Below, one piece after another: positions 1 through 64,000 of a stretch of DNA of 64,000 bases. The stretch is from an uncultured Candidatus Saccharibacteria bacterium. Its GTDB lineage: Bacteria; Patescibacteriota; Minisyncoccia; Phycocordibacterales; PALSA-1337. Each line of letters begins with the position of its first letter. Position 1 is the first letter of the stretch. The translations under genes and the position numbers were made by a program. The stretch covers positions 5,822-69,821 of the forward strand of contig CAZLQL010000003.1 of the NCBI GenBank assembly GCA_964561875.1. Direction: 5' to 3'. Under the pieces are notes generated by a model, which was given only the letters and a program-made list of their open reading frames with translations, ran no database searches and had not been told where the DNA came from.

Positions 1-7
1 TAGGTAG

Positions 8-1354
8 GTGAACTACAAAGAATACTTCAAAGATAAGAATATAGCCATAATAGGCTTAGGTTTGTATGGGGAAATGGTTCCTGATATAAAGTTCCTTAAA
101 AATCTAAAATCAAATATAACGATTTTTGATACAAGGAGTAAATCTAAAATCGAATCCTTCATAAAGAAATTGGGTCCAAAATATAGTGATTCAGTAAAGA
201 TAGGTAAGATAAACCCTGATGATTTGATAGATAAAGATCTGATTATATTATCCTCAGATATTCACCCAAAATCTCTTTTCTTAAAAAAGGCAAAAGAAGC
301 AAATATTCCTATAGAATATCAAGAGATTGTGTTTTTGAAATTTTCTCCAAATATAACCCTTATTGGTATTGCTGGATCTTATGGAAAAACCATGATTTCA
401 AAATTGATTTATTCTATATTTAAAAATGATCCAAAGAGCATATCTCCACAAAATTTCTATGCTATAGATCATGAGTCAAACAGTGGGTATATTTCAAATC
501 TAAAAAAGATTAAAGCAGGAGATATTGTTATATCTGAAATACCTGAATACATGATAAATGAGTATAAAAATGCAAACATAAATCCACATATTGCAGTTAT
601 AACATCTCTAACATCATTGGGTAACGGTGGTGACAATGAAGTCTTTAGTTTACTTGAAAGACAAACATACAATAACTTTATTATTGCCCCAGATAGTGTG
701 ATTGATGTTCTTAGACATAGATTTGGTTTTACTGCTAGAGCAAAAATATTTAGAACTAGAAAAGGTCTCATACCTGCCAATTGGAAAGTTAATATACAGT
801 ATTCACAATACAAAGAGAGTGCTTCGCTAGCCTTACAAGTAAGTGAAATATTTAAGATTGATAGAGATATAGCTCAAGGTGTTATAGAGGGTTTTAAGGG
901 TATAAAAGGTCATATGGAGCTAGTTAGATCCATAAGAGGGGTGGATTATTATAATGATGCCGGTTCGACTAGTCCTGAGGCTACTAGGTCTGCAATTATA
1001 AACTTATCAAAAGACAATACTAATCCAGAAGATAAAAATATTATATTGATAATCGGTGGGGCTTACACTGGTTATGAGTATCAGTCACTTATAGAGAGTA
1101 TAGGTCAAAATGTAAGATTTGTAATATGCTTACCAGGTAGCGGAACTGTTGGTTTTAGGAATCAATTACTCTCGTTAAAAAATGTTGATTTTAAACAGGT
1201 GTTAGATTTAAGGGAAGCACTTACTTGTGCAAAAGAAAATTCTAAAAAGGGTGATAAAGTAATATTTAGTCCCGCTTGTATTGCACTTGGTGTATTTGAA
1301 AATAGATTAGATAGAATTGATAAATTTGCAAAACTTGTTAAGGGTTTGAAATAA
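8..1354 (+). CDS. murD: UDP-N-acetylmuramoylalanine--D-glutamate ligase (MurD-like Mur ligase)
   Basis: GTG start. N-terminal IAIIGLGLYG Rossmann-like segment followed by Mur-ligase ATP-binding loop GIAGSYGKT. 448 aa, typical for MurD. Confidence 0.7.
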   Translation: MNYKEYFKDKNIAIIGLGLYGEMVPDIKFLKNLKSNITIFDTRSKSKIESFIKKLGPKYSDSVKIGKINPDDLIDKDLIILSSDIHPKSLFLKKAKEANIPIEYQEIVFLKFSPNITLIGIAGSYGKTMISKLIYSIFKNDPKSISPQNFYAIDHESNSGYISNLKKIKAGDIVISEIPEYMINEYKNANINPHIAVITSLTSLGNGGDNEVFSLLERQTYNNFIIAPDSVIDVLRHRFGFTARAKIFRTRKGLIPANWKVNIQYSQYKESASLALQVSEIFKIDRDIAQGVIEGFKGIKGHMELVRSIRGVDYYNDAGSTSPEATRSAIINLSKDNTNPEDKNIILIIGGAYTGYEYQSLIESIGQNVRFVICLPGSGTVGFRNQLLSLKNVDFKQVLDLREALTCAKENSKKGDKVIFSPACIALGVFENRLDRIDKFAKLVKGLK

Positions 1355-2242
1355 CTATATACCACAGATAATACACACATTTGTACCAGATAGTTTTCTT
1401 GTATAAGAATCTTTTATAAGTCCGACAATAGATAAAACACCATTCGGAGATATATCCATACCAGTATTGTTCTTAACAATATCCATGGCGTTTAAAATTT
1501 CTTCATTTGTCGCTATAAAACATTTACTACCAGAATCTTTTATAAGTTTTAATAGTGCCTCTTTTCTAAAAGCGGTTTTATCGACTATTGCATCGGCAAC
1601 AGATATCTCATTTTTTGGAATGTCTTCTGTTATGTTGTCGACCATATAGTGACATGATGATGTTTGTATAATATTTACTTCTATATCTTTTTTATTTTTA
1701 ATAAAATATTCAAGTAGTGCTTGTGCTGTTGTTCCAGATGATGAACCTATATAAACTCTTTTTACACCAGGAATATCTATTATCTCTTTTGCTAAACTCT
1801 CATAACCCAATAGGGCATTGTCATCGGTAGATTGTCTTAAACCTTTTATACTCTCATCTTTTGTTCTTTCAAACAAAGACTGTAAAGGTTTTTCAACTTG
1901 ATTTAATCTTATATTTTCATCTATCAAATCATTTATCTTTTTTAATTTTATTTTATTTACTTTATTACCAACTAAAATTTCTAGCTTTATTTTATCTTCT
2001 CTTTTTTCATTTATCCCTTTTATATATAGCCCCGCAGCCAAACCAGCGTTTCCAGATGATGATATAACAAACTCCTTTATACCTTGTTCCAAGTATATAT
2101 CTATCATTTTAGGTATAGATCTACCTTTGTGTGAACCGTAGACATGCTTATCCTCTCTTTTTAGCACTACATTTTTAACCTCTAAAATTTCATTTAGAGC
2201 CGGGTATTCTTCGTTTGGAGTTGTAACTTTATCTATATGCAT
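1355..2242 (-). CDS. PLP-dependent enzyme, fold type II (cysteine synthase / threonine synthase family)
   Basis: KREDKHVYGSHKGRS corresponds to the PLP-lysine motif (xNPTGSxKDR). ISSSGNAGLAAG matches the glycine-rich phosphate-binding loop SSGNTG of CysK/CBS-type enzymes. 295 aa. Confidence 0.6.
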   Translation of the reverse strand: MHIDKVTTPNEEYPALNEILEVKNVVLKREDKHVYGSHKGRSIPKMIDIYLEQGIKEFVISSSGNAGLAAGLYIKGINEKREDKIKLEILVGNKVNKIKLKKINDLIDENIRLNQVEKPLQSLFERTKDESIKGLRQSTDDNALLGYESLAKEIIDIPGVKRVYIGSSSGTTAQALLEYFIKNKKDIEVNIIQTSSCHYMVDNITEDIPKNEISVADAIVDKTAFRKEALLKLIKDSGSKCFIATNEEILNAMDIVKNNTGMDISPNGVLSIVGLIKDSYTRKLSGTNVCIICGI

Positions 2243-2291
2243 ATTGATATACTACACTCTTTTGTGTACTATTAGAAGTATACAGAAATAT

Positions 2292-2456
2292 ATGAAATCA
2301 ATTTGTCCAGAATGTAAAAACAACATAGATTTATCAAGATACACAAATATCAAAGAGGGTATGGTTATTGAATGTAATCACTGCGGTATTACTCTACTTA
2401 TAAAAAATATAAAAGACAACGTTATCGGTACAGATATAGTTGATGAAGGTAAATAA
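2292..2456 (+). CDS. Small zinc-ribbon protein (CPEC...CNHCG), LysW-like layout, 54 aa
   Basis: The track ORF starts at 2244; the internal in-frame ATG at 2292 gives MKSICPECKNN...VIECNHCGITLLIK. Two CxxC pairs with the same spacing pattern as amino-group carrier LysW, but the C-terminus is DIVDEGK rather than EDWGE. Confidence 0.35.
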   Translation: MKSICPECKNNIDLSRYTNIKEGMVIECNHCGITLLIKNIKDNVIGTDIVDEGK

Positions 2457-2460
2457 CTAT

Positions 2461-3855
2461 TTATTTACTTAGTTTTTGAACTGTTTCTTCTATCATTCCT
2501 CTGAATCCATGTGACCCAAGAAAGGCAATTACATCGCCTTTTTTTGTGTTGTCTATAAGGAAGTTTACTAATTCATCGTCATTATCAATATATTTTGTAT
2601 TCTTATGAGTCTTTGAAATGGTCTCAGACAATTCGTTTCCTTCCATTGGTTTTTCGGCACCATCTTCACTTATTTTAAGTTTTGAAAGTCTGGGTATTAT
2701 CACAATATCTGCACTATCAAATGCATTGTCATAAAGTGCGCTTGTATTTCTTTCTCTACCACCAATGTTTGGCTCAAATATGGTTATTATTTTGCCTTCA
2801 TATATAGATCTTAAACTGTTCAAAACAGATATTGCTTTTTCTCCAGAATGGGCAATATCATCGAAAACCTTTATATCTCCATCAAGTCTTTTTTCAAGTC
2901 TTCTCTTCATTCCTTTAAATTTTGCAATAGATTTTATTATTTTCTCAGGATTTATACCTATACTATTTGCCATAGCAAAAGCACCTGCTATATTTTCTGC
3001 TTGGAAACTACCAAGAAGATTTGATTGGATTTTGTATGTTTCGCCATTATTTTCAATATCAAAGACTAGACCTTCTTTTGTTTGTTTTATGTTTTTGTAT
3101 ATATAATCAGCATTTTCTTTACCATAAAATATTGCATTTTTAATTACTTTCTTTATACCCTCATTGTCTTTATTGGCTACAATTATTCCATCTTTGGGTA
3201 TGCTGTCTATTAACTTTCTAAATACTTCAAAATAGCTTTCTTCGGTAGGGTATAGATCTGCATGATCCCAAGATATTGCAGTTAGTAATAAGTGATTTGG
3301 TTTATAATAGTAAAATTTTGGTTTATTATCCCAAATAGCAGTTTTGTATTCATCACCTTCAACCACACTTATATTTGAATCAGATATCATTCCTGATTTA
3401 TGAGATAAAGAAACTCCCCCTGTAAAATAACTTGGTTTCAAATCGTTATCTATTAAAATAAAAGATAGAAGAGAAGAAATTGTAGTTTTACCCCATGTTC
3501 CCGTTACTACAATCGATTTATCCTTAACCACATATCTACCTATTGCTTCTGCAAAAGATAGTACTTCTATACCTTTTTCTTTTGCATATATTATTTCTGG
3601 ATTATTTAGACTAGTACCGCTTCCACCTGCGATTATTACTTCTGGTTCGCCTATATTTTCTGGGTGCCATCCAGCATAAAATTCTACTCCATTTTTTTCT
3701 AGATCAGTAGATACAGGAGGGAAGAAACCCTTATCTGAGCCTGTGATTTTATATCCATGGTCTTTTAGAGCTATAGCCAAAGCGCTAGTAGCTACACCAC
3801 AAATACCAACAAAATGAATATGAGTTTTTTTATGATTCATTCTGATATTATACAT
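2461..3855 (-). CDS. murC: Mur ligase, MurC/Mpl family (UDP-N-acetylmuramate--L-alanine ligase or murein tripeptide ligase)
   Basis: N-terminus HIHFVGICGVATSALAIAL...GYKITGSD...FFPPVSTDLEKNGVEF (the YPPMS-like segment is closest to Mpl). ATP-binding loop VTGTWGKTT. 464 aa. Confidence 0.8.
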   Translation of the reverse strand: MYNIRMNHKKTHIHFVGICGVATSALAIALKDHGYKITGSDKGFFPPVSTDLEKNGVEFYAGWHPENIGEPEVIIAGGSGTSLNNPEIIYAKEKGIEVLSFAEAIGRYVVKDKSIVVTGTWGKTTISSLLSFILIDNDLKPSYFTGGVSLSHKSGMISDSNISVVEGDEYKTAIWDNKPKFYYYKPNHLLLTAISWDHADLYPTEESYFEVFRKLIDSIPKDGIIVANKDNEGIKKVIKNAIFYGKENADYIYKNIKQTKEGLVFDIENNGETYKIQSNLLGSFQAENIAGAFAMANSIGINPEKIIKSIAKFKGMKRRLEKRLDGDIKVFDDIAHSGEKAISVLNSLRSIYEGKIITIFEPNIGGRERNTSALYDNAFDSADIVIIPRLSKLKISEDGAEKPMEGNELSETISKTHKNTKYIDNDDELVNFLIDNTKKGDVIAFLGSHGFRGMIEETVQKLSK

Positions 3856-4516
3856 TAACTAATAATTCTTTTACTTCATCGATATCGGTCTTCCATTCTT
3901 TTCCATCAAACCACTCAATACCTTCAAATTGCAATTTGTATACATCACCAGGTCTTTGTAGGGAGCCAAGATAAACATATTTATAATTGTTTTCTTTCGC
4001 AAAGTTTATAGTTTTTGTCATCATTATAAGACCCATATCTTTTATAGATTTTTCTATATCATAAAATGGATAACAATAATGAATCATTTCATTATTTTTA
4101 AATGATATAGCATATCCAGTATTGGAAATATTATCTGAAAAGTTAAATAGTGTATTAAAATTATCTTTTGTTGTGATCAATTCCTTTATCTTATTTGCAG
4201 AAAAAGCACCGTTTGCTTTTTTATCATAAAAATCTTTTGCCATTTTTCCTATATTCCAATCATAACCTAAGTATGGAATCTCAATAATTTTTAATGATAT
4301 ATTTTCTCCTTTTCTTAATATCCTTCGATTTTCACTTGTTAGATTAAATTTAGATATATTTATTCTTACAGATCTAGTCTGGTGCATCACACCTTTATCG
4401 ATACGAGTAAATACGTATCCTTCATTATAAAGTTTATTTATATCATGTTTATCACCAATCTTTTTTTCGTCCCAGTGTAAATATTCCATATTAGTGAAGT
4501 GCAAGCCAGAAACCAA
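3848..4516 (-). CDS. Aminoacyl-tRNA--protein transferase homologue (Bpt / ATE family, GNAT-like fold)
   Basis: N-terminal EGYVFTRID...RSVRINISKFNLTSENRRILRK resembles the ATE_N block GFRRSG...VRIPVxxFxxSxSQRR. C-terminal GYAISF..HYCYPFYD and YKYVYLGSL..YKLQFEGIEW resemble the ATE_C blocks LSAVYFFYDP and YLYLGYWI..YK..F.P.E. Overlaps murC by 8 nt and mraY by 26 nt. Confidence 0.45.
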   Translation of the reverse strand: MVSGLHFTNMEYLHWDEKKIGDKHDINKLYNEGYVFTRIDKGVMHQTRSVRINISKFNLTSENRRILRKGENISLKIIEIPYLGYDWNIGKMAKDFYDKKANGAFSANKIKELITTKDNFNTLFNFSDNISNTGYAISFKNNEMIHYCYPFYDIEKSIKDMGLIMMTKTINFAKENNYKYVYLGSLQRPGDVYKLQFEGIEWFDGKEWKTDIDEVKELLVNV

Positions 4517-5618
4517 AAACTACAAATATAAAGTGCAATATCCAAAATCTCATAATAGTTTTTTCTTCGCTCCATCCTATCATTTCAAAATGGTGGTGTA
4601 GTGGAGCCATACGGAATATTCTTCTGCCCAGTATGTATTTTCCAGCAATTTGAATAAGAACTGATATGGCTTCTATGTAGAACATAAAACCTAAGAAAAA
4701 TAGGGTACTTATTTCACCAATTGCAAGAGTGTTTACAGCAAGCAAAGCCCCCAATCCCAAAGATCCTACATCTCCCATCATAAATCTGGCTGGTTTAATA
4801 TTGAAATATGTATATGAGACCAAAGCTCCAACTGCAGTGGCATTCAATACTGCAATTTCTCCAAAACCATTTATCCAAGACAATAGTGTTAGTACTGAAA
4901 AAGTAGGTATCATCATACCTCCTGCCAATCCATCCATTCCATCAGCTATATTCACCGCATTTGCTGTAAACATAACTATGAATATTATTATCGGTATAAT
5001 GAACCAACCTGCAAAAACTTCATAACCAAAAGGGAAGTATATATAGTGCCAAGCTGGACCTAGTTTGTCATATACCCACCAAGCAGTTATAGATCCAGCT
5101 ATAAACTGAAGTACTAGCTTTTCATGAACAGCAATACCTTTTACTGTTCTTGATCCTATCCACACAGAAGTTCTTTTAAATATTGACCAAGGTAAAGTTA
5201 TTGCATACCATATTCTCATCTTCATTTCTTTGTGTATCTTGATCAGGTGTATTATATGAGACAATTTTCTTGACCTTCTTTCTGTACCAAATATATTCAT
5301 AAGATCATCTATACCTCCAAGTATTGCTGAAAGTATCATTACTCCTATAGGTACCCAAGTAAAACTTCTAGACCAGTTAAAAAGAATTGTTACTATAGCT
5401 ACAACAACTATAACAAGTAGTCCTCCCATTATTGGAGTGTTATCTTTTCCTTTTCTAGATTCGATTTTACTTAGTTCAATCTTAGGATTTTTTATTATAT
5501 GAAATCTCTTTAGTAAGTGTATGAGTAATGGCGCACATAAAAAAGCTATAGCACAGCTAAATATTGAAAAACCAAGAATATAGCCAAGATCGGCCGTTCC
5601 TTCTAGTATGCTTATCAT
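4491..5618 (-). CDS. mraY: Phospho-N-acetylmuramoyl-pentapeptide transferase
   Basis: Polytopic membrane protein with the MraY signatures NTPIMGGL, MGDVGSLGLGA and RMAPLHHHFE. Confidence 0.92.
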   Translation of the reverse strand: MISILEGTADLGYILGFSIFSCAIAFLCAPLLIHLLKRFHIIKNPKIELSKIESRKGKDNTPIMGGLLVIVVVAIVTILFNWSRSFTWVPIGVMILSAILGGIDDLMNIFGTERRSRKLSHIIHLIKIHKEMKMRIWYAITLPWSIFKRTSVWIGSRTVKGIAVHEKLVLQFIAGSITAWWVYDKLGPAWHYIYFPFGYEVFAGWFIIPIIIFIVMFTANAVNIADGMDGLAGGMMIPTFSVLTLLSWINGFGEIAVLNATAVGALVSYTYFNIKPARFMMGDVGSLGLGALLAVNTLAIGEISTLFFLGFMFYIEAISVLIQIAGKYILGRRIFRMAPLHHHFEMIGWSEEKTIMRFWILHFIFVVFGFWLALH

Positions 5619-5670
5619 AAGCCAATATTAGCTTAAAATAGGCCTTTTTTCAATGTTAATTAATTTTGTT

Positions 5671-6450
5671 TTAGTCTAAGAAATTTAGTCTACGTAGTTC
5701 AGTTACAGAGTTTTTTGCACTACTAAATGTATAGTTATCATCACTTAATTTTTCACTCTCAATCCATCTTTGATCAATGATATTTTTTTCACTGTCGATT
5801 ATCTCTATTATTCCATCTTTGACTCCATGATTGTATTCACCGTGACTTGGCCAAGCTATAGAATGAGTATAGTGAATTTTTATAGGTTTAAAATTCTGAT
5901 ATTCAACCTGATATATTATGAGTATATGATTTCTTTCTCCTAAGCCACTATTTTTTTGCATAGTTATCATATCACCAACTTTTATATCGTTTATTTTTAT
6001 TGTTTTAGAATTTTTATTATTTACAAATGTTTCGACATTTGTATTTTCTACAGGTCTTATCATTGCTCTTAGTTTACCCAATATACCTTTTGAATCAGTA
6101 AATTTTAAATTTTTATCTAAACCTCCTTTATTTAGACTTTGGCTAAGACTATTAAATACATAGTATGCATATCCTGAACAATCAATACCTATGTCATTGT
6201 TTACTAAAAACTTTTTTAAACTATCATTTGTAAATTCATTTGTATCTATTTTTTGAGATATACAAAGTTGTTCTACTTCATCAAATATTTCTTTTGGACT
6301 ACCTTTACCTATTTCAACGCGTAATCTTGCTCTGCCACCTTTATGTTTATTGTTGTAATAGGGAATAGAGCAAATAGCTTTACCAAATTTGAAATTTGTA
6401 TATTGATTTATTACTTCTATTGATTTTTCATTTATAAACTTTGTATTCAT
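5671..6450 (-). CDS. Hypothetical protein with DCSG motif (possible NlpC/P60- or transglutaminase-like cysteine peptidase/amidase)
   Basis: GIDCSGYAYYVF contains the Cys-containing DCSG motif typical of NlpC/P60-type papain-fold enzymes. His-containing segments (HILIIY, HYTHS) lie downstream. No other family recognised. Confidence 0.3.
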   Translation of the reverse strand: MNTKFINEKSIEVINQYTNFKFGKAICSIPYYNNKHKGGRARLRVEIGKGSPKEIFDEVEQLCISQKIDTNEFTNDSLKKFLVNNDIGIDCSGYAYYVFNSLSQSLNKGGLDKNLKFTDSKGILGKLRAMIRPVENTNVETFVNNKNSKTIKINDIKVGDMITMQKNSGLGERNHILIIYQVEYQNFKPIKIHYTHSIAWPSHGEYNHGVKDGIIEIIDSEKNIIDQRWIESEKLSDDNYTFSSAKNSVTELRRLNFLD

Positions 6451-6453
6451 TTT

Positions 6454-7581
6454 TTAAATCAATGATTCCAATATAGCTTTTCCTCTTTTATTAAATTTAT
6501 TATGTGATTCCATTATTCCCATATTTGACTGGATTCTTATTAAATCACTATTTAATTTCGTATTGTTGTATTTGATTATATTATATCCGAGGTCCTTTAG
6601 AGTATTTGTATCTACAGTAATATCATTCTTTGTAACTCTTTTTACTATTTGAGCCCCGTCATTTATTTCTATGGTGTCTTCATCTATTTCTTCATCTAAA
6701 AGTGACTTTATATGTGCTTCAAATACTGTAATACCTTTAAGACCCTCATTTCTATTTTGGATTTGAAGCTTTGACTCAAATGTTGTAGACGCAGGTTGTC
6801 TAGCATTTATTTCTATTAAGTATATTTTATCTAGTTCTTCATCGTAAATAACATCTATTCCAAACAATCCTTTCCATCCAGAGTTACGCATTTTATCTGC
6901 TACTTTTTTTGATATATTTTGTATTTCTTCTATTTTATTTTCTGTAAGGATTGATGGTGGTACACTCCAATCATTTCCTATTGTACTCATCTGATTGTCG
7001 GTAAAGGGTAGTACACCTGTTATTTGATAGCTTATGTTTCCAAATAAGTTTTTATTTTTCCCCACAATAATGTTTTGTGTAAACATGGGTCCTTTAATGT
7101 ATTTTGTAACTCTAGCTTCTCTATTTGGGAATTTGGCTTTTATTTCGGTAAGATCTTTTTCTTGATTGATTAAAAATGTTCCTTCTCCAGTATGGCTATG
7201 TGCCCACTGAAGTACAAACACTTCTTTTTCCCAGACTATATCTTTTGCCAACTGGATCTTGTGGGGCGGTAAGAATTCTTTTCCTATATCTGATAACCAT
7301 TCTGTTTGAGTAATTTTATTTTCAATCTTCTCTGCAAGTTCTGCACTTGGGTTTAGTAAATTAATATCATTTTCTTTTGCAATATTTTCAATCTGAATAT
7401 TATTTTTAAATACCAAGACTGAAAGTTTTTCTTTTTTAATATTGTCTAGTGTAGATTTTTCTGATATCAAGGAAAGTGTATCTTTTTCACCATGTTCAGA
7501 AAGTATTGAATAAAATTCATTTTCAGGCATAGAATCCGCCCTCTCTCTATCTCTTGTTATGTATAGTATTTTCTTTTTCAT
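6454..7581 (-). CDS. ATP-grasp domain protein (Ddl-/RimK-like ligase of unknown substrate)
   Basis: C-terminal GLFGIDVIYDEELDKIYLIEINARQPAST matches the ATP-grasp Mg/ATP-binding core (E-x-N). Upstream WAHSHTGEGTFLI is a P-loop-like segment. The N-terminal 100 aa do not match canonical Ddl. Confidence 0.6.
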   Translation of the reverse strand: MKKKILYITRDRERADSMPENEFYSILSEHGEKDTLSLISEKSTLDNIKKEKLSVLVFKNNIQIENIAKENDINLLNPSAELAEKIENKITQTEWLSDIGKEFLPPHKIQLAKDIVWEKEVFVLQWAHSHTGEGTFLINQEKDLTEIKAKFPNREARVTKYIKGPMFTQNIIVGKNKNLFGNISYQITGVLPFTDNQMSTIGNDWSVPPSILTENKIEEIQNISKKVADKMRNSGWKGLFGIDVIYDEELDKIYLIEINARQPASTTFESKLQIQNRNEGLKGITVFEAHIKSLLDEEIDEDTIEINDGAQIVKRVTKNDITVDTNTLKDLGYNIIKYNNTKLNSDLIRIQSNMGIMESHNKFNKRGKAILESLI

Positions 7582-7616
7582 TTTATTTAAAACACTATAC
7601 CATATTATGAAATACC

Positions 7617-7853
7617 GTGTATAATAGACTCACATTAGTTTTTTATTTAAATTTTATGTCAAAAAGACAATTACTTTCTCTTATAGGTGTTTGGAATATA
7701 TTCTTTCTTTTTTTAGGTATACCTACTGCTTGGGATAAAATACTTTCAATTTTAGTCGGTATTATCATTATTGTGATTGCTTACAGGTTGCCCTATGAAG
7801 AGAAGAATAAAATAGCCACTGACAAAGAAGAGACATTCATAGAAAATAAATAA
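7617..7853 (+). CDS. Small hypothetical membrane protein
   Basis: 78-aa ORF with two hydrophobic helices immediately upstream of the next + strand gene. Confidence 0.3.
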   Translation: MYNRLTLVFYLNFMSKRQLLSLIGVWNIFFLFLGIPTAWDKILSILVGIIIIVIAYRLPYEEKNKIATDKEETFIENK

Positions 7854-7858
7854 TATAA

Positions 7859-9034
7859 ATGATTCCGAAAGTTCTTTACAAAAACAGTTTAATTGCAAGT
7901 AGTACAGTAGCTGTTATTGTAATAATTTTATTTTTTATAAATAAAATACCTTTTACATATCAGGCATACACTAGCGCTGTAGATGATGGAGTGTCTTCCA
8001 CTACAATATTACTCAATAGACGTATTCCAAGACATGTAAAGACACCAGAACCACTAAAAGCTATTTATATGACTAGTTGGGTTGCTGGTAGTGAAAGGTT
8101 GAGAAGTAAACTTATTGATTTTATTGATACTTCTGAATTGAATGCAGTAGTTATAGATATAAAGGACTATACCGGTCGTATTTCTTTTGAAGTAAATGAT
8201 GAGAAGTTAAAAGAGGTTGGATCAGTTGAAAAAAGAATTACTGATATAGATGAATTAATCGAGAGATTGCATGATAAAGGTATATATGTAATTGGTAGAA
8301 TATCTTGTTTTCAAGATTCTTATTTTGTAAAAAGATATCCTCAATATGCAGTAAAGACAAAAAGCGGGGAAGTTTGGAAAGATTATAAAGGTATAAGTTG
8401 GCTTGATGCTGGAGCTGTACCCGTATGGGATTATTTGGTAAATATTGGAAATGAAGCATATAAAATAGGCTTCGATGAATTAAATTTTGATTATATTAGA
8501 TTTCCTTCAGATGGAAATATGAATGATATTTCATATTCATATGCAAATGGAAGATCAAAACCAGATGTATTAAAAGATTTTTTTGCACATTTAGATAAAG
8601 AATTTAGAAATAAAGATATACCAATATCAGCAGATTTGTTTGGTATGACAACTTCAAATAATGATGACTTGGGTATAGGGCAGATACTTGGAAATGCCCT
8701 TATACATTTTGATTATGTTGCGCCTATGATTTATCCATCTCACTACCCACCAAATTTTAACGGTTGGCCAAATCCTGCAAAAGAACCTTATGCAGTTATA
8801 AAGTTTGCTCTTGAAAAAGGTAAAGAAAAAGCAGATCTTGCTAGTACTAGTCCAAATAAGCTGAGACCTTGGTTACAAGATTTCGGTATAAATGGGGTGA
8901 CTTATACTCCTGATATGGTACGTACACAGATACAAGCTACTTATGATGTTGGGCTTACTAGTTGGATGATGTGGAATGCTTCAAATGTATATTCTACTTC
9001 TGCTTATAAAACTGAATTAAATAATAAAAAATAA
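7859..9034 (+). CDS. Membrane-anchored putative glycoside hydrolase-like TIM-barrel protein (DUF4015/YngK-like)
   Basis: N-terminal TM helix. KAIYMTSW...NAVVIDIKDYTG...GIYVIGRISCFQD...FDYIRFP pattern is typical of the GH-like DUF4015 family. Confidence 0.45.
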   Translation: MIPKVLYKNSLIASSTVAVIVIILFFINKIPFTYQAYTSAVDDGVSSTTILLNRRIPRHVKTPEPLKAIYMTSWVAGSERLRSKLIDFIDTSELNAVVIDIKDYTGRISFEVNDEKLKEVGSVEKRITDIDELIERLHDKGIYVIGRISCFQDSYFVKRYPQYAVKTKSGEVWKDYKGISWLDAGAVPVWDYLVNIGNEAYKIGFDELNFDYIRFPSDGNMNDISYSYANGRSKPDVLKDFFAHLDKEFRNKDIPISADLFGMTTSNNDDLGIGQILGNALIHFDYVAPMIYPSHYPPNFNGWPNPAKEPYAVIKFALEKGKEKADLASTSPNKLRPWLQDFGINGVTYTPDMVRTQIQATYDVGLTSWMMWNASNVYSTSAYKTELNNKK

Positions 9035-9102
9035 ATATTTAAATTATCTTTTTATTATATTAAAGAGAAACTATAAAAATCTCCTAGCTTTAAATTTAAA
9101 TA

Positions 9103-9140
9103 AATAATTTTTTGACATATTTTTATAAAGCGTGCTATAT
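9103..9140 (+). promoter_or_regulatory. Sigma70-like promoter (TTGACA-N17/18-TATATT) for the downstream small RNA
   Basis: TTGACA at 9103-9108 and a TATATT-like -10 about 18 nt downstream. The GC-rich transcript begins about 8 nt after it. Confidence 0.4.
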
Positions 9141-9147
9141 TTATGTT

Positions 9148-9299
9148 GCCCAGGTCCTGAAAGATGTTGAGAGACAGCATGCGTGCTGCCTCTCTACTGG
9201 CATCACACCTCGCGAGAGGCACGCGTGATGCTAGCACCTCCAAGCATCAAATAGGGGCCTGGGCACCACACAAAACCTTCTTTCGGGAGGGTTTTTTTA
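9148..9299 (+). ncRNA. Small structured RNA, candidate SRP RNA (ffs), with intrinsic terminator
   Basis: GC-rich segment in an AT-rich genome with no credible ORF. Terminal helix GCCCAGG/CCTGGGC. CCAGGUCCUGAAAG resembles the SRP helix-8 motif CCAGGUCCGGAAGG. Internal CCUC-GCGA-GAGG GNRA hairpin. Followed by a CCTTC-loop-GGAGG-T7 terminator at about 9273-9299. Confidence 0.4.
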
Positions 9300-9394
9300 T
9301 TTATGTAAAGTTATACACATATATTTACCATAATATTTACCTTATATTTACACAGCATTGCATTTTATTGTCTAAAGAGTTATTATATTTATCC

Positions 9395-9850
9395 GGAGGT
9401 ATACAGTCCGATCATGGAGGTTGGGTAAACTGTATACAAGTACTAATTCGGTAAAGCACGGAGGTGCTATGTCGTCTATCAGAGTCCCGAGAGACTTCGG
9501 TAAGTCTCATCGTAGTGCAACACAACACCCAGCGCGAGCCCAGCAATCTTCGGAGGAAGTTGCTGGGAAGCAAGCCCAAGCTCAGGTTCCAAAGGTGGAT
9601 TCGCCTGAGACGGTTGATCTGTGTCATGTTGCTCCCAAAAGGCAGCCAGTCAAGCATGGCGTTTATAAGTTTCCAAGGTGCCAGCCAGTAAATGGTCCCT
9701 CATTGAGGGAACAGATTCAGAGGCATAATGAGATCCTGTACGGGGGAGCTGAGTTTGGGATCCCAAGCTAACTGAAACTGAAAGTCTTTTAGACACGAAA
9801 CCCGCTAGGTATGTTCATATGATGTGGACTGCCTAAGCGGGTTTTTGATT
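9395..9850 (+). ncRNA. Structured ncRNA of unresolved class (~450 nt, GC-rich)
   Basis: ~52% GC island. Many perfect hairpins: GTATACAGT/ACTGTATAC 9 bp, GAGACTT-CGGT-AAGTCTC, CCCAGCAA..TTGCTGGG 8 bp, TTTGGGATCCCAAG, CCCTCATTGAGGG. Only short overlapping ORFs on both strands. Ends in a hairpin-T5 terminator at 9799-9850. An extended -10 promoter for the next gene follows. No tmRNA T-arm/CCA or tag frame found. Confidence 0.45.
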
Positions 9851-9882
9851 TTATAAAATATAGACAAAAAAATTATTGTATA

Positions 9883-9891
9883 TGGTATAAT
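9883..9891 (+). promoter_or_regulatory. Extended -10 element TGGTATAAT for the ATPase gene
   Basis: TGnTATAAT lies 21 nt upstream of the ATG at 9912, after the ncRNA terminator. Confidence 0.4.
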
Positions 9892-9911
9892 ATACACAGT
9901 AAAAAATCTCT

Positions 9912-11861
9912 ATGAATGAAGAAAGGATTACATATTTTGGACAAACAGATGCAAGGAATAAAAGGGTGTCTTTTGGTATAAAAGCAAAAGATAGAACTCG
10001 TCATGTTTATGTCATAGGAAAAACAGGTATGGGTAAGTCTACTTTACTCGAGAATATGGCTGTGCAGGATATAAAAAACGGTGAAGGTATGGCTTTTATA
10101 GATCCACACGGAAAAACTGCCGATCTATTACTTGAGTATGTGCCAAAAGAAAGAATAAAGGATGTAATATATTTTGCTCCTTTCGATTTGGATTACCCTA
10201 TATCATTTAATGTGCTTGAAAGTGTAGATGCAGACAAGAGACATCTAGTTGTTTCTGGGCTAATGAGTACATTTAAAAAGATTTGGAAGGATGCTTGGTC
10301 AGCCAGAATGGAATATATCCTAACAAATACTCTTCTTGCTCTCCTTGAATATCCAGAAGCAACACTACTCGGAGTAAATAGAATGCTTTCAGACAAAGAA
10401 TATAGAAAAAAAGTAATCTCTTGTGTAACAGATCCTGCAGTGAAGACCTTTTGGGTTGAAGAATTTGCAAACTATACAGAGCGTATGGCTGCAGAAGCTG
10501 TGCCTGCAATACAAAATAAGATCGGTCAGTTTACTGCAAATGCACTTATAAGAAACATGATAGGTCAATCCAAATCTTCTTTTGATATTAGAAAGGCTAT
10601 GGATGAGAAGAAGATTATGATAATTAACCTTTCAAAGGGAAGAATAGGAGAAACAAATGCAAATCTTCTAGGAGGTATGCTCATTACAAAGATATACCTC
10701 GCAGCACTTTCTCGTGCTGATGTTCCAGATAAAGTTTTAAAAACATTACCAAATTTCTATCTTTTTGTGGACGAGTTTCAATCTTTTGCAAATGAATCTT
10801 TTGCCGATATTTTGTCTGAGGCTAGAAAATATAAATTAAATCTAACAATTGCTCACCAATATATAGAACAAATGGAAGAAGAGGTAAGAGCAGCGGTATT
10901 CGGAAACGTTGGAACGATGATAGTCTTTAGGGTTGGTTCATATGATGCTGAGGTTTTGGAAAAAGAATTCGCACCGCAGTTTACTGCTGAGGATATTGTA
11001 AATCTTGGTTTCGCTCAAATATATTTGAAACTAATGATAGATGGAATAAGTTCATTACCTTTTTCTGCAACTACATTACCACCTATAGCTCAACCAGATG
11101 TTTCAAATGCAAAAGAAGTACTTGATACATCAAGATCGCAATTTGCTAGGACCAGAGCAGATGTTGAAAAAGCAATTGCAGATTGGCACGCACCTTTACC
11201 AGTTCCTCCGAAAGTAAAACCACAAACAAGACCTCAAGATAATCAAAGAGATTTAAATAGAGATGCAAATAGAGAGAGTTCAAAGACAAATGATAATCAC
11301 GGTCATACAAATTTGCATACAAATTCAAATACAAGTCCAGGTGTAAATCATAGTGCTTCTGAAAGTAAAAATAATGCAAGTAAGCCTCATTTTGATAATC
11401 ATTCACACTCACAAAATCAAAATCATGTTCATGTTGAAAATCATGTAAATAAAGAACATTCTAATCATCAAACAATAAATAATAGTAATATTCAGAATAC
11501 CCATACAAATCATCATGGTGAACATATGGAAAAAGATAAAAAAGATGATTTTATATCTCTAAATGATTTAAAGAAAAATATTCCAAATACGTCAAATATT
11601 ACTTCAAATAATAATCATAATAATACAAAGAATATAAAAACTCCTGATCCAAAAAATATCAGTGAATTAAAAAATGCTTTGGCTTCAGTATTGAAAAATA
11701 ATGATAAATTTAAGGAAAGTGCTAGACAAGTAAATACTGAACAAACAAAATCTCCAGTTCAAGATAGATCAAAAGAAAAAATAGCTCAAAATGATAATGT
11801 TAAACCAAATAATGGTGAAGTAAGTGAGGATGTACTAAAAGAGGTTCTTAAGGTAGAGTAA
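9912..11861 (+). CDS. FtsK/HerA-superfamily P-loop ATPase, VirD4/TraG/TrwB (type IV coupling protein)-like, with low-complexity C-terminal tail
   Basis: HVYVIGKTGMGKSTLLENM...FIDPHGK matches the T4CP pattern G.TG.GKS...DPKG. Walker B is LFVDEFQSF. The last ~190 aa are His/Asn/Ser-rich and disordered-looking (HVHVENHVNKEHSNHQ...). Confidence 0.55.
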   Translation: MNEERITYFGQTDARNKRVSFGIKAKDRTRHVYVIGKTGMGKSTLLENMAVQDIKNGEGMAFIDPHGKTADLLLEYVPKERIKDVIYFAPFDLDYPISFNVLESVDADKRHLVVSGLMSTFKKIWKDAWSARMEYILTNTLLALLEYPEATLLGVNRMLSDKEYRKKVISCVTDPAVKTFWVEEFANYTERMAAEAVPAIQNKIGQFTANALIRNMIGQSKSSFDIRKAMDEKKIMIINLSKGRIGETNANLLGGMLITKIYLAALSRADVPDKVLKTLPNFYLFVDEFQSFANESFADILSEARKYKLNLTIAHQYIEQMEEEVRAAVFGNVGTMIVFRVGSYDAEVLEKEFAPQFTAEDIVNLGFAQIYLKLMIDGISSLPFSATTLPPIAQPDVSNAKEVLDTSRSQFARTRADVEKAIADWHAPLPVPPKVKPQTRPQDNQRDLNRDANRESSKTNDNHGHTNLHTNSNTSPGVNHSASESKNNASKPHFDNHSHSQNQNHVHVENHVNKEHSNHQTINNSNIQNTHTNHHGEHMEKDKKDDFISLNDLKKNIPNTSNITSNNNHNNTKNIKTPDPKNISELKNALASVLKNNDKFKESARQVNTEQTKSPVQDRSKEKIAQNDNVKPNNGEVSEDVLKEVLKVE

Positions 11862-11865
11862 ATAC

Positions 11866-13074
11866 ATGGAAAAGGGGGTAAATAACAGCCAAAACAAGAT
11901 TGCACTGATCTTTTCAGTAGCTTATTATCCTTATCTAATAGGAGGGGCAGAGGTAGCTGTAAAAGAGATAACTGACAGAATAAATTCAGATTATGAGTTT
12001 GACATGATAACTCTTTATGCTGGAGAGAAAAGAGTGGAGAAAATTGGAAATATAAATGTATATAGAGTAGGTCCAAAGATAGATATCAGACAAGGTAAAG
12101 CAGTAAAAATATCTCATTTTATAAAAGTCATATACATCATAAGTGCATTTTTTAAGGCACTTATTTTAAATAGAAAAAGAAAGTATGATTTTATTTGGTC
12201 TATAATGGCAAGCTTCTCAGGATTTAGTGCATTATTTTTCAAATATATAAATAAAGAAATACCTTTTCTATTAACTTTGCAGGAAGGAGATTCTCTGGAA
12301 CATATACAAAAAGCTCTTGGTATTACATACCCGATATCTAAACCACTTTATAAAAAGATTTTTGTAAAGGCAGATTATATACAAGCTATATCAAAATTCT
12401 TGGCAGACTATGCAAAAGATATGGGTGCGGTTTGTGATATAGAGATAATTCCAAATGCTGTAGACTTTAAACTTTTTTCTAATCCTCAACAACAAGGTCA
12501 GATTAAGGCTTTGAAATCAGAGTTGGGAATAAAAGATGATGAAAATGTACTGATTACAACGTCTAGATTGGTACAAAAGAATGCTGTCGGGGATATTATC
12601 GATTCCATGTCATTTCTTCCAAAAAATACAAAACTTTTGATACTTGGTATTGGCTCGCAGGAGGATTTTCTTAAAGAAAAAGTAAGTTTACTAAAGCTTG
12701 AAGATAGAGTTGCATTTGTAGGTTTTGTTCCGTATAAAGATATTCCTTTATACCTAAGTATTTCACATGTATTTATAAGACCGTCATTATCTGAAGGTTT
12801 CGGAAATTCATTTATCGAAGCAATGGCTTCTGGCATTCCAGTTGTAGCTACAAAAGTTGGAGGTATAGTTGATTTTCTAATCGACAATCAAACTGGATTT
12901 TTTTGTGAAGTAAAGAATCCAAAAAGTATAGCAGATAAAGTCAATCTAATATTATCTAATTCTGATTTGAGAAGTGAAGTTATAGAAAATGCAAAGAAAA
13001 TGGTTAAAGAAAAATATGATTGGGATATTATCTCTAAGGATATGGTAGGTAATGTTTTTAATAAAATTAGATAA
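11866..13074 (+). CDS. Glycosyltransferase family 4 (GT-B, retaining)
   Basis: C-terminal EGFGNSFIEAMASGIPVVATKVGGIVDF matches the GT4/GT1 E-x7-E nucleotide-sugar binding motif. Confidence 0.8.
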   Translation: MEKGVNNSQNKIALIFSVAYYPYLIGGAEVAVKEITDRINSDYEFDMITLYAGEKRVEKIGNINVYRVGPKIDIRQGKAVKISHFIKVIYIISAFFKALILNRKRKYDFIWSIMASFSGFSALFFKYINKEIPFLLTLQEGDSLEHIQKALGITYPISKPLYKKIFVKADYIQAISKFLADYAKDMGAVCDIEIIPNAVDFKLFSNPQQQGQIKALKSELGIKDDENVLITTSRLVQKNAVGDIIDSMSFLPKNTKLLILGIGSQEDFLKEKVSLLKLEDRVAFVGFVPYKDIPLYLSISHVFIRPSLSEGFGNSFIEAMASGIPVVATKVGGIVDFLIDNQTGFFCEVKNPKSIADKVNLILSNSDLRSEVIENAKKMVKEKYDWDIISKDMVGNVFNKIR

Positions 13075-13075
13075 A

Positions 13076-14104
13076 ATGAAAATATTAATTTCTACAGGTA
13101 TATATCCACCTAAAACTTCCGGCCCAGCACAATATGCTTTCAATATGAATAGGGTTTGGACAAATATGGGTCATACAGTCTACGTCAAGACATTCGGTAT
13201 TGAAAATATGATACCAACAGGTTTAAGACATTTGTTTTATTTTATTAAGATCATACCTAGCGTAATATGGTCAGATTTCGTATTTGCTTTAGATACATTT
13301 AGTGTTGGATTACCAACTGCTCTAGCTTGTTTTTTATTTAATAAAAAATTGGTTATAAGAACGGGGGGTGATTTTCTTTGGGAAGGTTATGTAGAGAGAA
13401 CAGGTGATATGGCACTTTTGAAAGACTTTTATAAGACTAGACTAGATAAATTTTATATAAAAGAAAAAATAATTTTTTATTTAACAAAATGGACATTGTC
13501 TCATACAGATAAAATTATATTTAGTACATCATGGCAAAAAGATATATTCCTATACCCTTATGAATTGATTAATAAAAATAATGACGGGGAGATATGTATA
13601 GTAGAAAACAGATATGGAGAAAAAGAAAAACAAGATATAAAAAATATAATAAATAAAGATTTTATAGGGAGTACAAGACCACTTAAGTGGAAAAATCTTG
13701 GTTTACTAAATGAAGTTTTTAATGATCCTAAACTATCTCAAAATGGACTGAAACTTATAACAAATGAAATGCCATATCAAAAATTTATGGATATGATAAA
13801 AGAATCATACGCTGTAATACTTGTTTCTCTGGGTGACATAAGTCCGCATATGATCCTAGATGCAATACGACTTAATAAACCTTTTATCGTCACAGAAGAA
13901 AACGGTTTAATGAATAGAATTGCTGATATATCAATAACAGTAAATCCACTTGATCAAAACGATATAAAAGAGAAGATTGATTTCTTACTTGATAAAGATA
14001 ATTACAATAGACAAGTAGAAAAAATAAAATCATTCAATTTTATTCACACTTGGGAAGACATAGCAAAAGAGATTATTGAGATTTCAAATAGTATAAAAAA
14101 ATAA
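13076..14104 (+). CDS. Glycosyltransferase, GT-B fold (GT4-like N-domain)
   Basis: Likely start at MKILISTGIYPPKTSGPAQY (GT4 N-domain pattern); the track start 13052 overlaps the upstream gene. C-terminal domain is divergent. Confidence 0.5.
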   Translation: MKILISTGIYPPKTSGPAQYAFNMNRVWTNMGHTVYVKTFGIENMIPTGLRHLFYFIKIIPSVIWSDFVFALDTFSVGLPTALACFLFNKKLVIRTGGDFLWEGYVERTGDMALLKDFYKTRLDKFYIKEKIIFYLTKWTLSHTDKIIFSTSWQKDIFLYPYELINKNNDGEICIVENRYGEKEKQDIKNIINKDFIGSTRPLKWKNLGLLNEVFNDPKLSQNGLKLITNEMPYQKFMDMIKESYAVILVSLGDISPHMILDAIRLNKPFIVTEENGLMNRIADISITVNPLDQNDIKEKIDFLLDKDNYNRQVEKIKSFNFIHTWEDIAKEIIEISNSIKK

Positions 14105-14105
14105 T

Positions 14106-15089
14106 ATGAAATTATTATCCATTTCAACAGATAGAAAAATATTTGATAAAAATAGTAGTGTTGCATTGAGGCAAATTGATTATGCAAAAAAATATGAAGA
14201 AGTACACATTATCGTATTTTCTGATGTAAAATTCTCTGAAACTGTATTGGCACCTAATCTATGGATTTATCCAACTAGATCAAGTTCAAAATGGAAATAT
14301 ATATATGACGGTTTAAAATTGGCAAAATTTATCTTGAGTAAAAGGGGTATAACCCATATCACATGCCAAGATCCATTTGAAACAGGTTTAATAGGTGCTA
14401 TTTTAAAAAATAAAAATCCAAATGTTGAGCTTGAATTGCAAATACATACTGATATTGGAAGTGAATATTTTCAAAAGTTTAGTTTTTTAAATAGGATTAG
14501 AACTAGACTTTCATATTTTACTTTAATAAGAGCAGATCATATAAGAGTTGTTTCAAATAGAATCAAGGATTATTTAATTAAATTTATTGATTCATCAAAA
14601 ATAGAAGTTCGTCCAATAAAAGTAGATTTTGAAAAGATAAATAACTCCTCAATAACTACTGATTTACATAAACAGTATCCTCAATATGAAAAGATCGTTC
14701 TTATGGCAAGTAGATTGGAAAAAGAGAAAAATATAGACATGGCTATTGATGCTTTTTCTGAAGTTTTGAAGATGAGGCAAAATGTCGGCCTAGTTATCGT
14801 GGGTGATGGTAGTCAGAAACAATTACTTGAAAAAAGAGTAAAAGATTTGGGAATAGCAGGATCAGTAGTCTTTTTGGGATGGCAAAATGATGTGATTACT
14901 TACTATAAAACTTGTGATATATTTTTATCTACTTCATGGTACGAGGGGTACGGTCTATCTTTAGTAGAAGCACATAGTTTAGGAATAAAGGTTGTAAGTA
15001 CTGATGTTGGTATTGCAAAAGAATTAAATTTAAAAATTGTTAAATTTGATAAGACATCTATCGCTTGGGGGATTATCGAAAATATATGA
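14106..15089 (+). CDS. Glycosyltransferase family 4
   Basis: STSWYEGYGLSLVEAHSLGIKVVSTDVG matches the GT4 motif. Confidence 0.75.
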   Translation: MKLLSISTDRKIFDKNSSVALRQIDYAKKYEEVHIIVFSDVKFSETVLAPNLWIYPTRSSSKWKYIYDGLKLAKFILSKRGITHITCQDPFETGLIGAILKNKNPNVELELQIHTDIGSEYFQKFSFLNRIRTRLSYFTLIRADHIRVVSNRIKDYLIKFIDSSKIEVRPIKVDFEKINNSSITTDLHKQYPQYEKIVLMASRLEKEKNIDMAIDAFSEVLKMRQNVGLVIVGDGSQKQLLEKRVKDLGIAGSVVFLGWQNDVITYYKTCDIFLSTSWYEGYGLSLVEAHSLGIKVVSTDVGIAKELNLKIVKFDKTSIAWGIIENI

Positions 15090-16567
15090 ATTCTATAATG
15101 AAAAATACACTAGTAAAGTACATAATTTCAGGTTGTACTGCAGCCTTGGTAAATCTGACCACTCTACATTTTTTAGATATATATTCAGGTTTTCATTATC
15201 TATTAAGTGTTAATATTGCATTTATAACTGCATTTTTTATAAGTTTTTTTATGCAGAAGTATTGGACATTTAATGACAATAGGAAAGATAAGACTGGTCT
15301 GCAACTCATAAAATACTTCTCAGTTTCGATAATAAATGTCTTTTTAAATAGTTTTTTAATATATTTACTTGTAAGCAAAATAGAAATTTCAGGAATTCTC
15401 TTTTTAAGACAGGTTGTACTCGCTCAGATAATATCTGCGATAATTGTTGCTATCGAATCGTACTTTGTTTATAAAATATTGATTTTTGATAAAAAACCTA
15501 TTTTAAAACATGATAATAAGCCAAAAAGAATATTGATAATTACACAAAAAATAGATAAAGATGATAGCTATTTTGGCTTTTTCCATGATTGGGTAAAGTT
15601 GTTTGCTCAATCGTGTGAAAGTGTAACTGTTGTATCGCTCGAAACACATGGTTATGATTTACCAGGAAATGTCGAGGTTTTATCTTTAGGTAAAGAAGCA
15701 CAAAGATCTCGTTTTAATTATTTAAAATTATTCTACAAATACATAATAGAGAATAGGGATAAATACGATTCAGTATTTTGTCATATGAGCCCACTTTATG
15801 TGATCTGTGGTTATCTTGTGTGGAGTATTTTAAATAAAAAAATAGTTTTGTGGTACGTTCATAGATCTGTAGACTTTAAATTACGCTTATCACACCTGCT
15901 AGTAGATGAAGTTCTGACTTCTACAAAAGAGACCTTTGGTATTAAGTCAGATAAAATAAAATATCTAGGTCAAGCAGTGTCAGTAGAACATTTTTCAAAC
16001 AAAATCGGAGAAAGAAAACCAGATGGCTATTTTAATATAATAACCGTAGGAAGAATCACACCGATTAAAAGAGTTGATATTGCCATAGAATCTTTAGCAT
16101 TATTGATAGAAAGTAAGGTTCCAGCCAAACTATATATAGCTGGTGCACCAACTATGGAAGGGGATTTTGAATATGAATCAATGCTACAAAAAAAGATAAA
16201 GGATCTAGGTTTGGGTGATAGTGTTATATTTCTTGGTCCAATTCCTTATAAAAATATACCAAAATACTACTGGGAAAGTGATGTCTGTATAAACCTTGCA
16301 CCAACAGGAGGGTTGGATAAAACCGTACTCGAGGCAATGATGGCAGGTTTGCCAGTTATAACATCAAATATGGCATTTACAGATCACTTAAATGGTTATG
16401 TTAAAGATTTATTGTGTAATGATAGCGATCCAAAAGATACAGCTTCTAAATTATACAATCTATATAATTCCAAGAACTATTCTTTTGTAGGATTTTCTCT
16501 GAGAAAAGAGGTGCTCAAACGTTCTACACTAGATGCTCTAATTTTAAATATAATAAAAGAATTATAA
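15086..16567 (+). CDS. GtrA-like membrane domain fused to GT4 glycosyltransferase
   Basis: N-terminal ~140 aa are 4-TM with GtrA-family features (KYIISGCTAALVNL...QKYWTFND). C-terminal GGLDKTVLEAMMAGLPVITSN matches the GT4 motif. Start taken at the internal ATG. Confidence 0.6.
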   Translation: MNSIMKNTLVKYIISGCTAALVNLTTLHFLDIYSGFHYLLSVNIAFITAFFISFFMQKYWTFNDNRKDKTGLQLIKYFSVSIINVFLNSFLIYLLVSKIEISGILFLRQVVLAQIISAIIVAIESYFVYKILIFDKKPILKHDNKPKRILIITQKIDKDDSYFGFFHDWVKLFAQSCESVTVVSLETHGYDLPGNVEVLSLGKEAQRSRFNYLKLFYKYIIENRDKYDSVFCHMSPLYVICGYLVWSILNKKIVLWYVHRSVDFKLRLSHLLVDEVLTSTKETFGIKSDKIKYLGQAVSVEHFSNKIGERKPDGYFNIITVGRITPIKRVDIAIESLALLIESKVPAKLYIAGAPTMEGDFEYESMLQKKIKDLGLGDSVIFLGPIPYKNIPKYYWESDVCINLAPTGGLDKTVLEAMMAGLPVITSNMAFTDHLNGYVKDLLCNDSDPKDTASKLYNLYNSKNYSFVGFSLRKEVLKRSTLDALILNIIKEL

Positions 16568-16568
16568 A

Positions 16569-17636
16569 ATGAAAAAGATATGTTTTTTCGGTATATATGA
16601 TTCAAATTATTCTAGAAATAAAGTACTAATAAAGGGTTTTAAAGAAAATACTTTTGAAGTTTATGAATGCAAAATTGATCCGAGAAAATACGGCGGTTTT
16701 TCAAAATTTTATGAACTATATAAAGAGTATAAAAAGATAAAAGATATTGAATTTGACCACGTTATCGTAGCTTTTCCAGGTCATAGTGTAGTGTGGTTGG
16801 CTTACATTCTTTTTGGTAGAAATATTGTTTTTGATGCTTTCGTCTCTCTTTATAATTCAAATGTACAAGATAGGGAAAAGTATAGTAAATTTTCATTATC
16901 GTCTTTTAAAGACGCATTTCTCGATTGGTACTCTGTTTATTTAGCTAAAACAGTTTTACTCGATACAAATGAACATATCAAATACTTTTCTAAAAGATAT
17001 GGTTTAAAATCAGACAAAATGATTAGAGTTTTAGTTGGTACTGATACAGACATAATGAAACCAGATAAATATATAAATAATAATGAATTTGTATTACATT
17101 TTCACGGAAGTTTTATACCTCTTCAAGGGATTCAATATATAGTGCAGGCATATAGTATTGTATTAAATAAATATAGAGAAAATAATATCAGATTAAGAAT
17201 AATCGGTAGAGGTCAAGAAACAAATAAAATAAAAGAATTATCTAAGACTTTGAATATTTATGATAGGATCGATTTTATAGATTATGTGCCGTATGATGAA
17301 TTGGTAAAATACATAAATAATTCTCATATAAATCTTGGTATATTTGGTAATGGAATAAAATCAAACATGGTAATACCAAATAAAGTATATGAAGCTATTG
17401 CTTGTGGAAAGGCAGTAGTAACAGCAGATACCGATGCAATAAAAGAGGTTTTAATAAATAATGAAAATGCTATTTTGGTAACTAAAGCTGATAGTGAAGA
17501 ACTTGCAAAAGTAATAGTAGATTTGAAAAATAATAAAAATACTATAGATAGAATAGAGAATAATATAATAAAGTTGAGAGAAAAGGTGACTCCAAAAGCT
17601 ATAGTTTCTGATTTAATAAATAAGCTAAAATCATAA
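16569..17636 (+). CDS. Glycosyltransferase, GT-B fold (GT1/GT4-like)
   Basis: C-terminal NKVYEAIACGKAVVTADTDAIKEVL resembles the GT-B donor-binding motif. Confidence 0.5.
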   Translation: MKKICFFGIYDSNYSRNKVLIKGFKENTFEVYECKIDPRKYGGFSKFYELYKEYKKIKDIEFDHVIVAFPGHSVVWLAYILFGRNIVFDAFVSLYNSNVQDREKYSKFSLSSFKDAFLDWYSVYLAKTVLLDTNEHIKYFSKRYGLKSDKMIRVLVGTDTDIMKPDKYINNNEFVLHFHGSFIPLQGIQYIVQAYSIVLNKYRENNIRLRIIGRGQETNKIKELSKTLNIYDRIDFIDYVPYDELVKYINNSHINLGIFGNGIKSNMVIPNKVYEAIACGKAVVTADTDAIKEVLINNENAILVTKADSEELAKVIVDLKNNKNTIDRIENNIIKLREKVTPKAIVSDLINKLKS

Positions 17637-17637
17637 T

Positions 17638-18618
17638 ATGATAAATATTGCTTGTATAATTCCAAATAAAAAAGACGACTATCTCACAAATACTGTAATC
17701 GATGGTCTCTCTCAGCTTGAAAATGAAGGTGAAATAAATTATTTTGTTTCTTCAAATTTATATAAAAATGAAAATATTAAAGAAAAAAATAGGAGAGTAA
17801 ATGATAGTAATTTTATCGAAGAGGCAAAAAGTGCAGATATAATAATACTTTTTTGGAGTAAAGACGGGACAGATATAAATACTGCAAATAAAATAAATAG
17901 ATTTGATAAAACAGTTTTTATAGACGGTAGTGAATTGGGAGGTAATAAAAGACTAGATGAAGAAATTGTAAATAAAGTACAAAATCTAAAGTGGGAAAAT
18001 CAAGGAAAGATAGATGTTGAAATGATGCAAAAATGCATAGGATACTTCAGGAGAGAAAAGCCCTATATAAATGGAATAATCCCTTTTCCATTTGGTATAG
18101 AGAGAAAATATATAAATTGGAATAAAGAAATAAAAAAAGATATTGATTTTGTTTGTATATTCGGACAACAGGACTATCCACCACTTAGAAGAGAAGTAAA
18201 AGAAATACTTGAAGATTTCTGTAAAAGAAATAACTTTTCATATTTTACACAAAAAACAAAAAGTAAAGATGAATTTTACAATATTCTTTCAAGGGCAAAA
18301 GTTGGAATTTCTGTCAGTGGAGGAGGATATGATACAGCAAGATTTTGGGAAATATTGGCCAATAACTGTATTTTAATTACTGAAAAAATAGATATATATA
18401 GACCAGAAAATCATAGGTTAAATTATAAAAATATATTTGAATTCAATAATAAAAATGATTTTTTGAATGTTTTAACAAGAGTTTCTCAGTATATTGTAAA
18501 TGATTATGATACAGATTATATCAGTGATGAATATAAGGAAATTATAGAGAAACATGGCACAAGATCCAGAGTAAAAGAAATAATTGATTATTGTAAATAT
18601 AAAGGTATTATTAAATAA
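17638..18618 (+). CDS. Hypothetical protein within the glycan cluster (possible GT-B-like transferase)
   Basis: No recognisable motif. Co-directional and 1 nt from its neighbours. Confidence 0.3.
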   Translation: MINIACIIPNKKDDYLTNTVIDGLSQLENEGEINYFVSSNLYKNENIKEKNRRVNDSNFIEEAKSADIIILFWSKDGTDINTANKINRFDKTVFIDGSELGGNKRLDEEIVNKVQNLKWENQGKIDVEMMQKCIGYFRREKPYINGIIPFPFGIERKYINWNKEIKKDIDFVCIFGQQDYPPLRREVKEILEDFCKRNNFSYFTQKTKSKDEFYNILSRAKVGISVSGGGYDTARFWEILANNCILITEKIDIYRPENHRLNYKNIFEFNNKNDFLNVLTRVSQYIVNDYDTDYISDEYKEIIEKHGTRSRVKEIIDYCKYKGIIK

Positions 18619-19533
18619 ATGAATAAACAGTGTAATGTTTGTGGCGGAGAAGGATTGTATATATTAAATAAAGATGGTTTTGATATGTATAAATGTATCA
18701 AGTGTAACCTGGTATATGTGTATCCTGAACCTAAAAAAGAATATTTAAAGGATTCTGTATATTCTTTTGAATCTGGCTATCAATCACAAAAGCCAAAAGA
18801 TCTATCAAAAGTTCCTCTAACAAAATCTTATAAAAAGATTTTTGATTTTATCGAAAAAAAGGGAATAAAGGGAAAAATGTTAGATGTTGGTTGCTCAAAT
18901 GGTGAGTTTTTATTTCATGCTAAAAAGAGAGGATTTGAAGTGGTTGGAATTGAGCTTAATCAAAGAACAGCAGAAATAGCAAAAAATAACGGTATAAATG
19001 TTCATGTAGGAATAATTGACGATATCGTTCTACCTGAAAATAGTTTTGATTGCGTATTTTTAGGGGATATTATAGAGCATGTGCCGAACCCAAAAGATTT
19101 TTTAAATAGATGTTTATCTCTTGTTAAAAAGGGTGGTTATATAATAATTTCAACACCAAATCTTGATTGTATGTGGTCAAAAGCTGGATATTTTCTTTAT
19201 TCAGTATTCAAAATCCCTTGGTCATCCATAACTCCTCCTTATCATCTATTTCAGTTTAGTGTAGAAAATCTTGAAAAGTTAATGATTGATTTGGGTTTGG
19301 GTATTGATTCTGTTTGGTATAGTGGTAGGCCTAGTCTAAAATATGAATTAGGATCGTTGCATCTATTAAAAAGAGTAAAGAATTCAAGTGGTTTTAGAAA
19401 AATGCTTAATGGATTATACATGGTATTTGCTTTCACTTTTTATGCAATAATTTACTATATGATAAATATCTTAAAATTTATTAAAATAATTAAAAAGGAT
19501 TTTGCTATGGTGGTTGTTGGTATAAAAAAATAA
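18619..19533 (+). CDS. Class I SAM-dependent methyltransferase with N-terminal zinc ribbon
   Basis: CNVCGG...CIKCNLVYVYP zinc ribbon, then SAM motif I MLDVGCSNGEFL and motif II-like FDCVFLGDIIEHV. Confidence 0.7.
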   Translation: MNKQCNVCGGEGLYILNKDGFDMYKCIKCNLVYVYPEPKKEYLKDSVYSFESGYQSQKPKDLSKVPLTKSYKKIFDFIEKKGIKGKMLDVGCSNGEFLFHAKKRGFEVVGIELNQRTAEIAKNNGINVHVGIIDDIVLPENSFDCVFLGDIIEHVPNPKDFLNRCLSLVKKGGYIIISTPNLDCMWSKAGYFLYSVFKIPWSSITPPYHLFQFSVENLEKLMIDLGLGIDSVWYSGRPSLKYELGSLHLLKRVKNSSGFRKMLNGLYMVFAFTFYAIIYYMINILKFIKIIKKDFAMVVVGIKK

Positions 19534-19534
19534 T

Positions 19535-20593
19535 ATGAATAAGTTAAAACTATATATAGGATCTTTACCTTACAAAAAACCTGTTTTAGAGTTTCTACCG
19601 AAAGATATTCAATCTATTCCAAAAGAGAATATGTTTGGAGAAAGAAATATATTTGATACAGATTTTGAATATGTAGAAGTGGTTTCTGATCCTGAACAGT
19701 CTGAATATTTTCTATTGCCATATTCATACAATCATGTCTCAAAAGAAAAACATTATATAAATAGTTTTGGGGAATTGGCAAAGAAATACAATAAAAGAGT
19801 CATAGTCTTTTTACTTGGAGATTCAAATGAAGATATAGAGATTTCAAATTCTATAGTTTTCAGAATGTCTAAATACAAGACCAATATAAAAGGAAATGAG
19901 ATTATTATGCCTGCATACTCTGCAGATTTGGGTGCTATATATGGACTTAATTTCAGAGAAAAAAGCGAAGATAAACCAGTTATAGGATTTTGTGGTTGGG
20001 CAAGTATACCAAATCGAAAAACCAAGATTAAATATAAGATTAAAGAGTATTTTTGGAATATCTGGGGTTTATTTATAAAAAAGTACAATACAAGAATTCC
20101 TGGCGTGATATTGAGAGAAAATATAATTAATATTATTGAAAAGTCTAAAATAGTAAGGAATAACTTTATTATAAGAAAATCATATAGTGGAAATACTAAA
20201 ACAATTAGTCTTGATCCGAAGATTGCAAGAGAAGAATATATAAATTCTATAAAGGATTCAGATTATTATCTTTGTCCAAAAGGTGATGGTAATTTCTCGG
20301 TTAGATTTTTTGAATGCTTAAGTTTAGGTAGGATACCGGTCTTAATAAATACCGATATAGACCTACCTTTTTCGAATATTGTCGACTACAAAGACTTTAT
20401 TATAAAGATCGATATGGGAGATATAAGAAATATCGATAAAATCGTTTATGATCATTATTTTAAGACAAATAATAATGATTTTATAAATATACAAAAGAGG
20501 TGCAGAAATGTATTTGACCAATACCTCAATATTCATGTATTCTTTATGAATGTCCTTAAAAGAGATTTTCTCGAGAAAGTTCCTAAAGTATAG
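19535..20593 (+). CDS. Exostosin-like (GT47-family) glycosyltransferase
   Basis: YYLCPKGDGNFSVRFFECLSLGRIPVLINTDIDLPF matches the exostosin C-terminal signature C.P.GD..S.R..EA...GCIPV...D...LPF. Confidence 0.55.
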   Translation: MNKLKLYIGSLPYKKPVLEFLPKDIQSIPKENMFGERNIFDTDFEYVEVVSDPEQSEYFLLPYSYNHVSKEKHYINSFGELAKKYNKRVIVFLLGDSNEDIEISNSIVFRMSKYKTNIKGNEIIMPAYSADLGAIYGLNFREKSEDKPVIGFCGWASIPNRKTKIKYKIKEYFWNIWGLFIKKYNTRIPGVILRENIINIIEKSKIVRNNFIIRKSYSGNTKTISLDPKIAREEYINSIKDSDYYLCPKGDGNFSVRFFECLSLGRIPVLINTDIDLPFSNIVDYKDFIIKIDMGDIRNIDKIVYDHYFKTNNNDFINIQKRCRNVFDQYLNIHVFFMNVLKRDFLEKVPKV

Positions 20594-22082
20594 TTTATTA
20601 TCTATTGTTCTACTTGCTGGATTTATATTTTTTAGTTTTGAAGTTACAAAAGACATAACAGAGAATCCTCCAACATGGATGGATGAGGGCATTATCATAG
20701 AATCTGCTAGAAATTTTGCTAAAAGTGGCGTATCAGGTATCAGAATTAGCCCAAGTGAAGTGGTATCTGGGGGCTATATAACCACCAGCTATCCTGTCAC
20801 ATATCCTATAAGTATTCTTTTCAATAGATACGGGGTAAATCTATTCGACGCTAGACTTGTTATGGTTGTCTATATGTATTTGGCTTTATTCGCTTGTCTG
20901 TTTTTGGTTTCAAGAGTGGGGTATAGAAGTAAATATGTTTATGCATATACGATGTTTTTGATCATTACTTTCGCTCCATTTTATGGACATGGTAAAAATG
21001 TCTTAGGTGAAATCCCTGGATTATTTTATCTTTTTATATCAATGATTGTATTGTTTTATTTCAATGAAATATTACCTAGGATTGAGGTGAGAATAAGACA
21101 TAAAGTATTTTTACTTTTCATTGCTTCTATTTTTACAGGTTTAGCTATTATTACAAAACCAATTTACATACTTATTATTCCCGCAATAATAATTGGAGGA
21201 ATTTTGTATGTTTATACTAGATACAGATGTAGCAAAATGTTCGAGGTTAGATTTCTAGCACTTAAGAAATCATTGTGGGTTTATATACCATCAACCTTTA
21301 TCGGTCTTTTATTACCAATATTCACTTGGATTGTATATCAATTCCACGGTGAGGGTTTGAGATTTATATTATCAGTATATGCAAATCCTCATAAAAATGA
21401 ATTGATGGGTTCTATAATTTCAAATTCATATAGATTTATAAGTGAATTACAACCCGCATATACTTTGGCTATGCTATTTATATGGTTCATTACAATATTT
21501 ATCAGATTTAAAAGAAAGGAGAATATAACTCTATCTGAATATATATTATTTTCTTTTTCAGTTTTAGTCCTTGTAGCTTATCTTAGAACACCTGGATACT
21601 ATAGATATTTTATTCAGACAGAAATGATATCTCTAATATTTTTATCATCAAATTTATTATATTTATCAAAAACTTTCAGTAAAATGGGTAAGTTTTTATT
21701 TATTGTTTCTGTTTCAGGTATTGTATGTATACAAGCGTATCAAATGTTCAATAATAGCTGGATCTATACTCATGAAAAAAGTCAGAGGTCTAGTTTATTG
21801 AAGAAGGAGTTAGAATCACTTTCTTCTGATAAAGAAGTCTTCTTGTACCAAGCACCTGAAGTTGCCACCTTTATTCCTCACGATAACTATTCACAGTATC
21901 TAGAGGTTACATCATATATAAAAGAAGGAAATTCCTCTTTAAAAAGAGTTGAAAAAGGTCTACCTTATATTTTGGTAACCAAGAATGATGAATCTATTAT
22001 AAATTTGATAAAAACTATTAGTAATAATAAATATAAAAATATTTATAATATAGATCGTTATACATTCTTTAAAAAGATATAA
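20550..22082 (+). CDS. Polytopic membrane protein, GT-C-type glycosyltransferase (ArnT/PMT-like)
   Basis: More than 10 predicted TM helices with a C-terminal soluble region. Architecture matches GT39/GT83 family. Start uncertain (44-nt overlap with the upstream gene). Confidence 0.4.
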   Translation: MSLKEIFSRKFLKYSLLSIVLLAGFIFFSFEVTKDITENPPTWMDEGIIIESARNFAKSGVSGIRISPSEVVSGGYITTSYPVTYPISILFNRYGVNLFDARLVMVVYMYLALFACLFLVSRVGYRSKYVYAYTMFLIITFAPFYGHGKNVLGEIPGLFYLFISMIVLFYFNEILPRIEVRIRHKVFLLFIASIFTGLAIITKPIYILIIPAIIIGGILYVYTRYRCSKMFEVRFLALKKSLWVYIPSTFIGLLLPIFTWIVYQFHGEGLRFILSVYANPHKNELMGSIISNSYRFISELQPAYTLAMLFIWFITIFIRFKRKENITLSEYILFSFSVLVLVAYLRTPGYYRYFIQTEMISLIFLSSNLLYLSKTFSKMGKFLFIVSVSGIVCIQAYQMFNNSWIYTHEKSQRSSLLKKELESLSSDKEVFLYQAPEVATFIPHDNYSQYLEVTSYIKEGNSSLKRVEKGLPYILVTKNDESIINLIKTISNNKYKNIYNIDRYTFFKKI

Positions 22083-22085
22083 TTT

Positions 22086-23234
22086 ATGAATATAATTTAT
22101 ATTTCTCAAAACAGAATTCCATCAGATAAGGGTTATTCAATACAGATAATGAAGATGTGCGAGGCTTTTGTAAAACAGGGTATAAAACTCGTTTTATTTA
22201 CCACAAGGTATAAGAAAGATAGTAAAAAAGATGAAAAACAAGATGTAAATAAGCTTTTTTCAAGCTACAGTATTAAAAATAAATTTAATATAGTTACAAT
22301 AGATATTCCTTTTCTCATTAGGCTTGGGAAAATAGGTCACTTGATGCAGGGTATTTTATTTTCTATAAAGATTTATATTAAAAATAGTATAGATAAAAGT
22401 ACTATTATATATACTAGAGATTGGATACCCGCATTATTTTTCTCTTTGTTTGGATATAAAACTTATTTAGAAATCCATACTCATCATGGTTCAGTAGGTA
22501 GTAAGATTGCTCAAAGATATGTTTCAGGGATAGTTGTTATATCCAATGGATTGAAACAGTTTTATATTGAAAATGGTATAGATAAAAATAAGATTTTTGT
22601 ATCACCAAGCGGAGTAGATCTGGATGATTTTGGTATTACTGGAAATACAATAGATATACATAATGAATTTGGAATTGATAGAGATTCAAAGATAATAATG
22701 TATACAGGTCATTTGTATGATTGGAAGGGAATAGATACTTTGGTTTCTGTGTCTGAATTGATTGATAAAAATATAAACATAGTCTGCATAGGTGGTACTG
22801 ATCATGACTTAAAAAAGTATATTTCTTTAAATAATTTAAATAAAAATATAAAGTTTATTGGAAACAAGCCTTTCAATGTTATAGCGGATTATATGAGATC
22901 AGCAGATGCATTTATAATTCCAAATTCAAAAAAGAGTTTGATCTCAAAGAGTTTTACTTCACCACTTAAGTTATTTACATATATGGCAATGCAAAAACCT
23001 ATAATTGCTTCTGATCTGCCATCTATAAGAGAAATATTGGATGATAGTATGGCTTATTATTATGAACCAGATGATATAAAGTCTTGTATTCAAGCAATAA
23101 ATTCCTCATTTACAGATTTTGAAGAGTCAAATAAAAAAGTTAAAAAATCGTACGAAGAAGTAAAGAGGTATTCTTGGTCAAATAGAGCTATTAGACTTTT
23201 GGCATTTCTTGGCTATACTAATGACAATAAATGA
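22086..23234 (+). CDS. Glycosyltransferase family 4
   Basis: MYTGHLYDWKGIDTLV and KLFTYMAMQKPIIASDLPSIREIL match GT4 C-domain motifs. Confidence 0.7.
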   Translation: MNIIYISQNRIPSDKGYSIQIMKMCEAFVKQGIKLVLFTTRYKKDSKKDEKQDVNKLFSSYSIKNKFNIVTIDIPFLIRLGKIGHLMQGILFSIKIYIKNSIDKSTIIYTRDWIPALFFSLFGYKTYLEIHTHHGSVGSKIAQRYVSGIVVISNGLKQFYIENGIDKNKIFVSPSGVDLDDFGITGNTIDIHNEFGIDRDSKIIMYTGHLYDWKGIDTLVSVSELIDKNINIVCIGGTDHDLKKYISLNNLNKNIKFIGNKPFNVIADYMRSADAFIIPNSKKSLISKSFTSPLKLFTYMAMQKPIIASDLPSIREILDDSMAYYYEPDDIKSCIQAINSSFTDFEESNKKVKKSYEEVKRYSWSNRAIRLLAFLGYTNDNK

Positions 23235-24178
23235 AAAAGATATCAATCATTACTCCTGTATATAATGAATCACAAAGCATACCTTTGCTAGTAGACGAGC
23301 TAAAGTCTGTTATGTCTAAATCTGGCTATAAATACGAAATTATAGCTGTAAATGATGGTTCAAAAGATAATACTGAAGATGTTTTATTGGAACTTGCTCA
23401 GAAAAATAAAGAATTAAAGATTATTAATTTCAATTCAAATAAAGGTCAAAGTGCTGCTCTTTCAGCTGGTATTGAAAAATCAACAGGAGATATCATAGTG
23501 ACTATAGATAGTGATTTGGAAAATGATCCAAACGACATAATAAATCTTATCGATACTATGTCTAAAGGTTATGATGTGGTTTCTGGTTGGAGGGATGGTC
23601 GTTGGGAAGGAAATTATTTTAGTAGAAAATTACCATCAAAGATTGCAAATTCTCTAATATCAAAAATAACAAAAGTAAAATTAAATGATTATGGCTGTAC
23701 TCTGAAAGCATATTCTAGAAGAGTAATACAAGATATACATCTATATGGTGAAATGCATAGGTTTATACCTGCATATACAGCTTGGAACGGAGGAAATGTT
23801 ACAGAAGTAAAAGTATCTTTTAGACCAAGAAGGTTTGGTAAAAGTAATTATGGTATATCAAGAACATTTAAGGTGCTACTTGATCTCATCACAATAAAAT
23901 ATTTCATGAAATATATGAATAAACCAATGCACTTCTTTGGTGGAATTGGTTTTATTTCGCTTTTTATTGGTAGTTTAAGTGGTTTACTTTCTATTTTTCT
24001 AAAGATTATTCATGTTAGAGACTTTGTTTCCACACCATTACCTATATTTTCTGCATTATTTATAATAGTTGGAATTCAGCTTATTACCATGGGTATATTG
24101 GCAGAGATAATGATGAGAACTTACTATGAATCTCAGGGTAAGAAACCTTACAGTGTAAAAAGTTTAATAAATTTCTAA
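23231..24178 (+). CDS. GT2 polyprenyl-phosphate glycosyltransferase (ArnC/DPM1-like) with C-terminal TM helices
   Basis: ISIITPVYNESQSI, VNDGSKDNT and DSDLENDP are GT2 motifs. Two C-terminal TM helices. Confidence 0.8.
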   Translation: MKKISIITPVYNESQSIPLLVDELKSVMSKSGYKYEIIAVNDGSKDNTEDVLLELAQKNKELKIINFNSNKGQSAALSAGIEKSTGDIIVTIDSDLENDPNDIINLIDTMSKGYDVVSGWRDGRWEGNYFSRKLPSKIANSLISKITKVKLNDYGCTLKAYSRRVIQDIHLYGEMHRFIPAYTAWNGGNVTEVKVSFRPRRFGKSNYGISRTFKVLLDLITIKYFMKYMNKPMHFFGGIGFISLFIGSLSGLLSIFLKIIHVRDFVSTPLPIFSALFIIVGIQLITMGILAEIMMRTYYESQGKKPYSVKSLINF

Positions 24179-24179
24179 A

Positions 24180-26051
24180 ATGTGTGGAATAGTTGGATTT
24201 ATAGGACAAGGTAGTGAAAATGATATAAATATCATGACTGACTCTATTTCATATAGAGGACCAGATGATAGGGGTGTATTTTTTAAACAAGGTGTCGGAC
24301 TAGGACATAGGAGACTTTCTATTCTTGACCTTTCACCTCTAGGTCATCAACCTATGGTAAGTGAAGATGGAAATGTGGTCATAATCTTTAATGGAGAAAT
24401 ATATAATTTCTTGGAATTAAAAAATACTTTTTTAAGTAAGTATAATTTTAAGGGTAGCTCGGATACAGAAGTAATATTATATTTATATTTAGAGTTTGGA
24501 GATAAGGTATTTTCTATGATTCAAGGTATGTTTTCTATTGCTATTTATGATTTTAATAATAAAAAACTATTGTTAGCCAGAGATAGAATGGGTAAAAAAC
24601 CATTATATTGGGGTTTGTATGATGATACTTTACTATTTGCTTCAGAACCAAAAGCTTTATTTGGTCATAAAAAATTTAGAAAGGAAATAGATCTTAATTC
24701 TTTAAATAAATATTTTCAATTCGAATATATACCAACACCGAGATCAATATATAAAGGTTTAAATAAGCTGGAGCCAGGACACTTGGTTGTATATCAAAAT
24801 AATAGTATTAAGAAAATAAAGTTTTGGGATATAAAGTCACAGAATATAAATATCAATACAAAACATGCAATAGAAAGATTGGATAGATTAATGTCTGAGT
24901 CTGTGAAAAAGAGGATGGTTGCGGATGTGTCGATCGGTATATTTTTAAGTGGTGGTATAGATTCTAGTGCTATAGCTTATTACGCTACAAAAAATAGTAA
25001 AGATAAAATAAAGACTTTTTCTATTGGTTTCAATGATAAATCTTTTGATGAACTAAAATATGCAAATATAGTTTCAAAATACTTAAACACTGAACATCAT
25101 GAAAAGATATTAAGTGAAAAAGATTCGATTGACGTGATATATAATATATCAAATCTATTGGATGAACCTCTAGCAGATTCTTCGATTATTCCTACTTATT
25201 TATTATCAAAATACGCTAGAGAACACGTAACAGTAGCTCTAGGGGGAGATGGTGGGGATGAGCTATTTTGGGGATATGATACATTTATTGCTCATAAATT
25301 ATCTTTTATTTATGATATTGTTCCAGACTTTATAAAAAATATTCTTATTAACTTTATAGATAAAATCCCTACATCTTTCTCAAATATCAGTTTGGACTTC
25401 AAAATAAAGAAATTTATACATGGGTATGTTGGAAATCCTTTATATAGACATTTTACATGGCTTGGAGCTTTTGATCGGAATGAGAGAAATAAATTATTTA
25501 GAAATAATATTTTGAATGAAATAAAAGGTACAAATGAATTTGAGGATATAGACAATTACATAAAGTCTTTTTCAGAAAATAAAGGTTACGATATAAATTC
25601 GTATCTATACCAAAGGACATATATGATGGACGATATCCTCGTAAAAGTTGATAGAGCTAGTATGTATAACTCCCTAGAGGTTAGAACACCATTTTTAGAT
25701 ACCGATATTGTGGATTTTGCAAACAGTCTACCTATAAAACTAAAATGCAAAGGACTTAATAGAAAGTTTATTCTTAAAAAGCTTTTAGAAGGTAAAATAC
25801 CTAGAGAAATAATATATAGAAAGAAAAAAGGTTTCGGTATACCTATTGCAAAATGGTTAAGATCAGATCTAAAACCACTCATTGAAGAATTGTTAAATAA
25901 GGACTATATAAATAAACAAAATATATTTAATTATGATTATATAAAAATACTGATTGATGACCATATGAATATGACAAGAGACAATAGAAAATATTTATGG
26001 AGTTTATTGGTATTCCAGATGTGGTATAAGAAGTTTTTTATCGAAAAATAA
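24180..26051 (+). CDS. asnB: Asparagine synthetase (glutamine-hydrolysing) family amidotransferase
   Basis: N-terminal MCGIVGF (Ntn Cys2) and the PP-loop SGGIDSS. 623 aa. Confidence 0.9.
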   Translation: MCGIVGFIGQGSENDINIMTDSISYRGPDDRGVFFKQGVGLGHRRLSILDLSPLGHQPMVSEDGNVVIIFNGEIYNFLELKNTFLSKYNFKGSSDTEVILYLYLEFGDKVFSMIQGMFSIAIYDFNNKKLLLARDRMGKKPLYWGLYDDTLLFASEPKALFGHKKFRKEIDLNSLNKYFQFEYIPTPRSIYKGLNKLEPGHLVVYQNNSIKKIKFWDIKSQNININTKHAIERLDRLMSESVKKRMVADVSIGIFLSGGIDSSAIAYYATKNSKDKIKTFSIGFNDKSFDELKYANIVSKYLNTEHHEKILSEKDSIDVIYNISNLLDEPLADSSIIPTYLLSKYAREHVTVALGGDGGDELFWGYDTFIAHKLSFIYDIVPDFIKNILINFIDKIPTSFSNISLDFKIKKFIHGYVGNPLYRHFTWLGAFDRNERNKLFRNNILNEIKGTNEFEDIDNYIKSFSENKGYDINSYLYQRTYMMDDILVKVDRASMYNSLEVRTPFLDTDIVDFANSLPIKLKCKGLNRKFILKKLLEGKIPREIIYRKKKGFGIPIAKWLRSDLKPLIEELLNKDYINKQNIFNYDYIKILIDDHMNMTRDNRKYLWSLLVFQMWYKKFFIEK

Positions 26052-26114
26052 ACACCATTATATATAGTTTTGGCTAGTTTCTATAAAAATAATAGATGAT
26101 ATAATCAAAAAACT

Positions 26115-26825
26115 ATGGCTAAAGTTGTCGTCGTAATACCTACTTATAATGAAAAAGACAATATAAGGGATATCGTAAAGAGTGTTTTTGATTATCTACC
26201 ACATGTTAATCTTCTTGTTGTAGATGACAATTCTCCAGATGGTACTAGATTTATAGTAGAAGATTTGATGAAACAATATAAAAATCTTTCTATAAAGAAT
26301 CGACAGAAAAAAGAGGGTTTGGGAAAAGCATACACCTCTACTTTTATAGATTTATTAAATGATAAAGATATATCTACTATTGTAAGTATGGACGCAGATC
26401 TATCTCATGATCCAAAAAGCATAATAGATATGCTTGAGAAAAGAAAAGAATTTGATGTAATAATCGGTTCGAGATATATAAGTGGTGGGAAGACTCAAGG
26501 TTGGGAATTGTGGAGAAAGATATTGAGTATTGGTGGAAATACTTATACAAAGATCATAACAGGAATGCCAATAAATGACTTTACTAGTGGCTTTATGTGT
26601 ATGTCTACAGATTCACTTAGGAAAATTGATTTAAATAAAATAAGCAGTTCAGGTTATGCTTTTTTGATAGAATTAAAATACGAATTATATGTAATGAGAA
26701 ATAGAATGTCTGAAGTTCCTATTGTATTTAAAAATAGAATTGGTGGTGAGTCAAAAATCTCAAATCACATAATCAAAGAAGGTATAAAAGCTCCATGGAG
26801 GCTGGCTCTCAGAATAAAAAAATGA
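26115..26825 (+). CDS. GT2 polyprenol-phosphate mannose/glucose synthase (DPM1/Ppm1-like)
   Basis: VVVIPTYNEKDNI, LVVDDNSPDGT and DADLSHDP. Confidence 0.8.
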   Translation: MAKVVVVIPTYNEKDNIRDIVKSVFDYLPHVNLLVVDDNSPDGTRFIVEDLMKQYKNLSIKNRQKKEGLGKAYTSTFIDLLNDKDISTIVSMDADLSHDPKSIIDMLEKRKEFDVIIGSRYISGGKTQGWELWRKILSIGGNTYTKIITGMPINDFTSGFMCMSTDSLRKIDLNKISSSGYAFLIELKYELYVMRNRMSEVPIVFKNRIGGESKISNHIIKEGIKAPWRLALRIKK

Positions 26826-27688
26826 ATTGTTTAGTATGTACATCTAGTAACAGTGATTTTTATATAAAGAAAAATAATTCTCACATATTTAAATGTGTTA
26901 AATGTAAAACACTTTTTGTATACCCGATACCAAAAGATGAAAATATAGAGGAGGTTTATGAAAAAGAATATTTTAGTGGTGCTGAACAAGGTTTTGGCTA
27001 TGTAGATTATGATAGTGATAAAAGTGCGATGAAAGATATGTTTATACAATACATAAAAGATTTCAAACACTATAAGAGTGATATGAAAAGTATTTTTGAT
27101 ATTGGTGCAGCTACAGGATACTTTTTAGATTTAGCAAAAGATGAGGGTCTTGTTGTATCGGGTGTTGAGATTTCAGATTATGCTACAAACATCGCTATAA
27201 ATAAAGGTATAGATGTAAAAAGGGGGACAATAGAAAATGTGAAAATTAAGAAAAGCGCATTTGATGTTGTAACCATGTGGGACGTTATAGAACATATGAA
27301 AGACCCAAGAATTGGTCTGAAAAAAGTAAATGAAGTTTTGAAATCAAATGGCCTTATAGCTATAAGTACTCCAGATTCTGGTAGTATGTTTTCAAAAATA
27401 ATGAGTAGAAAGTGGCATTCTTTTGTACCACCCGAGCATCTGTATTATTTTAATAAAAAGAGTCTGTCTATTCTTTTAAAAGAAAATGGTTTTGAAATAT
27501 TAAAAATCAAGACAATAAATAAAAGATTTACTTTGAAATATATCTTTAGAATGCTCTACAGGTGGCAAAAGCTGAAGATTTGGGAAAGTATATATGAATA
27601 CATAGTATCAAATAAATTTCTTAATAAAATTACAATATTTCTTCCTCTAGGTGATAATATGTATATAGTTGCTAAAAAAATAAAATGA
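26822..27688 (+). CDS. Class I SAM-dependent methyltransferase with N-terminal zinc ribbon
   Basis: CLVCTSS...CVKCKTLFVYP, then motif I IFDIGAATGYFL. Paralogue of the 18619 and 30596 genes. Confidence 0.7.
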   Translation: MNCLVCTSSNSDFYIKKNNSHIFKCVKCKTLFVYPIPKDENIEEVYEKEYFSGAEQGFGYVDYDSDKSAMKDMFIQYIKDFKHYKSDMKSIFDIGAATGYFLDLAKDEGLVVSGVEISDYATNIAINKGIDVKRGTIENVKIKKSAFDVVTMWDVIEHMKDPRIGLKKVNEVLKSNGLIAISTPDSGSMFSKIMSRKWHSFVPPEHLYYFNKKSLSILLKENGFEILKIKTINKRFTLKYIFRMLYRWQKLKIWESIYEYIVSNKFLNKITIFLPLGDNMYIVAKKIK

Positions 27689-28410
27689 AAATAGAACATT
27701 ATAAAAGTCTATACGACAATGAGATGAAAAGTTGGTGGTATAGAGTAAGGAGGAACTTTATTTTAAAAATTATAAAGAAATATACTAAAATTAGTAGTCT
27801 AAATATTTTAGATGTTGGGTGTGGTACGGGAGCACTTATGATAGAACTCTCACATTTTGGAAATATCTCAGGTATCGATATAGCTCAAACTGCTATAGAT
27901 TTTTGTAAAACTAGAGGTATAAGTGATGTAAAAGTGGGTAATGCACTAGATATACCATATAGCGATAATAGCTTTGATGTTGTGCTTGCTTTGGATGTGC
28001 TCGAACATATCAAAGAGGATGAGTTGGCTATAAAAGAATTGAAAAGGGTATTAAAACCAAACGGAATACTTATTACATTTGTTCCGGCTTTTATGATCTT
28101 ATGGGGTATAACAGATACTATAAGTGAACACTACAGAAGATACACAAGGAAGGATTTTAAGAAAAAGATATTATCATCAGGTTTAGATATTGTGATAATA
28201 TCTTATTTCAATTTTTTTCTTTTTATACCGATTTTGATTGTTAGAAAAATAGTAAATTTATTTAATATAAAAGTTAAAAATGAAAATAATATGACTCCTG
28301 AGCCGATAAATACTATTTTATATTTTATATTTTCAATAGAGCTTTTTGTATTAAATTATATAAACCTACCGTTTGGTGTATCACTATTTTGTATAAGTAA
28401 AAAGAAATAA
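27685..28410 (+). CDS. Class I SAM-dependent methyltransferase with C-terminal membrane segment
   Basis: Motif I LDVGCGTGALM and LKPNGILI. Hydrophobic C-terminus. Confidence 0.7.
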   Translation: MKIEHYKSLYDNEMKSWWYRVRRNFILKIIKKYTKISSLNILDVGCGTGALMIELSHFGNISGIDIAQTAIDFCKTRGISDVKVGNALDIPYSDNSFDVVLALDVLEHIKEDELAIKELKRVLKPNGILITFVPAFMILWGITDTISEHYRRYTRKDFKKKILSSGLDIVIISYFNFFLFIPILIVRKIVNLFNIKVKNENNMTPEPINTILYFIFSIELFVLNYINLPFGVSLFCISKKK

Positions 28411-29580
28411 ATGAAAAGTATTTTATTTAAAATAAAAAATATAGCAATTCTATCTGCATGTTACGCATATTCGATTTTTAAAGTAAAAAATAATAAAAAT
28501 CTAATCCCAAAAAGTATCATCATATTTAGTATGGGTAAACTGGGGGATATGGTATGTATAACACCTCTTTTTAATGCGATAAAATCAAAATACAGAGATG
28601 TGAATATATATGTTTGCAGTAGTGCCGGATTACAAGGGTTACTCAGTGACCATCCTGATGTATATAAATACGTTGCCTATAACAAAAAATCTATATTTGA
28701 AAATATTAAGAACATTAAATCATTAAACATAGACTTCGGTATTACTGTAACTCCAGATTTTAATGCACTAGCCATTATGTATTTATCAGGTGTAAAAAGT
28801 ATTACCGTACCGAGAGTGGTTTCGGGTTATTCACCATATGAAACAAAGTCATATAAGGCTCTATCAAAGCTTGTAAATACAAAAACCCATGTAATGGGGA
28901 ATTATGCTCCAAAAGAGTATCTTAAACTACTTCATGATATAGATATATATAGTGATAATACAAAAAAATATCTAAGTTTCAATAAAACTGAAGATGAAAA
29001 AGTAAAAGCTTTTTTTAGAAATAATAATATAAATATTGGATCAGACAATATAGTAATAGTTTCCCATACGGTTGGAAATCAAATAAAGAAATGGGGTATA
29101 GATAAATTCACAGAATTGATCAATAAAATAAATACCAATTTTGATGTAAAGATTATTTTAATTGGAGAAGAAAAAGATAAAATTGAGGGTAATAAAATAA
29201 AAGATAATATACCCGAAGTTATAAACTCTTGTGGTTTATTTAATCTAGGTGAATTGAAATCGTTGGTATCACACTCAAGTCTATTTATTGGAGTTGATAC
29301 AGGACCTGTATACATAGCTGAAGCTTTTGATATTCCAACAGTAGATATAATAGGTCCTATGGATGAGAATGAACAACCACCAAGAAGTCATAAAAATATT
29401 TTAATTATTCCTAAGAGGGAAAAGTCACAATTACATATTATGAATGCTAGGATATATGATAAAAATGAGGCATTACGACAGATACAATCCATAACAGTTG
29501 ATGAGGTATATAGTGTAGTTGTTAATCTTTTTAAAGATGGTATCATCAAGCCAAATAATAATTTTATATATGAAAAATAA
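28411..29580 (+). CDS. Glycosyltransferase family 9 (heptosyltransferase-like)
   Basis: FIGVDTGPVYIAEAFDIPTVDIIGP matches the GT9 signature G.DSG..HLAAA.G.P...LFGP. Confidence 0.55.
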   Translation: MKSILFKIKNIAILSACYAYSIFKVKNNKNLIPKSIIIFSMGKLGDMVCITPLFNAIKSKYRDVNIYVCSSAGLQGLLSDHPDVYKYVAYNKKSIFENIKNIKSLNIDFGITVTPDFNALAIMYLSGVKSITVPRVVSGYSPYETKSYKALSKLVNTKTHVMGNYAPKEYLKLLHDIDIYSDNTKKYLSFNKTEDEKVKAFFRNNNINIGSDNIVIVSHTVGNQIKKWGIDKFTELINKINTNFDVKIILIGEEKDKIEGNKIKDNIPEVINSCGLFNLGELKSLVSHSSLFIGVDTGPVYIAEAFDIPTVDIIGPMDENEQPPRSHKNILIIPKREKSQLHIMNARIYDKNEALRQIQSITVDEVYSVVVNLFKDGIIKPNNNFIYEK

Positions 29581-30586
29581 TCTTTCAGATATTTCTTTTG
29601 AAGAGTATGAATATGGTTTACCTGGAACACCCGATCTCAATAAATTAACAGAAAAGCTACCTATTCCTTGGGTAGAGTTTAGAAAAACACTTAAACCCAG
29701 ATATTTTATCGTATGGAGAGATGTTGCAATGTGCTATCTGCTCATTGCTATTGGTATATTTTTATCTATATACACAAACAATTCGTCTTTATATATAAAG
29801 TTACCACTGGTATTGGCGTTGGGTGTTTGGATAGGATTCTGGTTTCATTCTCTAAGTTTGTTTTTACACGAAGCAGTTCATTATAATATTCATAAGAATA
29901 GAAAGTTAAACGATATATTGACTGATCTTATAATATGTCCGTTTATTTTTATAAATGTAAATGGCTATAGGAAGATACATTGGCACCACCATACTCAATT
30001 GGGCACTACAAAAGATACTGAAAAATCATATTTTAATGCACCCAATATAAAATTTATTTTAGAGACTCTAACAGGAATTCACGCGATAAGAACCTTGCTT
30101 ATATACTTTATGCCGAAGTCAAAATCAAATATTTCAGAAAAAAATGAAAATGATTCATTTGATTGGAAAATGGCATTAAGATTGGTTATAACCCAGTCTA
30201 TAGTCATACTCATATTTGTATTTTTCGGATATTATTTTACAGCTGTAGCATGGGTACTTGGTATAGTTGTATTCTGGCCTTTTTTTGGAACTGTACGTCA
30301 GATTTTGAGACATAGAGGAGAATATGCCTCAGCAAAAACAGATTATTATTCTGTTGATCATGGGGCAGTAGTTAGAATGTTTGGAGATGATCTATTTTCA
30401 AAATCATTTGGAGCAGCAGGATTCAATAAACATATGTTACATCATTGGGATCCGCATATTTCTTATACAAGAATTGATGATATGGAAGAGTATTTGAGAC
30501 AAACAGAACTTGGTCCAATAATAGATCAATCAAGAAGAAATTATTTTAGACTTTTCAAAAATCTATTTTTTAGAGCTATGGAATAA
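29570..30586 (+). CDS. Fatty acid desaturase / membrane di-iron hydroxylase family protein
   Basis: Three His boxes: HEAVHYNIH, HWHHHTQLG and HMLHHW, with TM helices between them. Start taken at the internal ATG (MKNNLSD). Confidence 0.6.
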   Translation: MKNNLSDISFEEYEYGLPGTPDLNKLTEKLPIPWVEFRKTLKPRYFIVWRDVAMCYLLIAIGIFLSIYTNNSSLYIKLPLVLALGVWIGFWFHSLSLFLHEAVHYNIHKNRKLNDILTDLIICPFIFINVNGYRKIHWHHHTQLGTTKDTEKSYFNAPNIKFILETLTGIHAIRTLLIYFMPKSKSNISEKNENDSFDWKMALRLVITQSIVILIFVFFGYYFTAVAWVLGIVVFWPFFGTVRQILRHRGEYASAKTDYYSVDHGAVVRMFGDDLFSKSFGAAGFNKHMLHHWDPHISYTRIDDMEEYLRQTELGPIIDQSRRNYFRLFKNLFFRAME

Positions 30587-30595
30587 AATATCCAT

Positions 30596-31522
30596 ATGAT
30601 TAAGAAATATAATAAAAAATGCATAATTTGTAATTCTTCTTTAGATTTTTATTGTAATGCTTATGACTCGGAATATGTAACGTCAGATCAAATCTTTGAA
30701 TATGCTAAATGTGATAAATGTAAGACAGTATCAATTGTGCAAGATATTTCTGACTTAAAAAGTATTTATCCTAAGAATTATTATTCTTTTAGCAAAAATG
30801 CTGGTAAAAGTGTATTAAATAAAATAAAAGATTTTATCGAAGTATCAATGTTTAAGGGTATTGTTAAAGAGCTATACGGTGACAATTTATCTGTTTTAGA
30901 TGTTGGTGGAGGTACTGGTTGGGTATTAAATAGTCTAAAAAAAGCTACAAATAGATTTAAATATTTTAATATAGTTGATATAGATGATAATGCACAAAAC
31001 ATAGCTTTAAGTAATGGTTATTCATATTTCAAAGGAAGAATCGAAGACTATAAACCAAAAGATAAGTTTGATTTAATAATAATGTTAAATCTAATAGAAC
31101 ATGTAAATGATCCTGTATCGGTTTTAAGAAAGATAAAAGAAATAACAAATAAAAATGGACTTATCATCATAAAGACACCAAATAATGACAGTTTAGATGC
31201 AAGAATATTTAAAAAATATAATTGGGGAGGTTTACATGCACCAAGACACTTCAATATCTTCAGTAAACAATCTATAGAAATCATAGCTAAAAATATCGGT
31301 TTAGAAATAGAAAGTATAAAATATACACAAGGAGCACCACAGTGGACAACGAGTGTAATGGGTCAATTGTCGAAATATAATATTATAGACATAAATAAGG
31401 ATAGATCTATGCCTGAACACCCTATTTATCCTATATTTATGGCATTTTTCGCTTTATTTGATTTCATAAGACTTCCATTTAGTAAGACATCACAAATGTT
31501 TATTATATTTAGAAATATATGA
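30596..31522 (+). CDS. Class I SAM-dependent methyltransferase with N-terminal zinc ribbon
   Basis: CIICNSS...CDKCKTVS, then VLDVGGGTGWVL. Confidence 0.7.
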   Translation: MIKKYNKKCIICNSSLDFYCNAYDSEYVTSDQIFEYAKCDKCKTVSIVQDISDLKSIYPKNYYSFSKNAGKSVLNKIKDFIEVSMFKGIVKELYGDNLSVLDVGGGTGWVLNSLKKATNRFKYFNIVDIDDNAQNIALSNGYSYFKGRIEDYKPKDKFDLIIMLNLIEHVNDPVSVLRKIKEITNKNGLIIIKTPNNDSLDARIFKKYNWGGLHAPRHFNIFSKQSIEIIAKNIGLEIESIKYTQGAPQWTTSVMGQLSKYNIIDINKDRSMPEHPIYPIFMAFFALFDFIRLPFSKTSQMFIIFRNI

Positions 31523-33840
31523 AAAGAATAATAGATTCAAATCTTATATATTTATTTTTACCAATATTTCTAATTGGATTTATATTTTTTAATATCATAT
31601 TTAAAAATGAATTCTTTTTAAATGGAGATAGTCTGTATGGATTTTATGCATATTATAAATATTTTGTTCAGGAAGGAAGTGTAATAACTCAAAATATACT
31701 TTCTGGTTTTCCAGTTTTTGTTTCAAATACAGGTACTTGGTTTTACCCTATAAATAATTTATTTAATCTTTTATTTGGTTCGATCAGAGGCTATTTGTAT
31801 TTAAATATCTTAAACATAGTTCTGGCCTATATTTTTAGCTATCTCTTTATTTATAAAATATCAAAATCTAAACTTATATCTACACTAGGGTCAATGATTT
31901 TTGTCTTTTCTGGTCAGACTATGTTGTGGTCAGAAACTCTGGGTAATACGAATTATTATTATATTTTGCCTCTAGTCTTTTATTTGAATGAATGTACAAA
32001 CACATTTTCGGGGTATAGAAAGTATATTTTAATAATTATTACTAGCCTAGTTCTCGGTATATCTTGGCTTTCAAGTCATGTTCAGTATGTATTTTATATT
32101 CATACATTTTTCTTTATATTTATTCTCTTTAATAAATATAGTGGAAATATATACGAGAAGATTTTAAGGATTTTATCTATATCCCTAGTATCATTTATTA
32201 TTGGTTTTGAGCAAATATATTCTATTTTGAGCTTCAGAGACGTCACTCATAGAGAATATGGTGTTACTGTAGACTCTGTCTTTTCAGGATCGTATGGTTT
32301 ACATGATCTACTACACTATATTTTACCTTTTATAAACTTCCCATATTTTTCTTGGAGTAACCCAAATCTTTATATAGGTGTATTACCACTAATTTTATTG
32401 ATTTCAGCGATATTTTCTTTTGATTATTTAAAAGAGCAAAAATATTTTAAATTCTTCTATCTATCTTTTATATTTTGTACTTTGTTTTCATTTAAAAACT
32501 CACCACTAGCATTACTATTTCACAATCTCCCTTTATTTAATAGTTTTAGAGAAGCTCCAAGAATAATGTTTCTAGGTTCATTTAGTGTTGCTTTATTGTG
32601 TGTATATATACTTATTTCAATATCTGAGAATAAAAATCAGGTTTTATACTTATTAAATAAAGTAAATCTTTTATATAAAAAAGTATTTTATTTTATATTT
32701 TTACCCTTAGTTTCAATAATAACTTTCACCTTTTATTTTTTTAAGGACATAATATACGAATATTCAAGTAATTATTTTATAAATAATGTATATAACAGTA
32801 CGATGCTTCTACCAAAAGAGCATTATCTTAATGTTCTAAATAGCTATGTATATTCGATAAATGACCTTACATTTTTTGATTATCAGATACTTATATTTAC
32901 TATATTTAGTATTATTTCAGTATTATTTATATCTAAAATCGATAAGGTAAAGATAGATATTTTATTGAAGATATTTATATTGATACAAGTATTGAATATC
33001 GGTTTTGTCTATTTTAATCATTTCAAATCAATACTTATATCCGATATTGAAACAGAACCAAAAACTGTAACATTTATAAAAAATAATAATAAATCAAATT
33101 CACCATATAGAGTAGCTTCTATTCTTCCGGGTTTTGGTATATACGATAAACACTATGTTCAGTGTGATTCTAGAGATGAGAGAGATTCATTTATATTAAA
33201 AAAGGAGTTGTTACAGCCAAATATGAATATGCTTTACGATATTGATATTATCGACGGCTATGACAATTTTATGCCAAGAAATATTTCTGAAATACTTGGA
33301 AGTATTGGCTCTGAGCAGTCACTCTCAAACGATATTTTGGCAAATAAAAGAATGAGTATGGACAATAAGATAAGTGAAATTTTAAATAATTTGGATAAAT
33401 ATAAAATGATGAATACAAAGTATTTATTATCTTTGTATTCACTAAATAATAAAGATTTAAACTTGGTATATAGAGATAAAGTAAGTAAGTGTGGTATCGA
33501 TGTCTACATGTATGAACTCAATGGTTTTTGGCCAAGATATTTTGTGTTGAAAGACATAAAAGAAAATATAAATGAAAATGATGTAAAAACAATGGTAGAG
33601 ATTGTGCCTAAATATAATAAATACAATACAAGCTTAATGTTTGAAACAAATTTCCCAAGTAAAGTTTTTATAGGAAATACTTATTTACCAAGTTATAAAA
33701 TAAAATTAGATGGTAAATATATAGAACCAAAAGTATATAAAAATTTATATATGTATATTGATGTTGAAAAAGGAAGTCATAATATTGAAATACAATACCC
33801 AATACATGATTATTCAAATAGACTTCTCAATACTTATTGA
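31519..33840 (+). CDS. Large polytopic membrane protein, YfhO-like / GT-C-like putative glycosyltransferase
   Basis: ~14 TM helices in the N-terminal 480 aa plus a ~290 aa C-terminal extracytoplasmic domain. Size and layout as in the YfhO family. Confidence 0.4.
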   Translation: MKRIIDSNLIYLFLPIFLIGFIFFNIIFKNEFFLNGDSLYGFYAYYKYFVQEGSVITQNILSGFPVFVSNTGTWFYPINNLFNLLFGSIRGYLYLNILNIVLAYIFSYLFIYKISKSKLISTLGSMIFVFSGQTMLWSETLGNTNYYYILPLVFYLNECTNTFSGYRKYILIIITSLVLGISWLSSHVQYVFYIHTFFFIFILFNKYSGNIYEKILRILSISLVSFIIGFEQIYSILSFRDVTHREYGVTVDSVFSGSYGLHDLLHYILPFINFPYFSWSNPNLYIGVLPLILLISAIFSFDYLKEQKYFKFFYLSFIFCTLFSFKNSPLALLFHNLPLFNSFREAPRIMFLGSFSVALLCVYILISISENKNQVLYLLNKVNLLYKKVFYFIFLPLVSIITFTFYFFKDIIYEYSSNYFINNVYNSTMLLPKEHYLNVLNSYVYSINDLTFFDYQILIFTIFSIISVLFISKIDKVKIDILLKIFILIQVLNIGFVYFNHFKSILISDIETEPKTVTFIKNNNKSNSPYRVASILPGFGIYDKHYVQCDSRDERDSFILKKELLQPNMNMLYDIDIIDGYDNFMPRNISEILGSIGSEQSLSNDILANKRMSMDNKISEILNNLDKYKMMNTKYLLSLYSLNNKDLNLVYRDKVSKCGIDVYMYELNGFWPRYFVLKDIKENINENDVKTMVEIVPKYNKYNTSLMFETNFPSKVFIGNTYLPSYKIKLDGKYIEPKVYKNLYMYIDVEKGSHNIEIQYPIHDYSNRLLNTY

Positions 33841-33881
33841 TAATTGTATTTAAGAGCAGATTGTATTATAAATGATATAAT

Positions 33882-34511
33882 ATGACCATGAAAAATAGGC
33901 TGTATATGACTAGGGACGTGCTTATTAGTTTTTCTAATTATTTTAAGGGTAATACACTAGACTTGGGTGCTGGTACTGCAAAGTATAAAAATATAATAAA
34001 GCCTAGGACAACAAGTTATACAACATATGACATGATCCCTGGACCAAATATAGATATTGTCGGTGATATATTGAATTTGGAATTAAGAGACAATACATAC
34101 GATACGGTTATTTCTACACAAGTTTTAGAACATGTATCTAGACCTTGGATAATGGCAAAAGAGATATCTAGGATATTGAAGAGTGGAGGCTATTGTATAG
34201 TCACAGCTCCATTTATGGTACCTTTTCATTCTGATCCTCATGACTATTTCAGATATACAACCGAAGGCATGTCTCTTCTTTTTTCTGATGCGGGTTTGGA
34301 AATAATAGATTGTAAACCTTACGGTGGTGTATTTATGGTTATATCTGAATACATACATTTTAGATTTTTTAATCCTTATAATAAAGAATTAAATAAAATC
34401 CAAAAAAAGATTTTTAGTTTTATTCAAAAGACCTTAACTTTTTTTGAGAAATTAGCAAAAAATACTGGTATTGCCTATGCCAATGTTTATTTGATAGCAA
34501 AAAAGAAATAA
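33882..34511 (+). CDS. Class I SAM-dependent methyltransferase
   Basis: LDLGAGTAKY, TQVLEHV and LKSGGYCIVTAP. Confidence 0.65.
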   Translation: MTMKNRLYMTRDVLISFSNYFKGNTLDLGAGTAKYKNIIKPRTTSYTTYDMIPGPNIDIVGDILNLELRDNTYDTVISTQVLEHVSRPWIMAKEISRILKSGGYCIVTAPFMVPFHSDPHDYFRYTTEGMSLLFSDAGLEIIDCKPYGGVFMVISEYIHFRFFNPYNKELNKIQKKIFSFIQKTLTFFEKLAKNTGIAYANVYLIAKKK

Positions 34512-34512
34512 T

Positions 34513-35166
34513 ATGACCTTTATATTTCAACCAGAAAGATATTTGTTAACTAAACAAATAGAAAAGAATTCAAACTATATAAAAGGAATAGTACTGGATG
34601 TTGGAGCTGGGCACTATTCTAGATATCAGAAGTTTTTTAAATACGATAAGTATATAAAGATGGATATAAACCATGCAGAGCATGTAGATGTTGTGGGGAG
34701 TGTTGACTCTATACCACTTCAGGATGAGAGTGTTGATTCTGTTGTCTGCACTCAGGTTTTCGAACATATAAAGTATCCAGATAAAGGCGCCAGTGAAATA
34801 TTTAGAATATTAAAAAAGGGTGGATATGTTCTAGTTACTGTACCTCAGACAAATGAATTACATGAAGAACCGCATGATTATTTCAGGTATACGAAATATG
34901 GATTGAATAGAATATTTTGTGATGCTGGTTTTGTTAATGAAGTTATGGAGCAAAGAGGTGGTTTCTTTTCTACTGTAGCTCAAATGTTTATTAGATTTAC
35001 AACAGACAGTTTGAAGCTATATGAAAGAAAGATCCTGGGAAAGATAATCGGTAAGTTGCTATACATTATCGGTAGATTTTCTATATATTTAGATAAGATT
35101 ATAAATAGTGATTCAAGTAATAAACATGCAATAGGTTGGTGTTGTGTGTATAAAAAACCTTTATGA
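34513..35166 (+). CDS. Class I SAM-dependent methyltransferase (tandem paralogue of the preceding gene)
   Basis: VLDVGAGHYSRY, TQVFEHI, LKKGGYVLVTVP and the shared PHDYFRYT block. Confidence 0.65.
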   Translation: MTFIFQPERYLLTKQIEKNSNYIKGIVLDVGAGHYSRYQKFFKYDKYIKMDINHAEHVDVVGSVDSIPLQDESVDSVVCTQVFEHIKYPDKGASEIFRILKKGGYVLVTVPQTNELHEEPHDYFRYTKYGLNRIFCDAGFVNEVMEQRGGFFSTVAQMFIRFTTDSLKLYERKILGKIIGKLLYIIGRFSIYLDKIINSDSSNKHAIGWCCVYKKPL

Positions 35167-36329
35167 AGATCTTAATTGTATCAGATGATTTTCCGCCAAA
35201 AAGTTTTGGAGGTGCAGGTATAGTTGCAAGTAATCTAGCAAATAGTTTAAAAGATAGGGGACATAGCGTCTCAGTTTTTACAGCAAATGAAAACTATCAC
35301 ATATCTGAAAGGTGGAGATCATATCTGGGTCTATACAATCCAAAAGCAATAAAAGATTTTAAAAAAATCCTAATAGATTTTAAGCCTGATATCGTACATT
35401 TTCATAATATACACTCACATATTTCTTATTACACTATAGTTTTAGCAAAGAAAAGTGGTGCAAAAGTGTTTGTTACACTACACGATGCAATGTCGGTATA
35501 CTACGGTAAGGTTCCAGTAAAAAATGGTGATACAAAATACAAAGTCACACTATTTGAAATGTTTAAAGTTTTTGGTTTAAGAGTAAATATATTTAGAAAT
35601 ATCGTTATAAGATATATATTTTCATATGCAGATAAGATATTTACAGTCAGTGATTCTCTAAGAGAATTTTTATCTATAAATGGAATAAAAAATACTATAA
35701 CTATCCATAACGGTATAGATGTAGACGATTTTAAAATATATCCGGATATTGTTAGAGAATATAGAAATAATTTGGGATTAAAAGATACAGATAAAGTATT
35801 ACTATTTGGAGGTAGGTTGAGTAATATGAAAGGTGCAAAACTTACCATCGATTCATATATAAAAGTTTTAAATAAAGTACATGATGTAAAACTTATGATA
35901 GTAGGTAATGTGCCAAAACACGATAGTGATCTTATAAAATACGCAAAAGATAAAAATGTCTTTGATAAAATCATATTTACCGGCTGGATAGATCATGAAA
36001 ATATGGCAACCATATATCATTTATCAGATATAGTTTTGGTTCCTTCTATATATCTCGATCCTTTTCCAAATATAAATCTAGAGGCTATGGCTTGTGGTAA
36101 ACCTATTGTTGGAACAATATACGGTGGTACAAAAGAGGTGGTAAGGCATGGTGTAAATGGGTTATTGATTGATCCTTTTGATATAGAAATATATTCCAAA
36201 ACTGTTACAACTATGTTGAATGATAAAGAGCTACAGTCTGATATGGGTAAAAAGGGAAAGGATATAGTAGAAAAAGAGTTTAGTATAGATAAACAAATAG
36301 ATGAAATTCTATTGTGGTATAATTCATAA
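35163..36329 (+). CDS. Glycosyltransferase family 4
   Basis: PNINLEAMACGKPIVGTIYGGTKEVV. Confidence 0.8.
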   Translation: MKILIVSDDFPPKSFGGAGIVASNLANSLKDRGHSVSVFTANENYHISERWRSYLGLYNPKAIKDFKKILIDFKPDIVHFHNIHSHISYYTIVLAKKSGAKVFVTLHDAMSVYYGKVPVKNGDTKYKVTLFEMFKVFGLRVNIFRNIVIRYIFSYADKIFTVSDSLREFLSINGIKNTITIHNGIDVDDFKIYPDIVREYRNNLGLKDTDKVLLFGGRLSNMKGAKLTIDSYIKVLNKVHDVKLMIVGNVPKHDSDLIKYAKDKNVFDKIIFTGWIDHENMATIYHLSDIVLVPSIYLDPFPNINLEAMACGKPIVGTIYGGTKEVVRHGVNGLLIDPFDIEIYSKTVTTMLNDKELQSDMGKKGKDIVEKEFSIDKQIDEILLWYNS

Positions 36330-36341
36330 AAATAAAAAATA

Positions 36342-37091
36342 ATGGATAAAAAGACTATAATTGCAGATTTTTATACAAAAGAGAGTGTTCAGTATTCAAA
36401 AAAGAGGTATGAAGGAGAATTAAATACCTATACTCAATATTTGTTCAGAAAAAGAATGAATATATATTTTGATTTTTTGAGATATATAAAATCAAATGTA
36501 AATAAAAAAATATCTTTGTTTGATATCGGCTGTGCTGACGGTGTAGTTTTATTTAATACAGAATATATATTTTCAGATATGATAAGTTCATACACAGCTG
36601 TAGATATATCTAGTGGAATGATAGAAGTGGCAAACAATAATAAACCTAATGATAAATTTTCTTTTTACCTTAGAGGAAAAGAATCAAATTCAAATTATGA
36701 TTTAGTTACTGAGCTTGGCGTCCATGTACCTGATTTAAAATCAGAAATTAGTTATATAAAGCAGAAGTTAAATTCAGACAATTCTTATTTTATTTTTTCA
36801 AGTTCAAGTGGAGGTTCATTGCATACATATTTTAAGATAAGAAATAATCCAGAAACTAGTCACATAGGAGAATTAAAAAGATATAATGAAATAGAGAATA
36901 TATTAAAGTCAGAATTTAAAATAATAAAATCAATACCATACGGTTTGTTTATTCCAAAACTGTGGGCAAATGCAACGATAGGTAAGATGTTGCAACCTAT
37001 TATTGATAAAGTTTTTTCTTTTATAGTACCCGGTCTATTTCACGAGAAGATTTATCTTCTTACCCCTATAAATAAAGAAACTAAGGTTTAG
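36342..37091 (+). CDS. Putative SAM-dependent methyltransferase
   Basis: LFDIGCADGVVLFN is motif I-like. Confidence 0.45.
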   Translation: MDKKTIIADFYTKESVQYSKKRYEGELNTYTQYLFRKRMNIYFDFLRYIKSNVNKKISLFDIGCADGVVLFNTEYIFSDMISSYTAVDISSGMIEVANNNKPNDKFSFYLRGKESNSNYDLVTELGVHVPDLKSEISYIKQKLNSDNSYFIFSSSSGGSLHTYFKIRNNPETSHIGELKRYNEIENILKSEFKIIKSIPYGLFIPKLWANATIGKMLQPIIDKVFSFIVPGLFHEKIYLLTPINKETKV

Positions 37092-38306
37092 GATAAACAT
37101 AAACAACCAAGATACTCCATTTTCTATAACTGCACCTAGAACTCCAAATTTTGGTATCAGTATCATTCCAAATATTATAGTAGCGATATTACCAGTTATA
37201 TTTAATATATATAAAGTTTTTGTATCTTTGATTATTTGGAAATAAAGTGACAATAAGTAAATTCCAGGGAAGGTTATAAGCCCTAGCATGTATATTCTTG
37301 AATAAAATATAGACTCAATGTATTTGGGGAATAGTAAGGCATATATCTCTGGTGAAAGAAAATAATATGCAATAACTATGAGTACCGAAAGGAAAGTCAA
37401 TCTCGTAACCTTATCTGTTATGCTATAACGCAAATCTTTTTCATTTAGTTCTGCAAATTTCGGTAAGCCGATATTAAATATATTTTTAAAGAACGATCTT
37501 ACTTGTTCTGGTAATGCATTTGCAAATGAGTAAACAGCAAGTGGGGCAGATCCTATATAATGAAATAAGAGTATTTTATCTACTTGATTTGCAAATGTAC
37601 CGATAAAACCCATAACACTTAGATGATGACCGTATTTGATCATGCTATTGTCTGCAGTATCAATGCTAGGTTTATATACTCTTATTGTGTAGAAATAGAA
37701 TATGGCATTAAGTATAAGAGTGCTTGAAAAGTATCCTAAAATTAGAAGTATTATATTTGGATTAAAAATTGCTACTATACATACTGTAGCCACATTTACT
37801 ATCTGTGTTACAAGCCAAAATATTGTTCCCCTTTTAAAATCCTTCTTTCCAGAGAGAAAAGCACCATACATACTAACTGCATTTGTGATAGGTAGGGTAA
37901 CACTTACAATAATAAATGATATTGCAAATAAATTATTATCATTTAAGAAATAATATAGACCAGTTCCTAAAGATACTATAGATATAATACTTCCCCAGAT
38001 CAATTGATTTTTTACTGCAAGAAATATAGTTCCATAAGAACCTTTTGCAACTGCTTGTGTTAGACTCGATCCAAGTCCAGATAAAGATAGTCCACCTATT
38101 ATACCCGCTACTGATAGTATGAATTTATAATTTCCATACACTTCCTGGGGTAAGGCTCTAGCGAGAACAAGCGATAGTAGAAGTGAGGAAAATACAGAAA
38201 CTATTTGACCTATCGATAACCAGAAACTACCTTTTGCGAGGTAAACCATATCGGTTTTAAGGTATTTTTCACTAAAACGCAATACCTTATATATTGAATC
38301 TTTCAT
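37035..38306 (-). CDS. Polysaccharide flippase (Wzx/MOP superfamily)
   Basis: 423 aa with 12-14 TM helices, typical Wzx architecture. Convergent with the glycan cluster. Confidence 0.55.
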   Translation of the reverse strand: MKDSIYKVLRFSEKYLKTDMVYLAKGSFWLSIGQIVSVFSSLLLSLVLARALPQEVYGNYKFILSVAGIIGGLSLSGLGSSLTQAVAKGSYGTIFLAVKNQLIWGSIISIVSLGTGLYYFLNDNNLFAISFIIVSVTLPITNAVSMYGAFLSGKKDFKRGTIFWLVTQIVNVATVCIVAIFNPNIILLILGYFSSTLILNAIFYFYTIRVYKPSIDTADNSMIKYGHHLSVMGFIGTFANQVDKILLFHYIGSAPLAVYSFANALPEQVRSFFKNIFNIGLPKFAELNEKDLRYSITDKVTRLTFLSVLIVIAYYFLSPEIYALLFPKYIESIFYSRIYMLGLITFPGIYLLSLYFQIIKDTKTLYILNITGNIATIIFGMILIPKFGVLGAVIENGVSWLFMFILNLSFFIYRGKKINLLVK

Positions 38307-38380
38307 ATATTAAATCTATCATGTTATAGTCTTTTTTACATCTACATATTATTTTTCCTTTATGATATAGTTCAAGTCAT

Positions 38381-40603
38381 ATGAATTCAAAAACAATAGA
38401 AAATATATTAAAATTTACAGTATTTACTTCATTATTCGCAGTATTGTTTGTGCCACTTTATGTAGAAAATCACCTTTTCTTTCCTTTTATAACAGGAAAG
38501 GGATTTTTATTTAGAATACTTACTGAAATAGCTTTTGTATCATGGATAATATTGTTTATGAGAAATAGAGACTATTTACCAAAATGGTCTTCTATACAAG
38601 TTAGCTTTACTCTATTCACAATCGTAATCCTAGTCGCAGATATTCTAGGTCTAAATTTCTTGAGAAGCTTCTGGTCAAACTTCGAACGTATGGACGGTTT
38701 TGTAGGTCTTATACATCTATGGGGATATTTTATGGTCTTAACATCTGTCATGACATATAGAGTAGGGGACTTCTTAAATTGGAGAAGATATCTAAATACA
38801 AGTATATTTGTGTCTATAATAATTACTATATATTCTCTATTTCAATTGTTAGGTTGGGCTGATATCCATCAAGGTTCTACACGTCTAGATGCATCTTTGG
38901 GAAATGCTATATATCTTGCTGCTTACCTATTGTTCCATATATTTATCGCTATATATCTTGCTTTTGATTCTGCAGAAAGAAGAAATAAAATTCTAGTATG
39001 GTTCTATTCTGTATTATCGATTGTATTTGCTTTCTTTATGTATGAGACAGCAACAAGAGGAGCGGTACTTGGAGTTTTGGTGGGTCTTGTTGTTGGCCTT
39101 ATAATGCTTTCAATCTGGAGTAAAAAGGAAGATAAGGTAATAAGATATTCTTCAATTGGAATATTACTATTTCTACTTATATCAGTATCTATATTTTGGT
39201 TAAATAAAGATACAAAATTTGTTCAGGGAAACGATATATTGAGACGCTTCGCTTCTATATCTATAAGTGAAACTAAGACTCAAGCTAGAGGATATATATG
39301 GCCAATGGCAATAAAGGGTGCTTTCGAAAATAAAAAAACAACTATCATAGGTTCAGGACAGGAAAATTTTAACTATGTATTTAATGCAAACTATAACCCA
39401 AATATGTGGAGACATGAGCAGTGGTTCGACAGAGCTCACAACTCATATCTAGATTGGTTGGTTGCCGGTGGACTTCTTGGACTTATTGCATATCTGGCTA
39501 TATTTATATCAGCATTTTATATGATAATCAGAAGTGATATATCTATAAATAAGAAGGCAACACTCTTTGGTGTAATAATCGCTTATGGAATACAAAGTAT
39601 ATTTACTTTCGATAACCTAACTAGCTATTTATACTTCATAATAATTCTATCTATTATAGCTACACCAAGATCTACAAAACTTCATAATTGGATTTCAAAG
39701 ATACTATTATCAAATTCAAATAATTATCCAATAATAAGAGATTATTTATACACTCCTGTAGTTCTTATATTGTTTATAGTTACAATATACACAATCAATG
39801 TAAGACCTATACAAGCAAATACAAGACTTATAGATGCTATGATATCTTGTTCAGGTGGTCAAAATACTCCTTCAGTTGAAGCTTATCAAAATGCTTTGAA
39901 ACTTGATCAATATGTCGCAAATCAAGAGATAAGAGAACAATCGCTTGCTTGTGGAACAAATATAATAAGAAGCAATCTTTCACAAAGTGCAAAAGAGAGT
40001 TTTGCTTATTTTGTGGTTACAAATATAGACAAGCAGATCAATATCACTCCAAATGATGCAAGAGCTTTTTATCTAGGTGGTACATTCCTTGATGAAGCGG
40101 GTAATTGGTCAGCTGCAAATGTATTGCTTGAAAGAGCAAATCAACTTTCACCAAACAAGCAATCGATCATGCTTGAATTGGCCACAAACTATATAAATTC
40201 AAATAGAATGAATGATGCTGTAGAGATCACTAGAAAAGCTTATGAACTAGCTACTGATAACGATATATCTAGAGCAGCCTACATATCTGTTCTTATAGTT
40301 TCAGGACAAGAAGCAAAAGCAAAAGAAATATTCTCCAAGCAACCAGAAGCTTTCTATGATGAGAGAATTGTAAACGCCTATATGAATAAAAAGCAGTTTG
40401 ATAAAGCGGCTTCAGTATATAAAAAACTAATTGAAATTAATCCAGAATATAAACAATATTATCTACAACTAGCTGGAGTATATTACGCAAGTGGAAATAA
40501 ATATCTAACAATACAAGAACTTAAGCTAATAGGGGATAAATTCCCAGAATCAAAAAAGCAGATTGATGATGCAATAAAGGAAGTGGAAAAGAAATTGCAA
40601 TAA
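38381..40603 (+). CDS. O-antigen ligase-like (Wzy_C) membrane protein with C-terminal TPR repeats
   Basis: Polytopic N-terminal half containing AHNSYLDWLVAGGLLGL (O-antigen ligase HN..L...E.G..G motif) and a C-terminal TPR region. Confidence 0.6.
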   Translation: MNSKTIENILKFTVFTSLFAVLFVPLYVENHLFFPFITGKGFLFRILTEIAFVSWIILFMRNRDYLPKWSSIQVSFTLFTIVILVADILGLNFLRSFWSNFERMDGFVGLIHLWGYFMVLTSVMTYRVGDFLNWRRYLNTSIFVSIIITIYSLFQLLGWADIHQGSTRLDASLGNAIYLAAYLLFHIFIAIYLAFDSAERRNKILVWFYSVLSIVFAFFMYETATRGAVLGVLVGLVVGLIMLSIWSKKEDKVIRYSSIGILLFLLISVSIFWLNKDTKFVQGNDILRRFASISISETKTQARGYIWPMAIKGAFENKKTTIIGSGQENFNYVFNANYNPNMWRHEQWFDRAHNSYLDWLVAGGLLGLIAYLAIFISAFYMIIRSDISINKKATLFGVIIAYGIQSIFTFDNLTSYLYFIIILSIIATPRSTKLHNWISKILLSNSNNYPIIRDYLYTPVVLILFIVTIYTINVRPIQANTRLIDAMISCSGGQNTPSVEAYQNALKLDQYVANQEIREQSLACGTNIIRSNLSQSAKESFAYFVVTNIDKQINITPNDARAFYLGGTFLDEAGNWSAANVLLERANQLSPNKQSIMLELATNYINSNRMNDAVEITRKAYELATDNDISRAAYISVLIVSGQEAKAKEIFSKQPEAFYDERIVNAYMNKKQFDKAASVYKKLIEINPEYKQYYLQLAGVYYASGNKYLTIQELKLIGDKFPESKKQIDDAIKEVEKKLQ

Positions 40604-40691
40604 TTATTGCATAATTAAAACTGATATATTAAAATATAGTGGTGTGAGTATCACAAATGTGTTGGTACTTCCAAATAAAATGTCTACGAAA

Positions 40692-40720
40692 GGTCCTGTC
40701 TCGGCAGGATTTTTCGTTTT
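40692..40720 (+). terminator. Rho-independent terminator
   Basis: TCCTG-tctcgg-CAGGA followed by TTTTTCGTTTTT. Confidence 0.5.
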
Positions 40721-40780
40721 TATTTAAATAATTGTAAATGTAGGGGTAAAAGCTATATTTTCATCAAAAAGTAATATTGT

Positions 40781-40809
40781 TTGAAAAAACATGATTTAGG
40801 TGTATAAAT
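40781..40809 (+). promoter_or_regulatory. Promoter TTGAAA-N17-(TG)ATAAAT
   Basis: Consensus-like -35 and -10 elements with about 17-nt spacing, about 30 nt upstream of the SD of the small ORF. Confidence 0.4.
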
Positions 40810-40837
40810 ATCTAGAAAGTACAAAAGGAGACATATT

Positions 40838-41026
40838 ATGCCCAGAACTGAAAGAAATAGTTCACCTGGTCGAAGAAACGGTAAGGTCAATAAAGCCAAA
40901 CAAGCAAGGACTGTTGGTAAACCGAAGCGTATCACGCATTACACTACGGGACCGCACTCGAGAGTTGAGTTTGTGTCTTTTACGCCACCACCTGTTACCC
41001 CGCTGGGTGTTAACCAGATCATTTGA
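40838..41026 (+). CDS. Small basic protein (62 aa), unknown
   Basis: AAGGAG 7 nt upstream of the ATG. Own promoter and strong terminator. About 45% GC, versus about 30% for neighbours. Arg/Lys-rich N-terminal half. Confidence 0.4.
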   Translation: MPRTERNSSPGRRNGKVNKAKQARTVGKPKRITHYTTGPHSRVEFVSFTPPPVTPLGVNQII

Positions 41027-41033
41027 TTCTTTA

Positions 41034-41062
41034 AAGAGGAAGCCGGTGCTTCCTCTTTTTTA
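41034..41062 (+). terminator. Rho-independent terminator
   Basis: AAGAGGAAGC-cggt-GCTTCCTCTT followed by TTTTTT. Confidence 0.6.
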
Positions 41063-41248
41063 TTCAACATGTTTATTTTGTTTGTTTTCCACATATAAAA
41101 TATATTTTATTTTTATACTCATGCTACAATAAAAAAGGATTGTTCCAAATGCTGGTGGTGGCTGTACTCACATATTAATTAGACATTATATTTGGAGCTG
41201 ACACCCATCACCAACATTTGGCGCAATCCCTAATATACACTTTATTAA

Positions 41249-42268
41249 GTGAATATAATTTCTGGCCCAAATTTAAATAATTTGACAACTTTTCGTATCG
41301 GGGGTAAAGCCCGATTTTTTTGTAGTATAAATAGTATAGAAGATATAGAAAAAGCATTAGAATTCGCTTCAAATAATAATTTAAAGATATTTGTTTTAGG
41401 TGGAGGTTCAAATATACTTTTTTCGGACGAAGGTTTTGATGGTTTGGTAGTAAAGATGGAAATGATGGGTGTAAATGTTGAAGATATAGATGATGAAAAG
41501 AGTTTGGTTGAAGCTTTTGCAGGTGAGAATTGGGATGATTTTGTAAAATTTACTGTAGATAAAGGATTATATGGTCTTGAAAATTTATCATATATACCAG
41601 GTACAGTAGGAGCAAGTCCGGTTCAAAACATCGGAGCGTATGGAAGTGAAGTGAAAGATACTATTTATTCTGTAAAGGTATTTGATATAAAGGATAATAA
41701 AATAGTTTTTTTTAACAACAAGGATTGTGATTTTAGTTATAGAAATAGTATTTTTAAAAAGAATAAAGGTAGGTATATCATAGTTTCAGTTAAATTTATT
41801 TTAAATAAAAAAGGTAAATTAAATCTTGAGTATAAAGATATTAAAGAATATTTATTAAAAAATAATATAAAGAATCCAACACTTTTAGATATTAGAGAAG
41901 CTGTAATAAATATAAGGAAGAATAAATTACCAGATATTGGTCTTGTCGGTACAGCAGGTTCATTTTTTAAAAATCCAATTATAAAAAAGGAAAAGGTAGT
42001 TGAATTAAAAGTTAAATGGCCAGAATTGCCTGTGTATGATCATAATGATGAGGAAGTTAAGGTCTCTTTAGCATGGATAATCGATAAAGTATGTGGTTTA
42101 AAGGGTTTGAGTAAGGGGAATGTCGGTATATATAAGAATCAGGCATTAGTACTGGTAAATAATGGAAATGCTACAGCACAAGAAGTAAAAGATTTTGCAA
42201 ATATTATAATAAAATCTGTAAAGGATATGACAGGTATAGATATAGAAACTGAGGTGGAATGGGTTTAG
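41249..42268 (+). CDS. murB: UDP-N-acetylenolpyruvoylglucosamine reductase
   Basis: N-terminal NLTTFRIGGKARFF (FAD-binding, MurB-typical), 339 aa, GTG start. Confidence 0.85.
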   Translation: MNIISGPNLNNLTTFRIGGKARFFCSINSIEDIEKALEFASNNNLKIFVLGGGSNILFSDEGFDGLVVKMEMMGVNVEDIDDEKSLVEAFAGENWDDFVKFTVDKGLYGLENLSYIPGTVGASPVQNIGAYGSEVKDTIYSVKVFDIKDNKIVFFNNKDCDFSYRNSIFKKNKGRYIIVSVKFILNKKGKLNLEYKDIKEYLLKNNIKNPTLLDIREAVINIRKNKLPDIGLVGTAGSFFKNPIIKKEKVVELKVKWPELPVYDHNDEEVKVSLAWIIDKVCGLKGLSKGNVGIYKNQALVLVNNGNATAQEVKDFANIIIKSVKDMTGIDIETEVEWV

Positions 42269-42281
42269 AAATTATGATATA

Positions 42282-44804
42282 GTGGCCGGACATATGGCTT
42301 TTTCACTAAAAACAATTTTTGGGGATAGAAATGCAAGCTTATTAAAGAAATACTCTGGTATTGTTTCTCAAGTAAACGCACTAGAATCCAGCATAAGCGC
42401 ACTTTCTGATTTAGAATTAAAAGACAAGACCAAATCTTTTAAAGAAAGACTAAATGGTAAAAGTGTCACAGATCAAAAGAAAATACTCGATGAAATACTT
42501 CCTGAAGCATTTGCTTTAGTTAGAGAAGCTTCAAAAAGAACTTTAAAACAAAGACACTTTGATGTTCAGCTTATTGGTGGTGCCATTCTTAATGGAGGAA
42601 ATATAGCTGAAATGAGAACTGGAGAAGGAAAGACTCTGGTTGCAACTCTTCCTGCATATCTAAATGCTTTAACAGGTCGTGGGGTACATATAGTTACTGT
42701 AAATGATTATCTATCAAGAAGAGATGCTGTATGGATGGGACAGGTATATGATCTACTTGGTCTAACAACAGGAGTAATAAATCACGAAACTTCATATTTA
42801 TACGATCCAAATCACAAAAATACAGGAGATGATAAGGTTGTAGATGAAAAAAGAGATGAGATAGGTTCTTTCCATGTGGTACACGATTATCTGCGCCCAG
42901 TTACAAGACGTGAAGCGTATTATGCAGATATAACATACGGTACAAACAACGAATTTGGTTTCGATTACCTTCGTGACAATCTCGAATATGAAGAAAGCAA
43001 GCTTCGTCAAAGAGAATTTAATTATGCAATAGTCGATGAAATAGACTCTATTCTTATAGATGAAGCTAGAACCCCACTTATTATATCTTCTCCAACTGTA
43101 GATTCAGAGAAACTTTATGGATCATTTGCGCAACTGGTTAGAGATTTTGTTAAAGATGAAGATTTTAAAGTCGATGAAAAAAATAGAAGCATTGCACTTA
43201 CACCAAAAGGAATAGAAAAGGCAGAAAAGAAACTGGGTGTAGACAATATATATACCGATAAAGGAATAAAATATGTGCACCATTTAGAGACAGCTATAAG
43301 AGCAAAGGCACTGTTTCATTTAAATAAAGAATACGTAATAAAAGATAATGCTATTGTCATAGTCGATGAATTCACAGGACGTCTACAACCAGGAAGACGT
43401 TGGTCAGAAGGACTACATCAGGCCATAGAAGCAAAAGAAGGTGTAGAAATTCAAAAGGAATCTAGAACCTTTGCTTCTATTACATTCCAGAATTATTTTA
43501 GATTATACAAAAAGCTTTCAGGTATGACGGGTACAGCGTTAACTTCAAGTGAAGAGTTTTTTAAAGTTTACGGTCTTGAAACCATAGTGGTACCTACAAA
43601 TAAAACTATACAGAGAATAGATGAAAATGATTTGATATTTCAAACTGAAATAGGTAAATACAAAGCAATAGCAAGGAAAGTAAAAGAGTTACATGCTAAT
43701 GGACAGCCAGTTCTTATAGGTACAGTTTCTATAGAAAAAAACGAAGTTCTATCACAGTTTCTAAAAGCAGAAGGTGTCCCACATGAAGTATTGAATGCTA
43801 AAAATCACGAAAGAGAAGGTGAAATAGTCGCTCAAGCTGGTAAAAAAGGTGCTGTAACAATAGCAACAAACATGGCGGGTAGAGGAGTGGATATAAAACT
43901 TGGTGGAAATCCCGGAAGTAAGGAATTGTACGAAGAAATAAAATCAATAGGAGGATTGTTTGTATTGGGTACAGAGCGTCATGAAGCTAGAAGAATAGAC
44001 AATCAGCTTAGAGGTAGGTCAGGAAGACAAGGAGATCCAGGTAAGACACAGTTCTTCGTTTCTCTTGAAGATTCATTGATGCGCATATTTGCTGGAGATA
44101 CAGTAAAGGGACTTATGGGTAAACTCAATCTTGCTGAAGATGAAGCTATAGAAAATAGGATAATCACAAAATCTTTAGAAAATGCTCAAACAAAGATAGA
44201 GGGATTTAATTTTGATTCAAGAAAACATGTGCTTGAATATGACGATATCTTAAATCAACAAAGAAAAGTTATATATGAAAGAAGAAGATCTATATTGACG
44301 GGGTCAATCGATGAAGTAGAAAATAAACTAAATGAAATTGTAGGTCAAAATGAAGAATTAAAGAAAGTAGTAAAAGAAAAAACAGAGTTAATGGGAAGAG
44401 ATAGGTTCATATCTACTGCTAGACAACTTATGTTACAAACAATAGATATGTTCTGGGTTGAACATCTAGAGGTGATGGATTATACACGTTCGAGTGTAAA
44501 TCTTCGTGCTTACGGACAACGTGATCCTTTGGTTGAATATAAGAGGGAGGGTTTAAGACTGTTTAAGGAGATGCAAGGTGTTGTCGAAAATCAGATTATC
44601 AGTTTACTTCCTCATGTTGGTGCTGGTGTAGCAAATCCTGAAACAATTAAGTTAAGAGAAATTCATGATGAAGCGCAAGTAATAGGTGGAGGAGATGGAA
44701 GTTCAAACAATAATACAGATAGTACAACAAAACCTGAAGTTGGTAGAAATGATCCATGTCCTTGTGGAAGTGGAAAAAAGTACAAGAAGTGTCATGGTAG
44801 ATAA
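42282..44804 (+). CDS. secA: Preprotein translocase ATPase SecA
   Basis: Full-length SecA including MRTGEGKTL Walker A, the DEAD-like DEIDSILIDEART and the C-terminal zinc finger CPCGSGKKYKKCHG. Confidence 0.97.
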   Translation: MAGHMAFSLKTIFGDRNASLLKKYSGIVSQVNALESSISALSDLELKDKTKSFKERLNGKSVTDQKKILDEILPEAFALVREASKRTLKQRHFDVQLIGGAILNGGNIAEMRTGEGKTLVATLPAYLNALTGRGVHIVTVNDYLSRRDAVWMGQVYDLLGLTTGVINHETSYLYDPNHKNTGDDKVVDEKRDEIGSFHVVHDYLRPVTRREAYYADITYGTNNEFGFDYLRDNLEYEESKLRQREFNYAIVDEIDSILIDEARTPLIISSPTVDSEKLYGSFAQLVRDFVKDEDFKVDEKNRSIALTPKGIEKAEKKLGVDNIYTDKGIKYVHHLETAIRAKALFHLNKEYVIKDNAIVIVDEFTGRLQPGRRWSEGLHQAIEAKEGVEIQKESRTFASITFQNYFRLYKKLSGMTGTALTSSEEFFKVYGLETIVVPTNKTIQRIDENDLIFQTEIGKYKAIARKVKELHANGQPVLIGTVSIEKNEVLSQFLKAEGVPHEVLNAKNHEREGEIVAQAGKKGAVTIATNMAGRGVDIKLGGNPGSKELYEEIKSIGGLFVLGTERHEARRIDNQLRGRSGRQGDPGKTQFFVSLEDSLMRIFAGDTVKGLMGKLNLAEDEAIENRIITKSLENAQTKIEGFNFDSRKHVLEYDDILNQQRKVIYERRRSILTGSIDEVENKLNEIVGQNEELKKVVKEKTELMGRDRFISTARQLMLQTIDMFWVEHLEVMDYTRSSVNLRAYGQRDPLVEYKREGLRLFKEMQGVVENQIISLLPHVGAGVANPETIKLREIHDEAQVIGGGDGSSNNNTDSTTKPEVGRNDPCPCGSGKKYKKCHGR

Positions 44805-45012
44805 AAATATTAAATTAGGGAAGTATAGACATTATAAAGGTAAAGAGTATGAAGTAATTGGTATTGCTAAACATAGTGAAAATCTGGAAGAATTGGTAGT
44901 ATATAAAGCACTTTATGATGAAGGAGATATCTGGGTAAGACCAGTTAAAATGTTTCTGGAAGAAGTCGAAGTAAATAAAAGTAAAGTTCCGCGTTTTAGT
45001 TTTATTGGTTAA
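44794..45012 (+). CDS. DUF1653 family small protein
   Basis: MVDKNIKLGKYRHYKGKEYEVIGIAKHSENLEELVVYKALYD...WVRPVKMF matches the DUF1653 pattern. Its ATG overlaps the secA stop (cATGgtagaTAA). Confidence 0.55.
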   Translation: MVDKNIKLGKYRHYKGKEYEVIGIAKHSENLEELVVYKALYDEGDIWVRPVKMFLEEVEVNKSKVPRFSFIG

Positions 45013-45044
45013 ATTAAATTTTAATTCTAAATAAAATAGAAGAC

Positions 45045-45956
45045 ATGCCAAAAAATAAAAAAGAAAAAGTTGTAGTAGTAGGTGGTGCGGGTTTTATAGG
45101 TTCAAACCTTACAGATAAACTTGTTGAAAAAGGTTTTGACGTTCATGTGATAGACAATCTAGTAGGTGGAAAAAAAGAAAATGTAAATAAAAATGCCAGT
45201 TTACATGTACTTGATATAACAAAAATAAAAGATATTCAACCTATAATAAATGGCGCTTCGTATGTATTTCATTTAGCTGCATTACCAAGAGTTCAGTTTT
45301 CTATTGATTTTCCAAGTGAATCAAACATGGTAAATGTTGAAGGAATGTTAAATGTTCTTATTGCTAGTACAAATGCAAAAGTAAAAAAGTTTATATATTC
45401 AGCTTCTTCCTCAGCTTATGGAGATCAAAAGAAAATGCCTTTAGTAGAAAGTTTTCCTGCAAATCCCAAGAGTCCATATGGTCTACAAAAATACATTGGT
45501 GAATTGTATTGTAAATTGTGGACAAATATATACGGTTTACCAACTGTTTCTCTCAGGTATTTCAATGTATACGGTCCAAGACAAAGTGCTGAAGGAGCAT
45601 ACGCACTTGTGATTGCAAAGTTCCTAGAACAAGTTAAACAAGGTAAACCAATGACAATAACTGGTAATGGAAAGCAAACTAGAGATTTTACTAGTGTACA
45701 TGATGTAGTAAATGCAAATATATTAGCAATGGAAAGTAAAAAAGTAGGTAATGGTGAAGTTATAAATATAGGTGCAGGTAAAAACTATTCGATAAATGAT
45801 GTTGCAAAATTTATAGGAGGGCCGGTTTTGTATGTGGAATCGAGATTAGAACCAAAAAATACTTTGGCAGACAATAAACTTGCAAAAAAGCTTTTAGGTT
45901 GGACACCAAAAGTTAGCTTAAAAGAGGGTATAGAGGAATTGAAAAAGATAAATTAA
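45045..45956 (+). CDS. NAD-dependent epimerase/dehydratase (UDP-glucose 4-epimerase-like SDR)
   Basis: VVVVGGAGFIGSNL Rossmann motif and catalytic YxxxK (YGLQKYIGE). 303 aa. Confidence 0.8.
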   Translation: MPKNKKEKVVVVGGAGFIGSNLTDKLVEKGFDVHVIDNLVGGKKENVNKNASLHVLDITKIKDIQPIINGASYVFHLAALPRVQFSIDFPSESNMVNVEGMLNVLIASTNAKVKKFIYSASSSAYGDQKKMPLVESFPANPKSPYGLQKYIGELYCKLWTNIYGLPTVSLRYFNVYGPRQSAEGAYALVIAKFLEQVKQGKPMTITGNGKQTRDFTSVHDVVNANILAMESKKVGNGEVINIGAGKNYSINDVAKFIGGPVLYVESRLEPKNTLADNKLAKKLLGWTPKVSLKEGIEELKKIN

Positions 45957-46462
45957 ACTTTTAAACCTCTTCGTTTTCTATACCAATAAACTATATAAAT
46001 AATTGCTAGAGATATTATATTTGTAAAAAATATAATAGGTGTTGACCAAGGTATTCCATCTATTGGTGTAAAACTAAATGGCCATAGGTATGGTGTTGGG
46101 AAAAAACTTGTTGAATGTGTAAATAAATCAAGAAATATATGAAAAGCCCAAGCAAACATTTCCCATACAGGTTTTTTCATTATTATCCAAACAACAAAAA
46201 ATACTACAGCAAATACAACAAAACTATGTGTTATGTTGTATAAAGTATGCACGTAAGAGTCTATTTCTATCATTCCAGGAGGTTTCATACTCCAGTGTAC
46301 TGACTCAGGATCAAATATAGTCATTACCAATCTAGATCCTGTGTATATACCAAATGATAAAAGGTCAGGTGCTATGCCAAGTAGAAATGCTAGCCAAAAA
46401 CTCTTTTTATTTTTTCTACCAAAAGCGATACTACCCCAAAGCCCATGTGAAAGTATGTCCAT
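45953..46462 (-). CDS. Membrane-bound metal-dependent hydrolase-like protein (YdjM/DUF457 family)
   Basis: MDILSHGLWG N-terminus followed by 4 TM segments. Size and pattern fit PF04307. Confidence 0.45.
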   Translation of the reverse strand: MDILSHGLWGSIAFGRKNKKSFWLAFLLGIAPDLLSFGIYTGSRLVMTIFDPESVHWSMKPPGMIEIDSYVHTLYNITHSFVVFAVVFFVVWIIMKKPVWEMFAWAFHIFLDLFTHSTSFFPTPYLWPFSFTPIDGIPWSTPIIFFTNIISLAIIYIVYWYRKRRGLKV

Positions 46463-46500
46463 ATGGTGTTATAATACAATATATATTGATTAATTAAAAT

Positions 46501-46959
46501 ATGAGATCGTTTCTAATAAAATTCGATTTTTGGTTTATTGGTTTTTTGAGAAAAATCAGCATTCCTTTTTCTAGATTTGCACTTTTTATAGTATTTTTTT
46601 GGTTTGGAATACTTAAGATAATAGGTACTAGTCCAGCAAATCCTCTTGTTTCAGATTTGCTACACTCCACACTGCCTTTTATGTCTTTCAGTGTGTTTAT
46701 CGTATTATTCTCTATTTATGAAATGATTATTGGTATAACGTTTCTTATACCTAGATTAGAAAGGCTAGCCATTGCACTACTCTTACCACATATGTTTATG
46801 ACTATTCTGCCACTATTTTTTCTTAGAGCAATGACTTGGCAAGGATTTTTAACACCTACACTTGAAGGTCAGTACATAATAAAAAATCTAGTTATCATAG
46901 CACTAGCTATGGGAATAGCGGGTCATTTAACACCTATAAATATTAAAAATAAAAAATGA
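46501..46959 (+). CDS. Small 4-TM membrane protein (DoxX/YkgB-DUF417-like)
   Basis: RFALFIVFFWFGILKIIG resembles the first helix of DUF417/DoxX-type proteins. Confidence 0.35.
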   Translation: MRSFLIKFDFWFIGFLRKISIPFSRFALFIVFFWFGILKIIGTSPANPLVSDLLHSTLPFMSFSVFIVLFSIYEMIIGITFLIPRLERLAIALLLPHMFMTILPLFFLRAMTWQGFLTPTLEGQYIIKNLVIIALAMGIAGHLTPINIKNKK

Positions 46960-47396
46960 AATTTAAATATTTAATCATATCTTCGGTATTTGTTATTTTA
47001 ATCATGACAGTGTTTTGGATATTTAAAAATAATTCAAATACCGTCAAGGTAGATTTAAAAAGTTTCAATATAATTTATGCTGATAATGAAGAAAAACTTG
47101 AGAAGGGTTTGAGCGATAGAGAAAGTTTGGATGATAAAAGTCTCATGTTATTTGTATTCAATAATCCTAGTACTTATGGATTTTGGATGAAGGATATGAA
47201 ATTTAATATTGATATTGTTTGGCTAGATGAATCATACAAAGTAGTGCATGTTGAAGAGAATTTATCACCAGAAACATATCCGAAAATATTTTATCCAAAG
47301 AGTAAAGCCCTCTATGTCCTGGAAGCAAATCCAAATTTTGTAAAAGATCATGATATAAAACTGGGCAATACACTCGTTTTTTCTGATAAAAAATAA
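46956..47396 (+). CDS. DUF192 family protein
   Basis: SLMLFVF...YGFWMKDMKFNIDIVWLDESYKVV matches DUF192 (COG1430). N-terminal TM/signal anchor. Confidence 0.55.
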   Translation: MKFKYLIISSVFVILIMTVFWIFKNNSNTVKVDLKSFNIIYADNEEKLEKGLSDRESLDDKSLMLFVFNNPSTYGFWMKDMKFNIDIVWLDESYKVVHVEENLSPETYPKIFYPKSKALYVLEANPNFVKDHDIKLGNTLVFSDKK

Positions 47397-47565
47397 TTTT
47401 ATAAAAAATCAACTCTTGTTATAAATTTTTTTTATTGTGCAGTTTGTTTTTTTGGAGTTATCCACTGTTTTTCTTTTTGTATGGGAAGTAAAATACATCA
47501 CACGCGAGCAATCAGTTCTTTTGTTATCTCTAAATTTTATTAATAATTAATTCACCAAAATAAAT

Positions 47566-50430
47566 ATGAGTATATCCATAAGAAGAGCAGATGGAACATC
47601 AGTGCCGTTTAATGCAGATAGAATAAACCGCTCAATAGAGAGAGCGTGTTTTGGACTAACAGATCCTATATCAAAAGTTACTCAAATTGCTACAGAAACT
47701 CAACTTACTCTTCATGAGAATATGACTACAGAGGAAATGGACAGAGCAACCATAAATGCTGCTGTGCAGAATATAAAGGAAGATCCAGAATATGACAGGG
47801 TAGCTACCAGATTATTGCTTAAAACTATATATAGAAAAGTCGTAGGTGAATACGATAAGGATAGTTTTGATGATCTGAAGAAGAAACATAGAGATGGATT
47901 TATAAGATATATCAGAGATGGTGTTAAAAATAAGACTTTACATAAAAATATGGAAAGTCTATTTGATCTAGAGTCTCTAGCAGATACTCTTTCTCTAGAA
48001 AGAGATGAATTGTTCTTATATGCAGGTCTAGATGGTCTTGCACATAGATATATGATAAAGGATACAAATAGCAATGTAATAGAAACGCCTCAATATTTCT
48101 TTATGAGAGTTGCTATGGGTCTATCTTATGTAGAATCAAATCCAACAGAATACGCAAAGAAGTTTTATCACAAGATGTCAAAGCATGAATACATAGCTGG
48201 GGGTTCTGCAAATCTTGGTGCTGGTACTCCAAGTTCATCACTTTCAAACTGTTTCTTACTAGAAGTTCACGATGACATGTCTCATATAGCAAAATCAGTT
48301 TCTGATGTGCTATTACTTTCAAAGAGTTCTGGAGGTTTAGGAGTTTCAATAACAAAGTTGAGAGCATCTGGTTCACCTTTGAAATCAGGTTTCGGTGGAG
48401 CATCTAGTGGACCAACTCCGTTTGCAAAAATAATGGACACTTCTATAAGAGCGGTTATGAGAGGTGGTAAAAAAGTAGGTGCTCTATGTTTCTATATGGA
48501 ACCTTGGCATCTAGATTTTACAGAATTTATAGATTGGAAAAACAATAGCGGTGACGACTATGCTCGTATGAGAACAGCAAATACTGCTGTATATATTGCA
48601 GATGAATTTATGAAGAGATCAAGAGACGGAAAAGATTGGTATATGTTTGACCCTGCAGAAACACCAGATCTAAATGAGCTTTATGGACAAGCTTTCAGTA
48701 AAAGATATGGAGAGTATGTAGATATGGCAGACAAGGGAATGATGAGAACATTCAAGAAGATTCCTGCAAATGAATTATTTAGAAAAATACTCGTATCAAT
48801 GCAGACAACATCTCACCCTTGGCTAGTCTGGAAAGATACCATAAACCTACGTGCTTTAAACAATAATCGAGGTACTATACATATGTCTAATCTATGTACA
48901 GAGATCTGTTTACCTCAAGATAGAGAAAACGTTGCAGTATGTAATCTAGCTTCTATAAACCTTGCTGCACATGTAAGCAATAAACAGGTAAATTGGGGAA
49001 AACTTGAAGAGAGTGCAAGATTGGCTGTAAGACAACTAGACAACCTCATAGATATAAACATGCTACCAATCCCAGAAGCTGTAAGATCAGATAAAGAAAA
49101 CAGAGCAATGGGACTTGGAGTGATGGGATTTGCTGATGTTATAGAAAAACTAGGTATGGCATACGATAGTGAACATGCTTGGGATTTTGCAGATAGAATA
49201 TTTGAATTCGTAAGCTATATGGCTATCGATGAAAGCACAATACTAGCTCAAGAAAGAGGATCGTATAAACACTTTGAAGGATCTATGTGGTCAAAGGGTA
49301 AGGTTCCGATAGATTCTATAGAGACAGTTGAAAATGATAGAGGTATAAAAGTATCAGTTGTAAAAGATAGTAAACATAAAGGATTAAACTGGAACTTGTT
49401 AAGAGAAAAGGTTAAAAAGGGAATGAGAAATTCTACACTTATGGCAGTGGCTCCAAATGCCAACATAGGTTTGGTTGCAGGAACTACTCCAGGTATAGAT
49501 GCTAGATTCGCTCAGGTATTTTCAAGAAATAAAATTTCAGGAAAATACATGGACCTAAACCACAACTTGGTAAATGATTTAAAAAACATGGGTATTTGGG
49601 AAAAGGTAAGAGATCAAATAATAGAAAACCAAGGTGATATTGCACATATAGATGGAATTCCACAGTACTTAAAAGATATATACAAGACATCATTTACTAC
49701 TTCTCCTTATGCTTATATAGAAGTTGCAGCTAGAGCTCAAAAATGGGTAGATCAGGCACTATCAAGAAATATGTATCTTGAGACAAGAGATTTGGATGAA
49801 ACAATGGCGATATATGCAACAGCATGGGAAAAAGGTTTGAAATCTACTTATTATCTACATCTAAAACCTCGTCACACAGCAGAGCAGAGCACGATCAGAG
49901 TAAATAAAGCTGAAAAACTTGGAAAGATTGGTTTTGCTGCAGTTGCAAAGGCAAAGACAGAATCAACTCCAATAGAGACAAGTTCAGATGTTGCATTTTC
50001 TATGCCAAAGCAGAGTTCTATACCAGTAGCGTCTATAGTTCCAGAGCCAGTTGTTATAAAGGAACAACCTATCAAGCAGGTTGTCCCACAACCTTCAGTT
50101 GTAGAATTGACTCCTTCAAATATAATGTCAGAAGTTAAAGCAAAAGTACCAGTTTATGCTTCTGTTTCATCAGATACTACATTTGACGAAGTAAGTATAG
50201 TAAAAGAAAGTGAGGCCTCAGATATTCCAAGTATGGTTTCTATAAAAAATGTAGGTTTTGGTAAAATAAATTTGAACACAAATTCTACACAAAATAAATA
50301 TACAGAAATATCATCTATAAGTATGATGAGTGAAAAGGATAATTCAAATAGTGCAATCAAGCCAAAGGTAGCACCAAAGGTCTGTCCTATTGATCCAGCA
50401 GAAAGAGCACAATGTGATAGTTGTCAGTAA
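47566..50430 (+). CDS. nrdA: Ribonucleoside-diphosphate reductase alpha subunit (class I) with long C-terminal extension
   Basis: N-terminal ATP-cone (VPFNADRINRSIERAC), LSNCFLL, active-site SNLCTEI, and C-terminal redox pair CPIDPAERAQCDSCQ. 954 aa. Confidence 0.9.
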   Translation: MSISIRRADGTSVPFNADRINRSIERACFGLTDPISKVTQIATETQLTLHENMTTEEMDRATINAAVQNIKEDPEYDRVATRLLLKTIYRKVVGEYDKDSFDDLKKKHRDGFIRYIRDGVKNKTLHKNMESLFDLESLADTLSLERDELFLYAGLDGLAHRYMIKDTNSNVIETPQYFFMRVAMGLSYVESNPTEYAKKFYHKMSKHEYIAGGSANLGAGTPSSSLSNCFLLEVHDDMSHIAKSVSDVLLLSKSSGGLGVSITKLRASGSPLKSGFGGASSGPTPFAKIMDTSIRAVMRGGKKVGALCFYMEPWHLDFTEFIDWKNNSGDDYARMRTANTAVYIADEFMKRSRDGKDWYMFDPAETPDLNELYGQAFSKRYGEYVDMADKGMMRTFKKIPANELFRKILVSMQTTSHPWLVWKDTINLRALNNNRGTIHMSNLCTEICLPQDRENVAVCNLASINLAAHVSNKQVNWGKLEESARLAVRQLDNLIDINMLPIPEAVRSDKENRAMGLGVMGFADVIEKLGMAYDSEHAWDFADRIFEFVSYMAIDESTILAQERGSYKHFEGSMWSKGKVPIDSIETVENDRGIKVSVVKDSKHKGLNWNLLREKVKKGMRNSTLMAVAPNANIGLVAGTTPGIDARFAQVFSRNKISGKYMDLNHNLVNDLKNMGIWEKVRDQIIENQGDIAHIDGIPQYLKDIYKTSFTTSPYAYIEVAARAQKWVDQALSRNMYLETRDLDETMAIYATAWEKGLKSTYYLHLKPRHTAEQSTIRVNKAEKLGKIGFAAVAKAKTESTPIETSSDVAFSMPKQSSIPVASIVPEPVVIKEQPIKQVVPQPSVVELTPSNIMSEVKAKVPVYASVSSDTTFDEVSIVKESEASDIPSMVSIKNVGFGKINLNTNSTQNKYTEISSISMMSEKDNSNSAIKPKVAPKVCPIDPAERAQCDSCQ

Positions 50431-50463
50431 AATCAGATATTATCAATTTATTTATAAAACCAT

Positions 50464-51477
50464 ATGTTAATAGGAAAAGCATCACCAGAAGATACAAGTC
50501 TCCATCCCATAAAGTATAAATGGGCTTATGACCTGTACAATCAGGCAGTAAGAAATACTTGGTTTCCACATGAAATCACTCTAAAGGAAGATATGGATGA
50601 CTGGAAGAAAATGACTGAAGATGAAAGACATGCAGTTACATTTCTAATGGCATTCTTCAATCCAGCCGAGCTTATAGTAAATAGATCGATAGCACTTGGA
50701 ATATATCCATATCTAAAATCCCCAGAATGTCACTTGTATCTAGCAAAGCAAATGTGGGAAGAAGCAAATCACTGTGTTGCATTTGAATATGTGCTTGAGA
50801 CTTTTCCTTTCGATAGAGAAAAAATATACAACCTCCATCTAGAAGTCCCTTCAATGAAAGCAAAAGAGGACTATATAAATAAATACATGAAGAGAATGAC
50901 AAATGTCTCTCTTGATGTAAGTACTACAGAAGGAAAGAAAGATTTCATAAGAAATCTTGTTGCAACAAATATTGTGATGGAAGGAATATGGTTCTATTCA
51001 GGATTTATGGTTGCTCTATCATTCCGTCAGAGAAAGCAACTTAGAAATTTCGGTTCAATGATCAACTGGGTTTTGAGAGATGAAAGCCTCCATTTAAAGT
51101 TCGGTATGAATCTTATCCATAACATTCTTGAGGAAAATCAGGATCTCTTAACAGAAGATTTTGCAAATGAAATAAGAAACATAATCATAGAGGGTGTAGA
51201 CAAAGAGGTAGATTACAACATGGATCTTTTCCCAAATGGTATTCTTGGTCTAAATGCAGATTATGTAAATCAATACGTAAAATATGTTACAGATCGTCGT
51301 TTAGAGGAACTAGGTTTTCCTCCGCACTACAATGCAACAAATCCAGCAAAATGGATGTCTACAGCTACAGATGTATACGAATTAGTAAATTTCTTTGAAG
51401 CTCAAAATACTAGCTATGAAGTAGATGTAAGGGCACACTCAGAAAAGAAAGAAGAAAAGAAGGAGGCAGGGGAGTAG
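50464..51477 (+). CDS. nrdB: Ribonucleoside-diphosphate reductase beta subunit (class I)
   Basis: Di-iron ligand motifs EEANHCVAFEY and RDESLHLKFG. 337 aa. Confidence 0.9.
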   Translation: MLIGKASPEDTSLHPIKYKWAYDLYNQAVRNTWFPHEITLKEDMDDWKKMTEDERHAVTFLMAFFNPAELIVNRSIALGIYPYLKSPECHLYLAKQMWEEANHCVAFEYVLETFPFDREKIYNLHLEVPSMKAKEDYINKYMKRMTNVSLDVSTTEGKKDFIRNLVATNIVMEGIWFYSGFMVALSFRQRKQLRNFGSMINWVLRDESLHLKFGMNLIHNILEENQDLLTEDFANEIRNIIIEGVDKEVDYNMDLFPNGILGLNADYVNQYVKYVTDRRLEELGFPPHYNATNPAKWMSTATDVYELVNFFEAQNTSYEVDVRAHSEKKEEKKEAGE

Positions 51478-51541
51478 GTTAAAAACAGTCAGTTTGTTAT
51501 ATACAACAAAATAATATTTAGGAAGAAATAACTATACCTAT

Positions 51542-51571
51542 TTGCCATTTTATATTTATATATGGTATAAT
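51542..51571 (+). promoter_or_regulatory. Promoter TTGCCA-N18-TGGTATAAT for rnpB
   Basis: Extended -10 TGnTATAAT ending 6 nt before the predicted P1 start. Confidence 0.45.
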
Positions 51572-51576
51572 TATTG

Positions 51577-51914
51577 TGTACCAGACAGTTGCTGTGATAT
51601 GAAAATATCATAGAGGAAAGTCCGAACATCGGTCTATTTATTTAGACAGCAAGGTAGCGGGTAACGCCCGTCAGTCGAAGGACTAGAGGTGCGAACAGAG
51701 ACGTCTTTATTGGAAACGATAAAGAAACCCTTAGGGGTTAGCTTGTATAGAAATATACGAGGTGCAACGGCAAAATCCTTACCCCGATGCAAGGCCGTGC
51801 TTGTAAATAGTAAAATATTTATAAGAGTGCCGCTTGAGGTTAACTGCAAAGTTAATCCCAGATAAATGACTGTCGTTCGTCTTTGGCGAATACAGAATTC
51901 GGCTTACAGGTACA
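51577..51914 (+). ncRNA. rnpB: RNase P RNA (bacterial)
   Basis: AGGAAAGUCCGAAC (P4 5' strand) and ACAGAAUUCGGCUUA (P4 3' strand/3' end consensus). P1 TGTACC/GGTACA pairing. P3 hairpin TGTGATAT-gaaa-ATATCATA. GGUGCAACGGCAAA (P10-12 region). Confidence 0.8.
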
Positions 51915-51916
51915 AT

Positions 51917-54457
51917 ATGAAAAAACTCTCCTTAGCGGTGAGTTTTTTCATTTATATAAATACCTATTTTTATACATATGTTTTTGATATAATATTATCT
52001 GTTATTAATATAGTAAAAATAGAAATGAATCCAACAACAAAGAGTGCATTATTAGAAAAGATAGAATCATTGGCGATATATGCGGGCGTACTTCTAGCAA
52101 TAGTAGGTTTTATACCAACAAATATAATACCTTTTGATACTGCAAAGACTGTATTTATCGCTGGATCAGTATTACTAGCTATATTTGCTTGCATTGTAAA
52201 ATCAATCAAAAGTAATTCATTTACTATACCTACTGGTCCTATAGCTTATACAAGCTATTTGATCATACTGTCTGCAATAGCTTCATCGATACTTAGTAAA
52301 AATTTTGTAAAATCATTCTTTGGACAAGGATTTGAAATGTATACTGGTAGTTTCCTCATCATAATGGTTCTTGGAATGATATTTTCCATAAGATTTTTCG
52401 ACAATCAAGATAAAAAAGTATTCAATGTATTTGCCATAATATCTCTAGCATATATATTTGTATTTCTTTATCAGATAATGAAGGTATTTGGCGGAGACAC
52501 ATTCTTTACTATGGGTGTATTCAATAGTGCTACATCAAGTATTGTTGGAAAATGGTATGACTTCTCTATTTTTTCTCTTGTAGCATCACTTCTATCTATA
52601 TTTGCTATAAAGTTCTTACCAATAAAAGGTAAGGTTAGAATAGGGTTTTTCATTCTATTTGTAATATCTTTAATATCTCTTCTTATAACAAATTTCTCAA
52701 TATCTTGGTGTGTGCTATCTATCGTAAGTTTACTACTTGGAATATATGAATTTACTTCAAATAAAGTTAAATCAGATGGTAGTTCACAAACAGTAAAATT
52801 AAAGAGATACTCATTATTTACAATAGTAATATTTGTAGTATCTGTTCTAGGATATTGGCAACATGATTTTATAGGTAAGACAGTTTATAAAGTATTTAAG
52901 TTAAACAATATAGAGTTAGTTTTGCCATGGCAGTACACTCTAGATGTTGCCACGGGAACAATTAAAGAGTCACCTTTATTTGGTTCTGGTCCGAATAGAT
53001 TCTCATATGAATTTCTAAAATATAAACCAAACACAATAAACAATACTCCTTTCTGGTCAGTAGAATTTGTAAATGGGGTTGGTGTACTACCTACTTTATT
53101 TATAAATCTAGGTTTAGTTGGTAGTATTTTGTGGATAGTTTTCTTGGTTCTATTTGTGAGATTGGGTATATTAACATTAAAAAATAAAAATGAAGGATTT
53201 AAGAAATATACTATAGTATCTTCATTCTTTATATCGTTGTCTCTTTGGATGGTTATGTTTGCATACAATCCATCACATGCATTATATTTCCTAACTTTCG
53301 TATTTACAGGTATATTCTTTTCAACAGCATTAAATTCAAATCTGATTAGATTAAAAGAATACAATCTAGGTAAGCAGTCATTCATAAGCAAAGTAATGTG
53401 GTTGGTGCCATTTGTTGGAGTATTAGCTGTAGTTGTGTGGGGTCTAATATATGTAAAAAAAGTTATAGCAATTACTTATTTCCAAATGGGTATTAAAGAA
53501 ATATCTACCGGTAAATCAGTAGATAATGCTGAAAAGTATTTTACATCATCAAACAAATGGGATACTTACGATGTTTATTATCAAGCTCTTTCTGAAGTAT
53601 CAATATTGAAAATAAATAACTTTACTCAAGAGTTTAATGCAAAGCAGGTTAAGCCTACAGAAAAGGAAGTGGGTGCTGTATCAACAATGATAAATAATGG
53701 AATAGATAATTCTAAGAAAGCTATAGAGTTTGATACAACAAATTATTACAATTATACTTCTTTAGCTAGAGTTGCTGATGTTGCTTCTTCACTAAAGGTT
53801 GCAAATGCTTATGAAAATTCAAGAGGAGGATATATTGAAGCATTAAAATACAATCCAGCTAACCCAGCTATATACCTTTCATTAGCAAAATTGGATGCAG
53901 TAAATGGAAAGATAGATGAAGCAAAACAAAATATCCAAAGATCACTTATTTTGAAACAGGATTATACAGACGCAGTGTTCTTATTGTCTCAGATTCAGAC
54001 TCAAAATGGAGAAATAGCAAATGCAATAGAATCTACAAAGGTTGCAACACAGATTGAACCATCAAACTCAGTATTATTCTTCCAACTTGGAATATTGTAT
54101 TACAATAATAAAGACTATAAGAATGCTTCAGAAGCTCTAAATAAAGCAGTATCATTGAATGGTCAGTATGCAAATGCTAGATATTTCCTTGGTCTAGCTT
54201 ACGCAAGGTTGAATGATGATAAAAATGCCATAACTCAGTTTGAAGAGTTGGTAAAAACAAATCCTGATAACCAAGAAGTAGCACTTATTCTATCGAATCT
54301 AAAACTCGGTAAGTCACCATTTAGTGATGCAAAACCACCTATAGATAGTAAACCAGAGAAGAGAAGTAAACTTCCTGTTGTAGAGAAGTCAAATGCATCA
54401 TCTGGGACAAATAGTGGAACAGGCTCAAATACAACAAAAGCAAAATCTGCAAACTAG
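51917..54457 (+). CDS. O-antigen ligase-like polytopic membrane protein with C-terminal TPR repeats (paralogue of 38381-40603)
   Basis: ~12 TM helices followed by TPR-like repeats (YNNKDYKNASEALNKAVSLNGQYANARYFLGLAYARLND...). Start moved from the track's 51866 because that region is RNase P RNA. Confidence 0.5.
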   Translation: MKKLSLAVSFFIYINTYFYTYVFDIILSVINIVKIEMNPTTKSALLEKIESLAIYAGVLLAIVGFIPTNIIPFDTAKTVFIAGSVLLAIFACIVKSIKSNSFTIPTGPIAYTSYLIILSAIASSILSKNFVKSFFGQGFEMYTGSFLIIMVLGMIFSIRFFDNQDKKVFNVFAIISLAYIFVFLYQIMKVFGGDTFFTMGVFNSATSSIVGKWYDFSIFSLVASLLSIFAIKFLPIKGKVRIGFFILFVISLISLLITNFSISWCVLSIVSLLLGIYEFTSNKVKSDGSSQTVKLKRYSLFTIVIFVVSVLGYWQHDFIGKTVYKVFKLNNIELVLPWQYTLDVATGTIKESPLFGSGPNRFSYEFLKYKPNTINNTPFWSVEFVNGVGVLPTLFINLGLVGSILWIVFLVLFVRLGILTLKNKNEGFKKYTIVSSFFISLSLWMVMFAYNPSHALYFLTFVFTGIFFSTALNSNLIRLKEYNLGKQSFISKVMWLVPFVGVLAVVVWGLIYVKKVIAITYFQMGIKEISTGKSVDNAEKYFTSSNKWDTYDVYYQALSEVSILKINNFTQEFNAKQVKPTEKEVGAVSTMINNGIDNSKKAIEFDTTNYYNYTSLARVADVASSLKVANAYENSRGGYIEALKYNPANPAIYLSLAKLDAVNGKIDEAKQNIQRSLILKQDYTDAVFLLSQIQTQNGEIANAIESTKVATQIEPSNSVLFFQLGILYYNNKDYKNASEALNKAVSLNGQYANARYFLGLAYARLNDDKNAITQFEELVKTNPDNQEVALILSNLKLGKSPFSDAKPPIDSKPEKRSKLPVVEKSNASSGTNSGTGSNTTKAKSAN

Positions 54458-54463
54458 TAGTGT

Positions 54464-56143
54464 ATGGTAAAAAAGATATTTAGTTTCTTAAGTAAAGAAG
54501 TTTCTGATTTGCATGAAGCTGCATATCTTTTGGCTTTTTTTACTTTTGCTTCTCAAATCTTAGCTATCGTTAGAGATAAATTACTAGCATATCACTTCGG
54601 TGCTGGCATTGAACTAGATATATATTATGCAGCATTTAGAATACCTGATCTTATATTTGTTTCGATCGGTTCTATAGTGTCAGTATCAGTTCTATTACCA
54701 TTTATAACTGAAGCCTATGCAGAAGGTAAGGAAAAAGGAAGAAAGTTTACTGACAGTATCTTTTCAGTATTCTTTTTTTCTCTAATTATAACTAGCATAA
54801 TAGTTATTATATTCACAAATCCCTTATTAAAAATTCTTTTACCAGGATTAAAGGATAGTGTTAGATTTGATGATTTGGTAGCAATGACCAGAATATTACT
54901 TTTATCACCAATTTTTCTTGGTATATCGAACTTTATATCAAACATTACACAAATGCATAAACGATTCTTAGTTTATGCACTTAGTCCTATTATGTACAAT
55001 ATGGGAATAATATTTGGAATATTATTTCTTTTCCCAAAGTTTGGTTTGTACGGTTTATCATTCGGTGTAATCATAGGAGCATTTGTGCATATGTTTATAC
55101 AACTACCATTTATTCTCGGAAGAGGTATTTCACCTAGATTAACAATAAATATAGATTGGCAACAAGTTAAAAAGGTGTTGCTGGTATCACTACCTAGAAC
55201 TTTAGCTTTATCATCTAGTCAGCTTACTTCATTCTTTTTGATATCACTTGCTTCACTTATGAGTGGAGGTGCAATATCAATATTTAATCTAGCCTTAAAC
55301 CTTCAGTCTGTACCGCTAGCAATTGTAGGGGTTAGTTATTCTTCTGCAATATTTCCTGCATTATCAAAATACTTTGTTGATGGAGAGAAAGATAAATTCA
55401 TATCAAAAGTTATAGAATCAGGAAGACATATTATATTCTGGTCTGTACCAATCACAATACTTTTTATTGTTTTAAGAGCACAGATAGTCAGAACAATATT
55501 TGGTGCAGGAAACTTTGACTGGTCAGACACTAGGTTGACTGCAGCTGCACTTGCTCTATTTGTTATATCAGTTTCAGCACAAAGCTTAATACTATTATTT
55601 ATGAGGGCTTGTTATGCTAGAGGCAAGACTAGAATGCCTCTACTTGTAAATGTATTTTCTTCTTTGGTAATTGTTATTCTCGCATATTTCTTGAGTCATA
55701 TATTCAAATCAGTCCCAGTTTTTGCATATTTTATAGAAGATATGTTCAAAGTGAGTGGCGAGATCGGTACTATCATATTAGTATTACCACTTTCATATAC
55801 TATAGGAAATATCATAAATCTTGTAATTTATTGGTATATTTATGAAAAAGATTATCCAGGTCTATCGAGATCTATACTCCCATCTTTCTATCAGATTTTT
55901 GCAGGATCTGTGATTATGGGGTATGTTACATTTATATCCCTAAGGTTCTTTAATGTCTATTTTCCATTAACAAAGGTCTGGGGAGTGTTTTTACAGGGCT
56001 TTTGTGCTGGTATAGTCGGTATATTGTCACTTATAATCATTTTGCGTATATTGAACAATAAGGAGTTAAAGGAGGTTTGGGAAACCCTACATCATAAGAT
56101 ATGGAAAGCAAAAGTTGTTATTCCAGAACAAGATAGTCTGTAG
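54464..56143 (+). CDS. murJ: Lipid II flippase MurJ (MviN)
   Basis: LLAYHFGAGIELDIYYAAFRIPDLIF matches the MurJ N-terminal signature. 14-TM, 559 aa. Confidence 0.8.
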   Translation: MVKKIFSFLSKEVSDLHEAAYLLAFFTFASQILAIVRDKLLAYHFGAGIELDIYYAAFRIPDLIFVSIGSIVSVSVLLPFITEAYAEGKEKGRKFTDSIFSVFFFSLIITSIIVIIFTNPLLKILLPGLKDSVRFDDLVAMTRILLLSPIFLGISNFISNITQMHKRFLVYALSPIMYNMGIIFGILFLFPKFGLYGLSFGVIIGAFVHMFIQLPFILGRGISPRLTINIDWQQVKKVLLVSLPRTLALSSSQLTSFFLISLASLMSGGAISIFNLALNLQSVPLAIVGVSYSSAIFPALSKYFVDGEKDKFISKVIESGRHIIFWSVPITILFIVLRAQIVRTIFGAGNFDWSDTRLTAAALALFVISVSAQSLILLFMRACYARGKTRMPLLVNVFSSLVIVILAYFLSHIFKSVPVFAYFIEDMFKVSGEIGTIILVLPLSYTIGNIINLVIYWYIYEKDYPGLSRSILPSFYQIFAGSVIMGYVTFISLRFFNVYFPLTKVWGVFLQGFCAGIVGILSLIIILRILNNKELKEVWETLHHKIWKAKVVIPEQDSL

Positions 56144-56145
56144 GA

Positions 56146-57951
56146 TTGTGTGTATTTATGAATAATAAAACTAATATAAATTTAATAAGAAACTTTTCAA
56201 TTATTGCCCATATAGATCATGGTAAGTCTACTCTTGCTGATAGAATGCTAGAACTTACAGGGACAATAGAGAAGAGAAAGATGCAAGAACAAGTACTAGA
56301 TAGTATGGAACTTGAACGTGAAAGAGGTATTACTATCAAGATGCAACCAGTAAGGATGAAATTCGGCGAATATATTTTAAATCTTATAGACACTCCAGGA
56401 CATATAGATTTTTCTTATGAAGTTTCAAGAGCACTAAAAGCTGTAGAAGGATCTATACTTCTGGTAGATGCAACACAAGGCGTTCAGGCTCAAACACTTA
56501 CTACATTGAATATGGCGATAGAGTCAGGTCTAGTGATCATACCTGTAGTATCAAAAATCGATTCTCCTTTAGCTAGAATAGATGATGTTGTAAAAGAAGT
56601 TTGTGAATTACTTAAGTGTGATGAAAGTGAAATATTAAAGGTTTCTGGAAAAACAGGAGAGGGAGTTACAAACTTACTTTCAGAAATTGTAAAAAGAGTA
56701 CCACCACCAAAACCTATAAATGATAGTAATAATTTTAAATCACTAGTTTTTGATTTTCAGTATTCAAACCATAAAGGAGTAATAGTTTATGTGAGAGTGA
56801 TGAATGGTAGTGTAAGTCGTCATGACAATCTATTATTCAAGGTAAGCAAAGAGAAATTTCAATCACTCGAAGTTGGAATATTCTCGCCGGATGATATACC
56901 TACAGAGTCATTATCTGCAGGAGAAATAGGATATATAGTAACTGGTATAAAGGAGCCTGGAATAGCATCAGTGGGAGATACTGTATCTTCAGCAAATGAT
57001 ACAGATACACCTTTGCCAGGTTATATGAGCCCTAGACCAGTAGTTTGGGCTTCTATATACCCAGAGAGTCAGGATGACTTCAATTCCTTAAGACAAGCCC
57101 TAGGTAGACTTAGACTATCTGATTCGTCTTTTACTTATGAAGAAGAATCTTCAGGTACTTTGGGTAGAGGATTTAGATCAGGATTTTTGGGAATGTTACA
57201 TCTAGAAATAATCACAGAAAGATTGAGAAGAGAATTTAACCTTCAACTTGTAGTAACAATACCAAGTATCACATACAATGTTGAATTGAAAAATAATAAA
57301 ACTGTAACTGTATATTCACCTACATTTTTTCCTGAGGATAATGAAATAAAAAGAGTCTTAGAACCTCTTGTAAATATGAAAATCATATGTCCACCACAAT
57401 ATCTCGGTGCTATTATGCAATCTGTATTTGCACATGAAGGGGAAGTTTCCTCTACAGAAAACTTCGGTGAGAATAGAACATCACTCACACTTGTAATGCC
57501 TCTTAGAGAATTGATGAGGAATTTCTTTGATGAAATAAAGAGTATATCATCAGGTTTTGCTTCCATATCATATGAAATTGGAGAATATAGAGAAGCTAAT
57601 GTTGCTAGGATGGATATATTGGTAGCAGATGAAATAGTCCCAGCATTTTCGAGAGTTGTATCTAGATTAAGATTGGAAGAAGAAGCAAAAGCTTCTGTTG
57701 AGAAATTGCATAAGATCTTACCAAGACAGATGTTTACCATGAAGATTCAAGCAAAGTCTTTGGGTAGAATAATATCATCAGAAACATTGTCAGGAATGAA
57801 AAAGGACGTGACTCAACATATGTATGGTGGTGATAGAACAAGAAAGATGAAACTATGGGAAAAACAAAAAGAAGGAAAAAAGAAAATGAAAGAAATAGGT
57901 AAGGTAAATATTCCACAAGATGTGTTTATAAAAATGATGAGAGCAGATTAA
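56146..57951 (+). CDS. lepA: Elongation factor 4 (LepA)
   Basis: IRNFSIIAHIDHGKSTLADR G1 motif, DTPGHIDF. 601 aa with LepA C-terminal domain. Confidence 0.95.
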   Translation: MCVFMNNKTNINLIRNFSIIAHIDHGKSTLADRMLELTGTIEKRKMQEQVLDSMELERERGITIKMQPVRMKFGEYILNLIDTPGHIDFSYEVSRALKAVEGSILLVDATQGVQAQTLTTLNMAIESGLVIIPVVSKIDSPLARIDDVVKEVCELLKCDESEILKVSGKTGEGVTNLLSEIVKRVPPPKPINDSNNFKSLVFDFQYSNHKGVIVYVRVMNGSVSRHDNLLFKVSKEKFQSLEVGIFSPDDIPTESLSAGEIGYIVTGIKEPGIASVGDTVSSANDTDTPLPGYMSPRPVVWASIYPESQDDFNSLRQALGRLRLSDSSFTYEEESSGTLGRGFRSGFLGMLHLEIITERLRREFNLQLVVTIPSITYNVELKNNKTVTVYSPTFFPEDNEIKRVLEPLVNMKIICPPQYLGAIMQSVFAHEGEVSSTENFGENRTSLTLVMPLRELMRNFFDEIKSISSGFASISYEIGEYREANVARMDILVADEIVPAFSRVVSRLRLEEEAKASVEKLHKILPRQMFTMKIQAKSLGRIISSETLSGMKKDVTQHMYGGDRTRKMKLWEKQKEGKKKMKEIGKVNIPQDVFIKMMRAD

Positions 57952-57954
57952 TAT

Positions 57955-57982
57955 AAGAGATTATATCATCTCTCTTATTAAA
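57955..57982 (+). terminator. Weak hairpin terminator after lepA
   Basis: AGAGAT-tatatc-ATCTCT followed by a T/A-rich tail. Confidence 0.25.
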
Positions 57983-58094
57983 TAAGATTTTGTATATTGT
58001 GCAAATGTTTATACAAGTGCAGAAAGGCTGAATGCCACCATGCTAAGTGTAACCAAAATAGCTACAACTATCATGATATATCTAAGGTATTTCT

Positions 58095-58547
58095 GTGATT
58101 TTTCGTGGAATAACATATGTAAATAGTAGTATACTATATGATGATTATATTTCAATGATTGAATATCAAAAGAAAAAGAAAATAGGAAATTTCATGTATT
58201 CACCAATATCTCTTTTGGTGCTGTTCATTATATTTATAATAATCCTCAGGTCTGTTTTTAATGTTTATTCAAAAGAGAAAATAAGTAAACTAAATTTAGA
58301 AAAAGAAAAGATTGAGTATGAGAAGATGAATTCAAGAAAAGATAATTTATTAAATTCTATAGATTATTTAAAAACTGATGATGGTATAGAATCAGAAATA
58401 AGAAATAAATTTAGACTTGTAAAAGAAGGTGAGTCTGTAACAGTTATTGTAAACGATAATTCCATGTCTAGTATAAGTATTGGTACAAGTACAAAAGTTC
58501 AATCAAAAAGCCTTTTAAGTAGTATATTTGAATGGTTTTCAAAATAA
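58095..58547 (+). CDS. Septum formation initiator FtsB/DivIC-like protein
   Basis: N-terminal TM helix, coiled-coil KISKLNLEKEKIEYEKM and SEIRNKFRLVKEGESV resembling the FtsB box (ARxxLGxVKPGE). True start probably at an internal Met. Confidence 0.4.
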   Translation: MIFRGITYVNSSILYDDYISMIEYQKKKKIGNFMYSPISLLVLFIIFIIILRSVFNVYSKEKISKLNLEKEKIEYEKMNSRKDNLLNSIDYLKTDDGIESEIRNKFRLVKEGESVTVIVNDNSMSSISIGTSTKVQSKSLLSSIFEWFSK

Positions 58548-58596
58548 AATTTTCTATTGTGCTATAATAATCAGACTTAAAATTTAATTTAAATAT

Positions 58597-58833
58597 ATGA
58601 AAGATATAAAAATATATTCAACACCCACATGTCATTTTTGTAAGCTAGCAAAAGAATTTATGCAAGCACACGGTATCAAGTATACAGAATACAATGTCGC
58701 TACAGATCTAGAGAAAAGAAAAGAAATGGTTGAAAAGTCAGGACAAATGGGTGTTCCAGTTATAGATATAGATGGGGAAGTTACAGTTGGTTTTGATGAA
58801 CAAGAATTTGCAAAAGCTGTTGGTGTAAACTAG
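58597..58833 (+). CDS. Glutaredoxin-like protein (NrdH/YruB family)
   Basis: KIYSTPTCHFCKLAKEF CxxC active site. 78 aa thioredoxin-fold. Confidence 0.7.
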   Translation: MKDIKIYSTPTCHFCKLAKEFMQAHGIKYTEYNVATDLEKRKEMVEKSGQMGVPVIDIDGEVTVGFDEQEFAKAVGVN

Positions 58834-58958
58834 TAATATAAATAACTTCAAACTATTTATTAAACACAAAGCAGATAAATGAAATAATTAGCCTAAGAAA
58901 AAAAGGTTACTCTTTAACTGAAATTAGACGAATTACAAATAGATCAGTTGGTACAATA

Positions 58959-59501
58959 TTGAAATATATAAGAAATATAAAAATCAGTAAAAAGTATAAG
59001 GATATACTTAGATCAAAACAAGGTGGTAGTAGATTGAAGTCAATAAAAGAATGGGATATAGCAAGAAAAAAAGCTGATTTATTGGTTGGTAATATGTCGA
59101 TAAGTAATATTATAATGTTGACGGTAGGTCTGTATTGGGGTGAGGGTACAAAAAGTCAATTTAATCTTATAAATGGTGATCCGTATTTAATAAAAATATT
59201 TATTAGAGGTTTATATTTAATTGGAGTTCCTAAAAATAGAATTAAATTTAGCCTTAGAATATATCAAGGTATGGATGAAAACTTATTAAAAGATTTCTGG
59301 CAAAACTTTTTAGAAATTAAAAAAGAGCAATTTAGAAATTCGGAGTTTATATATGGAAATACTAATAATAAATTAAGGTATGGAATGTGTAGAGTTACTA
59401 TCATTAAACCAGCAGAGTATTTCAAACTTCTGATGAGTGTGATACATTCTATTAAACAGATAAGTCATCATAGTTCAATGGATAGAACGAGGGACTCCTA
59501 A
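58959..59501 (+). CDS. LAGLIDADG-like putative homing endonuclease (single motif)
   Basis: IMLTVGLYWGEGTKS fits the LAGLIDADG pattern (G-L...acidic-G). TTG start in track. The ORF runs 38 nt into tRNA-Arg and stops in its anticodon loop. Confidence 0.3.
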   Translation: MKYIRNIKISKKYKDILRSKQGGSRLKSIKEWDIARKKADLLVGNMSISNIIMLTVGLYWGEGTKSQFNLINGDPYLIKIFIRGLYLIGVPKNRIKFSLRIYQGMDENLLKDFWQNFLEIKKEQFRNSEFIYGNTNNKLRYGMCRVTIIKPAEYFKLLMSVIHSIKQISHHSSMDRTRDS

Positions 59502-59535
59502 GCCCTAAATGCAGGTTCGATTCCTGCTGGTGACA
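59464..59535 (+). tRNA. tRNA-Arg (anticodon CCT)
   Basis: Cloverleaf: acceptor GTCATCA/TGGTGAC (one G-U). D-arm GTTC-AATGGATA-GAAC. Anticodon loop CTCCTAA. T-arm GCAGG-TTCGATT-CCTGC. 72 nt, CCA not encoded. One 31-39 mismatch. Confidence 0.7.
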
Positions 59536-59571
59536 CTAATTTATGAGCAGTAAATATGTTATAATATTTTT

Positions 59572-59859
59572 ATGACACCAGAAGAAAAAGAGCTTTTAGA
59601 AAGGACATATAAGTTAGTAGAAGAAAATAACTCGATACTAATCTCTATAAGAAGAGGTAATAGGATAAGTACGGCAATGAGGGTTATTTATTGGCTTGTA
59701 ATACTAGGTTTTTCATTCGGAGCATACTATCTCATACAACCATATTTAAATTTCTTAACAGGAATTACAGGTATTGGTAACGATAAGGTTCAATCTATTC
59801 AGGGCATACCTGGGTCATTAAGTAGTTTTCAAAACGGCCTGCAAGATTTACTAAAATAG
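59572..59859 (+). CDS. Small hypothetical membrane protein
   Basis: 95 aa with a single central TM helix (VIYWLVILGFSFGAYYLI). Located between two tRNA genes. Confidence 0.3.
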   Translation: MTPEEKELLERTYKLVEENNSILISIRRGNRISTAMRVIYWLVILGFSFGAYYLIQPYLNFLTGITGIGNDKVQSIQGIPGSLSSFQNGLQDLLK

Positions 59860-59933
59860 GGTATTAAATAAACACTACTATATTTACTTGCTCTAATTCC
59901 TAAAAAAGTTTAGACTATTTAAATCTGTTTGAA

Positions 59934-60015
59934 TGCCAAGGTAGATGACTTGGTAGACAAGCGAGTAAAATTTAATATGCCAAGGTAGCTGTTTTGGTAG
60001 ACAGCGACCAAGTAG
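59934..60015 (+). repeat. Two tandem degenerate copies of the tRNA-Phe 5' half (period ~43-45 nt)
   Basis: AATATGCCAAGGTAG-atgacTTGGTAGAC and AATATGCCAAGGTAG-ctgttTTGGTAGAC precede the intact AATATGCCAAGGTAGCTCAGTTGGTAGAGCG. Confidence 0.5.
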
Positions 60016-60020
60016 AATAT

Positions 60021-60096
60021 GCCAAGGTAGCTCAGTTGGTAGAGCGCTCCCCTGAAGAGGGATAGGTCACCAGTTCGATCCTGGTCCTTGGCACCA
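60021..60096 (+). tRNA. tRNA-Phe (anticodon GAA)
   Basis: GCCAAGG acceptor. GCTC-AGTTGGTA-GAGC D-arm. Anticodon loop CTGAAGA. T-arm ACCAG-TTCGATC-CTGGT. CCTTGGC-A-CCA encoded. 76 nt. Confidence 0.9.
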
Positions 60097-60211
60097 ATTT
60101 TGGTGGTTCAAATATCTCATATATTTTGATTAAAATACTTGTATGCGTAGGTAATTTACTTTTACACATACAGTAGTATAATTACTGTGATTTATTAATA
60201 TTTTAAATTTT

Positions 60212-60568
60212 ATGGATCAACAAAATCAAAATCCTGTTCCAAACCAAGTTCCACAAAGTTCTCCTTCTTCAAATGGTCATATGATAGCGGTATTCTCTTA
60301 TATAGGTATACTTGTGATCATTCCTTTGTTTACTCAACATAAAGATGATCCATTTGTAAAATTTCATATAAAACAAGGACTTGTTCTACTTATAGCTATA
60401 ATTATAGGTTCAGCAATAAGTATGATTCCTATAATTGGTTGGTTATTATCACCAATAATATTTTTATTTAACCTTATCTTAGCTATAATGGGGGTTATCA
60501 ATGTTCTATCAGATAAACAAAATCAACTTCCAGTTATAGGGAAGTATGCAGATAAAATAAATATATAG
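60212..60568 (+). CDS. Small membrane protein, DUF4870-like
   Basis: Pro/Gln-rich N-terminus, then AVFSYIGILVIIPLF...FHIKQGLVL typical of DUF4870 2-3 TM proteins. Confidence 0.4.
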   Translation: MDQQNQNPVPNQVPQSSPSSNGHMIAVFSYIGILVIIPLFTQHKDDPFVKFHIKQGLVLLIAIIIGSAISMIPIIGWLLSPIIFLFNLILAIMGVINVLSDKQNQLPVIGKYADKINI

Positions 60569-60585
60569 TAAATAAAAAGTAAGTA

Positions 60586-60617
60586 ATAAAAAAGACGGGA
60601 GACCGTCTTTTTTATTT
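60586..60617. terminator. Bidirectional rho-independent terminator
   Basis: AAAAAAGACGG-gaga-CCGTCTTTTTT between convergent genes. A-run and T-run flank the hairpin. Confidence 0.6.
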
Positions 60618-60618
60618 A

Positions 60619-61086
60619 TTATATTGTTCTTACTTTCAGCTTCGACTGTCTCTTTTTATCTAGTTTTGGAAGTTTTAGTATAAGTAGACCATGCTTTTCT
60701 ATAGCCTCCGCTTCGTCTACATCAACTTCTGCTGGCAGGGCAATAGTTCTAGAAAATGAACCCCAATACAATTCTCTTGAAAAATAATCCTCTTCTCTTA
60801 CTGTTTTCTCTTCTTCTCTATGACCCTTTATCGTAACCATGTCGCGAGTTATAGATATATCTAGATCTTCTGGGTGAACACCAGCTATCATAGTCTTTAT
60901 AATTATCATATCTGCAGTCTGGAATACATCAACTGTAAGTTCTCCTTCTTTATCTTCCTCTTCACTCCAGTCATCAGAAGATTGAAGACCTAGTTTTTTT
61001 GGAGATTCTTCAATCTCTTTTTCATCACCATCCAATCTTACTGATCCAGTTAATCTTTCAAAAAACGATTTTTTTTCTTTTGCCAT
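60619..61086 (-). CDS. Hsp20/alpha-crystallin family small heat shock protein
   Basis: Alpha-crystallin domain: DVFQTADMIIIKTMIAGV...DISITRDMVTIKGHREEE...GSFSRTIALPAEVDVDEAEAIEKHGLLILKLPK. Confidence 0.85.
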   Translation of the reverse strand: MAKEKKSFFERLTGSVRLDGDEKEIEESPKKLGLQSSDDWSEEEDKEGELTVDVFQTADMIIIKTMIAGVHPEDLDISITRDMVTIKGHREEEKTVREEDYFSRELYWGSFSRTIALPAEVDVDEAEAIEKHGLLILKLPKLDKKRQSKLKVRTI

Positions 61087-61101
61087 ATAAAATTATTAAA
61101 A

Positions 61102-61800
61102 CTAACTAATTAAACTATCATCTGGCTTTACAGTCTTTATTTCTTCAAATAGGATTATCAGAATTACTACAGCGCACCATACCCAACCAAATACTTTTAG
61201 TGCACTCACAGAACTTGCCTTAATTATAGCTAAGTTAAAAGATGAGTGCAATATGACAGCTATAAAAATTCCAAAAACTGTGGATAATATTTTTACAATA
61301 TTGTTTTTATAAAATGAAATTCCAATCATGAAACCTATCGTTGCTGAAGATACGACATGAACTAAGCTTGAACCTATAAATCTCAAACTTCCAGTAATTA
61401 TGCTTTTTGCTATCTCACCATTTCCAAGAGGGGATAGTATAAATAGAGTATTTTCTATCGCAGCAAATCCCAATGCTACTGTTATACAGTATATGATCGC
61501 ATCTATGGGTTCGTCTAAATATCTTGAATGAAGTGTAACTATCACGAAAGCGAGATATTTTACGATTTCTTCAACAAAAGCCCATCCTAAATATTTTGAA
61601 TTAACATCAAGAAGGAATTGGGCAGAGTATTTTTCTAATATAATAGCCAAAACCACAGAAATACAACCAGATAGAAAGGTGATAGCTATAAGTAGTCTTG
61701 GTTCAGGGTGTAGATTGTCTTCTTTAAGCCAAAACCATAACCAGATTAAGGTTGGTAATATACCAGAAAGCAAAGCGTATATTATAGTTGTTATGCCCAT
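61102..61800 (-). CDS. PrsW-family intramembrane protease-like protein
   Basis: 7-8 TM helices. EEIVKY and ALGFAAIENTLF segments resemble PrsW conserved motifs (EExxK, FAxxEN). Confidence 0.5.
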   Translation of the reverse strand: MGITTIIYALLSGILPTLIWLWFWLKEDNLHPEPRLLIAITFLSGCISVVLAIILEKYSAQFLLDVNSKYLGWAFVEEIVKYLAFVIVTLHSRYLDEPIDAIIYCITVALGFAAIENTLFILSPLGNGEIAKSIITGSLRFIGSSLVHVVSSATIGFMIGISFYKNNIVKILSTVFGIFIAVILHSSFNLAIIKASSVSALKVFGWVWCAVVILIILFEEIKTVKPDDSLIS

Positions 61801-62069
61801 TTACCAAATTATAACCCAAATTACCCAAATATCGTTGGGGAAAAGACTTCATGTTATTCATTTGTATAACATATACATTAAGACTTGGTTATATAACTAA
61901 ATAAAGATAAATAAAGATATCAGCTTGACAAATTCCTATTTTGTGATAGGGTACAAAGTAAATGTGTTCTTTGACAGGAATCTTCAATTGTGTTGTTTTT
62001 CCCGTGTGGGATAGACGTCAGGATATGTCCTGCACATTGTCGATTTCAGAAGAACTATAGGAGGATAGA

Positions 62070-62936
62070 ATGAAACACTTGTTTGCACTCATGTTCGCCA
62101 TCATGACGATGGCGTTTCGGACTGTCGGGGCTGACACTATCACCGTTAAGGTGTATGCGTCTGTCGGGCCACTTACTTCGTCACCGGATTTTCCGACCTT
62201 TGCGTCGGATTTCTTGAACGACGCGTATTCGGGCAATGTTTTGCCCGGGCCGGTGTCGATGACAACCTTCAACAGGGTTGGTCCCAAGTTCGAGCCGGGC
62301 TGGCTCATGGGCGGGAAGACCATCTGGTTTGCCACTGTCATGGAGAGGGCTGGGAAGTCATTTCTCCCTACCAATCTCACTGCCCAGATTACGTCTGGAC
62401 CAAATGGTCTCTTCAACAAGGTGGAGTTGTATGCGAATACAAACTTTATCTACGCCGGAACATCTCGGGGAGAAATCACGGAGTCAAATGGATCCAAGAC
62501 TCTCTTTAACGGGGGTCGATGGTCCGATCAGTCCGTCAACAAGTTTGCTTTCCTTGGAACGGCAAACAAGACCATGAATGCCAACAGTCAGGCGGAAATG
62601 GATTCGAACACCGCCTGGATGATGGGTTTCCCCAACTTCACACTTGAATGCCAATGGGCAATCAAGGAAAACGGGGTCATCGCCGGTATCGGCAGTGTGG
62701 TACTCGAGACCAAGCCCGAGATCGTGGTAACCCCGCCACATCTCACCGTCGTTCGCGACGTTGCAGGGAAGGTGAAGCTTACCTCGCCTGATCTTGTTGG
62801 TACGGCTTCCATCGAAGCCACCGACAGTATCAAGACCCCGGTTTGGACTGGAGTCTCGACCCTCAATGGTCAGGTTCCGACCATCCTCAATGCGGATGGC
62901 CAGACAAAGTTCTTCAGATTGAAGGTGGTGGAATAA
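62070..62936 (+). CDS. Secreted protein of unknown function, GC-rich (probable horizontally acquired gene)
   Basis: About 56% GC versus about 30% background. GC-rich codon usage. AGGAGG SD 6 nt upstream. N-terminal signal peptide MKHLFALMFAIMTMAFRTVGA. Shadow ORFs on both strands as expected for a high-GC gene. Confidence 0.6.
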   Translation: MKHLFALMFAIMTMAFRTVGADTITVKVYASVGPLTSSPDFPTFASDFLNDAYSGNVLPGPVSMTTFNRVGPKFEPGWLMGGKTIWFATVMERAGKSFLPTNLTAQITSGPNGLFNKVELYANTNFIYAGTSRGEITESNGSKTLFNGGRWSDQSVNKFAFLGTANKTMNANSQAEMDSNTAWMMGFPNFTLECQWAIKENGVIAGIGSVVLETKPEIVVTPPHLTVVRDVAGKVKLTSPDLVGTASIEATDSIKTPVWTGVSTLNGQVPTILNADGQTKFFRLKVVE

Positions 62937-62956
62937 ACACCTTCAACCCCCACAAC

Positions 62957-63008
62957 AGCACCCAGTCTTCAAGGCTTCACGCTAAGAAGATTGGGTGCTT
63001 TTCGTTTT
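62957..63008 (+). terminator. Rho-independent terminator (long loop)
   Basis: AGCACCCA...TGGGTGCT followed by TTTCGTTTT. Confidence 0.4.
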
Positions 63009-63090
63009 AATCTATATTATACATCTGTATTTAAACCTATATTTATACCTATACTTCATCAAAATACATACATAAATAACTACAGCCCCC

Positions 63091-63120
63091 TTGACTTTTT
63101 CCTCATTATCGTGTATACAT
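63091..63120 (+). promoter_or_regulatory. Promoter TTGACT-N17-TATACA
   Basis: Consensus-like -35 hexamer and a TG-preceded -10, about 40 nt upstream of the ATG at 63160. Confidence 0.35.
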
Positions 63121-63159
63121 ATTGGGTAATTATTAGACAATAATTAACATATAAAATCA

Positions 63160-64000
63160 ATGATAGAAAATATAAATAAGACTTTTGCTGTTGCTCTGGC
63201 TGTAATATTCCTTGTTCCCGCTGTTTCTTTTGCTGAACCTTCAGTATCAGATAGTGGTAATGCAGGAACTGCAGTTGTAGTTTCAGCACCTACAGTATCT
63301 GATCCGGGTAATGCAGCTGTTACAACAACTGCTAGTACTCCTTCAGTAACTGATTCAGGAAATTCAGCTGTTACAGCAAGCGCTGGAACACCTGGAGTAA
63401 CAAATTCTGGTAACGGAGCTGTTACAACTGGAGCAAATGAACCTCATACAACAAGTGGTGGTAATTCTGCTGTTACAACAGGAGCAAATACTCCTTCAGT
63501 TACAAATCAAGGAAATGCTGCTGTAATTACACCTTCAAACACTAATACAGGTGGAAATGGTGGTAATACAGGTGGTGGATCTGGTGGTTCACTAGGTGGA
63601 GGAAATAATGTTGGTTCAGGTTCAGGTATGGGAGGTGGACCAATATCATTCATAACTTCACTTCCAAAAAATGTAAACGGTTGTGTGTACATAACTGAAT
63701 ACCTAAAATTTGGTGGAAATAATTCTTCAACAGAAGTTACAAAACTTCAAACATTCCTAAAGAATGTAGAAGGACTAAATGTTGATATAAATGGAAACTT
63801 CGACAATAAGACTCTAGAAGCTGTTAAGGCTTTCCAAGAGAAATATGTAGCAGATACAATGCTTCCTTGGGGTGTTACAACTCCTACAGGAGAAGTTTAT
63901 CTAACTACACAAAAGAAGATAAATGAAATCTATTGTAAGGCTCAGTTCCCATTGTCAGCTGAACAAAATTCTCAGATTGAGAAATATAAGTTAGCTCTAG
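63160..64000 (+). CDS. Secreted repeat protein with C-terminal peptidoglycan-binding (PG_binding_1-like) domain, 3'-truncated by window end
   Basis: Not in the ORF track because no stop occurs before the window end. Signal peptide MIENINKTFAVALAVIFLVPAVSFA. Six ~17-aa repeats P(S/T)V(S/T)D(S/P)GN(A/S)AVTT. Gly-rich linker. LKFGGNNSSTEVTKLQTFLKN...GNFDNKTLEAVKAFQEKY matches PG-binding domain 1. Confidence 0.6.
   Translation, partial: MIENINKTFAVALAVIFLVPAVSFAEPSVSDSGNAGTAVVVSAPTVSDPGNAAVTTTASTPSVTDSGNSAVTASAGTPGVTNSGNGAVTTGANEPHTTSGGNSAVTTGANTPSVTNQGNAAVITPSNTNTGGNGGNTGGGSGGSLGGGNNVGSGSGMGGGPISFITSLPKNVNGCVYITEYLKFGGNNSSTEVTKLQTFLKNVEGLNVDINGNFDNKTLEAVKAFQEKYVADTMLPWGVTTPTGEVYLTTQKKINEIYCKAQFPLSAEQNSQIEKYKLAL
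63199..63540 (+). repeat. Tandem ~51-nt coding repeats
   Basis: Repeated ccttcagta.ca.gat.c.ggtaatgcagctgttacaaca units (6-7 copies). Confidence 0.5.

Follow-up and report, generated by a model that had tools for sequence, protein, structure and literature searches.

A recurrent cell-wall gene cluster of Patescibacteria in which MraY and Mur ligases are interleaved with candidate amino-acid transfer and carrier genes

Gene content of the locus

The 64-kb window, i.e., the whole stretch of DNA analysed, carries on its minus strand, between positions 2461 and 7581, an ATP-grasp ligase, an NlpC/P60-like cysteine peptidase, MraY, an ATE/Bpt-fold transferase and a MurC/Mpl-like ligase, in this order and separated by 3, 52, 1 and about 7 nt. 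Sequence reading and family profiles confirmed the five genes at the coordinates given in a preliminary description of this DNA; the interval leaves out three conserved cluster members, coding a LysW-like protein, a PLP enzyme and MurD. Co-transcription of the cluster genes is presumed.

MraY, the phospho-MurNAc-pentapeptide translocase (4491-5618, minus strand), is somewhat divergent: it matches PF00953 (E 2.7e-24) and carries the PLHHHFE and DGMDGLA motifs, with a TIGR00445 score of 167 bits against a cut-off of 192. The MurC/Mpl-type UDP-MurNAc ligase (2461-3840, minus strand) has the three Mur ligase domains and falls below both equivalog cut-offs, scoring 259 bits on the murC profile (cut-off 335) and 211.5 bits on mpl (cut-off 389). 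MurD (8-1354, plus strand), convergent with the PLP enzyme gene, is also divergent, with MurD-like_N and Mur_ligase_C domains and 137 bits on TIGR01087 (cut-off 212).

The transferase gene (3848-4489, minus strand) codes for a 213-aa protein, counted from a conserved ATG. The overlap with both neighbours previously ascribed to it is an artefact of longest-ORF calls, which extend from 3848 to 4516 for this gene and from 2461 to 3855 for MurC: homologues of the transferase begin at a conserved MEYLHW, corresponding to ATG 4489, 1 nt past the MraY stop, and the N-termini of the MurC homologues, about five residues ahead of HIHxVGICG, place its start at ATG 3840; thus, the gene probably overlaps neither side. 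Its proposed Bpt/ATE homology holds at the level of the ATE_C domain (E 1e-4), at scores well under equivalog level (39 bits on the NCBIfam arginyltransferase profile, cut-off 252), and neither domain profiles nor the family alignment revealed an ATE_N domain or the cysteines conserved in it. Among 1.8 billion representatives, a profile search recovered no more than 395 relatives, which leaves canonical Bpt proteins out of its reach; the Bpt-like proteins stand apart as a compact family with about 400 clusters at 50% identity.

The ATP-grasp ligase (6454-7581, minus strand; 375 aa; PF02655, E 3.9e-8) groups structurally with amino-acid and peptide ligases, among them PylC, which acylates the epsilon-amine of Lys; these comparisons assign it to the PurK/PurT/L-amino-acid-ligase class and not to the Ddl-like enzymes. 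The adjacent gene (5671-6450, minus strand) encodes a 259-aa protein that had been considered a putative cysteine peptidase or amidase for its DCSG motif, in agreement with a PF00877 (NlpC/P60) score of 24.1 bits, narrowly over the cut-off of 23. It is a divergent member, since this profile matches 15 of the 22 members of the family and the PDB match to LytE is limited to the GxDCSGF motif, which here reads IGIDCSGYAYY; C91 and H175 are invariant in the family alignment, and D90, S92 and H196 nearly so. NlpC/P60 enzymes typically cut gamma-D-Glu-diamino-acid bonds.

A 54-aa protein, absent from the preliminary description and read here from the sequence, is encoded at 2292-2456 on the plus strand. 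This LysW-like zinc ribbon, a candidate carrier, has four invariant Cys and an invariant C-terminal tail, EIVDEGK, whose terminal Lys is retained in all of 146 unique sequences. The top two PDB matches of its profile are LysW carriers of 53-54 aa, at statistically marginal E-values (0.035 and 0.078), and precomputed annotation gives a weak PF21344 match in one homologous locus (L003). The PLP enzyme (1355-2242, minus strand; 295 aa) is a fold-type-II protein of the PALP family (PF00291, E 1.2e-24), with conserved SHKGR lysine and SSGNA/SSGTTA motifs; it appears to be a distant relative of threonine synthase and dehydratase, as threonine synthase is its best NCBIfam match, with 41 bits and far under the cut-off, and the PDB threonine synthase match has an E-value of 5e-5.

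Conservation of the gene order

The neighbourhood was compared in 80 species-representative Patescibacteria genomes from two classes (Paceibacteria and Magasanik-type), and its conservation in relatives, the check proposed in the preliminary description, proved strongly positive. The Bpt-like gene comes immediately after MraY in 77/77 loci and is followed by MurC in 68/68, with the PLP enzyme downstream of MurC in 64/64; the ATP-grasp gene is found upstream in 59 of 63 loci and the peptidase gene in 64 of 70, with two additional fusions and an inverted orientation in 13. MurD follows the PLP enzyme in 42 of 56 loci and is missing from this position in the Magasanik-type ones. A jackhmmer search detected the LysW-like gene in 73 loci, in all of which it lies on the opposite strand in the interval from MurC to the PLP enzyme; 71 of these are among the 80 species loci, that is, about all those reaching the MurC-PALP interval. 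The cluster order, including this placement, is repeated in 87 metagenome contigs. Being present in essentially all species genomes and in these contigs, the gene order recurs far beyond chance. Hundreds of ultra-small, uncultivated Patescibacteria thus appear to carry a fixed cell-wall cluster mixing the usual enzymes with accessory genes. A literature search found no paper on such a cluster, which, on sequence and structure comparison, points to a putative, as yet undescribed wall chemistry.

Two loci (L047 and L072) place the MraY ortholog directly after PBP-HAD-MurF, in the order PBP-HAD-MurF-MraY-Bpt-MurC, indicating that the MraY of the cluster belongs to the main dcw pathway and not to a paralogous system. 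These loci keep the carrier-like gene and the PLP enzyme, and no ATP-grasp or NlpC gene was found within 10 kb. In Magasanik-type genomes, the ATP-grasp gene is preceded, at a distance of about 2-3 kb, by a block whose last genes are PBP-MurF wherever it can be seen in full. MurE and MurF are listed as core genes of Parcubacteria (PMC4508563 Table S1). Both are therefore probably present elsewhere in cluster-bearing genomes, and a replacement of either by the accessory genes, as the preliminary description might suggest, is improbable.

In a distant sister clade, the Bpt-like gene lies directly behind MurE, with a 4-nt overlap, and ahead of MurC. Across two classes and the sister clade, the gene thus has MraY, MurE or MurC as a neighbour; a relative with a weaker score (86 bits) sits in an unrelated gene context, which makes the linkage to mur genes specific to this family.

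A tentative two-module reading and its closest known systems

We tentatively read the locus as the core of a lineage-specific peptidoglycan-precursor cluster of Patescibacteria, in which MraY, the MurC/Mpl-type ligase and MurD would be interleaved with two accessory modules, one for a tRNA-dependent, FemX-like addition and one for a carrier-tethered amino-acid pathway feeding the Mur ligases. In the first, the Bpt-like protein would use an aminoacyl-tRNA to aminoacylate a free amino group on the stem peptide; the acceptor would most likely be the side-chain amine of the diamino acid that MurE installs at position 3, on a UDP- or lipid-linked precursor. This would be a FemX/MurM-like branch-forming step, performed by another lineage within the shared fold superfamily. 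The MurE-Bpt-MurC order of the sister clade fits such an addition; against it, the sister-clade MurE scores as DAP-type, and walls of the DAP type usually have direct, unbranched cross-links.

Interpeptide branches of peptidoglycan are built by the aminoacyl-tRNA transferases of the Fem/MurM group (FemX, FemA/B, MurM/N). By sequence, the Bpt-like protein falls outside the Fem family; as one compact unit with about 210 aa, it differs from the two-lobed Fem enzymes of 330-420 aa, and it is nearer in structure to ATE1 and MprF.

The second module would comprise the ATP-grasp ligase, the peptidase, the LysW-like protein and the PLP enzyme, in a carrier-protein pathway akin to LysW/LysX/LysK and CysO/CysM/Mec+. 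In an ATP-dependent step, the ligase would attach an amino acid to the EIVDEGK tail, most likely at the terminal Lys; the PLP enzyme would convert the tethered residue by epimerisation or beta-replacement; and the peptidase would free the product, a D- or non-proteinogenic amino acid for the neighbouring Mur ligases, e.g., D-Glu for MurD. The ligase and peptidase are fused into one ORF in at least five contigs (L058, L075, L119, L168 and L180), which ties the two activities together. The preliminary description had assigned the accessory genes to the addition or trimming of amino acids on the peptidoglycan precursor: the sister-clade gene order supports this for the Bpt-like protein, but the precursor may not be the substrate of the ATP-grasp/peptidase pair, since the invariable presence of the LysW-like protein and the PLP enzyme makes a carrier-tethered pathway at least as likely. 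The sister clade has the Bpt-like gene without the second module, so the two are separable and the link between them is positional only. The marginal LysW similarity, the Lys at the end of the tail and the lack of nearby ligase and peptidase genes in L047 and L072 also speak against this reading.

As in the LysW system of Thermus and archaea, the genes of an ATP-grasp ligase and a hydrolase accompany, within one cluster, that of a four-Cys zinc ribbon of 53-54 aa with a flexible acidic C-terminal tail. The tail is DEGK here and EDWGE there, thus ending in Lys rather than Glu; the ligase is PurK/Lal-like instead of RimK-like (LysX/ArgX), the hydrolase is a Cys peptidase instead of an M20 metallopeptidase (LysK), and the cluster lacks kinase, reductase and aminotransferase genes and lies among mur genes. 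In the CysO/CysM/Mec+ system, used for cysteine synthesis in Mycobacterium, a small carrier protein likewise occurs with a fold-type-II PLP enzyme of the PALP family, CysM, which works on the carrier-protein tail, and with an amino-acid-releasing protease; however, CysO is activated by adenylation and belongs to the ThiS/MoaD beta-grasp proteins, with a GG-thiocarboxylate, whereas the zinc ribbon ends in Lys and is accompanied by an ATP-grasp partner.

Alternative explanations

Direct ligation, which we consider possible but rather doubtful, would have the ATP-grasp enzyme put a (D-)amino acid straight onto the nucleotide or lipid precursor in an Aslfm-like manner, with trimming or editing by the peptidase, addition of an L-amino acid from tRNA by the Bpt-like protein, a racemase role for the PLP enzyme and the zinc ribbon as a mere scaffold or regulator. 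Every cluster gene sits among mur genes in each genome examined, and the fold class of the ATP-grasp enzyme counts amino-acid and peptide ligases among its members. The D-Asp ligase gene (Aslfm), whose ATP-grasp product attaches a side-chain amino acid to the precursor, adjoins the aspartate racemase gene in Enterococcus and Lactococcus, a layout similar to the one proposed here; the ATP-grasp/peptidase fusions, in turn, resemble glutathionylspermidine synthetase/amidase, where an ATP-grasp-type synthetase has, as a coupled or fused partner, the papain-like (CHAP/NlpC) amidase that reverses it. No sequence-level relationship to either system was detected, nor is the D-aspartate ligase family among the NCBIfam matches at E ≤ 0.01, and the carrier-like protein has no counterpart in them: direct ligation leaves unexplained a 54-aa protein with an absolutely conserved tail, locked between MurC and the PLP enzyme. 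It is improbable that the accessory genes replace the D-Ala-D-Ala supply by a Van-like logic, in which the PLP enzyme would racemise Ala or Ser, the ATP-grasp enzyme would make D-Ala-D-X for MurF in genomes without canonical Ddl, and the peptidase would hydrolyse wrong dipeptides. This would agree with the presence in cluster-bearing lineages of MurF, which needs the dipeptide, and with the lack of Ddl in the window, in all fetched loci and in the available copy of the Parcubacteria core-gene table (PMC4508563 Table S1).

Muropeptide salvage appears quite improbable. Here, a cytoplasmic, YkfC-like NlpC/P60 peptidase would cut imported stem peptides, the Bpt-like protein, whose relatives act on N-terminal Asp/Glu, would re-add L-Ala from tRNA to the N-terminal gamma-D-Glu peptide, and a MurC/Mpl-intermediate ligase would join the rebuilt peptide to UDP-MurNAc. 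Such organisms are episymbionts with few biosynthetic pathways, the peptidase lacks a signal peptide, Bpt-MurC is the most invariant adjacency, and MurC, which fails both profile cut-offs, scores nearly equally on murC and mpl in the sister clade (253 and 241 bits). Nevertheless, MurD adjoins the cluster, with MurE (sister clade) and MurF (L047/L072) beside it, indicating a stepwise de novo pathway; the conserved block has no peptide transporter, and we know of no case in which free stem peptides are repaired in a tRNA-dependent manner. Very improbable, finally, is an ordinary N-end-rule function, in which the Bpt-like protein would modify protein N-termini or another protein and its gene would lie among mur genes only through the packing of operons in a tiny genome. 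The wide miss of the Bpt/ATE equivalog scores, the lack of ATE_N and its cysteines, and a family of relatives that does not reach canonical Bpt proteins all set it apart from the Bpt/ATE1/LFTR transferases; the context of the latter is proteolysis, and that of the Bpt-like gene is cell-wall synthesis, with a mur adjacency that spans two classes and a sister clade and is not shared by the weaker relative.

Gene content and conservation of the cluster

The window has a G+C content of about 30%, and its closest relatives are metagenome-assembled genomes of Patescibacteria. Five minus-strand ORFs fill the region 2461-7581, and Pfam and NCBIfam scores bore out the gene list and order proposed for it in the preliminary description: an ATP-grasp protein (6454-7581; PF02655, E 3.9e-8), an NlpC/P60-like protein of 259 aa (5671-6450), MraY (4491-5618), a small Bpt-like protein (longest ORF 3848-4516) that matches arginyl-tRNA-protein transferase models only, and a three-domain Mur ligase of MurC/Mpl type (longest ORF 2461-3855). 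Downstream of the latter, a LysW-like gene of 54 codons (2292-2456, plus strand) is contained in the 218-nt interval separating MurC from a fold-type-II PLP enzyme (1355-2242, minus strand; PF00291, E 1.2e-24), beyond which lies a divergent MurD (8-1354, plus strand). MurB (41249-42268) and MurJ (54464-56143) are located elsewhere in the window, and no MurE, MurF, Ddl, MurG or FtsW was found among its scanned ORFs.

The Bpt-like gene had been described as overlapping both neighbors; the conserved starts give short spacers instead. Every Bpt-like homolog begins with a conserved MEYLHW, which places the start at ATG 4489, one base past the MraY stop codon, and the MurC homologs begin about five residues ahead of HIHxVGICG, which places the second start at ATG 3840; the spacers between successive genes are thus 3, 52, 1 and about 7 nt. 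A consensus scan revealed no intrinsic-terminator-like site at any intergenic junction of 2461-7581, the sole minus-strand match lying within the MraY coding sequence, and co-transcription of these genes is plausible. No riboswitch or T-box hinting at amino-acid specificity was detected in 1-9200 at E <= 1, and no dedicated tRNA gene is close to the cluster, the only one being tRNA-Ile(GAU), 5-9 kb off. About 25 Paceibacteria loci have this tRNA gene at that distance, on the downstream side of the Bpt-like gene (for instance at 18090-18163 in locus L006 and 17811-17884 in L010); this non-adjacent placement is probably plain synteny.

A search of a 5.8-billion-protein collection returned 1632 homologs of the Bpt-like protein at E <= 1e-3, the best 120 of which are 60-87% identical, and 1486 homologs of the ATP-grasp protein; when each GTDB species was represented by a single genome, 312 species were found to encode the Bpt-like protein. 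Synteny was scored by phmmer on the best 80 of these 312 species loci, with the loci having sufficient flanking sequence as denominators. The 80 loci are labelled Paceibacteria, Taylorbacteria, Nomurabacteria, Minisyncoccia and Magasanikbacteria; many third-party genomes carry the label Saccharibacteria, and even Gammaproteobacteria, which we take to be generic or wrong. MraY is located directly upstream of the Bpt-like gene in 77/77 loci, with the NlpC/P60-like gene (64/70, plus two fusions) and the ATP-grasp gene (59/63) also upstream, and MurC (68/68) and the PLP enzyme (64/64) follow downstream. MurD is found in 42/56 loci and is missing from those of Magasanik type, where MurB, upstream of the ATP-grasp gene, is found in its place. 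The neighborhood conservation on which the preliminary description had made its proposal depend is therefore evident, and it is nearly certain that the cluster is a genuine accessory gene set, conserved and linked to the cell wall.

Some loci show variations around this core. L028 and L071 lack the ATP-grasp and NlpC genes upstream of MraY and contain mobile-element genes in that position, namely an IS30 transposase (7110-8060) in L028, and a serine recombinase with a primase-like gene (2706-7349) in L071. In Paceibacteria-type loci the ATP-grasp gene is adjoined by conserved, divergently oriented genes, which in the window (7656-11861) include a 64-aa membrane ORF (7656-7850), a DUF4015 putative glycoside hydrolase (7859-9034) and a TrwB/TraG-like coupling ATPase (9912-11861); the DUF4015 gene occurs in 39/56 loci and is absent from the Magasanik-type ones.

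The Bpt-like protein and its Mur neighbors

The assignment of the Bpt-like protein to the Bpt/ATE group, made in the preliminary description, holds for the fold but not for the family scores. The protein has a GNAT-like aminoacyl-tRNA transferase fold; in fold comparisons it scored 16.1 with human ATE1 (206/213 residues aligned), 14.8 with the aminoacyl-phosphatidylglycerol synthase domain of MprF/LpiA, 14.2 with yeast Ate1, 14.1 with L-PGS, 12.2 with Weissella FemX, 11.1 with the aminoacyl-tRNA-dependent peptide synthase Sbb17 and 10.9 with S. aureus FemX. Its ATE_C (PF04377) score is 23.2 bits (E 1e-4) against a gathering threshold of 25, and its best NCBIfam score is 39.3 bits against a cut-off of 252, the cut-offs of the arginyltransferase models ranging from 170 to 358. 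ATE_C is matched weakly by all 22 family members and at 30-40 bits by members of a sister clade; ATE_N (PF04376) is matched neither by the window protein nor by the 22 members, and alignment A1 of the family contains no invariant cysteine in its N-terminal half. A profile search against 1.84 billion cluster representatives retrieved only 395 relatives, so that the canonical Bpt proteins were not reached, and no sequence-level PDB match was found. Taken together, the missed thresholds, the missing ATE_N domain and its cysteines, the lack of a PDB match and the small number of relatives indicate that this is not a canonical Bpt/ATE protein (PF04376 + PF04377; NCBIfam PRK01305). It also differs from the Fem/MurM proteins (PF02388), having neither Fem sequence membership nor their two-lobed architecture of about 330-420 aa.

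In the sister clade (100-190 bits, 240-275 aa) the gene is also linked to cell-wall genes, in another arrangement: the order is MurE - Bpt-like - MurC/Mpl-like - PgeF-like - MurB - MurA … MraZ - RsmH in locus L086, and MurE - Bpt-like (with a 4-nt overlap) - MurC/Mpl-like in L088. The juxtaposition with MurE is suggestive, because Fem-type enzymes use as acceptor the side-chain amine of the diamino acid introduced by MurE. A weaker relative (86 bits) is found in an unrelated context, and thus marks the edge of the wall-linked family. The context, MraY-Bpt-MurC in the cluster and MurE-Bpt-MurC in the sister clade, supports a putative aminoacyl-tRNA-dependent addition by the Bpt-like protein to UDP-MurNAc-pentapeptide or lipid II. 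In L061 the Bpt-like protein seems to be fused, but this is artefactual, masked Ns having linked it with a methyltransferase gene. P0496 (809 aa) contains a domain distantly related to the Bpt-like one, fused to PPDK_N and PEP-utilizer domains, an ATP-dependent phosphotransfer module.

MraY of the window scores 167 bits on TIGR00445, with a cut-off of 192, and its DD, DGxDGLA and PLHHHFE motifs are readable. In loci L047 and L072 the order is RlmN - GpsA - PBP - HAD - MurF - MraY - Bpt - MurC - LysW-like - PLP enzyme, which indicates that the MraY of the cluster belongs to the main division and cell-wall cluster. A MraY paralog, or an enzyme for a pseudomurein-like polymer, was discarded, since the bacterial models score far above the pseudomurein ones and MraY follows PBP-MurF in these two loci. 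The window MurC has all three Mur ligase domains and is below both equivalogs, with 259 vs 335 bits for murC (TIGR01082) and 211.5 vs 388.7 for mpl (TIGR01081); the sister-clade proteins score nearly equally on murC and mpl (253 vs 241 bits for L086, 1947-3359; 172 vs 171 for L088, 2176-3171), and the MurC of the cluster may represent a third subfamily of the MurC/Mpl clade. Directly after the MurC-like gene, L086 contains a gene (3355-4176) resembling PgeF, the peptidoglycan editing factor (TIGR00726, 62 bits, below cut-off); no such gene is found in the cluster of the window.

A replacement of MurE and MurF by the non-canonical genes is unlikely. A core-gene table for Parcubacteria reports murE in 15/17 genomes and murF in 14/17, and also contains murA, murB, murG, murJ and ftsI, absences from this table meaning little (PMC4508563). 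The MurF of L047/L072 scores 266 bits on TIGR01143 and has thousands of relatives, the best 120 of which are 62-99% identical, the named ones being mostly Magasanikbacteria; MurF is abundant and conserved in Magasanik-type genomes. In loci L084 and L085, MurF is found in the context sulfatase - transketolase - P-type ATPase - RlmN - PBP - MurF, devoid of MraY, and RlmN-PBP-MurF follows the ATPase in 4/4 loci showing its downstream side. Loci L049 and L061, which contain the full cluster from ATP-grasp to PLP enzyme, have at their left edge orthologs of the same ATPase and sulfatase (639-830 bits); because this block elsewhere runs into RlmN-PBP-MurF, MurF is very probably located about 10 kb from the cluster in these genomes. 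We conclude from the core-gene table and these gene contexts that the non-canonical genes are presumably additions to the MurE and MurF steps, and not substitutes for them.

The putative ligase and peptidase, and the LysW-like protein

The ATP-grasp protein has the ATP-grasp fold with the acidic residues that bind Mg/ATP, and its E-x-N-x-R motif reads EINARQPAS in the family, a motif typical of the PurK, biotin carboxylase and Lal branch. When it was compared by hhalign with E. coli DdlB, only the generic core aligned (36% probability), and the position of the catalytic Arg255 of Ddl is an invariant Gly in the family. Homology to Ddl was rejected, as the protein lacks a Ddl-level HMM score, Arg255 and the omega-loop; E. 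coli DdlB gave zero matches among all fetched ORFs as well. The protein is best regarded as a putative amino-acid or peptide ligase outside the Ddl family, which might still supply a dipeptide.

The NlpC/P60-like protein contains the motif IGIDCSGYAYY and scores 24.1 bits on PF00877, marginally above the cut-off of 23; 15/22 family members match this model. In alignments of 22-72 homologs C91 and H175 are invariant, and D90, S92 and H196 nearly so, a Cys-His(-polar) catalytic set as in papain-like peptidases and in line with the putative cysteine peptidase or amidase proposed earlier. Conservation also extends to N- and C-terminal regions for which no counterpart is known, and LytE in the PDB was aligned through the GxDCSGF motif only. 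The lack of a hydrophobic stretch at its N-terminus makes a cytoplasmic location of the enzyme probable, which is unusual within this family of wall hydrolases. ATP-grasp and NlpC/P60 form a single uninterrupted ORF in loci L058 and L075 and in metagenome contigs L119, L168 and L180, and these fusions argue strongly for a joint action of the two activities. In 13/80 species (L005, L011, L012, L014-L017, L021, L022, L026, L027, L031, L035) the NlpC/P60-like gene is inverted, still lying between the ATP-grasp gene and MraY, and would therefore need its own promoter there.

The plus-strand gene at 2292-2456 codes for the protein MKSICPECKNNIDLSRYTNIKEGMVIECNHCGITLLIKNIKDNVIGTDIVDEGK. A jackhmmer search placed it in 73 loci, including 71 of the 80 species loci, nearly all those extending into the MurC-PALP interval; without exception, L047 and L072 included, it separates MurC from the PLP enzyme and is encoded on the strand opposite to theirs. 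Alignment A4 of this family revealed a length of 54 aa, invariant C5, C8, C28 and C31 (CPEC … CxxC) and a C-terminal tail (T)EIVDEGK, that is, a four-cysteine zinc ribbon with a flexible C-terminal tail, as in the LysW family (PF21344). The top two PDB profile matches are LysW of T. kodakarensis (53 aa, E 0.035) and of T. thermophilus (54 aa, E 0.078), both aligning across the zinc ribbon, and the L003 copy has a weak precomputed match to PF21344 (Zn_ribbon_LysW). Such marginal statistics are expected at 54 residues; with this limit on the E-values, the size, the cysteine spacing, the acidic flexible tail and the co-location with an ATP-grasp gene agree with a LysW-like carrier.

JGI metagenomes were scanned with a DNA pattern encoding EIVDEGK and a stop codon; among the 120 matches listed, 87 encode the 54-aa protein, and every visible context is MurC / LysW-like / PLP enzyme. 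Across 146 unique sequences the terminal Lys never varies, and the D, E and G of positions -4 to -2 vary once each, the metagenome share of this set being biased by the search pattern and the genome share not. Unlike LysW, whose tail is EDWGE and whose terminal Glu bears the substrate, the 54-aa protein has no EDWGE and ends with EIVDEGK and its invariant Lys.

Possible roles, and other features of the window

These features could be accommodated by two modules, a tRNA-dependent addition by the Bpt-like protein and a carrier-tethered amino-acid pathway, a combined reading that we hold tentatively and rate somewhat short of an even chance. In the first module, the Bpt-like enzyme would take an amino acid from aminoacyl-tRNA and transfer it to a free stem-peptide amine of a precursor linked to a nucleotide or a lipid; an ATE-type enzyme would thereby fill a FemX/MurM-like role. 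In the second, the ATP-grasp enzyme would attach the carboxyl group of a substrate to the terminal Lys of the 54-aa protein, at its epsilon-amine; the PLP enzyme would convert the tethered residue, and the NlpC/P60 cysteine peptidase would set it free. PLP enzymes need a free alpha-amine on their substrate, so that ligation to the Lys epsilon-amine is the chemically coherent version of this step; PylC likewise joins a carboxyl to the epsilon-amine of free lysine. The most specific guess, conversion of tethered L-Glu to D-Glu, is based on the gamma-D-Glu-diamino-acid bonds that NlpC/P60 enzymes characteristically cut, and on the adjacent MurD. The second module would reproduce the logic of two known systems, LysW/LysX/LysK (carrier, RimK-type ATP-grasp loader and hydrolase) and CysO/CysM/Mec+ (carrier, PALP-fold enzyme working on the tail of the carrier, and protease). 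A fuller version, which we rate as unlikely, has a wall building block made or edited on the 54-aa carrier, the leading candidate being Glu linked via its side-chain gamma-carboxyl to the invariant Lys; the PLP enzyme would epimerise or rebuild the tethered residue, and the NlpC/P60 peptidase, from a family specialised for gamma-D-Glu bonds, would free the correct product only, for example D-Glu for the adjacent MurD, and separately an ATE/Bpt-type enzyme, not a Fem one, would add a tRNA-borne amino acid to the stem peptide.

The preliminary description had the ATP-grasp/peptidase pair acting directly on the precursor, which we consider rather unlikely; the fusions and the position among mur genes are consistent with it, and it gives no reason for the conserved LysW-like gene. 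The cluster might also stand in for Ddl, racemase and dipeptidase, which appears quite improbable; no Ddl, MurI or Alr was seen in the 64-kb window or in any fetched locus. It is very doubtful that the genes serve muropeptide salvage, where an Mpl-like ligase would be combined with tRNA-dependent repair of N-terminal gamma-D-Glu peptides. The least probable of these explanations, which we would hardly credit, is that the Bpt-like enzyme has a genuine protein N-end-rule function, the transfer of Arg or Leu to N-terminal Asp/Glu of proteins destined for ClpS/ClpAP; the family is wall-linked in both clades.

No description of an ATE/Bpt-like gene, of an ATP-grasp/NlpC pair or of a LysW-like gene in Patescibacteria wall clusters was found in the full-text literature searched, which covers part of the journals. 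Each of the components is similar to an enzyme or carrier of a known kind; what would be new is an ATE-type transferase where other bacteria use a Fem enzyme, and the presence of a LysW-like carrier system within a mur cluster. Patescibacteria (CPR) represent a large share of bacterial diversity, and to our knowledge their cell-wall chemistry has hardly been studied by experiment. Conservation of the cluster across 312 or more species genomes, and some 1,500-1,600 protein clusters, predicts steps of the precursor pathway that are absent from textbook bacteria, namely an ATE/Bpt-type tRNA-dependent addition and possibly a carrier-protein route to a wall amino acid. If true, this would provide a new supply route for D- or non-standard wall amino acids, extend the cellular roles of both LysW-type carriers and ATE-type transferases, and help to explain the supply of wall amino acids in organisms with very little amino-acid metabolism; five small soluble proteins from mostly unculturable organisms would become targets for in vitro reconstitution.

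Other regions of the window have features of their own. The stretch 62000-64000 has a G+C of 0.44, vs about 0.30 elsewhere, and ORFs overlapping on both strands; it gave no Rfam match at the gathering threshold or at E <= 0.01, its 288-aa ORF (62070-62936) has no PDB sequence match, and it may be of foreign origin or represent an undescribed non-coding RNA. About 20 genes at 11866-40603 make up a cell-surface glycan cluster, which comprises many GT1, GT2, GT4 and GT9 glycosyltransferases, at least eight SAM methyltransferases, an asparagine synthase, a fatty-acid desaturase, a YfhO-like membrane protein, a Wzx-type flippase and a Wzy/O-antigen-ligase-TPR protein. At 51573-51922 an RNase P RNA of class A (136.7 bits) overlaps the predicted start of an 863-aa TPR ORF (51866-54457), the true start of which is therefore probably further downstream.

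Follow-up and report, generated by a model that had tools for sequence, protein, structure and literature searches.

The window analysed here, a 64-kb stretch of DNA, encodes between mraY and murC a relative of the bacterial arginyltransferase Bpt and of eukaryotic ATE1, and this relative belongs to a family that adjoins peptidoglycan genes in at least four independent arrangements. The window protein is probably a tRNA-dependent aminoacyl transferase of the ATE/Bpt branch that acts on a peptidoglycan precursor or peptide in a Fem-like role. Homology and gene context strongly suggest a cell-wall role for the ATE/Bpt-like family; from these we infer a Fem/MurM-like activity for the window protein itself, with a presumed dependence on tRNA, a presumed peptidoglycan acceptor and a putative attachment site on it.

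The longest open reading frame at this position (3848-4516, minus strand) runs for 222 aa from a TTG codon, confirming the report in an earlier note of a reading frame flanked by a MurC-type ligase and MraY. Translation almost certainly starts at the ATG at 4489, because M1 of the resulting 213-aa form (MEYLHW...) is conserved in every one of 36 homologues; the TTG at 4516 is without conservation. The ATG sits 1 nt past the mraY stop codon (TAAtATG), and the 26-nt overlap with mraY given in the earlier note was an artefact of taking the longest frame. The 8-nt overlap claimed with murC stands if that gene begins at the ATG at 3855, and gives way to a 7-nt spacer if it begins at the ATG at 3840, the point from which tblastn aligns a distant MurC. 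With either murC start, all three genes lie close together, head to tail, on the same strand. A promoter and terminator scan of 2200-7900 found no excess over the shuffled expectation, so that co-transcription is neither supported nor contradicted.

Features of the window around the ATE/Bpt-like gene, with window coordinates.
Feature	Position	Strand	Remarks
ATE/Bpt-like CDS	3851..4489	-	213 aa, MEYLHW...LLVNV; stop codon 3848-3850
Basic helix S52-E-N-R-R-I-L-R-K60	4310..4336	-	candidate counterpart of tRNA-binding alpha3 (ATE1, FemX, aaPGS)
GNAT core, residues 133-176 (HYCYPFYD...GLIMM...YVYLGS)	3962..4093	-	Pfam ATE_C match
Y184-K185, predicted catalytic Tyr-Lys dyad	3935..3940	-	invariant in 27/27 aligned members
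mraY (phospho-MurNAc-pentapeptide transferase)	4491..5618	-	TIGR00445 E 6e-49; directly upstream of the ATE/Bpt-like gene
murC-type Mur ligase	2461..3855 (start 3855 or 3840)	-	TIGR01082 E 9e-77; directly downstream
NlpC/P60-like gene	5671-6450	-	Pfam; upstream member of conserved block
ATP-grasp gene	6454-7581	-	Pfam; upstream member of conserved block
murD	8-1354	+	other end of conserved block
PLP-dependent PALP enzyme gene	1355-2242	-	other end of conserved block
LysW-like zinc ribbon gene	2244-2456	+	other end of conserved block

Homology of the window protein to Bpt/ATE is solid and far above chance. Alignment by hhalign of the family profile with two canonical Bpt proteins gave a probability of 98.8 % (E 5.7e-17, 173 columns) and paired window residues 26-200 with residues 57-245 of S. 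meliloti Bpt, bearing out the proposal that both halves of Bpt are represented. Six NCBIfam models of bacterial arginyltransferase (Bpt) match residues 37-202 with E-values from 5e-10 to 4e-5 and a seventh matches more weakly (E 2e-3). The top score, 39.4 bits, is below the equivalog cut-offs of 170-358. Among 27 diverse family members the Bpt models were likewise the only NCBIfam matches, with a best E-value of 3e-14 and none near the equivalog cut-offs. The Pfam profile check proposed in the earlier note gave a divided result: ATE_C is sub-threshold in the window protein alone (23.2 bits, cut-off 25; E 1e-4) and is matched in 25 of the 27 members, and ATE_N is matched in none of the 27 at E-values up to 1. 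A PDB sequence search with the close-family profile returned nothing relevant, and the broad profile found ATE1 only at E 0.3; this low-confidence alignment, for which the G, YLG and YK motifs served as anchors, was used for residue mapping only.

Bpt (NCBIfam PRK01305 models; Pfam ATE_N and ATE_C) is the closest sequence relative, with a similar size (about 260 aa) and common motifs comprising R-x-x-R...F..S..RR, the GNAT core, Y-L-G and the catalytic Y-K, at about 20 % identity. The absence of the N-domain cysteines was upheld: the sole Cys is C139, and C63, C66 and C69 of Bpt align to K32, M35 and T38. Compared with ATE1 (PDB 8TZV, 7WFX, 7TIF), the window protein is less than half the size and is without the zinc finger or Fe-S site and the C-terminal domain.

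The AF2 model of the window protein has a pLDDT of 92.6. In structural comparison ATE1 matches best, along the whole length, and the top-scoring folds are all those of tRNA-dependent transferases; Bpt models, hhalign and structural comparison therefore agree on the GNAT-type aminoacyl-tRNA-transferase fold suggested earlier. The GNAT core aligns to residues 238-292 of Saccharomyces cerevisiae ATE1 and also to Bpt, and the predicted dyad Y184-K185 aligns to Y229-K230 of Bpt and Y303-K304 of ScAte1. In KlAte1 the Y303F and K304A variants are inactive; ATE1 Y303-K304 correspond to F304-K305 of FemX, K304 being the counterpart of FemX K305 (PMC9351520). The model has a helix at residues 52-60 that aligns to Bpt T82-RSMRRVLAA, and S52, E53, N54 and R56 are invariant across the 27 members, whose identity falls as low as 21 %. 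A tRNA-binding role has been described for the alpha3 helix in ATE1, FemX and aaPGS (PMC9351520).

Another possibility is an acyl-CoA-dependent GNAT enzyme whose N-acylation target would be an amino acid or a peptidoglycan precursor and which would not use tRNA. The GNAT K-x-x-G-x-G loop, as read from the family alignment, is kept in several other clades, so that an acyl-CoA donor is possible there; in the window's clade this CoA-pyrophosphate loop is degenerate (K-D-M-G-L-I). Together with the best-scoring folds and with the invariance of the Tyr-Lys dyad and basic helix, which are typical of tRNA-dependent enzymes (PMC9351520), this makes tRNA-independent acylation very unlikely.

The family comprises thousands of members, mostly from Patescibacteria, and adjacency to cell-wall genes is found in hundreds of Patescibacteria genomes. 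Relatives of the window protein come from Paceibacteria/Taylorbacteria-type MAGs. The profile scan of genome contigs used a close alignment and sampled only the window's own clade; a second clade was sampled by a metagenome scan, the broad alignment being too diverse for the genome scan. Across the own-clade loci (Paceibacteria/Magasanikbacteria-type, 51-71 % identity) mraY lies upstream on the same strand in 82 of 82, with a median gap of 12.5 nt (30 nt or less in 54 of 82), and murC follows downstream wherever the locus extends far enough (76 of 76), with inserts of 0.2-3 kb in about half of the cases. The order of the NlpC/P60-like and ATP-grasp genes is kept in nearly all of the 82 loci, and that of murD and the PALP and LysW-like genes is also conserved in them. 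Since this 12-kb block is wholly syntenic in the own clade, that part of the conservation could reflect inheritance rather than selection.

Other clades present different neighbours. In Microgenomates-type homologues, with roughly 26-30 % identity to the window protein, the family gene (X) occupies a full dcw cluster (about 34 loci) in the order rsmH-ftsI-murE-X-murC-murB-murA-(ddl)-murF-mraY. There murE is upstream in 31 of 31 scan loci, overlapping X by 4 nt where genes were called, and murC follows downstream in every locus with enough sequence except one; murC, murE, murF and ddl are present in these clusters, and murD was not seen. A clade on GC-rich (about 60 %) contigs has the order aminotransferase-ATP-grasp-alr-X; the immediate upstream neighbour of X is alr in 32 of 48 loci, and 12 of the other 16 have too little upstream sequence to show it. 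On a contig that also encodes GldM the order is LdcA-epimerase-aminotransferase-M14-S13 DD-peptidase-X, and a further member (P0226) has the end of a Mur ligase on its upstream side. Distant members were found outside clear cell-wall contexts, in the order trmD-X-rpoB and as a PPDK-type fusion (loci L173 and L175). A three-gene module common to several clades was considered and dropped, the ATP-grasp of the window and that of the alr operon being not detectably related.

Public pipelines name the family arginyl-tRNA--protein transferase or N-end rule aminoacyl transferase. By that annotation the window protein would be a minimal Bpt-type N-degron enzyme, moving Leu or Arg from tRNA to N-terminal Asp or Glu for Clp degradation, and its place in a mur cluster would be incidental. 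Such an enzyme would agree with the restriction of significant sequence-family matches to Bpt/ATE and with the full-length structural match to ATE1, but the score of 39 bits is far from the equivalog cut-offs, and ATE_N and the Cys cluster are missing or replaced. The G-[FW]-R-R-S-G stretch of Bpt lies just upstream of the hhalign block, where the alignment is uncertain; the window protein has L-Y21-N-E-G24-Y-V-F at this site, and neither plausible register gives it an Arg pair. In KlAte1, R80 within that motif is essential for binding an acidic N-terminus (PMC9351520). Residues aligned at low confidence with the ATE1 Arg-binding pocket (S255/S273/E277/Y289) are the uncharged Y138, M156, T160 and V172, a weak argument against Arg as the transferred amino acid. 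Genomic context speaks against the N-degron role: canonical bpt is paired with aat, as in Acinetobacter baumannii, whereas the window family occupies four independent peptidoglycan arrangements of mur/dcw type and others, and no aat or clp genes were found in the annotated family loci or the annotated parts of the window. Aat (leucyl/phenylalanyl-tRNA--protein transferase), which belongs to the ClpS N-degron pathway, is much more distant in fold and has no sequence match with the window protein. Lacking ATE_N, the Cys cluster, the Arg pair and the pairing with aat, the window protein does not appear to be an N-degron enzyme in any obvious way, and we consider that role improbable, if the least so of the alternatives.

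The comparison with Fem enzymes runs in the other direction. By sequence the window family is related to ATE/Bpt and not to Fem: Pfam FemAB (PF02388), which covers FemX of Weissella viridescens, FemXAB and MurMN, matches none of the 27 members (the related GNAT model Acetyltransf_6 matches 18), and FemX chains have 337-402 aa, with a coiled-coil insertion that the window protein does not have. The likeness lies in the GNAT-type fold, in a catalytic Lys after an aromatic residue and in the genetic association with peptidoglycan precursor synthesis. The earlier idea of a Fem/MurM-like role is accordingly favoured by the cell-wall context in at least four arrangements, but its description of the family as unrelated to Fem was wrong, because Fem and ATE share both the fold and the catalytic lysine; a similarity between ATE1 and Fem enzymes was noticed long ago (cited in PMC9351520). 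A FemAB gene is also present in at least one genome with a family member (L088), which indicates that the family is not simply a Fem replacement.

A mechanism can be proposed on this basis for a compact 213-aa GNAT-superfamily transferase of the ATE/Bpt branch in which the metal-binding Cys cluster has been lost, as has the Arg-Arg motif with which Bpt/ATE1 hold an acidic protein N-terminus. The basic helix S52-K60 would grip a charged tRNA by its acceptor end, with the aminoacyl ester placed before Y184-K185. This ester would be attacked by a free amine, either on a peptidoglycan precursor or on a murein peptide, and K185 would stabilise the tetrahedral intermediate as happens in FemX and ATE1. 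The attacking group would most likely be the amine on the side chain of the diamino acid at position 3 of UDP-MurNAc-peptide or lipid I/II, and the product a branched stem peptide, giving a Fem/MurM-like role; the gene would share one compact transcription unit with mraY and murC and be expressed together with them. The cell-wall tRNA-Gly genes of Staphylococcus aureus are a precedent for a dedicated tRNA. Against the proposal, no dedicated tRNA gene was found near the ATE/Bpt-like gene in 60 loci, and the two tRNAs of the window (Arg-CCT, Phe-GAA) are 55 kb from it. One unrelated tRNA-Ile lies about 5 kb away in one of the loci (L076).

Because the 64-kb window has no murE, murF or ddl, replacement of a Mur ligase was considered and rejected on chemistry: aminoacyl-tRNA transferases need an amine acceptor, and stem-peptide elongation activates a carboxylate. 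The Microgenomates clusters, moreover, carry murC, murE, murF and ddl beside the gene.

The acceptor may differ from the one proposed, since the neighbourhoods with alr and LdcA suggest a substrate among free amino acids or peptides and not among lipid- or nucleotide-linked precursors. The aminoacyl-tRNA could then extend a soluble amino acid or small peptide, D-Ala-containing or from recycled murein, which a Mur/Mpl-type ligase would load onto UDP-MurNAc. Both the alr, ATP-grasp and aminotransferase operon and the LdcA, epimerase, M14 and S13 cluster handle free amino acids or peptides, the amines on which Bpt and ATE act are the alpha-amines at the N-termini of peptides, and the downstream ligase scores nearly equally on the two models (murC 259 and mpl 211 bits in the window; mpl 211 and murC 204 bits in the Microgenomates-type locus L083). 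Against this, the murC, murE, murF and ddl genes of the Microgenomates clusters encode most of the standard stepwise route, and we give a soluble acceptor a low probability. Transfer to another envelope molecule, whether a lipid head group (as by MprF/aminoacyl-phosphatidylglycerol synthase), a lipid-linked glycan or a teichoic-acid-like polymer, is equally hard to credit: no member matches Pfam DUF2156 at E-values up to 1, the transmembrane flippase domain is absent, and the recurring neighbours murE, murC, alr, DD-peptidase and LdcA all serve the peptide part of peptidoglycan rather than lipids.

Patescibacteria account for a large part of bacterial diversity, and most have not been cultivated; to our knowledge their cell-wall chemistry is essentially undescribed. 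Our literature search, whose coverage was incomplete so that a prior description is possible, brought up no publication that connects ATE/Bpt-like proteins with dcw clusters or with the peptidoglycan of Patescibacteria. A tRNA-dependent transferase conserved in mur/dcw clusters predicts a specific peptidoglycan modification in these bacteria, and it corrects a widespread automatic label, the implied proteolysis pathway probably not being served. The window protein is small, soluble and confidently modelled, making assays straightforward. Lying with ATE/Bpt by sequence and with Fem by genomic context, the family can show how substrate choice, between a protein N-terminus and a cell-wall peptide, evolves within one fold. 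It is possible, though we hold this more tentatively than the activity of the window protein, that the window protein is the founding member of a second, Fem-independent family of tRNA-dependent peptidoglycan-building enzymes, one that derives from the branch of the N-degron enzymes Bpt and ATE1 and occurs almost universally in several of the large lineages of Patescibacteria. In that case the stem peptide of many ultra-small bacteria would be branched, or modified in some other way, with the help of charged tRNA, and the family would be a living link between the cell-wall aminoacyl transferases and the protein-arginylation and N-degron machinery of bacteria and eukaryotes.

The resemblance of X, the minus-strand gene between mraY and murC, to Bpt/ATE transferases is real, as judged by NCBIfam Bpt models and profile-profile comparison. 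The sole NCBIfam matches of its product, the window protein, were seven bacterial arginyltransferase (Bpt) models, six of them with E-values of 5e-10 to 4e-5 over residues 37-202, and in a broad family alignment of 27 proteins Bpt models were likewise every member's only NCBIfam matches. The Pfam profiles divided: ATE_C was matched by 25 of the 27 members, the window protein itself scoring just under threshold (23.2 vs 25 bits, E 1e-4), and ATE_N by none, even at E up to 1. A family profile aligned with two canonical Bpt proteins, those annotated in S. meliloti (pSymB) and A. baumannii, at a probability of 98.8 % (E 5.7e-17, 173 columns), pairing residues 26-200 of the window protein with Bpt 57-245. 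The sequence blocks singled out in an earlier note fall inside this alignment, RSVRI...F.L.SENRR against Bpt SVRI...F...R.MRR on the N-terminal side and YPFYD/YSFFDP, YVYLGS/VYLGYW and YK/YK (window/Bpt) on the C-terminal side. An AlphaFold2 model of the window protein built from 36 homologues was confident (pLDDT 92.6, pTM 0.90). Judged by sequence, the window protein is a divergent sister of Bpt/ATE; databases name family members hypothetical, 'N-end rule aminoacyl transferase C-terminal domain-containing' or 'arginyl-tRNA--protein transferase'.

In K. lactis ATE1, the catalytic Lys304 and the preceding Tyr303 are both essential, and the pair is the counterpart of FemX F304-K305 and of the catalytic Lys in L-PGS and A-PGS; all tRNA-dependent GNAT transferases have in common a basic, tRNA-binding helix, alpha3 (PMC9351520). 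Y184-K185 of the window protein, invariant among members down to 21 % identity, pairs with Bpt Y229-K230 in the profile alignment and with ScAte1 Y303-K304, and S52-ENRRILRK60 forms an invariant basic helix that pairs with a Bpt segment ending RR. Fold, catalytic dyad and basic helix point to an aminoacyl-tRNA donor as the most likely chemistry, and the X product is probably a tRNA-dependent transferase. The window's clade has a degenerate version (K-D-M-G-L-I) of the acetyltransferase CoA-pyrophosphate loop, which reads K-x-x-G-x-G in some other clades. The family had been called unrelated to Fem, wrongly, since Fem, ATE/Bpt, MprF and Aat have a common fold and catalytic lysine (PMC9351520); X is like FemX/MurM in predicted role and lies outside the FemAB family (FemAB Pfam, 0/27).

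K. lactis ATE1 carries a zinc finger (C23/C26/C95/C96), and Arg80 of its ATE_N domain, conserved in Bpt, grips the acidic N-terminal residue (PMC9351520). The N-domain cysteines are absent from the window protein, as had been noticed, those of Bpt YRPxCxxCxxC pairing with K32, M35 and T38. At the position of Bpt GFRRSG the family has Y21-x-x-G24-[FY]-[VL], without the Arg pair in either plausible register, which is suggestive of its loss in a stretch outside the confident alignment block. ATE1 Arg-pocket residues S255, S273, E277 and Y289 pair with Y138, M156, T160 and V172 in a weak alignment (E 0.3) anchored on invariant motifs, a hint that the donor amino acid may not be Arg. The family thus differs from Bpt/ATE in ATE_N, Cys cluster, Arg pair, equivalog scores and genomic context (canonical bpt immediately follows aat in A. 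baumannii and lies amid unrelated genes in S. meliloti), and appears to have lost the features by which Bpt and ATE1 handle an acidic protein N-terminus.

Features of the window and of related loci (L083, L086 and L088, loci of more distant members). Unprefixed coordinates are window positions.
Feature	Coordinates	Strand	Remarks
murD	8-1354		part of block
PLP-dependent PALP enzyme	1355-2242		part of block
LysW-like zinc ribbon	2244-2456		part of block; Pfam Zn_ribbon_LysW, E 2e-5
MurC-type ligase	2461-3855	minus	TIGR01082, E 9e-77
X, longest ORF from first TTG	3848-4516	minus	222 aa
mraY	4491-5618	minus	TIGR00445, E 6e-49
NlpC/P60-like	5671-6450	minus	
ATP-grasp	6454-7581	minus	
murB	41249-42268		alone
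RNase P RNA	51573-51922		class A, 137 bits
tRNA-Arg(CCT) and tRNA-Phe(GAA)	59464-59536; 60021-60096		
Truncated murE beside X	L083:5739-7004; L086:5769-7004; L088:5706-7004		411-432 aa; model matched from ~position 65-97

X lies among genes that run head-to-tail on the minus strand over the first 7.6 kb of the window. Its protein begins MEYLHW, and because the initial Met is invariant in the alignment of 36 homologues the start was placed at the ATG at 4489 (213 aa). The junction between the mraY stop codon and this ATG has the sequence TAAtATG, leaving a 1-nt spacer in place of the 26-nt overlap previously claimed. The 8-nt overlap with murC claimed in the earlier note (X stop codon, 3848-3850) stands if murC starts at 3855 and gives way to a 7-nt gap if it starts at the next ATG, 3840, where the alignment with a distant MurC begins. 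A consensus promoter/terminator scan of the X region was uninformative. G+C is 25-36 % across most of the window, rising to 44 % in the final 2 kb (62001-64000) vs ~30 % elsewhere. No murE, murF or ddl was found in the 64 kb by tblastn with MurE, MurF and Ddl of a Microgenomates cluster, cross-hits being to murC only. A large cell-surface polysaccharide cluster (11866-40603) encodes at least six GT4/GT1-type glycosyltransferases, one each of GT2, GT9 and GT47-like type, a methyltransferase, asparagine synthase, a YfhO-like membrane protein, a Wzx-type flippase and a Wzy_C/TPR protein.

The order ATP-grasp, NlpC/P60, mraY, X, murC, LysW-like, PALP, murD (type A) recurs in all 82 loci of the window's own clade (51-71 % identity). 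Synteny extends over ~9-12 kb in these loci (window 8-9034; L001-L082), with a DUF4015 glycosyl-hydrolase-like gene heading the block. A median of 12.5 nt separates the mraY stop from the X start, with at most 30 nt in 54 of the 82; murC follows X immediately in about half, 0.2-3 kb inserts intervening elsewhere. The X/murC spacer is a hot spot of small opposite-strand insertions (L001:6637-8515, L002:6633-7165 and about half of L003-L082), among them a YafQ-type toxin pair and a Bro-N domain gene, and the mraY/X junction remains tight. The presence of an ATP-grasp enzyme, a LysW-like carrier-type ribbon and a PLP enzyme within a mur cluster hints that an unusual wall amino acid is made or attached.

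Members of a Microgenomates-like clade, ~26-30 % identical to the window protein, lie in the order mraZ-rsmH-(ftsL)-ftsI-murE-X-murC-murB-murA-(ddl)-murF-mraY (type B). murE is upstream of X in 31 of 31 metagenome loci, overlapping it by 4 nt where genes are called, and murC is downstream in all loci of sufficient reach except one. Although the adjoining murE is without its N-terminal domain, its score exceeds the equivalog cut-off for DAP ligases. In L083 a further murE, of full length (495 aa), lies two genes upstream, giving two murE paralogues in that genome. In L088 a FemAB-family gene (L088:1124-2143, 339 aa) adjoins mraY and murF, showing that both kinds of tRNA-dependent transferase can coexist.

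A third clade, on contigs of ~60 % G+C, has the order aminotransferase, GARS-like ATP-grasp, alanine racemase, X (type C), a compact operon at L165:1074-5804 and in ~30 similar metagenome loci, with a large MASE1 hybrid histidine kinase adjoining. alr is immediately upstream of X in 32 of 48 loci (in 12 of the remaining 16, <1 kb of sequence is available upstream), with a 4-nt overlap where genes are called; the operon could produce a D-Ala-containing peptide. On one contig that also encodes GldM (type D; L174:1142-7762), X is last in a murein-peptide enzyme cluster, after an S66 LD-carboxypeptidase, an MR_MLE_C enolase-superfamily enzyme (possibly of Ala-Glu-epimerase type), an aminotransferase, an M14 peptidase and an S13 DD-peptidase. 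One further member has a Mur ligase end upstream. Exceptions are a member between trmD and rpoB and a PPDK/PEP-utilising fusion without clear cell-wall neighbours. The latter (P0253, 809 aa; L175:7001-9430) is joined on its C-terminal side to a phosphotransfer module of rifampicin-phosphotransferase/PEP-synthase type, with PPDK_N and PEP-utilizers domains.

The close family gave 1216 database matches, the best 120 at ≥60 % identity, and its motifs are present in 282 species-level genomes. These relatives are all Patescibacteria MAGs, labelled Taylorbacteria, Paceibacteria, Nomurabacteria, Magasanikbacteria, Parcubacteria or Minisyncoccia, some TPA bins carrying the labels Saccharibacteria or Gammaproteobacteria. 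Of 1.8 billion cluster representatives, a profile search returned only 410, indicating a small, sharply delimited family. A second sub-family (245-270 aa, 12-residue N-terminal extension, 2208 matches) is named, where names are given, Shapirobacteria, Microgenomates or Dojkabacteria.

X is found repeatedly beside enzymes that build or trim the peptide part of peptidoglycan, in neighbourhoods that do not all derive from one ancestral gene order. It cannot replace a Mur ligase, since transferases of this kind require a nucleophilic amine and stem-peptide elongation activates a carboxylate. A free peptide is a live alternative as acceptor in view of the alr (type C) and recycling (type D) contexts. 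Taken together, the lost N-terminus features, the recurrent cell-wall contexts and the transferase chemistry point to a peptidoglycan precursor or murein peptide as the most likely acceptor, and that X acts on a peptidoglycan precursor or peptide is somewhat favoured; any particular acceptor or donor is much less certain. The obvious candidate for the acceptor amine is the one on the side chain of the diamino acid at position 3, as for FemX and MurM; in type B this residue would be put in by the adjoining murE. It may be speculated that the distal end of meso-DAP, with amine and carboxylate on one carbon, bears a loose resemblance to the amino-plus-acid acceptor on which Bpt acts. A full-text, non-exhaustive literature search found no study of this family and none on a tRNA-dependent route of cell-wall synthesis in Patescibacteria, and the role of X is open to a clear, inexpensive experimental test.

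Follow-up and report, generated by a model that had tools for sequence, protein, structure and literature searches.

What does the long run of co-directional genes in this 64,000-nucleotide stretch of DNA (the window) build, and does it work as one unit? The run occupies positions 9912–37091 of the + strand (27,180 bp). Once gene starts are refined from orthologues it comprises 24 genes, between which only 139 nt of intergenic sequence remain in total. The junctions include five ATGA overlaps (six if the methyltransferase MT2 starts at 26822), seven one-nucleotide gaps and two zero gaps; the tight packing described in the original prediction therefore holds, but its "many" ATGA overlaps were somewhat overstated. 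The ORF listing gives 23 + strand genes at 11866–37091, followed by one gene at 37035–38306 (−) and one at 38381–40603 (+), i.e. 25 genes where "about 26" had been predicted, and the operon begins one gene earlier than described.

This first gene (9912–11861, +) encodes a conserved soluble TrwB/VirD4/TraD-like P-loop ATPase of 649 aa, which has no predicted TM helix and matches the Pfam families TrwB_AAD_bind (36.6 bits), DUF87 (29.8 bits) and TraG-D_C (25.3 bits), all above cutoffs. Four nucleotides separate it from the first GT4 gene. In comparison locus L084 the same ATPase immediately precedes the first GT4, and in L085 a cut-off gene occupies that place. An extended −10 promoter-like element, TGGTATAAT (9883–9891, +), precedes the ATPase start codon by 21 nt and, as read from the sequence, lies just past a terminator-like hairpin (9796–9836), which ends the small GC-rich ORF before it. 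The element probably marks the operon start, although it is a lead only, and a consensus promoter scan overall gave no enrichment versus shuffles. A hairpin scan found no strong terminator-like hairpins inside 9912–37091; good ones flank the run at 9272–9295 and at 40686–40717 (+), where a 14 bp stem followed by a T run resembles an intrinsic terminator and closes the locus.

Gene order is well conserved. L004 is fully collinear, with proteins 77–95% identical to those of the window (87% for the GT-C enzyme), and L084, L085 and L086 are also collinear, with GT-C orthologues 52–55% identical; L086 in addition keeps the trailing Wzx, ligase, MurB and SecA genes. Since the whole order, ATPase included, is kept in three related Patescibacteria lineages and the run has no internal terminators, it is a functional unit, and a concatenation of unrelated operons is not borne out. 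Judged from its sequence, the locus is a real and very compact operon of ~24 genes, predicted to build and methylate a complex cell-surface sugar chain. Its host belongs to the ultra-small Patescibacteria (CPR) and is uncultured. Its kind is fairly ordinary, and two of its parts recur elsewhere.

Pfam domain searches with family cutoffs applied, together with scoring of NCBIfam equivalog models, confirm a glycan-biosynthesis cluster. The families named beforehand (six to seven GT4s, two GT2s, GT9, GT47-like, GT-C, YfhO-like, AsnB, a di-iron protein, Wzx and Wzy_C with TPR) were essentially right. Every NCBIfam equivalog match falls below its cutoff, so the sugar, the linkage and the position of methylation cannot be named. 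The glycosyltransferases, all on the + strand, comprise six clear GT4s (one a GtrA fusion), two weak GT-B candidates, a GT47-like protein, a GT9, two GT2s and two GT-C enzymes. Five of the GT4s are GT4_a (11866–13074; Glycos_transf_1 141 bits, Glyco_transf_4 43 bits), GT4_c (14106–15089; Glycos_transf_1 106 bits), GT4_e (16569–17636; Glycos_transf_1 82 bits), GT4_g (22086–23234; Glyco_trans_1_4 69 bits) and GT4_h (35163–36329; Glycos_transf_1 132 bits, Glyco_transf_4 79 bits). The sixth (15086–16567; ORF listed from 15065) is fused to a GtrA/DPMS-type domain of four hydrophobic helices (GtrA_DPMS_TM 69 bits, residues 18–141; Glycos_transf_1 78 bits, residues 316–469), and the same fusion is found in L084 and L085. 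The divergent GT-B-like protein at 13076–14104, whose ORF had been listed from 13052 and whose start is placed at a conserved Met, is a probable GT4 relative: its Glycos_transf_1 score is only 16.8 bits, and when the alignment of its orthologues is compared with GT4s by hhalign, the C-terminal domain matches (probability 61%, E 8e-5). The product of 17638–18618, a conserved protein with weak CgeB/Glyco_trans_1_2 likeness (18.7 bits, below cutoff), is a possible glycosyltransferase; it is kept in L004, L084 and L085, its hhalign comparison with GT4s is not significant, and its single-sequence AF2 model (pLDDT 43) is too poor for use. The GT47 (exostosin)-like protein (19535–20593) scores 61 bits against Exostosin_GT47 (cutoff 33.4), and the GT9 of the heptosyltransferase family (28411–29580) scores 67.5 bits against Glyco_transf_9 (cutoff 22) and 58–78 bits against heptosyltransferase models, all below their cutoffs.

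The remaining glycosyltransferases bear on the membrane. The GtrB/ArnC-type GT2 (23231–24178; Glycos_transf_2 122 bits) has C-terminal TM helices at residues 239–257 and 272–290, matches ArnC over its full length (201 bits) and PgfS (157 bits), both under equivalog cutoffs, and is a probable polyprenyl-phosphate sugar synthase. The 510-aa GT-C membrane glycosyltransferase of PMT_2/ArnT/GT39 type (20550–22082; ~9 TM helices) has no Pfam match itself; PF13231/PF02366 is present in many of its 58 homologues, and fusions to GtrA or GT2 occur in some. The second GT-C enzyme, a 773-aa YfhO-family protein (31519–33840), reaches 25 bits in its own Pfam YfhO match (cutoff 28.5), but PF09586 is matched by 32 of 38 sampled homologues (best E 1.4e-17), and hhalign against bona fide Bacteroidota YfhO gives a probability of 99.8% (E 4e-28). 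The GT2 with two TM helices, the GtrA domain and the two GT-C enzymes imply that sugars are donated from polyprenyl phosphate and transferred outside the membrane, as had been proposed. Of the two enzymes labelled polyprenyl-phosphate GT2s, the one at 23231 retains this label; for the short soluble AglJ/DPM1-like GT2 (26115–26825; Glycos_transf_2 90 bits, AglJ model 66 bits) it is uncertain, because in L084 and L085 this enzyme and the following methyltransferase are one fused protein of 537–540 aa. The two genes are separate in L004 as well as here. The fusion in relatives couples glycosyl transfer physically to methylation.

Seven class I methyltransferase genes are present on the + strand, as predicted, six of them above Pfam cutoffs. 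None reaches any non-glycan NCBIfam equivalog cutoff, so their reassignment to non-glycan functions failed. MT1 (18619–19533; Methyltransf_23 70 bits) combines a double-CxxC zinc ribbon with the methyltransferase domain, has a hydrophobic C-terminal tail and is 28–30% identical to the other zinc-ribbon enzymes, MT2 (26795–27688; Methyltransf_23 93 bits) and MT4 (30596–31522; Methyltransf_23 85 bits). MT3 (27685–28410; Methyltransf_11 85 bits) has a hydrophobic C-terminal membrane segment (residues 128–238). MT5 (33882–34511; Methyltransf_11 48 bits) and MT6 (34513–35166; Methyltransf_11 50 bits) are small tandem paralogues with 41% identity, represented by a single copy in L086. The weakly supported, divergent MT7 (36342–37091), which closes the co-directional run, remains below all Pfam cutoffs (Methyltransf_23 23.7 bits) and carries a motif I-like LFDIGCADG; its orthologue in L086 has no Pfam match on record. 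The AsnB-type glutamine amidotransferase (24180–26051, +; Asn_synthase 315 bits plus GATase_6/7) begins with MCGIVG, in which the nucleophile Cys2 is present. Among NCBIfam models it comes nearest to TIGR03108, an EPS-associated amidotransferase (558 bits, below cutoff), and it probably amidates a sugar carboxylate. The GtrB–AsnB pair is also found in L006 and L007.

The richness in methyltransferases is genuine, but part of it belongs to a separate sub-module shared with Bacteroidota. This trio consists of the membrane methyltransferase MT3, a membrane di-iron enzyme and the zinc-ribbon methyltransferase MT4. The di-iron enzyme (29570–30586, +; FA_desaturase 84 bits), a desaturase or hydroxylase, has three intact His boxes (HEAVH, HWHHH and HMLHH); its ORF was listed from 29519, and the ATG at 29570 follows database calls of 338 aa. 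Its substrate could be a lipid and not a sugar; among NCBIfam models the enzyme scores best against the arginine hydroxylase GntB, at 49 bits and well short of the cutoff. The trio is co-located with a GtrB-type GT2 in all three Bacteroidota loci examined, of which one contains YfhO and another has other large membrane proteins, and this recurrence suggests that a sugar linked to a carrier lipid is tailored in Arn/Gtr-like fashion. Identities to the Bacteroidota counterparts are 35% over the full length for MT3, 38–41% for the di-iron enzyme and 43–44% for MT4, and MT3 has WW(Y/F)RVR and PFGVS motifs in common with the neighbour of the Bacteroidota di-iron gene. MT4 always adjoins the di-iron gene; in L091, L092 and L093 the gene beside the di-iron homologue encodes a protein 43–44% identical to MT4.

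The second recurring part lies beyond the run. A Wzx-type MOP flippase with ~11 TM helices (37035–38306, −; Polysacc_synt 68.5 bits) is transcribed towards the operon and away from the ligase gene, in the same place and orientation as in L086 and L089. The ligase gene (38381–40603, +) encodes an O-antigen-ligase-like Wzy_C membrane domain (60.9 bits, cutoff 31.7) followed by a C-terminal extracytoplasmic TPR domain. The protein has more than 3,400 relatives with 43–50% identity over the full length. Its residues R226, R289, R303, H353 and D358, with a His/Arg constellation in the Wzy_C loop, are invariant, and it carries an FDRAHN motif. Foldseek of its AF2 model (pLDDT 89) against the PDB returned TPR matches only and none to the membrane domains of WaaL or PglL. 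The ligase gene is a CPR-wide core gene with its own upstream region, usually beside MurB–SecA. In all five distant genomes a different glycan island directly precedes it, containing NeuB/ATP-grasp, GT10/GT11 fucosyltransferase-like, Rml, carbamoyltransferase or TagF-like glycerophosphotransferase genes, and in four of the five a divergent Wzx or ABC exporter lies immediately upstream. Wzx and the ligase are thus present as predicted but not special to this cluster, which, by these comparisons, represents one form of a glycan island that is hypervariable and precedes a conserved flippase/ligase-TPR/MurB/SecA backbone. Because the antisense Wzx gene separates the operon from this housekeeping-like gene, the ligase is tied to the cluster's glycan by position only.

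We give a probability of roughly 60% to the reading that the locus encodes those steps of a cell-surface glycoconjugate pathway that are specific to the strain lineage, in two coupled branches; acceptor, sugars and methylation alike are inferred. The first branch, proposed from family membership, would assemble a long non-repeating oligosaccharide on polyprenyl-(pyro)phosphate at the cytoplasmic face. Up to ten GT-B enzymes (the six GT4s, the two divergent GT-B-like proteins, GT9 and the GT47-like protein) would build it, AsnB would amidate a uronic acid, and diversity would come from O-methylation by MT1, MT2, MT5, MT6 and MT7, several of which have membrane-seeking tails. Wzx would flip the chain, and the Wzy_C–TPR enzyme, its TPR domain outside beside the catalytic loop, would then move it onto an extracytoplasmic acceptor. 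Because no sign of LPS was seen, a surface protein (S-layer or pilin) or the cell wall is the likeliest acceptor. In the second branch, suggested by conserved gene neighbourhoods, the GtrB/ArnC-type GT2 would put a single sugar on polyprenyl phosphate; MT3, the di-iron enzyme and MT4 would tailor this lipid-linked sugar or its product at the membrane, most simply by hydroxylation and then O-methylation. The GtrA-type domain would aid flipping, and the YfhO-family and PMT_2-like GT-C enzymes would attach the sugar to the glycan outside the membrane, akin to Gtr/Arn/CsbB–YfhO logic.

Counting against this pathway, the window has no priming phosphoglycosyltransferase, neither a Wzy polymerase nor a Wzz was recognised, and the cluster lacks nucleotide-sugar synthesis genes, so unusual nucleotide sugars would not be a source of its diversity. 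The sole PF00953 protein in the window was rejected as a primer, as it scores as MraY (167 bits; WecA 34 bits). A described analogue of this locus is the protein O-glycosylation cluster of Tannerella forsythia, which is polycistronic, spans 27 kb and 26 ORFs, and includes Wzx, five Gtfs, three Mtfs and AsnB (PMC6120980).

On the plus strand, 24 genes occupy positions 9912-37091 (27,180 bp) and leave only 139 nt non-coding. These figures come from ORF listing and translation, with some gene starts moved to the positions kept in orthologues before gaps and overlaps were counted. The junctions of this run include five ATGA overlaps (six if the methyltransferase MT2 starts at 26822) and seven one-nucleotide gaps. 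The GC content is about 29% across the region, which is the composition of the AT-rich window. The 3' end of the run is overlapped by a convergent gene (37035-38306, minus strand) encoding a Wzx flippase. A further plus-strand gene (38381-40603), which begins 74 nt beyond the convergent one, encodes a Wzy_C protein with a TPR domain, referred to here as ligase-TPR. The original prediction, a co-directional, methyltransferase-rich glycan cluster of about 28 kb at 11866-40603, did not include the first gene of the run, which codes for a TrwB/VirD4-like ATPase (9912-11861). By its position and conservation, this ATPase is part of the cluster. A mobile-element origin, suggested by the VirD4-like ATPase, is not supported because the ATPase and the cluster keep their chromosomal neighbours across lineages.

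A hairpin scan finds good-quality terminator-like hairpins only outside the run and none inside it. One lies upstream (9272-9295) and one directly after the last gene of the locus (40686-40717). Read directly from the sequence, a further hairpin (9796-9836) and an extended -10 element, TGGTATAAT (9883-9891), are found upstream of the first gene. Because the promoter scan of the region as a whole is no better than that of shuffled sequence, the promoter at 9883-9891 is a lead only.

Gene families were assigned by Pfam against gathering cutoffs, and functional specificity by NCBIfam equivalog models. Six proteins are clear GT4 glycosyltransferases in Pfam (genes at 11866, 14106, 15065, 16569, 22086 and 35163), and the one at 15065 bears an N-terminal GtrA/DPMS four-helix membrane domain (GtrA_DPMS_TM, 69 bits). 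Two other proteins are weakly GT-B-like in Pfam. One of them (13052) aligns with the GT4s at an hhalign probability of 61%; the other (17638) has no significant hhalign match to the GT4s, and its single-sequence AF2 model is poor (pLDDT 43). Pfam also identifies a GT47-like enzyme (19535), a GT9 (28411) and two GT2s (23231 and 26115). The GT2 at 23231-24178 is of the GtrB type, with two TM helices within residues 239-290; it scores 122 bits against Glycos_transf_2, 201 bits against ArnC over the full length and 157 bits against PgfS, the latter two below the equivalog cutoffs. It is followed by an AsnB-type glutamine amidotransferase (24180; Pfam), in whose sequence the Cys2 nucleophile is present. 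The same pair, a GtrB-type GT2 and then an AsnB-type amidotransferase, is also found in L006 and L007, contigs of Paceibacterota and Saccharibacteria MAGs with otherwise different glycan loci, which suggests a conserved two-gene unit for a lipid-linked sugar and amidation.

The remaining membrane proteins of the cluster comprise a di-iron protein, two GT-C enzymes and the flippase. The first, at 29570, belongs to the FA_desaturase family (PF00487; 84 bits, cutoff 29.7) and has all three His boxes that are canonical for the di-iron enzymes, HEAVH, HWHHH and HMLHH (pattern HX3-4H, HX2-3HH, HX2-3HH). The 510-aa ORF at 20550 has no Pfam match of its own and 58 relatives, all from Patescibacteria-type sources; since its homologues bear PMT_2/PMT domains, in some cases with GtrA or GT2 fusions, the protein is taken as a GT-C enzyme. 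The 773-aa protein at 31519 scores 25.0 bits against YfhO (PF09586), below the threshold of 28.5. It has 908 relatives, a YfhO match is present in 32 of the 38 sampled, and the family profile aligns with bona fide YfhO at an hhalign probability of 99.8%. This transitive evidence was judged sufficient to assign the protein to the YfhO family. PDB sequence searches with the YfhO-like and di-iron proteins returned nothing useful. Wzx matches Polysacc_synt (68.5 bits) and Polysacc_synt_3 (46 bits), both above the cutoffs, and has about 11 TM helices. There are no nucleotide-sugar synthesis genes in the cluster, the nearest being an epimerase at 45045. Pfam, TM prediction and homologue searches thus find the predicted gene inventory right in all essentials.

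This includes the seven class I SAM methyltransferases (MT1, 18619; MT2, 26795; MT3, 27685; MT4, 30596; MT5, 33882; MT6, 34513; MT7, 36342), of which six are firm, scoring above Pfam cutoffs, and MT7 is weak, falling below all of them. Variants of a motif I-like D/E-x-G-x-x-x-G are present in all seven. A double CxxC zinc ribbon is common to the paralogues MT1, MT2 and MT4 (28-33% identity), whereas MT5 and MT6 (33882-35166, plus strand) are tandem paralogues with 41% identity, and MT3 has a hydrophobic C-terminal membrane segment. None of the seven approaches the cutoff of a functionally specific NCBIfam (equivalog) model. The matches to non-glycan methyltransferases (UbiG, BioC, MetW, CmoB etc.) are all generic and far below cutoffs, so that a reassignment to non-glycan functions has no NCBIfam support and the reading of the locus as a glycan cluster stands.

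The source organism is a Patescibacteria (CPR) bacterium, and identical proteins are found in three Logan assemblies. The contig of the closest genome (L004, from a MAG labelled Candidatus Saccharibacteria; 77-95% protein identity) has exactly the gene order of the window over the 22 kb retrieved. The interleaved order is also kept in the more distant contigs L084 (GCA_044228445.1), L085 and L086 (both SRR27639470), where the GT-C orthologues are 52-55% identical. In L084, the TrwB/VirD4-like ATPase stands directly before the first GT4, and a cut-off gene is found at that position in L085. The 3' end of L086, with Wzx, ligase-TPR, MurB, SecA, an epimerase, DUF192 and ribonucleotide reductase, matches that of the window. 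A concatenation of unrelated operons is ruled out by the lack of internal terminator-like hairpins, the 139 nt of intergenic DNA and a gene order conserved to about 50% identity. Since neither a concatenation with internal terminators nor a reassignment of the methyltransferases is borne out, the cluster is one unit, and a selected functional one.

The relatives differ in their methyltransferases. An extra one follows AsnB in the more distant contigs, L085 has one more, and the MT5/6-type gene is present as a single copy at that position in L086, with extra methyltransferases elsewhere in relatives. What evolves fast in the cluster is evidently its number of methyltransferases. The short GT2 and MT2 (26115-27688, plus strand) are separate overlapping genes in the window and in L004, and a fused GT2-methyltransferase of 537-540 aa is found at L084:16329-17951 and L085:16333-17946. 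This is a natural gene fission or fusion, by which both activities are tied to each other.

Ligase-TPR is far more conserved and widespread than the other proteins of the cluster. It has more than 3,400 relatives, the best 120 of which are 43-50% identical over the full length, against the 58 relatives of the GT-C at 20550. Its Wzy_C domain (residues 213-372) scores 60.9 bits against a Pfam cutoff of 31.7. R226, R289, R303, H353 and D358 are invariant in 51 aligned sequences, and an FDRAHN motif (FDRAHNSYLDW) stands at the end of the large loop, at the loop/TM boundary. By motif resemblance, and not by structural superposition, we take the invariant residues to correspond to the catalytic residues of WaaL/PglL. 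The AlphaFold model is of good quality (pLDDT 89, pTM 0.85), and, judged by the order of the helices and the distribution of charges, the C-terminal TPR domain (residues ~499-739) lies on the predicted external side, as does the large loop.

In five of five distant genomes, ligase-TPR is found directly behind a different set of glycan genes. The island in L088 contains NeuB, ATP-grasp and methyltransferase genes and an ABC exporter. That in L089 has GT10/GT11 fucosyltransferase-like genes, a GT-D, Methyltransf_21 and Wzx. L090 carries Rml genes, a GT2-Methyltransf_21 fusion, GT11, GT17 and an ABC exporter, and L094 a carbamoyltransferase, GT11, GT17 and an ABC exporter. The fifth genome has three TagF-like glycerophosphotransferases, a 2-epimerase and a cytidylyltransferase. 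MurB and SecA are immediately downstream of ligase-TPR in three of these places and about 8 kb away in L089; the L090 contig ends just past ligase-TPR, and in the genome with the TagF-like island neither gene is seen within 10 kb. Ligase-TPR thus looks like backbone, not cargo, and one conserved transferase would serve an O-antigen-type hypervariable island. The cluster of the window would be one, unusually large, variant of this island.

The gene families, the compactness of the operon and the conservation patterns are observed directly, and a mechanism can be proposed on top of them. About ten GT-B enzymes would assemble a polyprenyl-linked glycan in the cytoplasm, with methylation and uronate amidation as the probable source of its diversity. 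Wzx would flip the glycan, and the Wzy_C+TPR enzyme would transfer it to a protein or wall acceptor. The GtrB/GT-C branch would decorate the glycan outside the membrane: polyprenyl phosphate would receive a sugar, which would be tailored at the membrane before a GT-C enzyme moves it outside. A priming phosphoglycosyltransferase (WecA/WbaP/PglC type) is absent from the cluster and from the 64-kb window; the only PF00953 protein of the window, at 4491-5618 (minus strand), scores 167 bits as MraY and 34 bits as WecA and is therefore rejected as the primer. The priming enzyme may be encoded elsewhere in the genome. Pfam finds no Wzy polymerase or Wzz domain among the cluster proteins, and because the only Wzy_C protein is the conserved ligase-TPR, a non-polymerised oligosaccharide is the more likely product. 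The missing primer, polymerase and Wzz count against the model, as do the ATPase, which it does not explain, and the lack of anything that identifies the sugars or the acceptor, for which the window holds no recognised candidate gene.

The closest described analogue of the locus is the protein O-glycosylation cluster of Tannerella forsythia, which is polycistronic and consists of 26 ORFs in 27 kb, including Wzx, five Gtfs, three Mtfs and AsnB (PMC6120980). The two loci are alike in size (~27 kb, ~26 ORFs), in being polycistronic, in their complement of Wzx, several GTs, several SAM methyltransferases for the glycan and an AsnB-type amidotransferase, and in having a variable locus for a species-specific glycan whose transferase is separate or conserved (PMC6120980). 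However, T. forsythia has about eight genes for nucleotide sugars (Pse, ManNAcA) and the window locus has none, whereas the latter has seven methyltransferases to three and about 12 cytoplasmic GTs to five (PMC6120980). Unlike the T. forsythia cluster, the window locus also contains two GT-C enzymes, a GtrB-type GT2, a GtrA fusion, a membrane di-iron enzyme, a leading ATPase and a TPR-fused Wzy_C transferase. Its host is a monoderm-like CPR bacterium, whereas T. forsythia is a Bacteroidota diderm.

Similar to Wzx/WaaL O-antigen loci and PglL/PilO systems, the locus has a MOP flippase beside a Wzy_C enzyme with conserved His/Arg in a large external loop. It also shares with the O-antigen loci a hypervariable glycan island at a fixed chromosomal place between conserved genes. 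Unlike WaaL, PglL and PilO, its Wzy_C enzyme carries a fused TPR domain of ~240 residues at the C-terminus and is highly conserved across the whole superphylum, usually by MurB-SecA. Two further differences from Wzx/WaaL loci are that the partner exporter is an ABC transporter, not Wzx, in some CPR genomes, and that no lipid A pathway is seen here. The Gtr, Arn and CsbB-YfhO systems are resembled in the GtrB/ArnC-type GT2 with C-terminal TM helices, the GtrA-family domain and the GT-C enzymes (YfhO, PMT_2/ArnT-like) and, similar to the Arn pathway, additional enzymes seem to modify the sugar after it is loaded and before it is transferred. In contrast to Gtr/Arn, the GtrA domain is fused to a GT4 and is not free-standing, and tailoring would fall to two methyltransferases and a membrane di-iron enzyme, not to a deformylase as in Arn. 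WsaE-type bifunctional methyltransferase-glycosyltransferases function in the ABC-transporter-dependent S-layer glycan synthesis of Geobacillus stearothermophilus, where methylation caps the chain. The link between a GT2 and a SAM methyltransferase, fused in L084 and L085 and overlapping in the window, is presumably a likeness to WsaE, but the order and number of domains are different.

Outside a handful of CPR genomes, the nearest relatives of the di-iron protein belong to Bacteroidota (Chitinophagaceae, Sphingobacteriales; ~40% identity). In all three Bacteroidota loci examined (L091, L092 and L093), the di-iron gene is directly followed by an MT4 orthologue (43-44% identity). Each locus also has genes for an MT3-type methyltransferase and for a GtrB-type GT2 with TM helices at its C-terminus. 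In L093, the MT3-type gene is 35% identical over the full length, with the common motifs WW(Y/F)RVR and PFGVS. YfhO is also present in L091, and a short GT2 and two large multi-TM proteins in L093. These parts correspond to the window genes at 23231, 27685, 29570, 30596, 31519 and 26115. Judged from gene neighbourhoods only, the simplest reading of the trio of MT3, di-iron enzyme and MT4 would be Gtr/Arn-like chemistry, and the substrate could equally be a lipid. Hydroxylation and O-methylation are proposed because the di-iron enzyme is paired with an O-methyltransferase-like protein. The GtrB-type GT2, the trio and the YfhO-type GT-C might then constitute a previously undescribed Arn-like pathway of Patescibacteria and Chitinophagales-type Bacteroidota, in which a sugar is oxidatively tailored and methylated on polyprenyl-phosphate and then transferred outside to a surface polymer; we put the probability of this at roughly one in five. 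If true, bacterial glycan decoration would gain its first membrane di-iron enzyme. The literature searched gives no account of the trio or of an association of di-iron enzyme, methyltransferase and YfhO. More likely than the Arn-like pathway is a universal role for Wzy_C+TPR, as the enzyme that transfers glycans in all CPR bacteria and serves a hypervariable O-antigen-like island by MurB-SecA; the literature searched contains no description of this CPR family.

At L092:10089-15000, the GT2, methyltransferase, di-iron enzyme and second methyltransferase adjoin flexirubin/aryl-polyene-like genes (aromatic ammonia-lyase, KR, KS, ACP and an LpxL-like acyltransferase), which raises the possibility that the substrate of the trio is a lipid or pigment rather than a sugar. 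The main rival to the polyprenyl-linked glycan, a lipoglycan or glycolipid pathway (LM/LAM-like or LTA-anchor-like), draws on this neighbourhood and on the classically lipid-acting nature of FA_desaturase-family enzymes. The GT4s would glycosylate a membrane lipid, e.g. scavenged diacylglycerol or phospholipid, the product would be flipped and extended outside by GT-C with polyprenyl-P-sugars, and the di-iron enzyme and some methyltransferases would modify the lipid part. Mycobacterial PIM/LM/LAM synthesis likewise combines GT4s, a polyprenyl-P-sugar GT2, a GtrA-type domain and GT-C. Several GT4s weakly match MGlcDAG synthase, IagA/BgsA and GlcNAc-PG synthase, but these matches are far below cutoffs and no better than those to many other GT4 families. 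The absence of a priming phosphoglycosyltransferase from the window also favours a lipoglycan, but priming enzymes are often encoded outside such clusters, as is WecA in E. coli. Moreover, the pairing of Wzx and Wzy_C is the distinguishing mark of pathways that transfer polyprenyl-PP-linked glycans, and a lipoglycan is considered unlikely.

More doubtful still is that the cluster combines two or more independent, merely co-transcribed pathways and has no single product. Here, a GT4-rich oligosaccharide pathway would stand beside a self-contained module (GtrB, MT3, di-iron enzyme, MT4 and YfhO) that decorates another polymer, e.g. a teichoic-acid-like one or peptidoglycan. Firmicutes use CsbB/GtrB and YfhO in this way to decorate teichoic acids, independently of other glycan loci. 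The Bacteroidota have the trio and the GtrB-type GT2 (with YfhO in one locus) without the GT4 set, and the GtrB-AsnB pair alone is common to L006 and L007. However, the parts are interleaved in the window (GT-C, GT4 at 22086, GtrB, AsnB, GT2, MT2, MT3, GT9, di-iron enzyme, MT4, YfhO, MT5, MT6, GT4 at 35163), this order is kept in lineages down to ~50% protein identity, and internal terminators are lacking. That the GT4s and methyltransferases make a polymethylated storage or carrier polysaccharide in the cytoplasm is very improbable: the high ratio of methyltransferases to GT4s resembles that of mycobacterial MGLP/MMP loci, but Wzx, the GtrA domain, the GtrB-type GT2, two GT-C enzymes and Wzy_C point to lipid-linked intermediates and assembly outside the membrane, and the GH57-type branching enzyme and acyltransferase of MGLP loci are not seen.

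CPR/Patescibacteria are mostly uncultured episymbionts, whose surface decides host attachment and which phages infect them; to our knowledge, almost nothing has been established about their surface glycans. The locus suggests that reduced genomes invest ~30 kb in a complex glycan diversified by methylation and amidation, and not through exotic nucleotide sugars, which are costly. With glycan genes in an exchangeable island behind one conserved Wzy_C+TPR transferase, it also suggests a single genetic handle, valid across the superphylum, to study or disrupt CPR surface glycosylation. As culturable Bacteroidota also have the three-enzyme tailoring set, a tractable organism could serve to work out its chemistry. 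No paradigm is changed, since in its overall logic the locus follows known O-antigen and protein-glycosylation loci; ligase-TPR with its island and the trio offer concrete and testable ways into the surface biology of CPR bacteria.

Cell-wall synthesis genes surround the glycan island, MurB and MurJ on its downstream side. Positions 8-7581 form a peptidoglycan-precursor block that consists of a MurD-like ligase (8-1354, plus strand) and, on the minus strand, a PLP enzyme, a MurC-like ligase, a small protein with a weak ATE_C/Fem-like match, MraY (375 aa, with an N-terminal extension), an NlpC/P60 protein and an ATP-grasp ligase. On the other side, MurJ (54464-56143; TIGR01695, 237 bits) is directly preceded by an 863-aa ORF (51866-54457, plus strand) whose product has ~13 TM helices, a membrane domain without a Pfam match and a C-terminal TPR. 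BLASTP finds no similarity between this protein and ligase-TPR, of which it was considered as a paralogue. A class A bacterial RNase P RNA (51573-51922, plus strand; 136.7 bits) overlaps the listed start of the ORF by 57 nt, and therefore the protein probably starts further downstream.

Two GC-rich ORFs with basic predicted products, one either side of the locus, are each followed by their own terminator-like hairpin: one of ~100 aa (9461-9771, plus strand; hairpin 9796-9836) and one of 62 aa (40838-41026, plus strand; hairpin 41033-41058). Neither product has a Pfam match, the 62-aa ORF is also called as a gene in Logan contigs, and the two may be either coding or structured RNA. Just upstream of the locus is a gene for a DUF4015 putative glycoside-hydrolase-like protein (7859-9034, plus strand; 328 bits). 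A GC-rich segment of ~150 nt in the AT-rich DNA (9112-9300, plus strand) is preceded by the best promoter-like match of the region (9112-9141, TTGACA-18-TATATT with TG) and ends in the strong terminator hairpin at 9272-9295. Rfam gives no credible match to the GC-rich flanking segments. The 9112-9300 segment has a long closed fold (MFE -72.9 kcal/mol, z-score -7.8 against shuffles) and is a candidate for an unannotated small RNA, which, with its terminator, stands between the DUF4015 gene and the locus.
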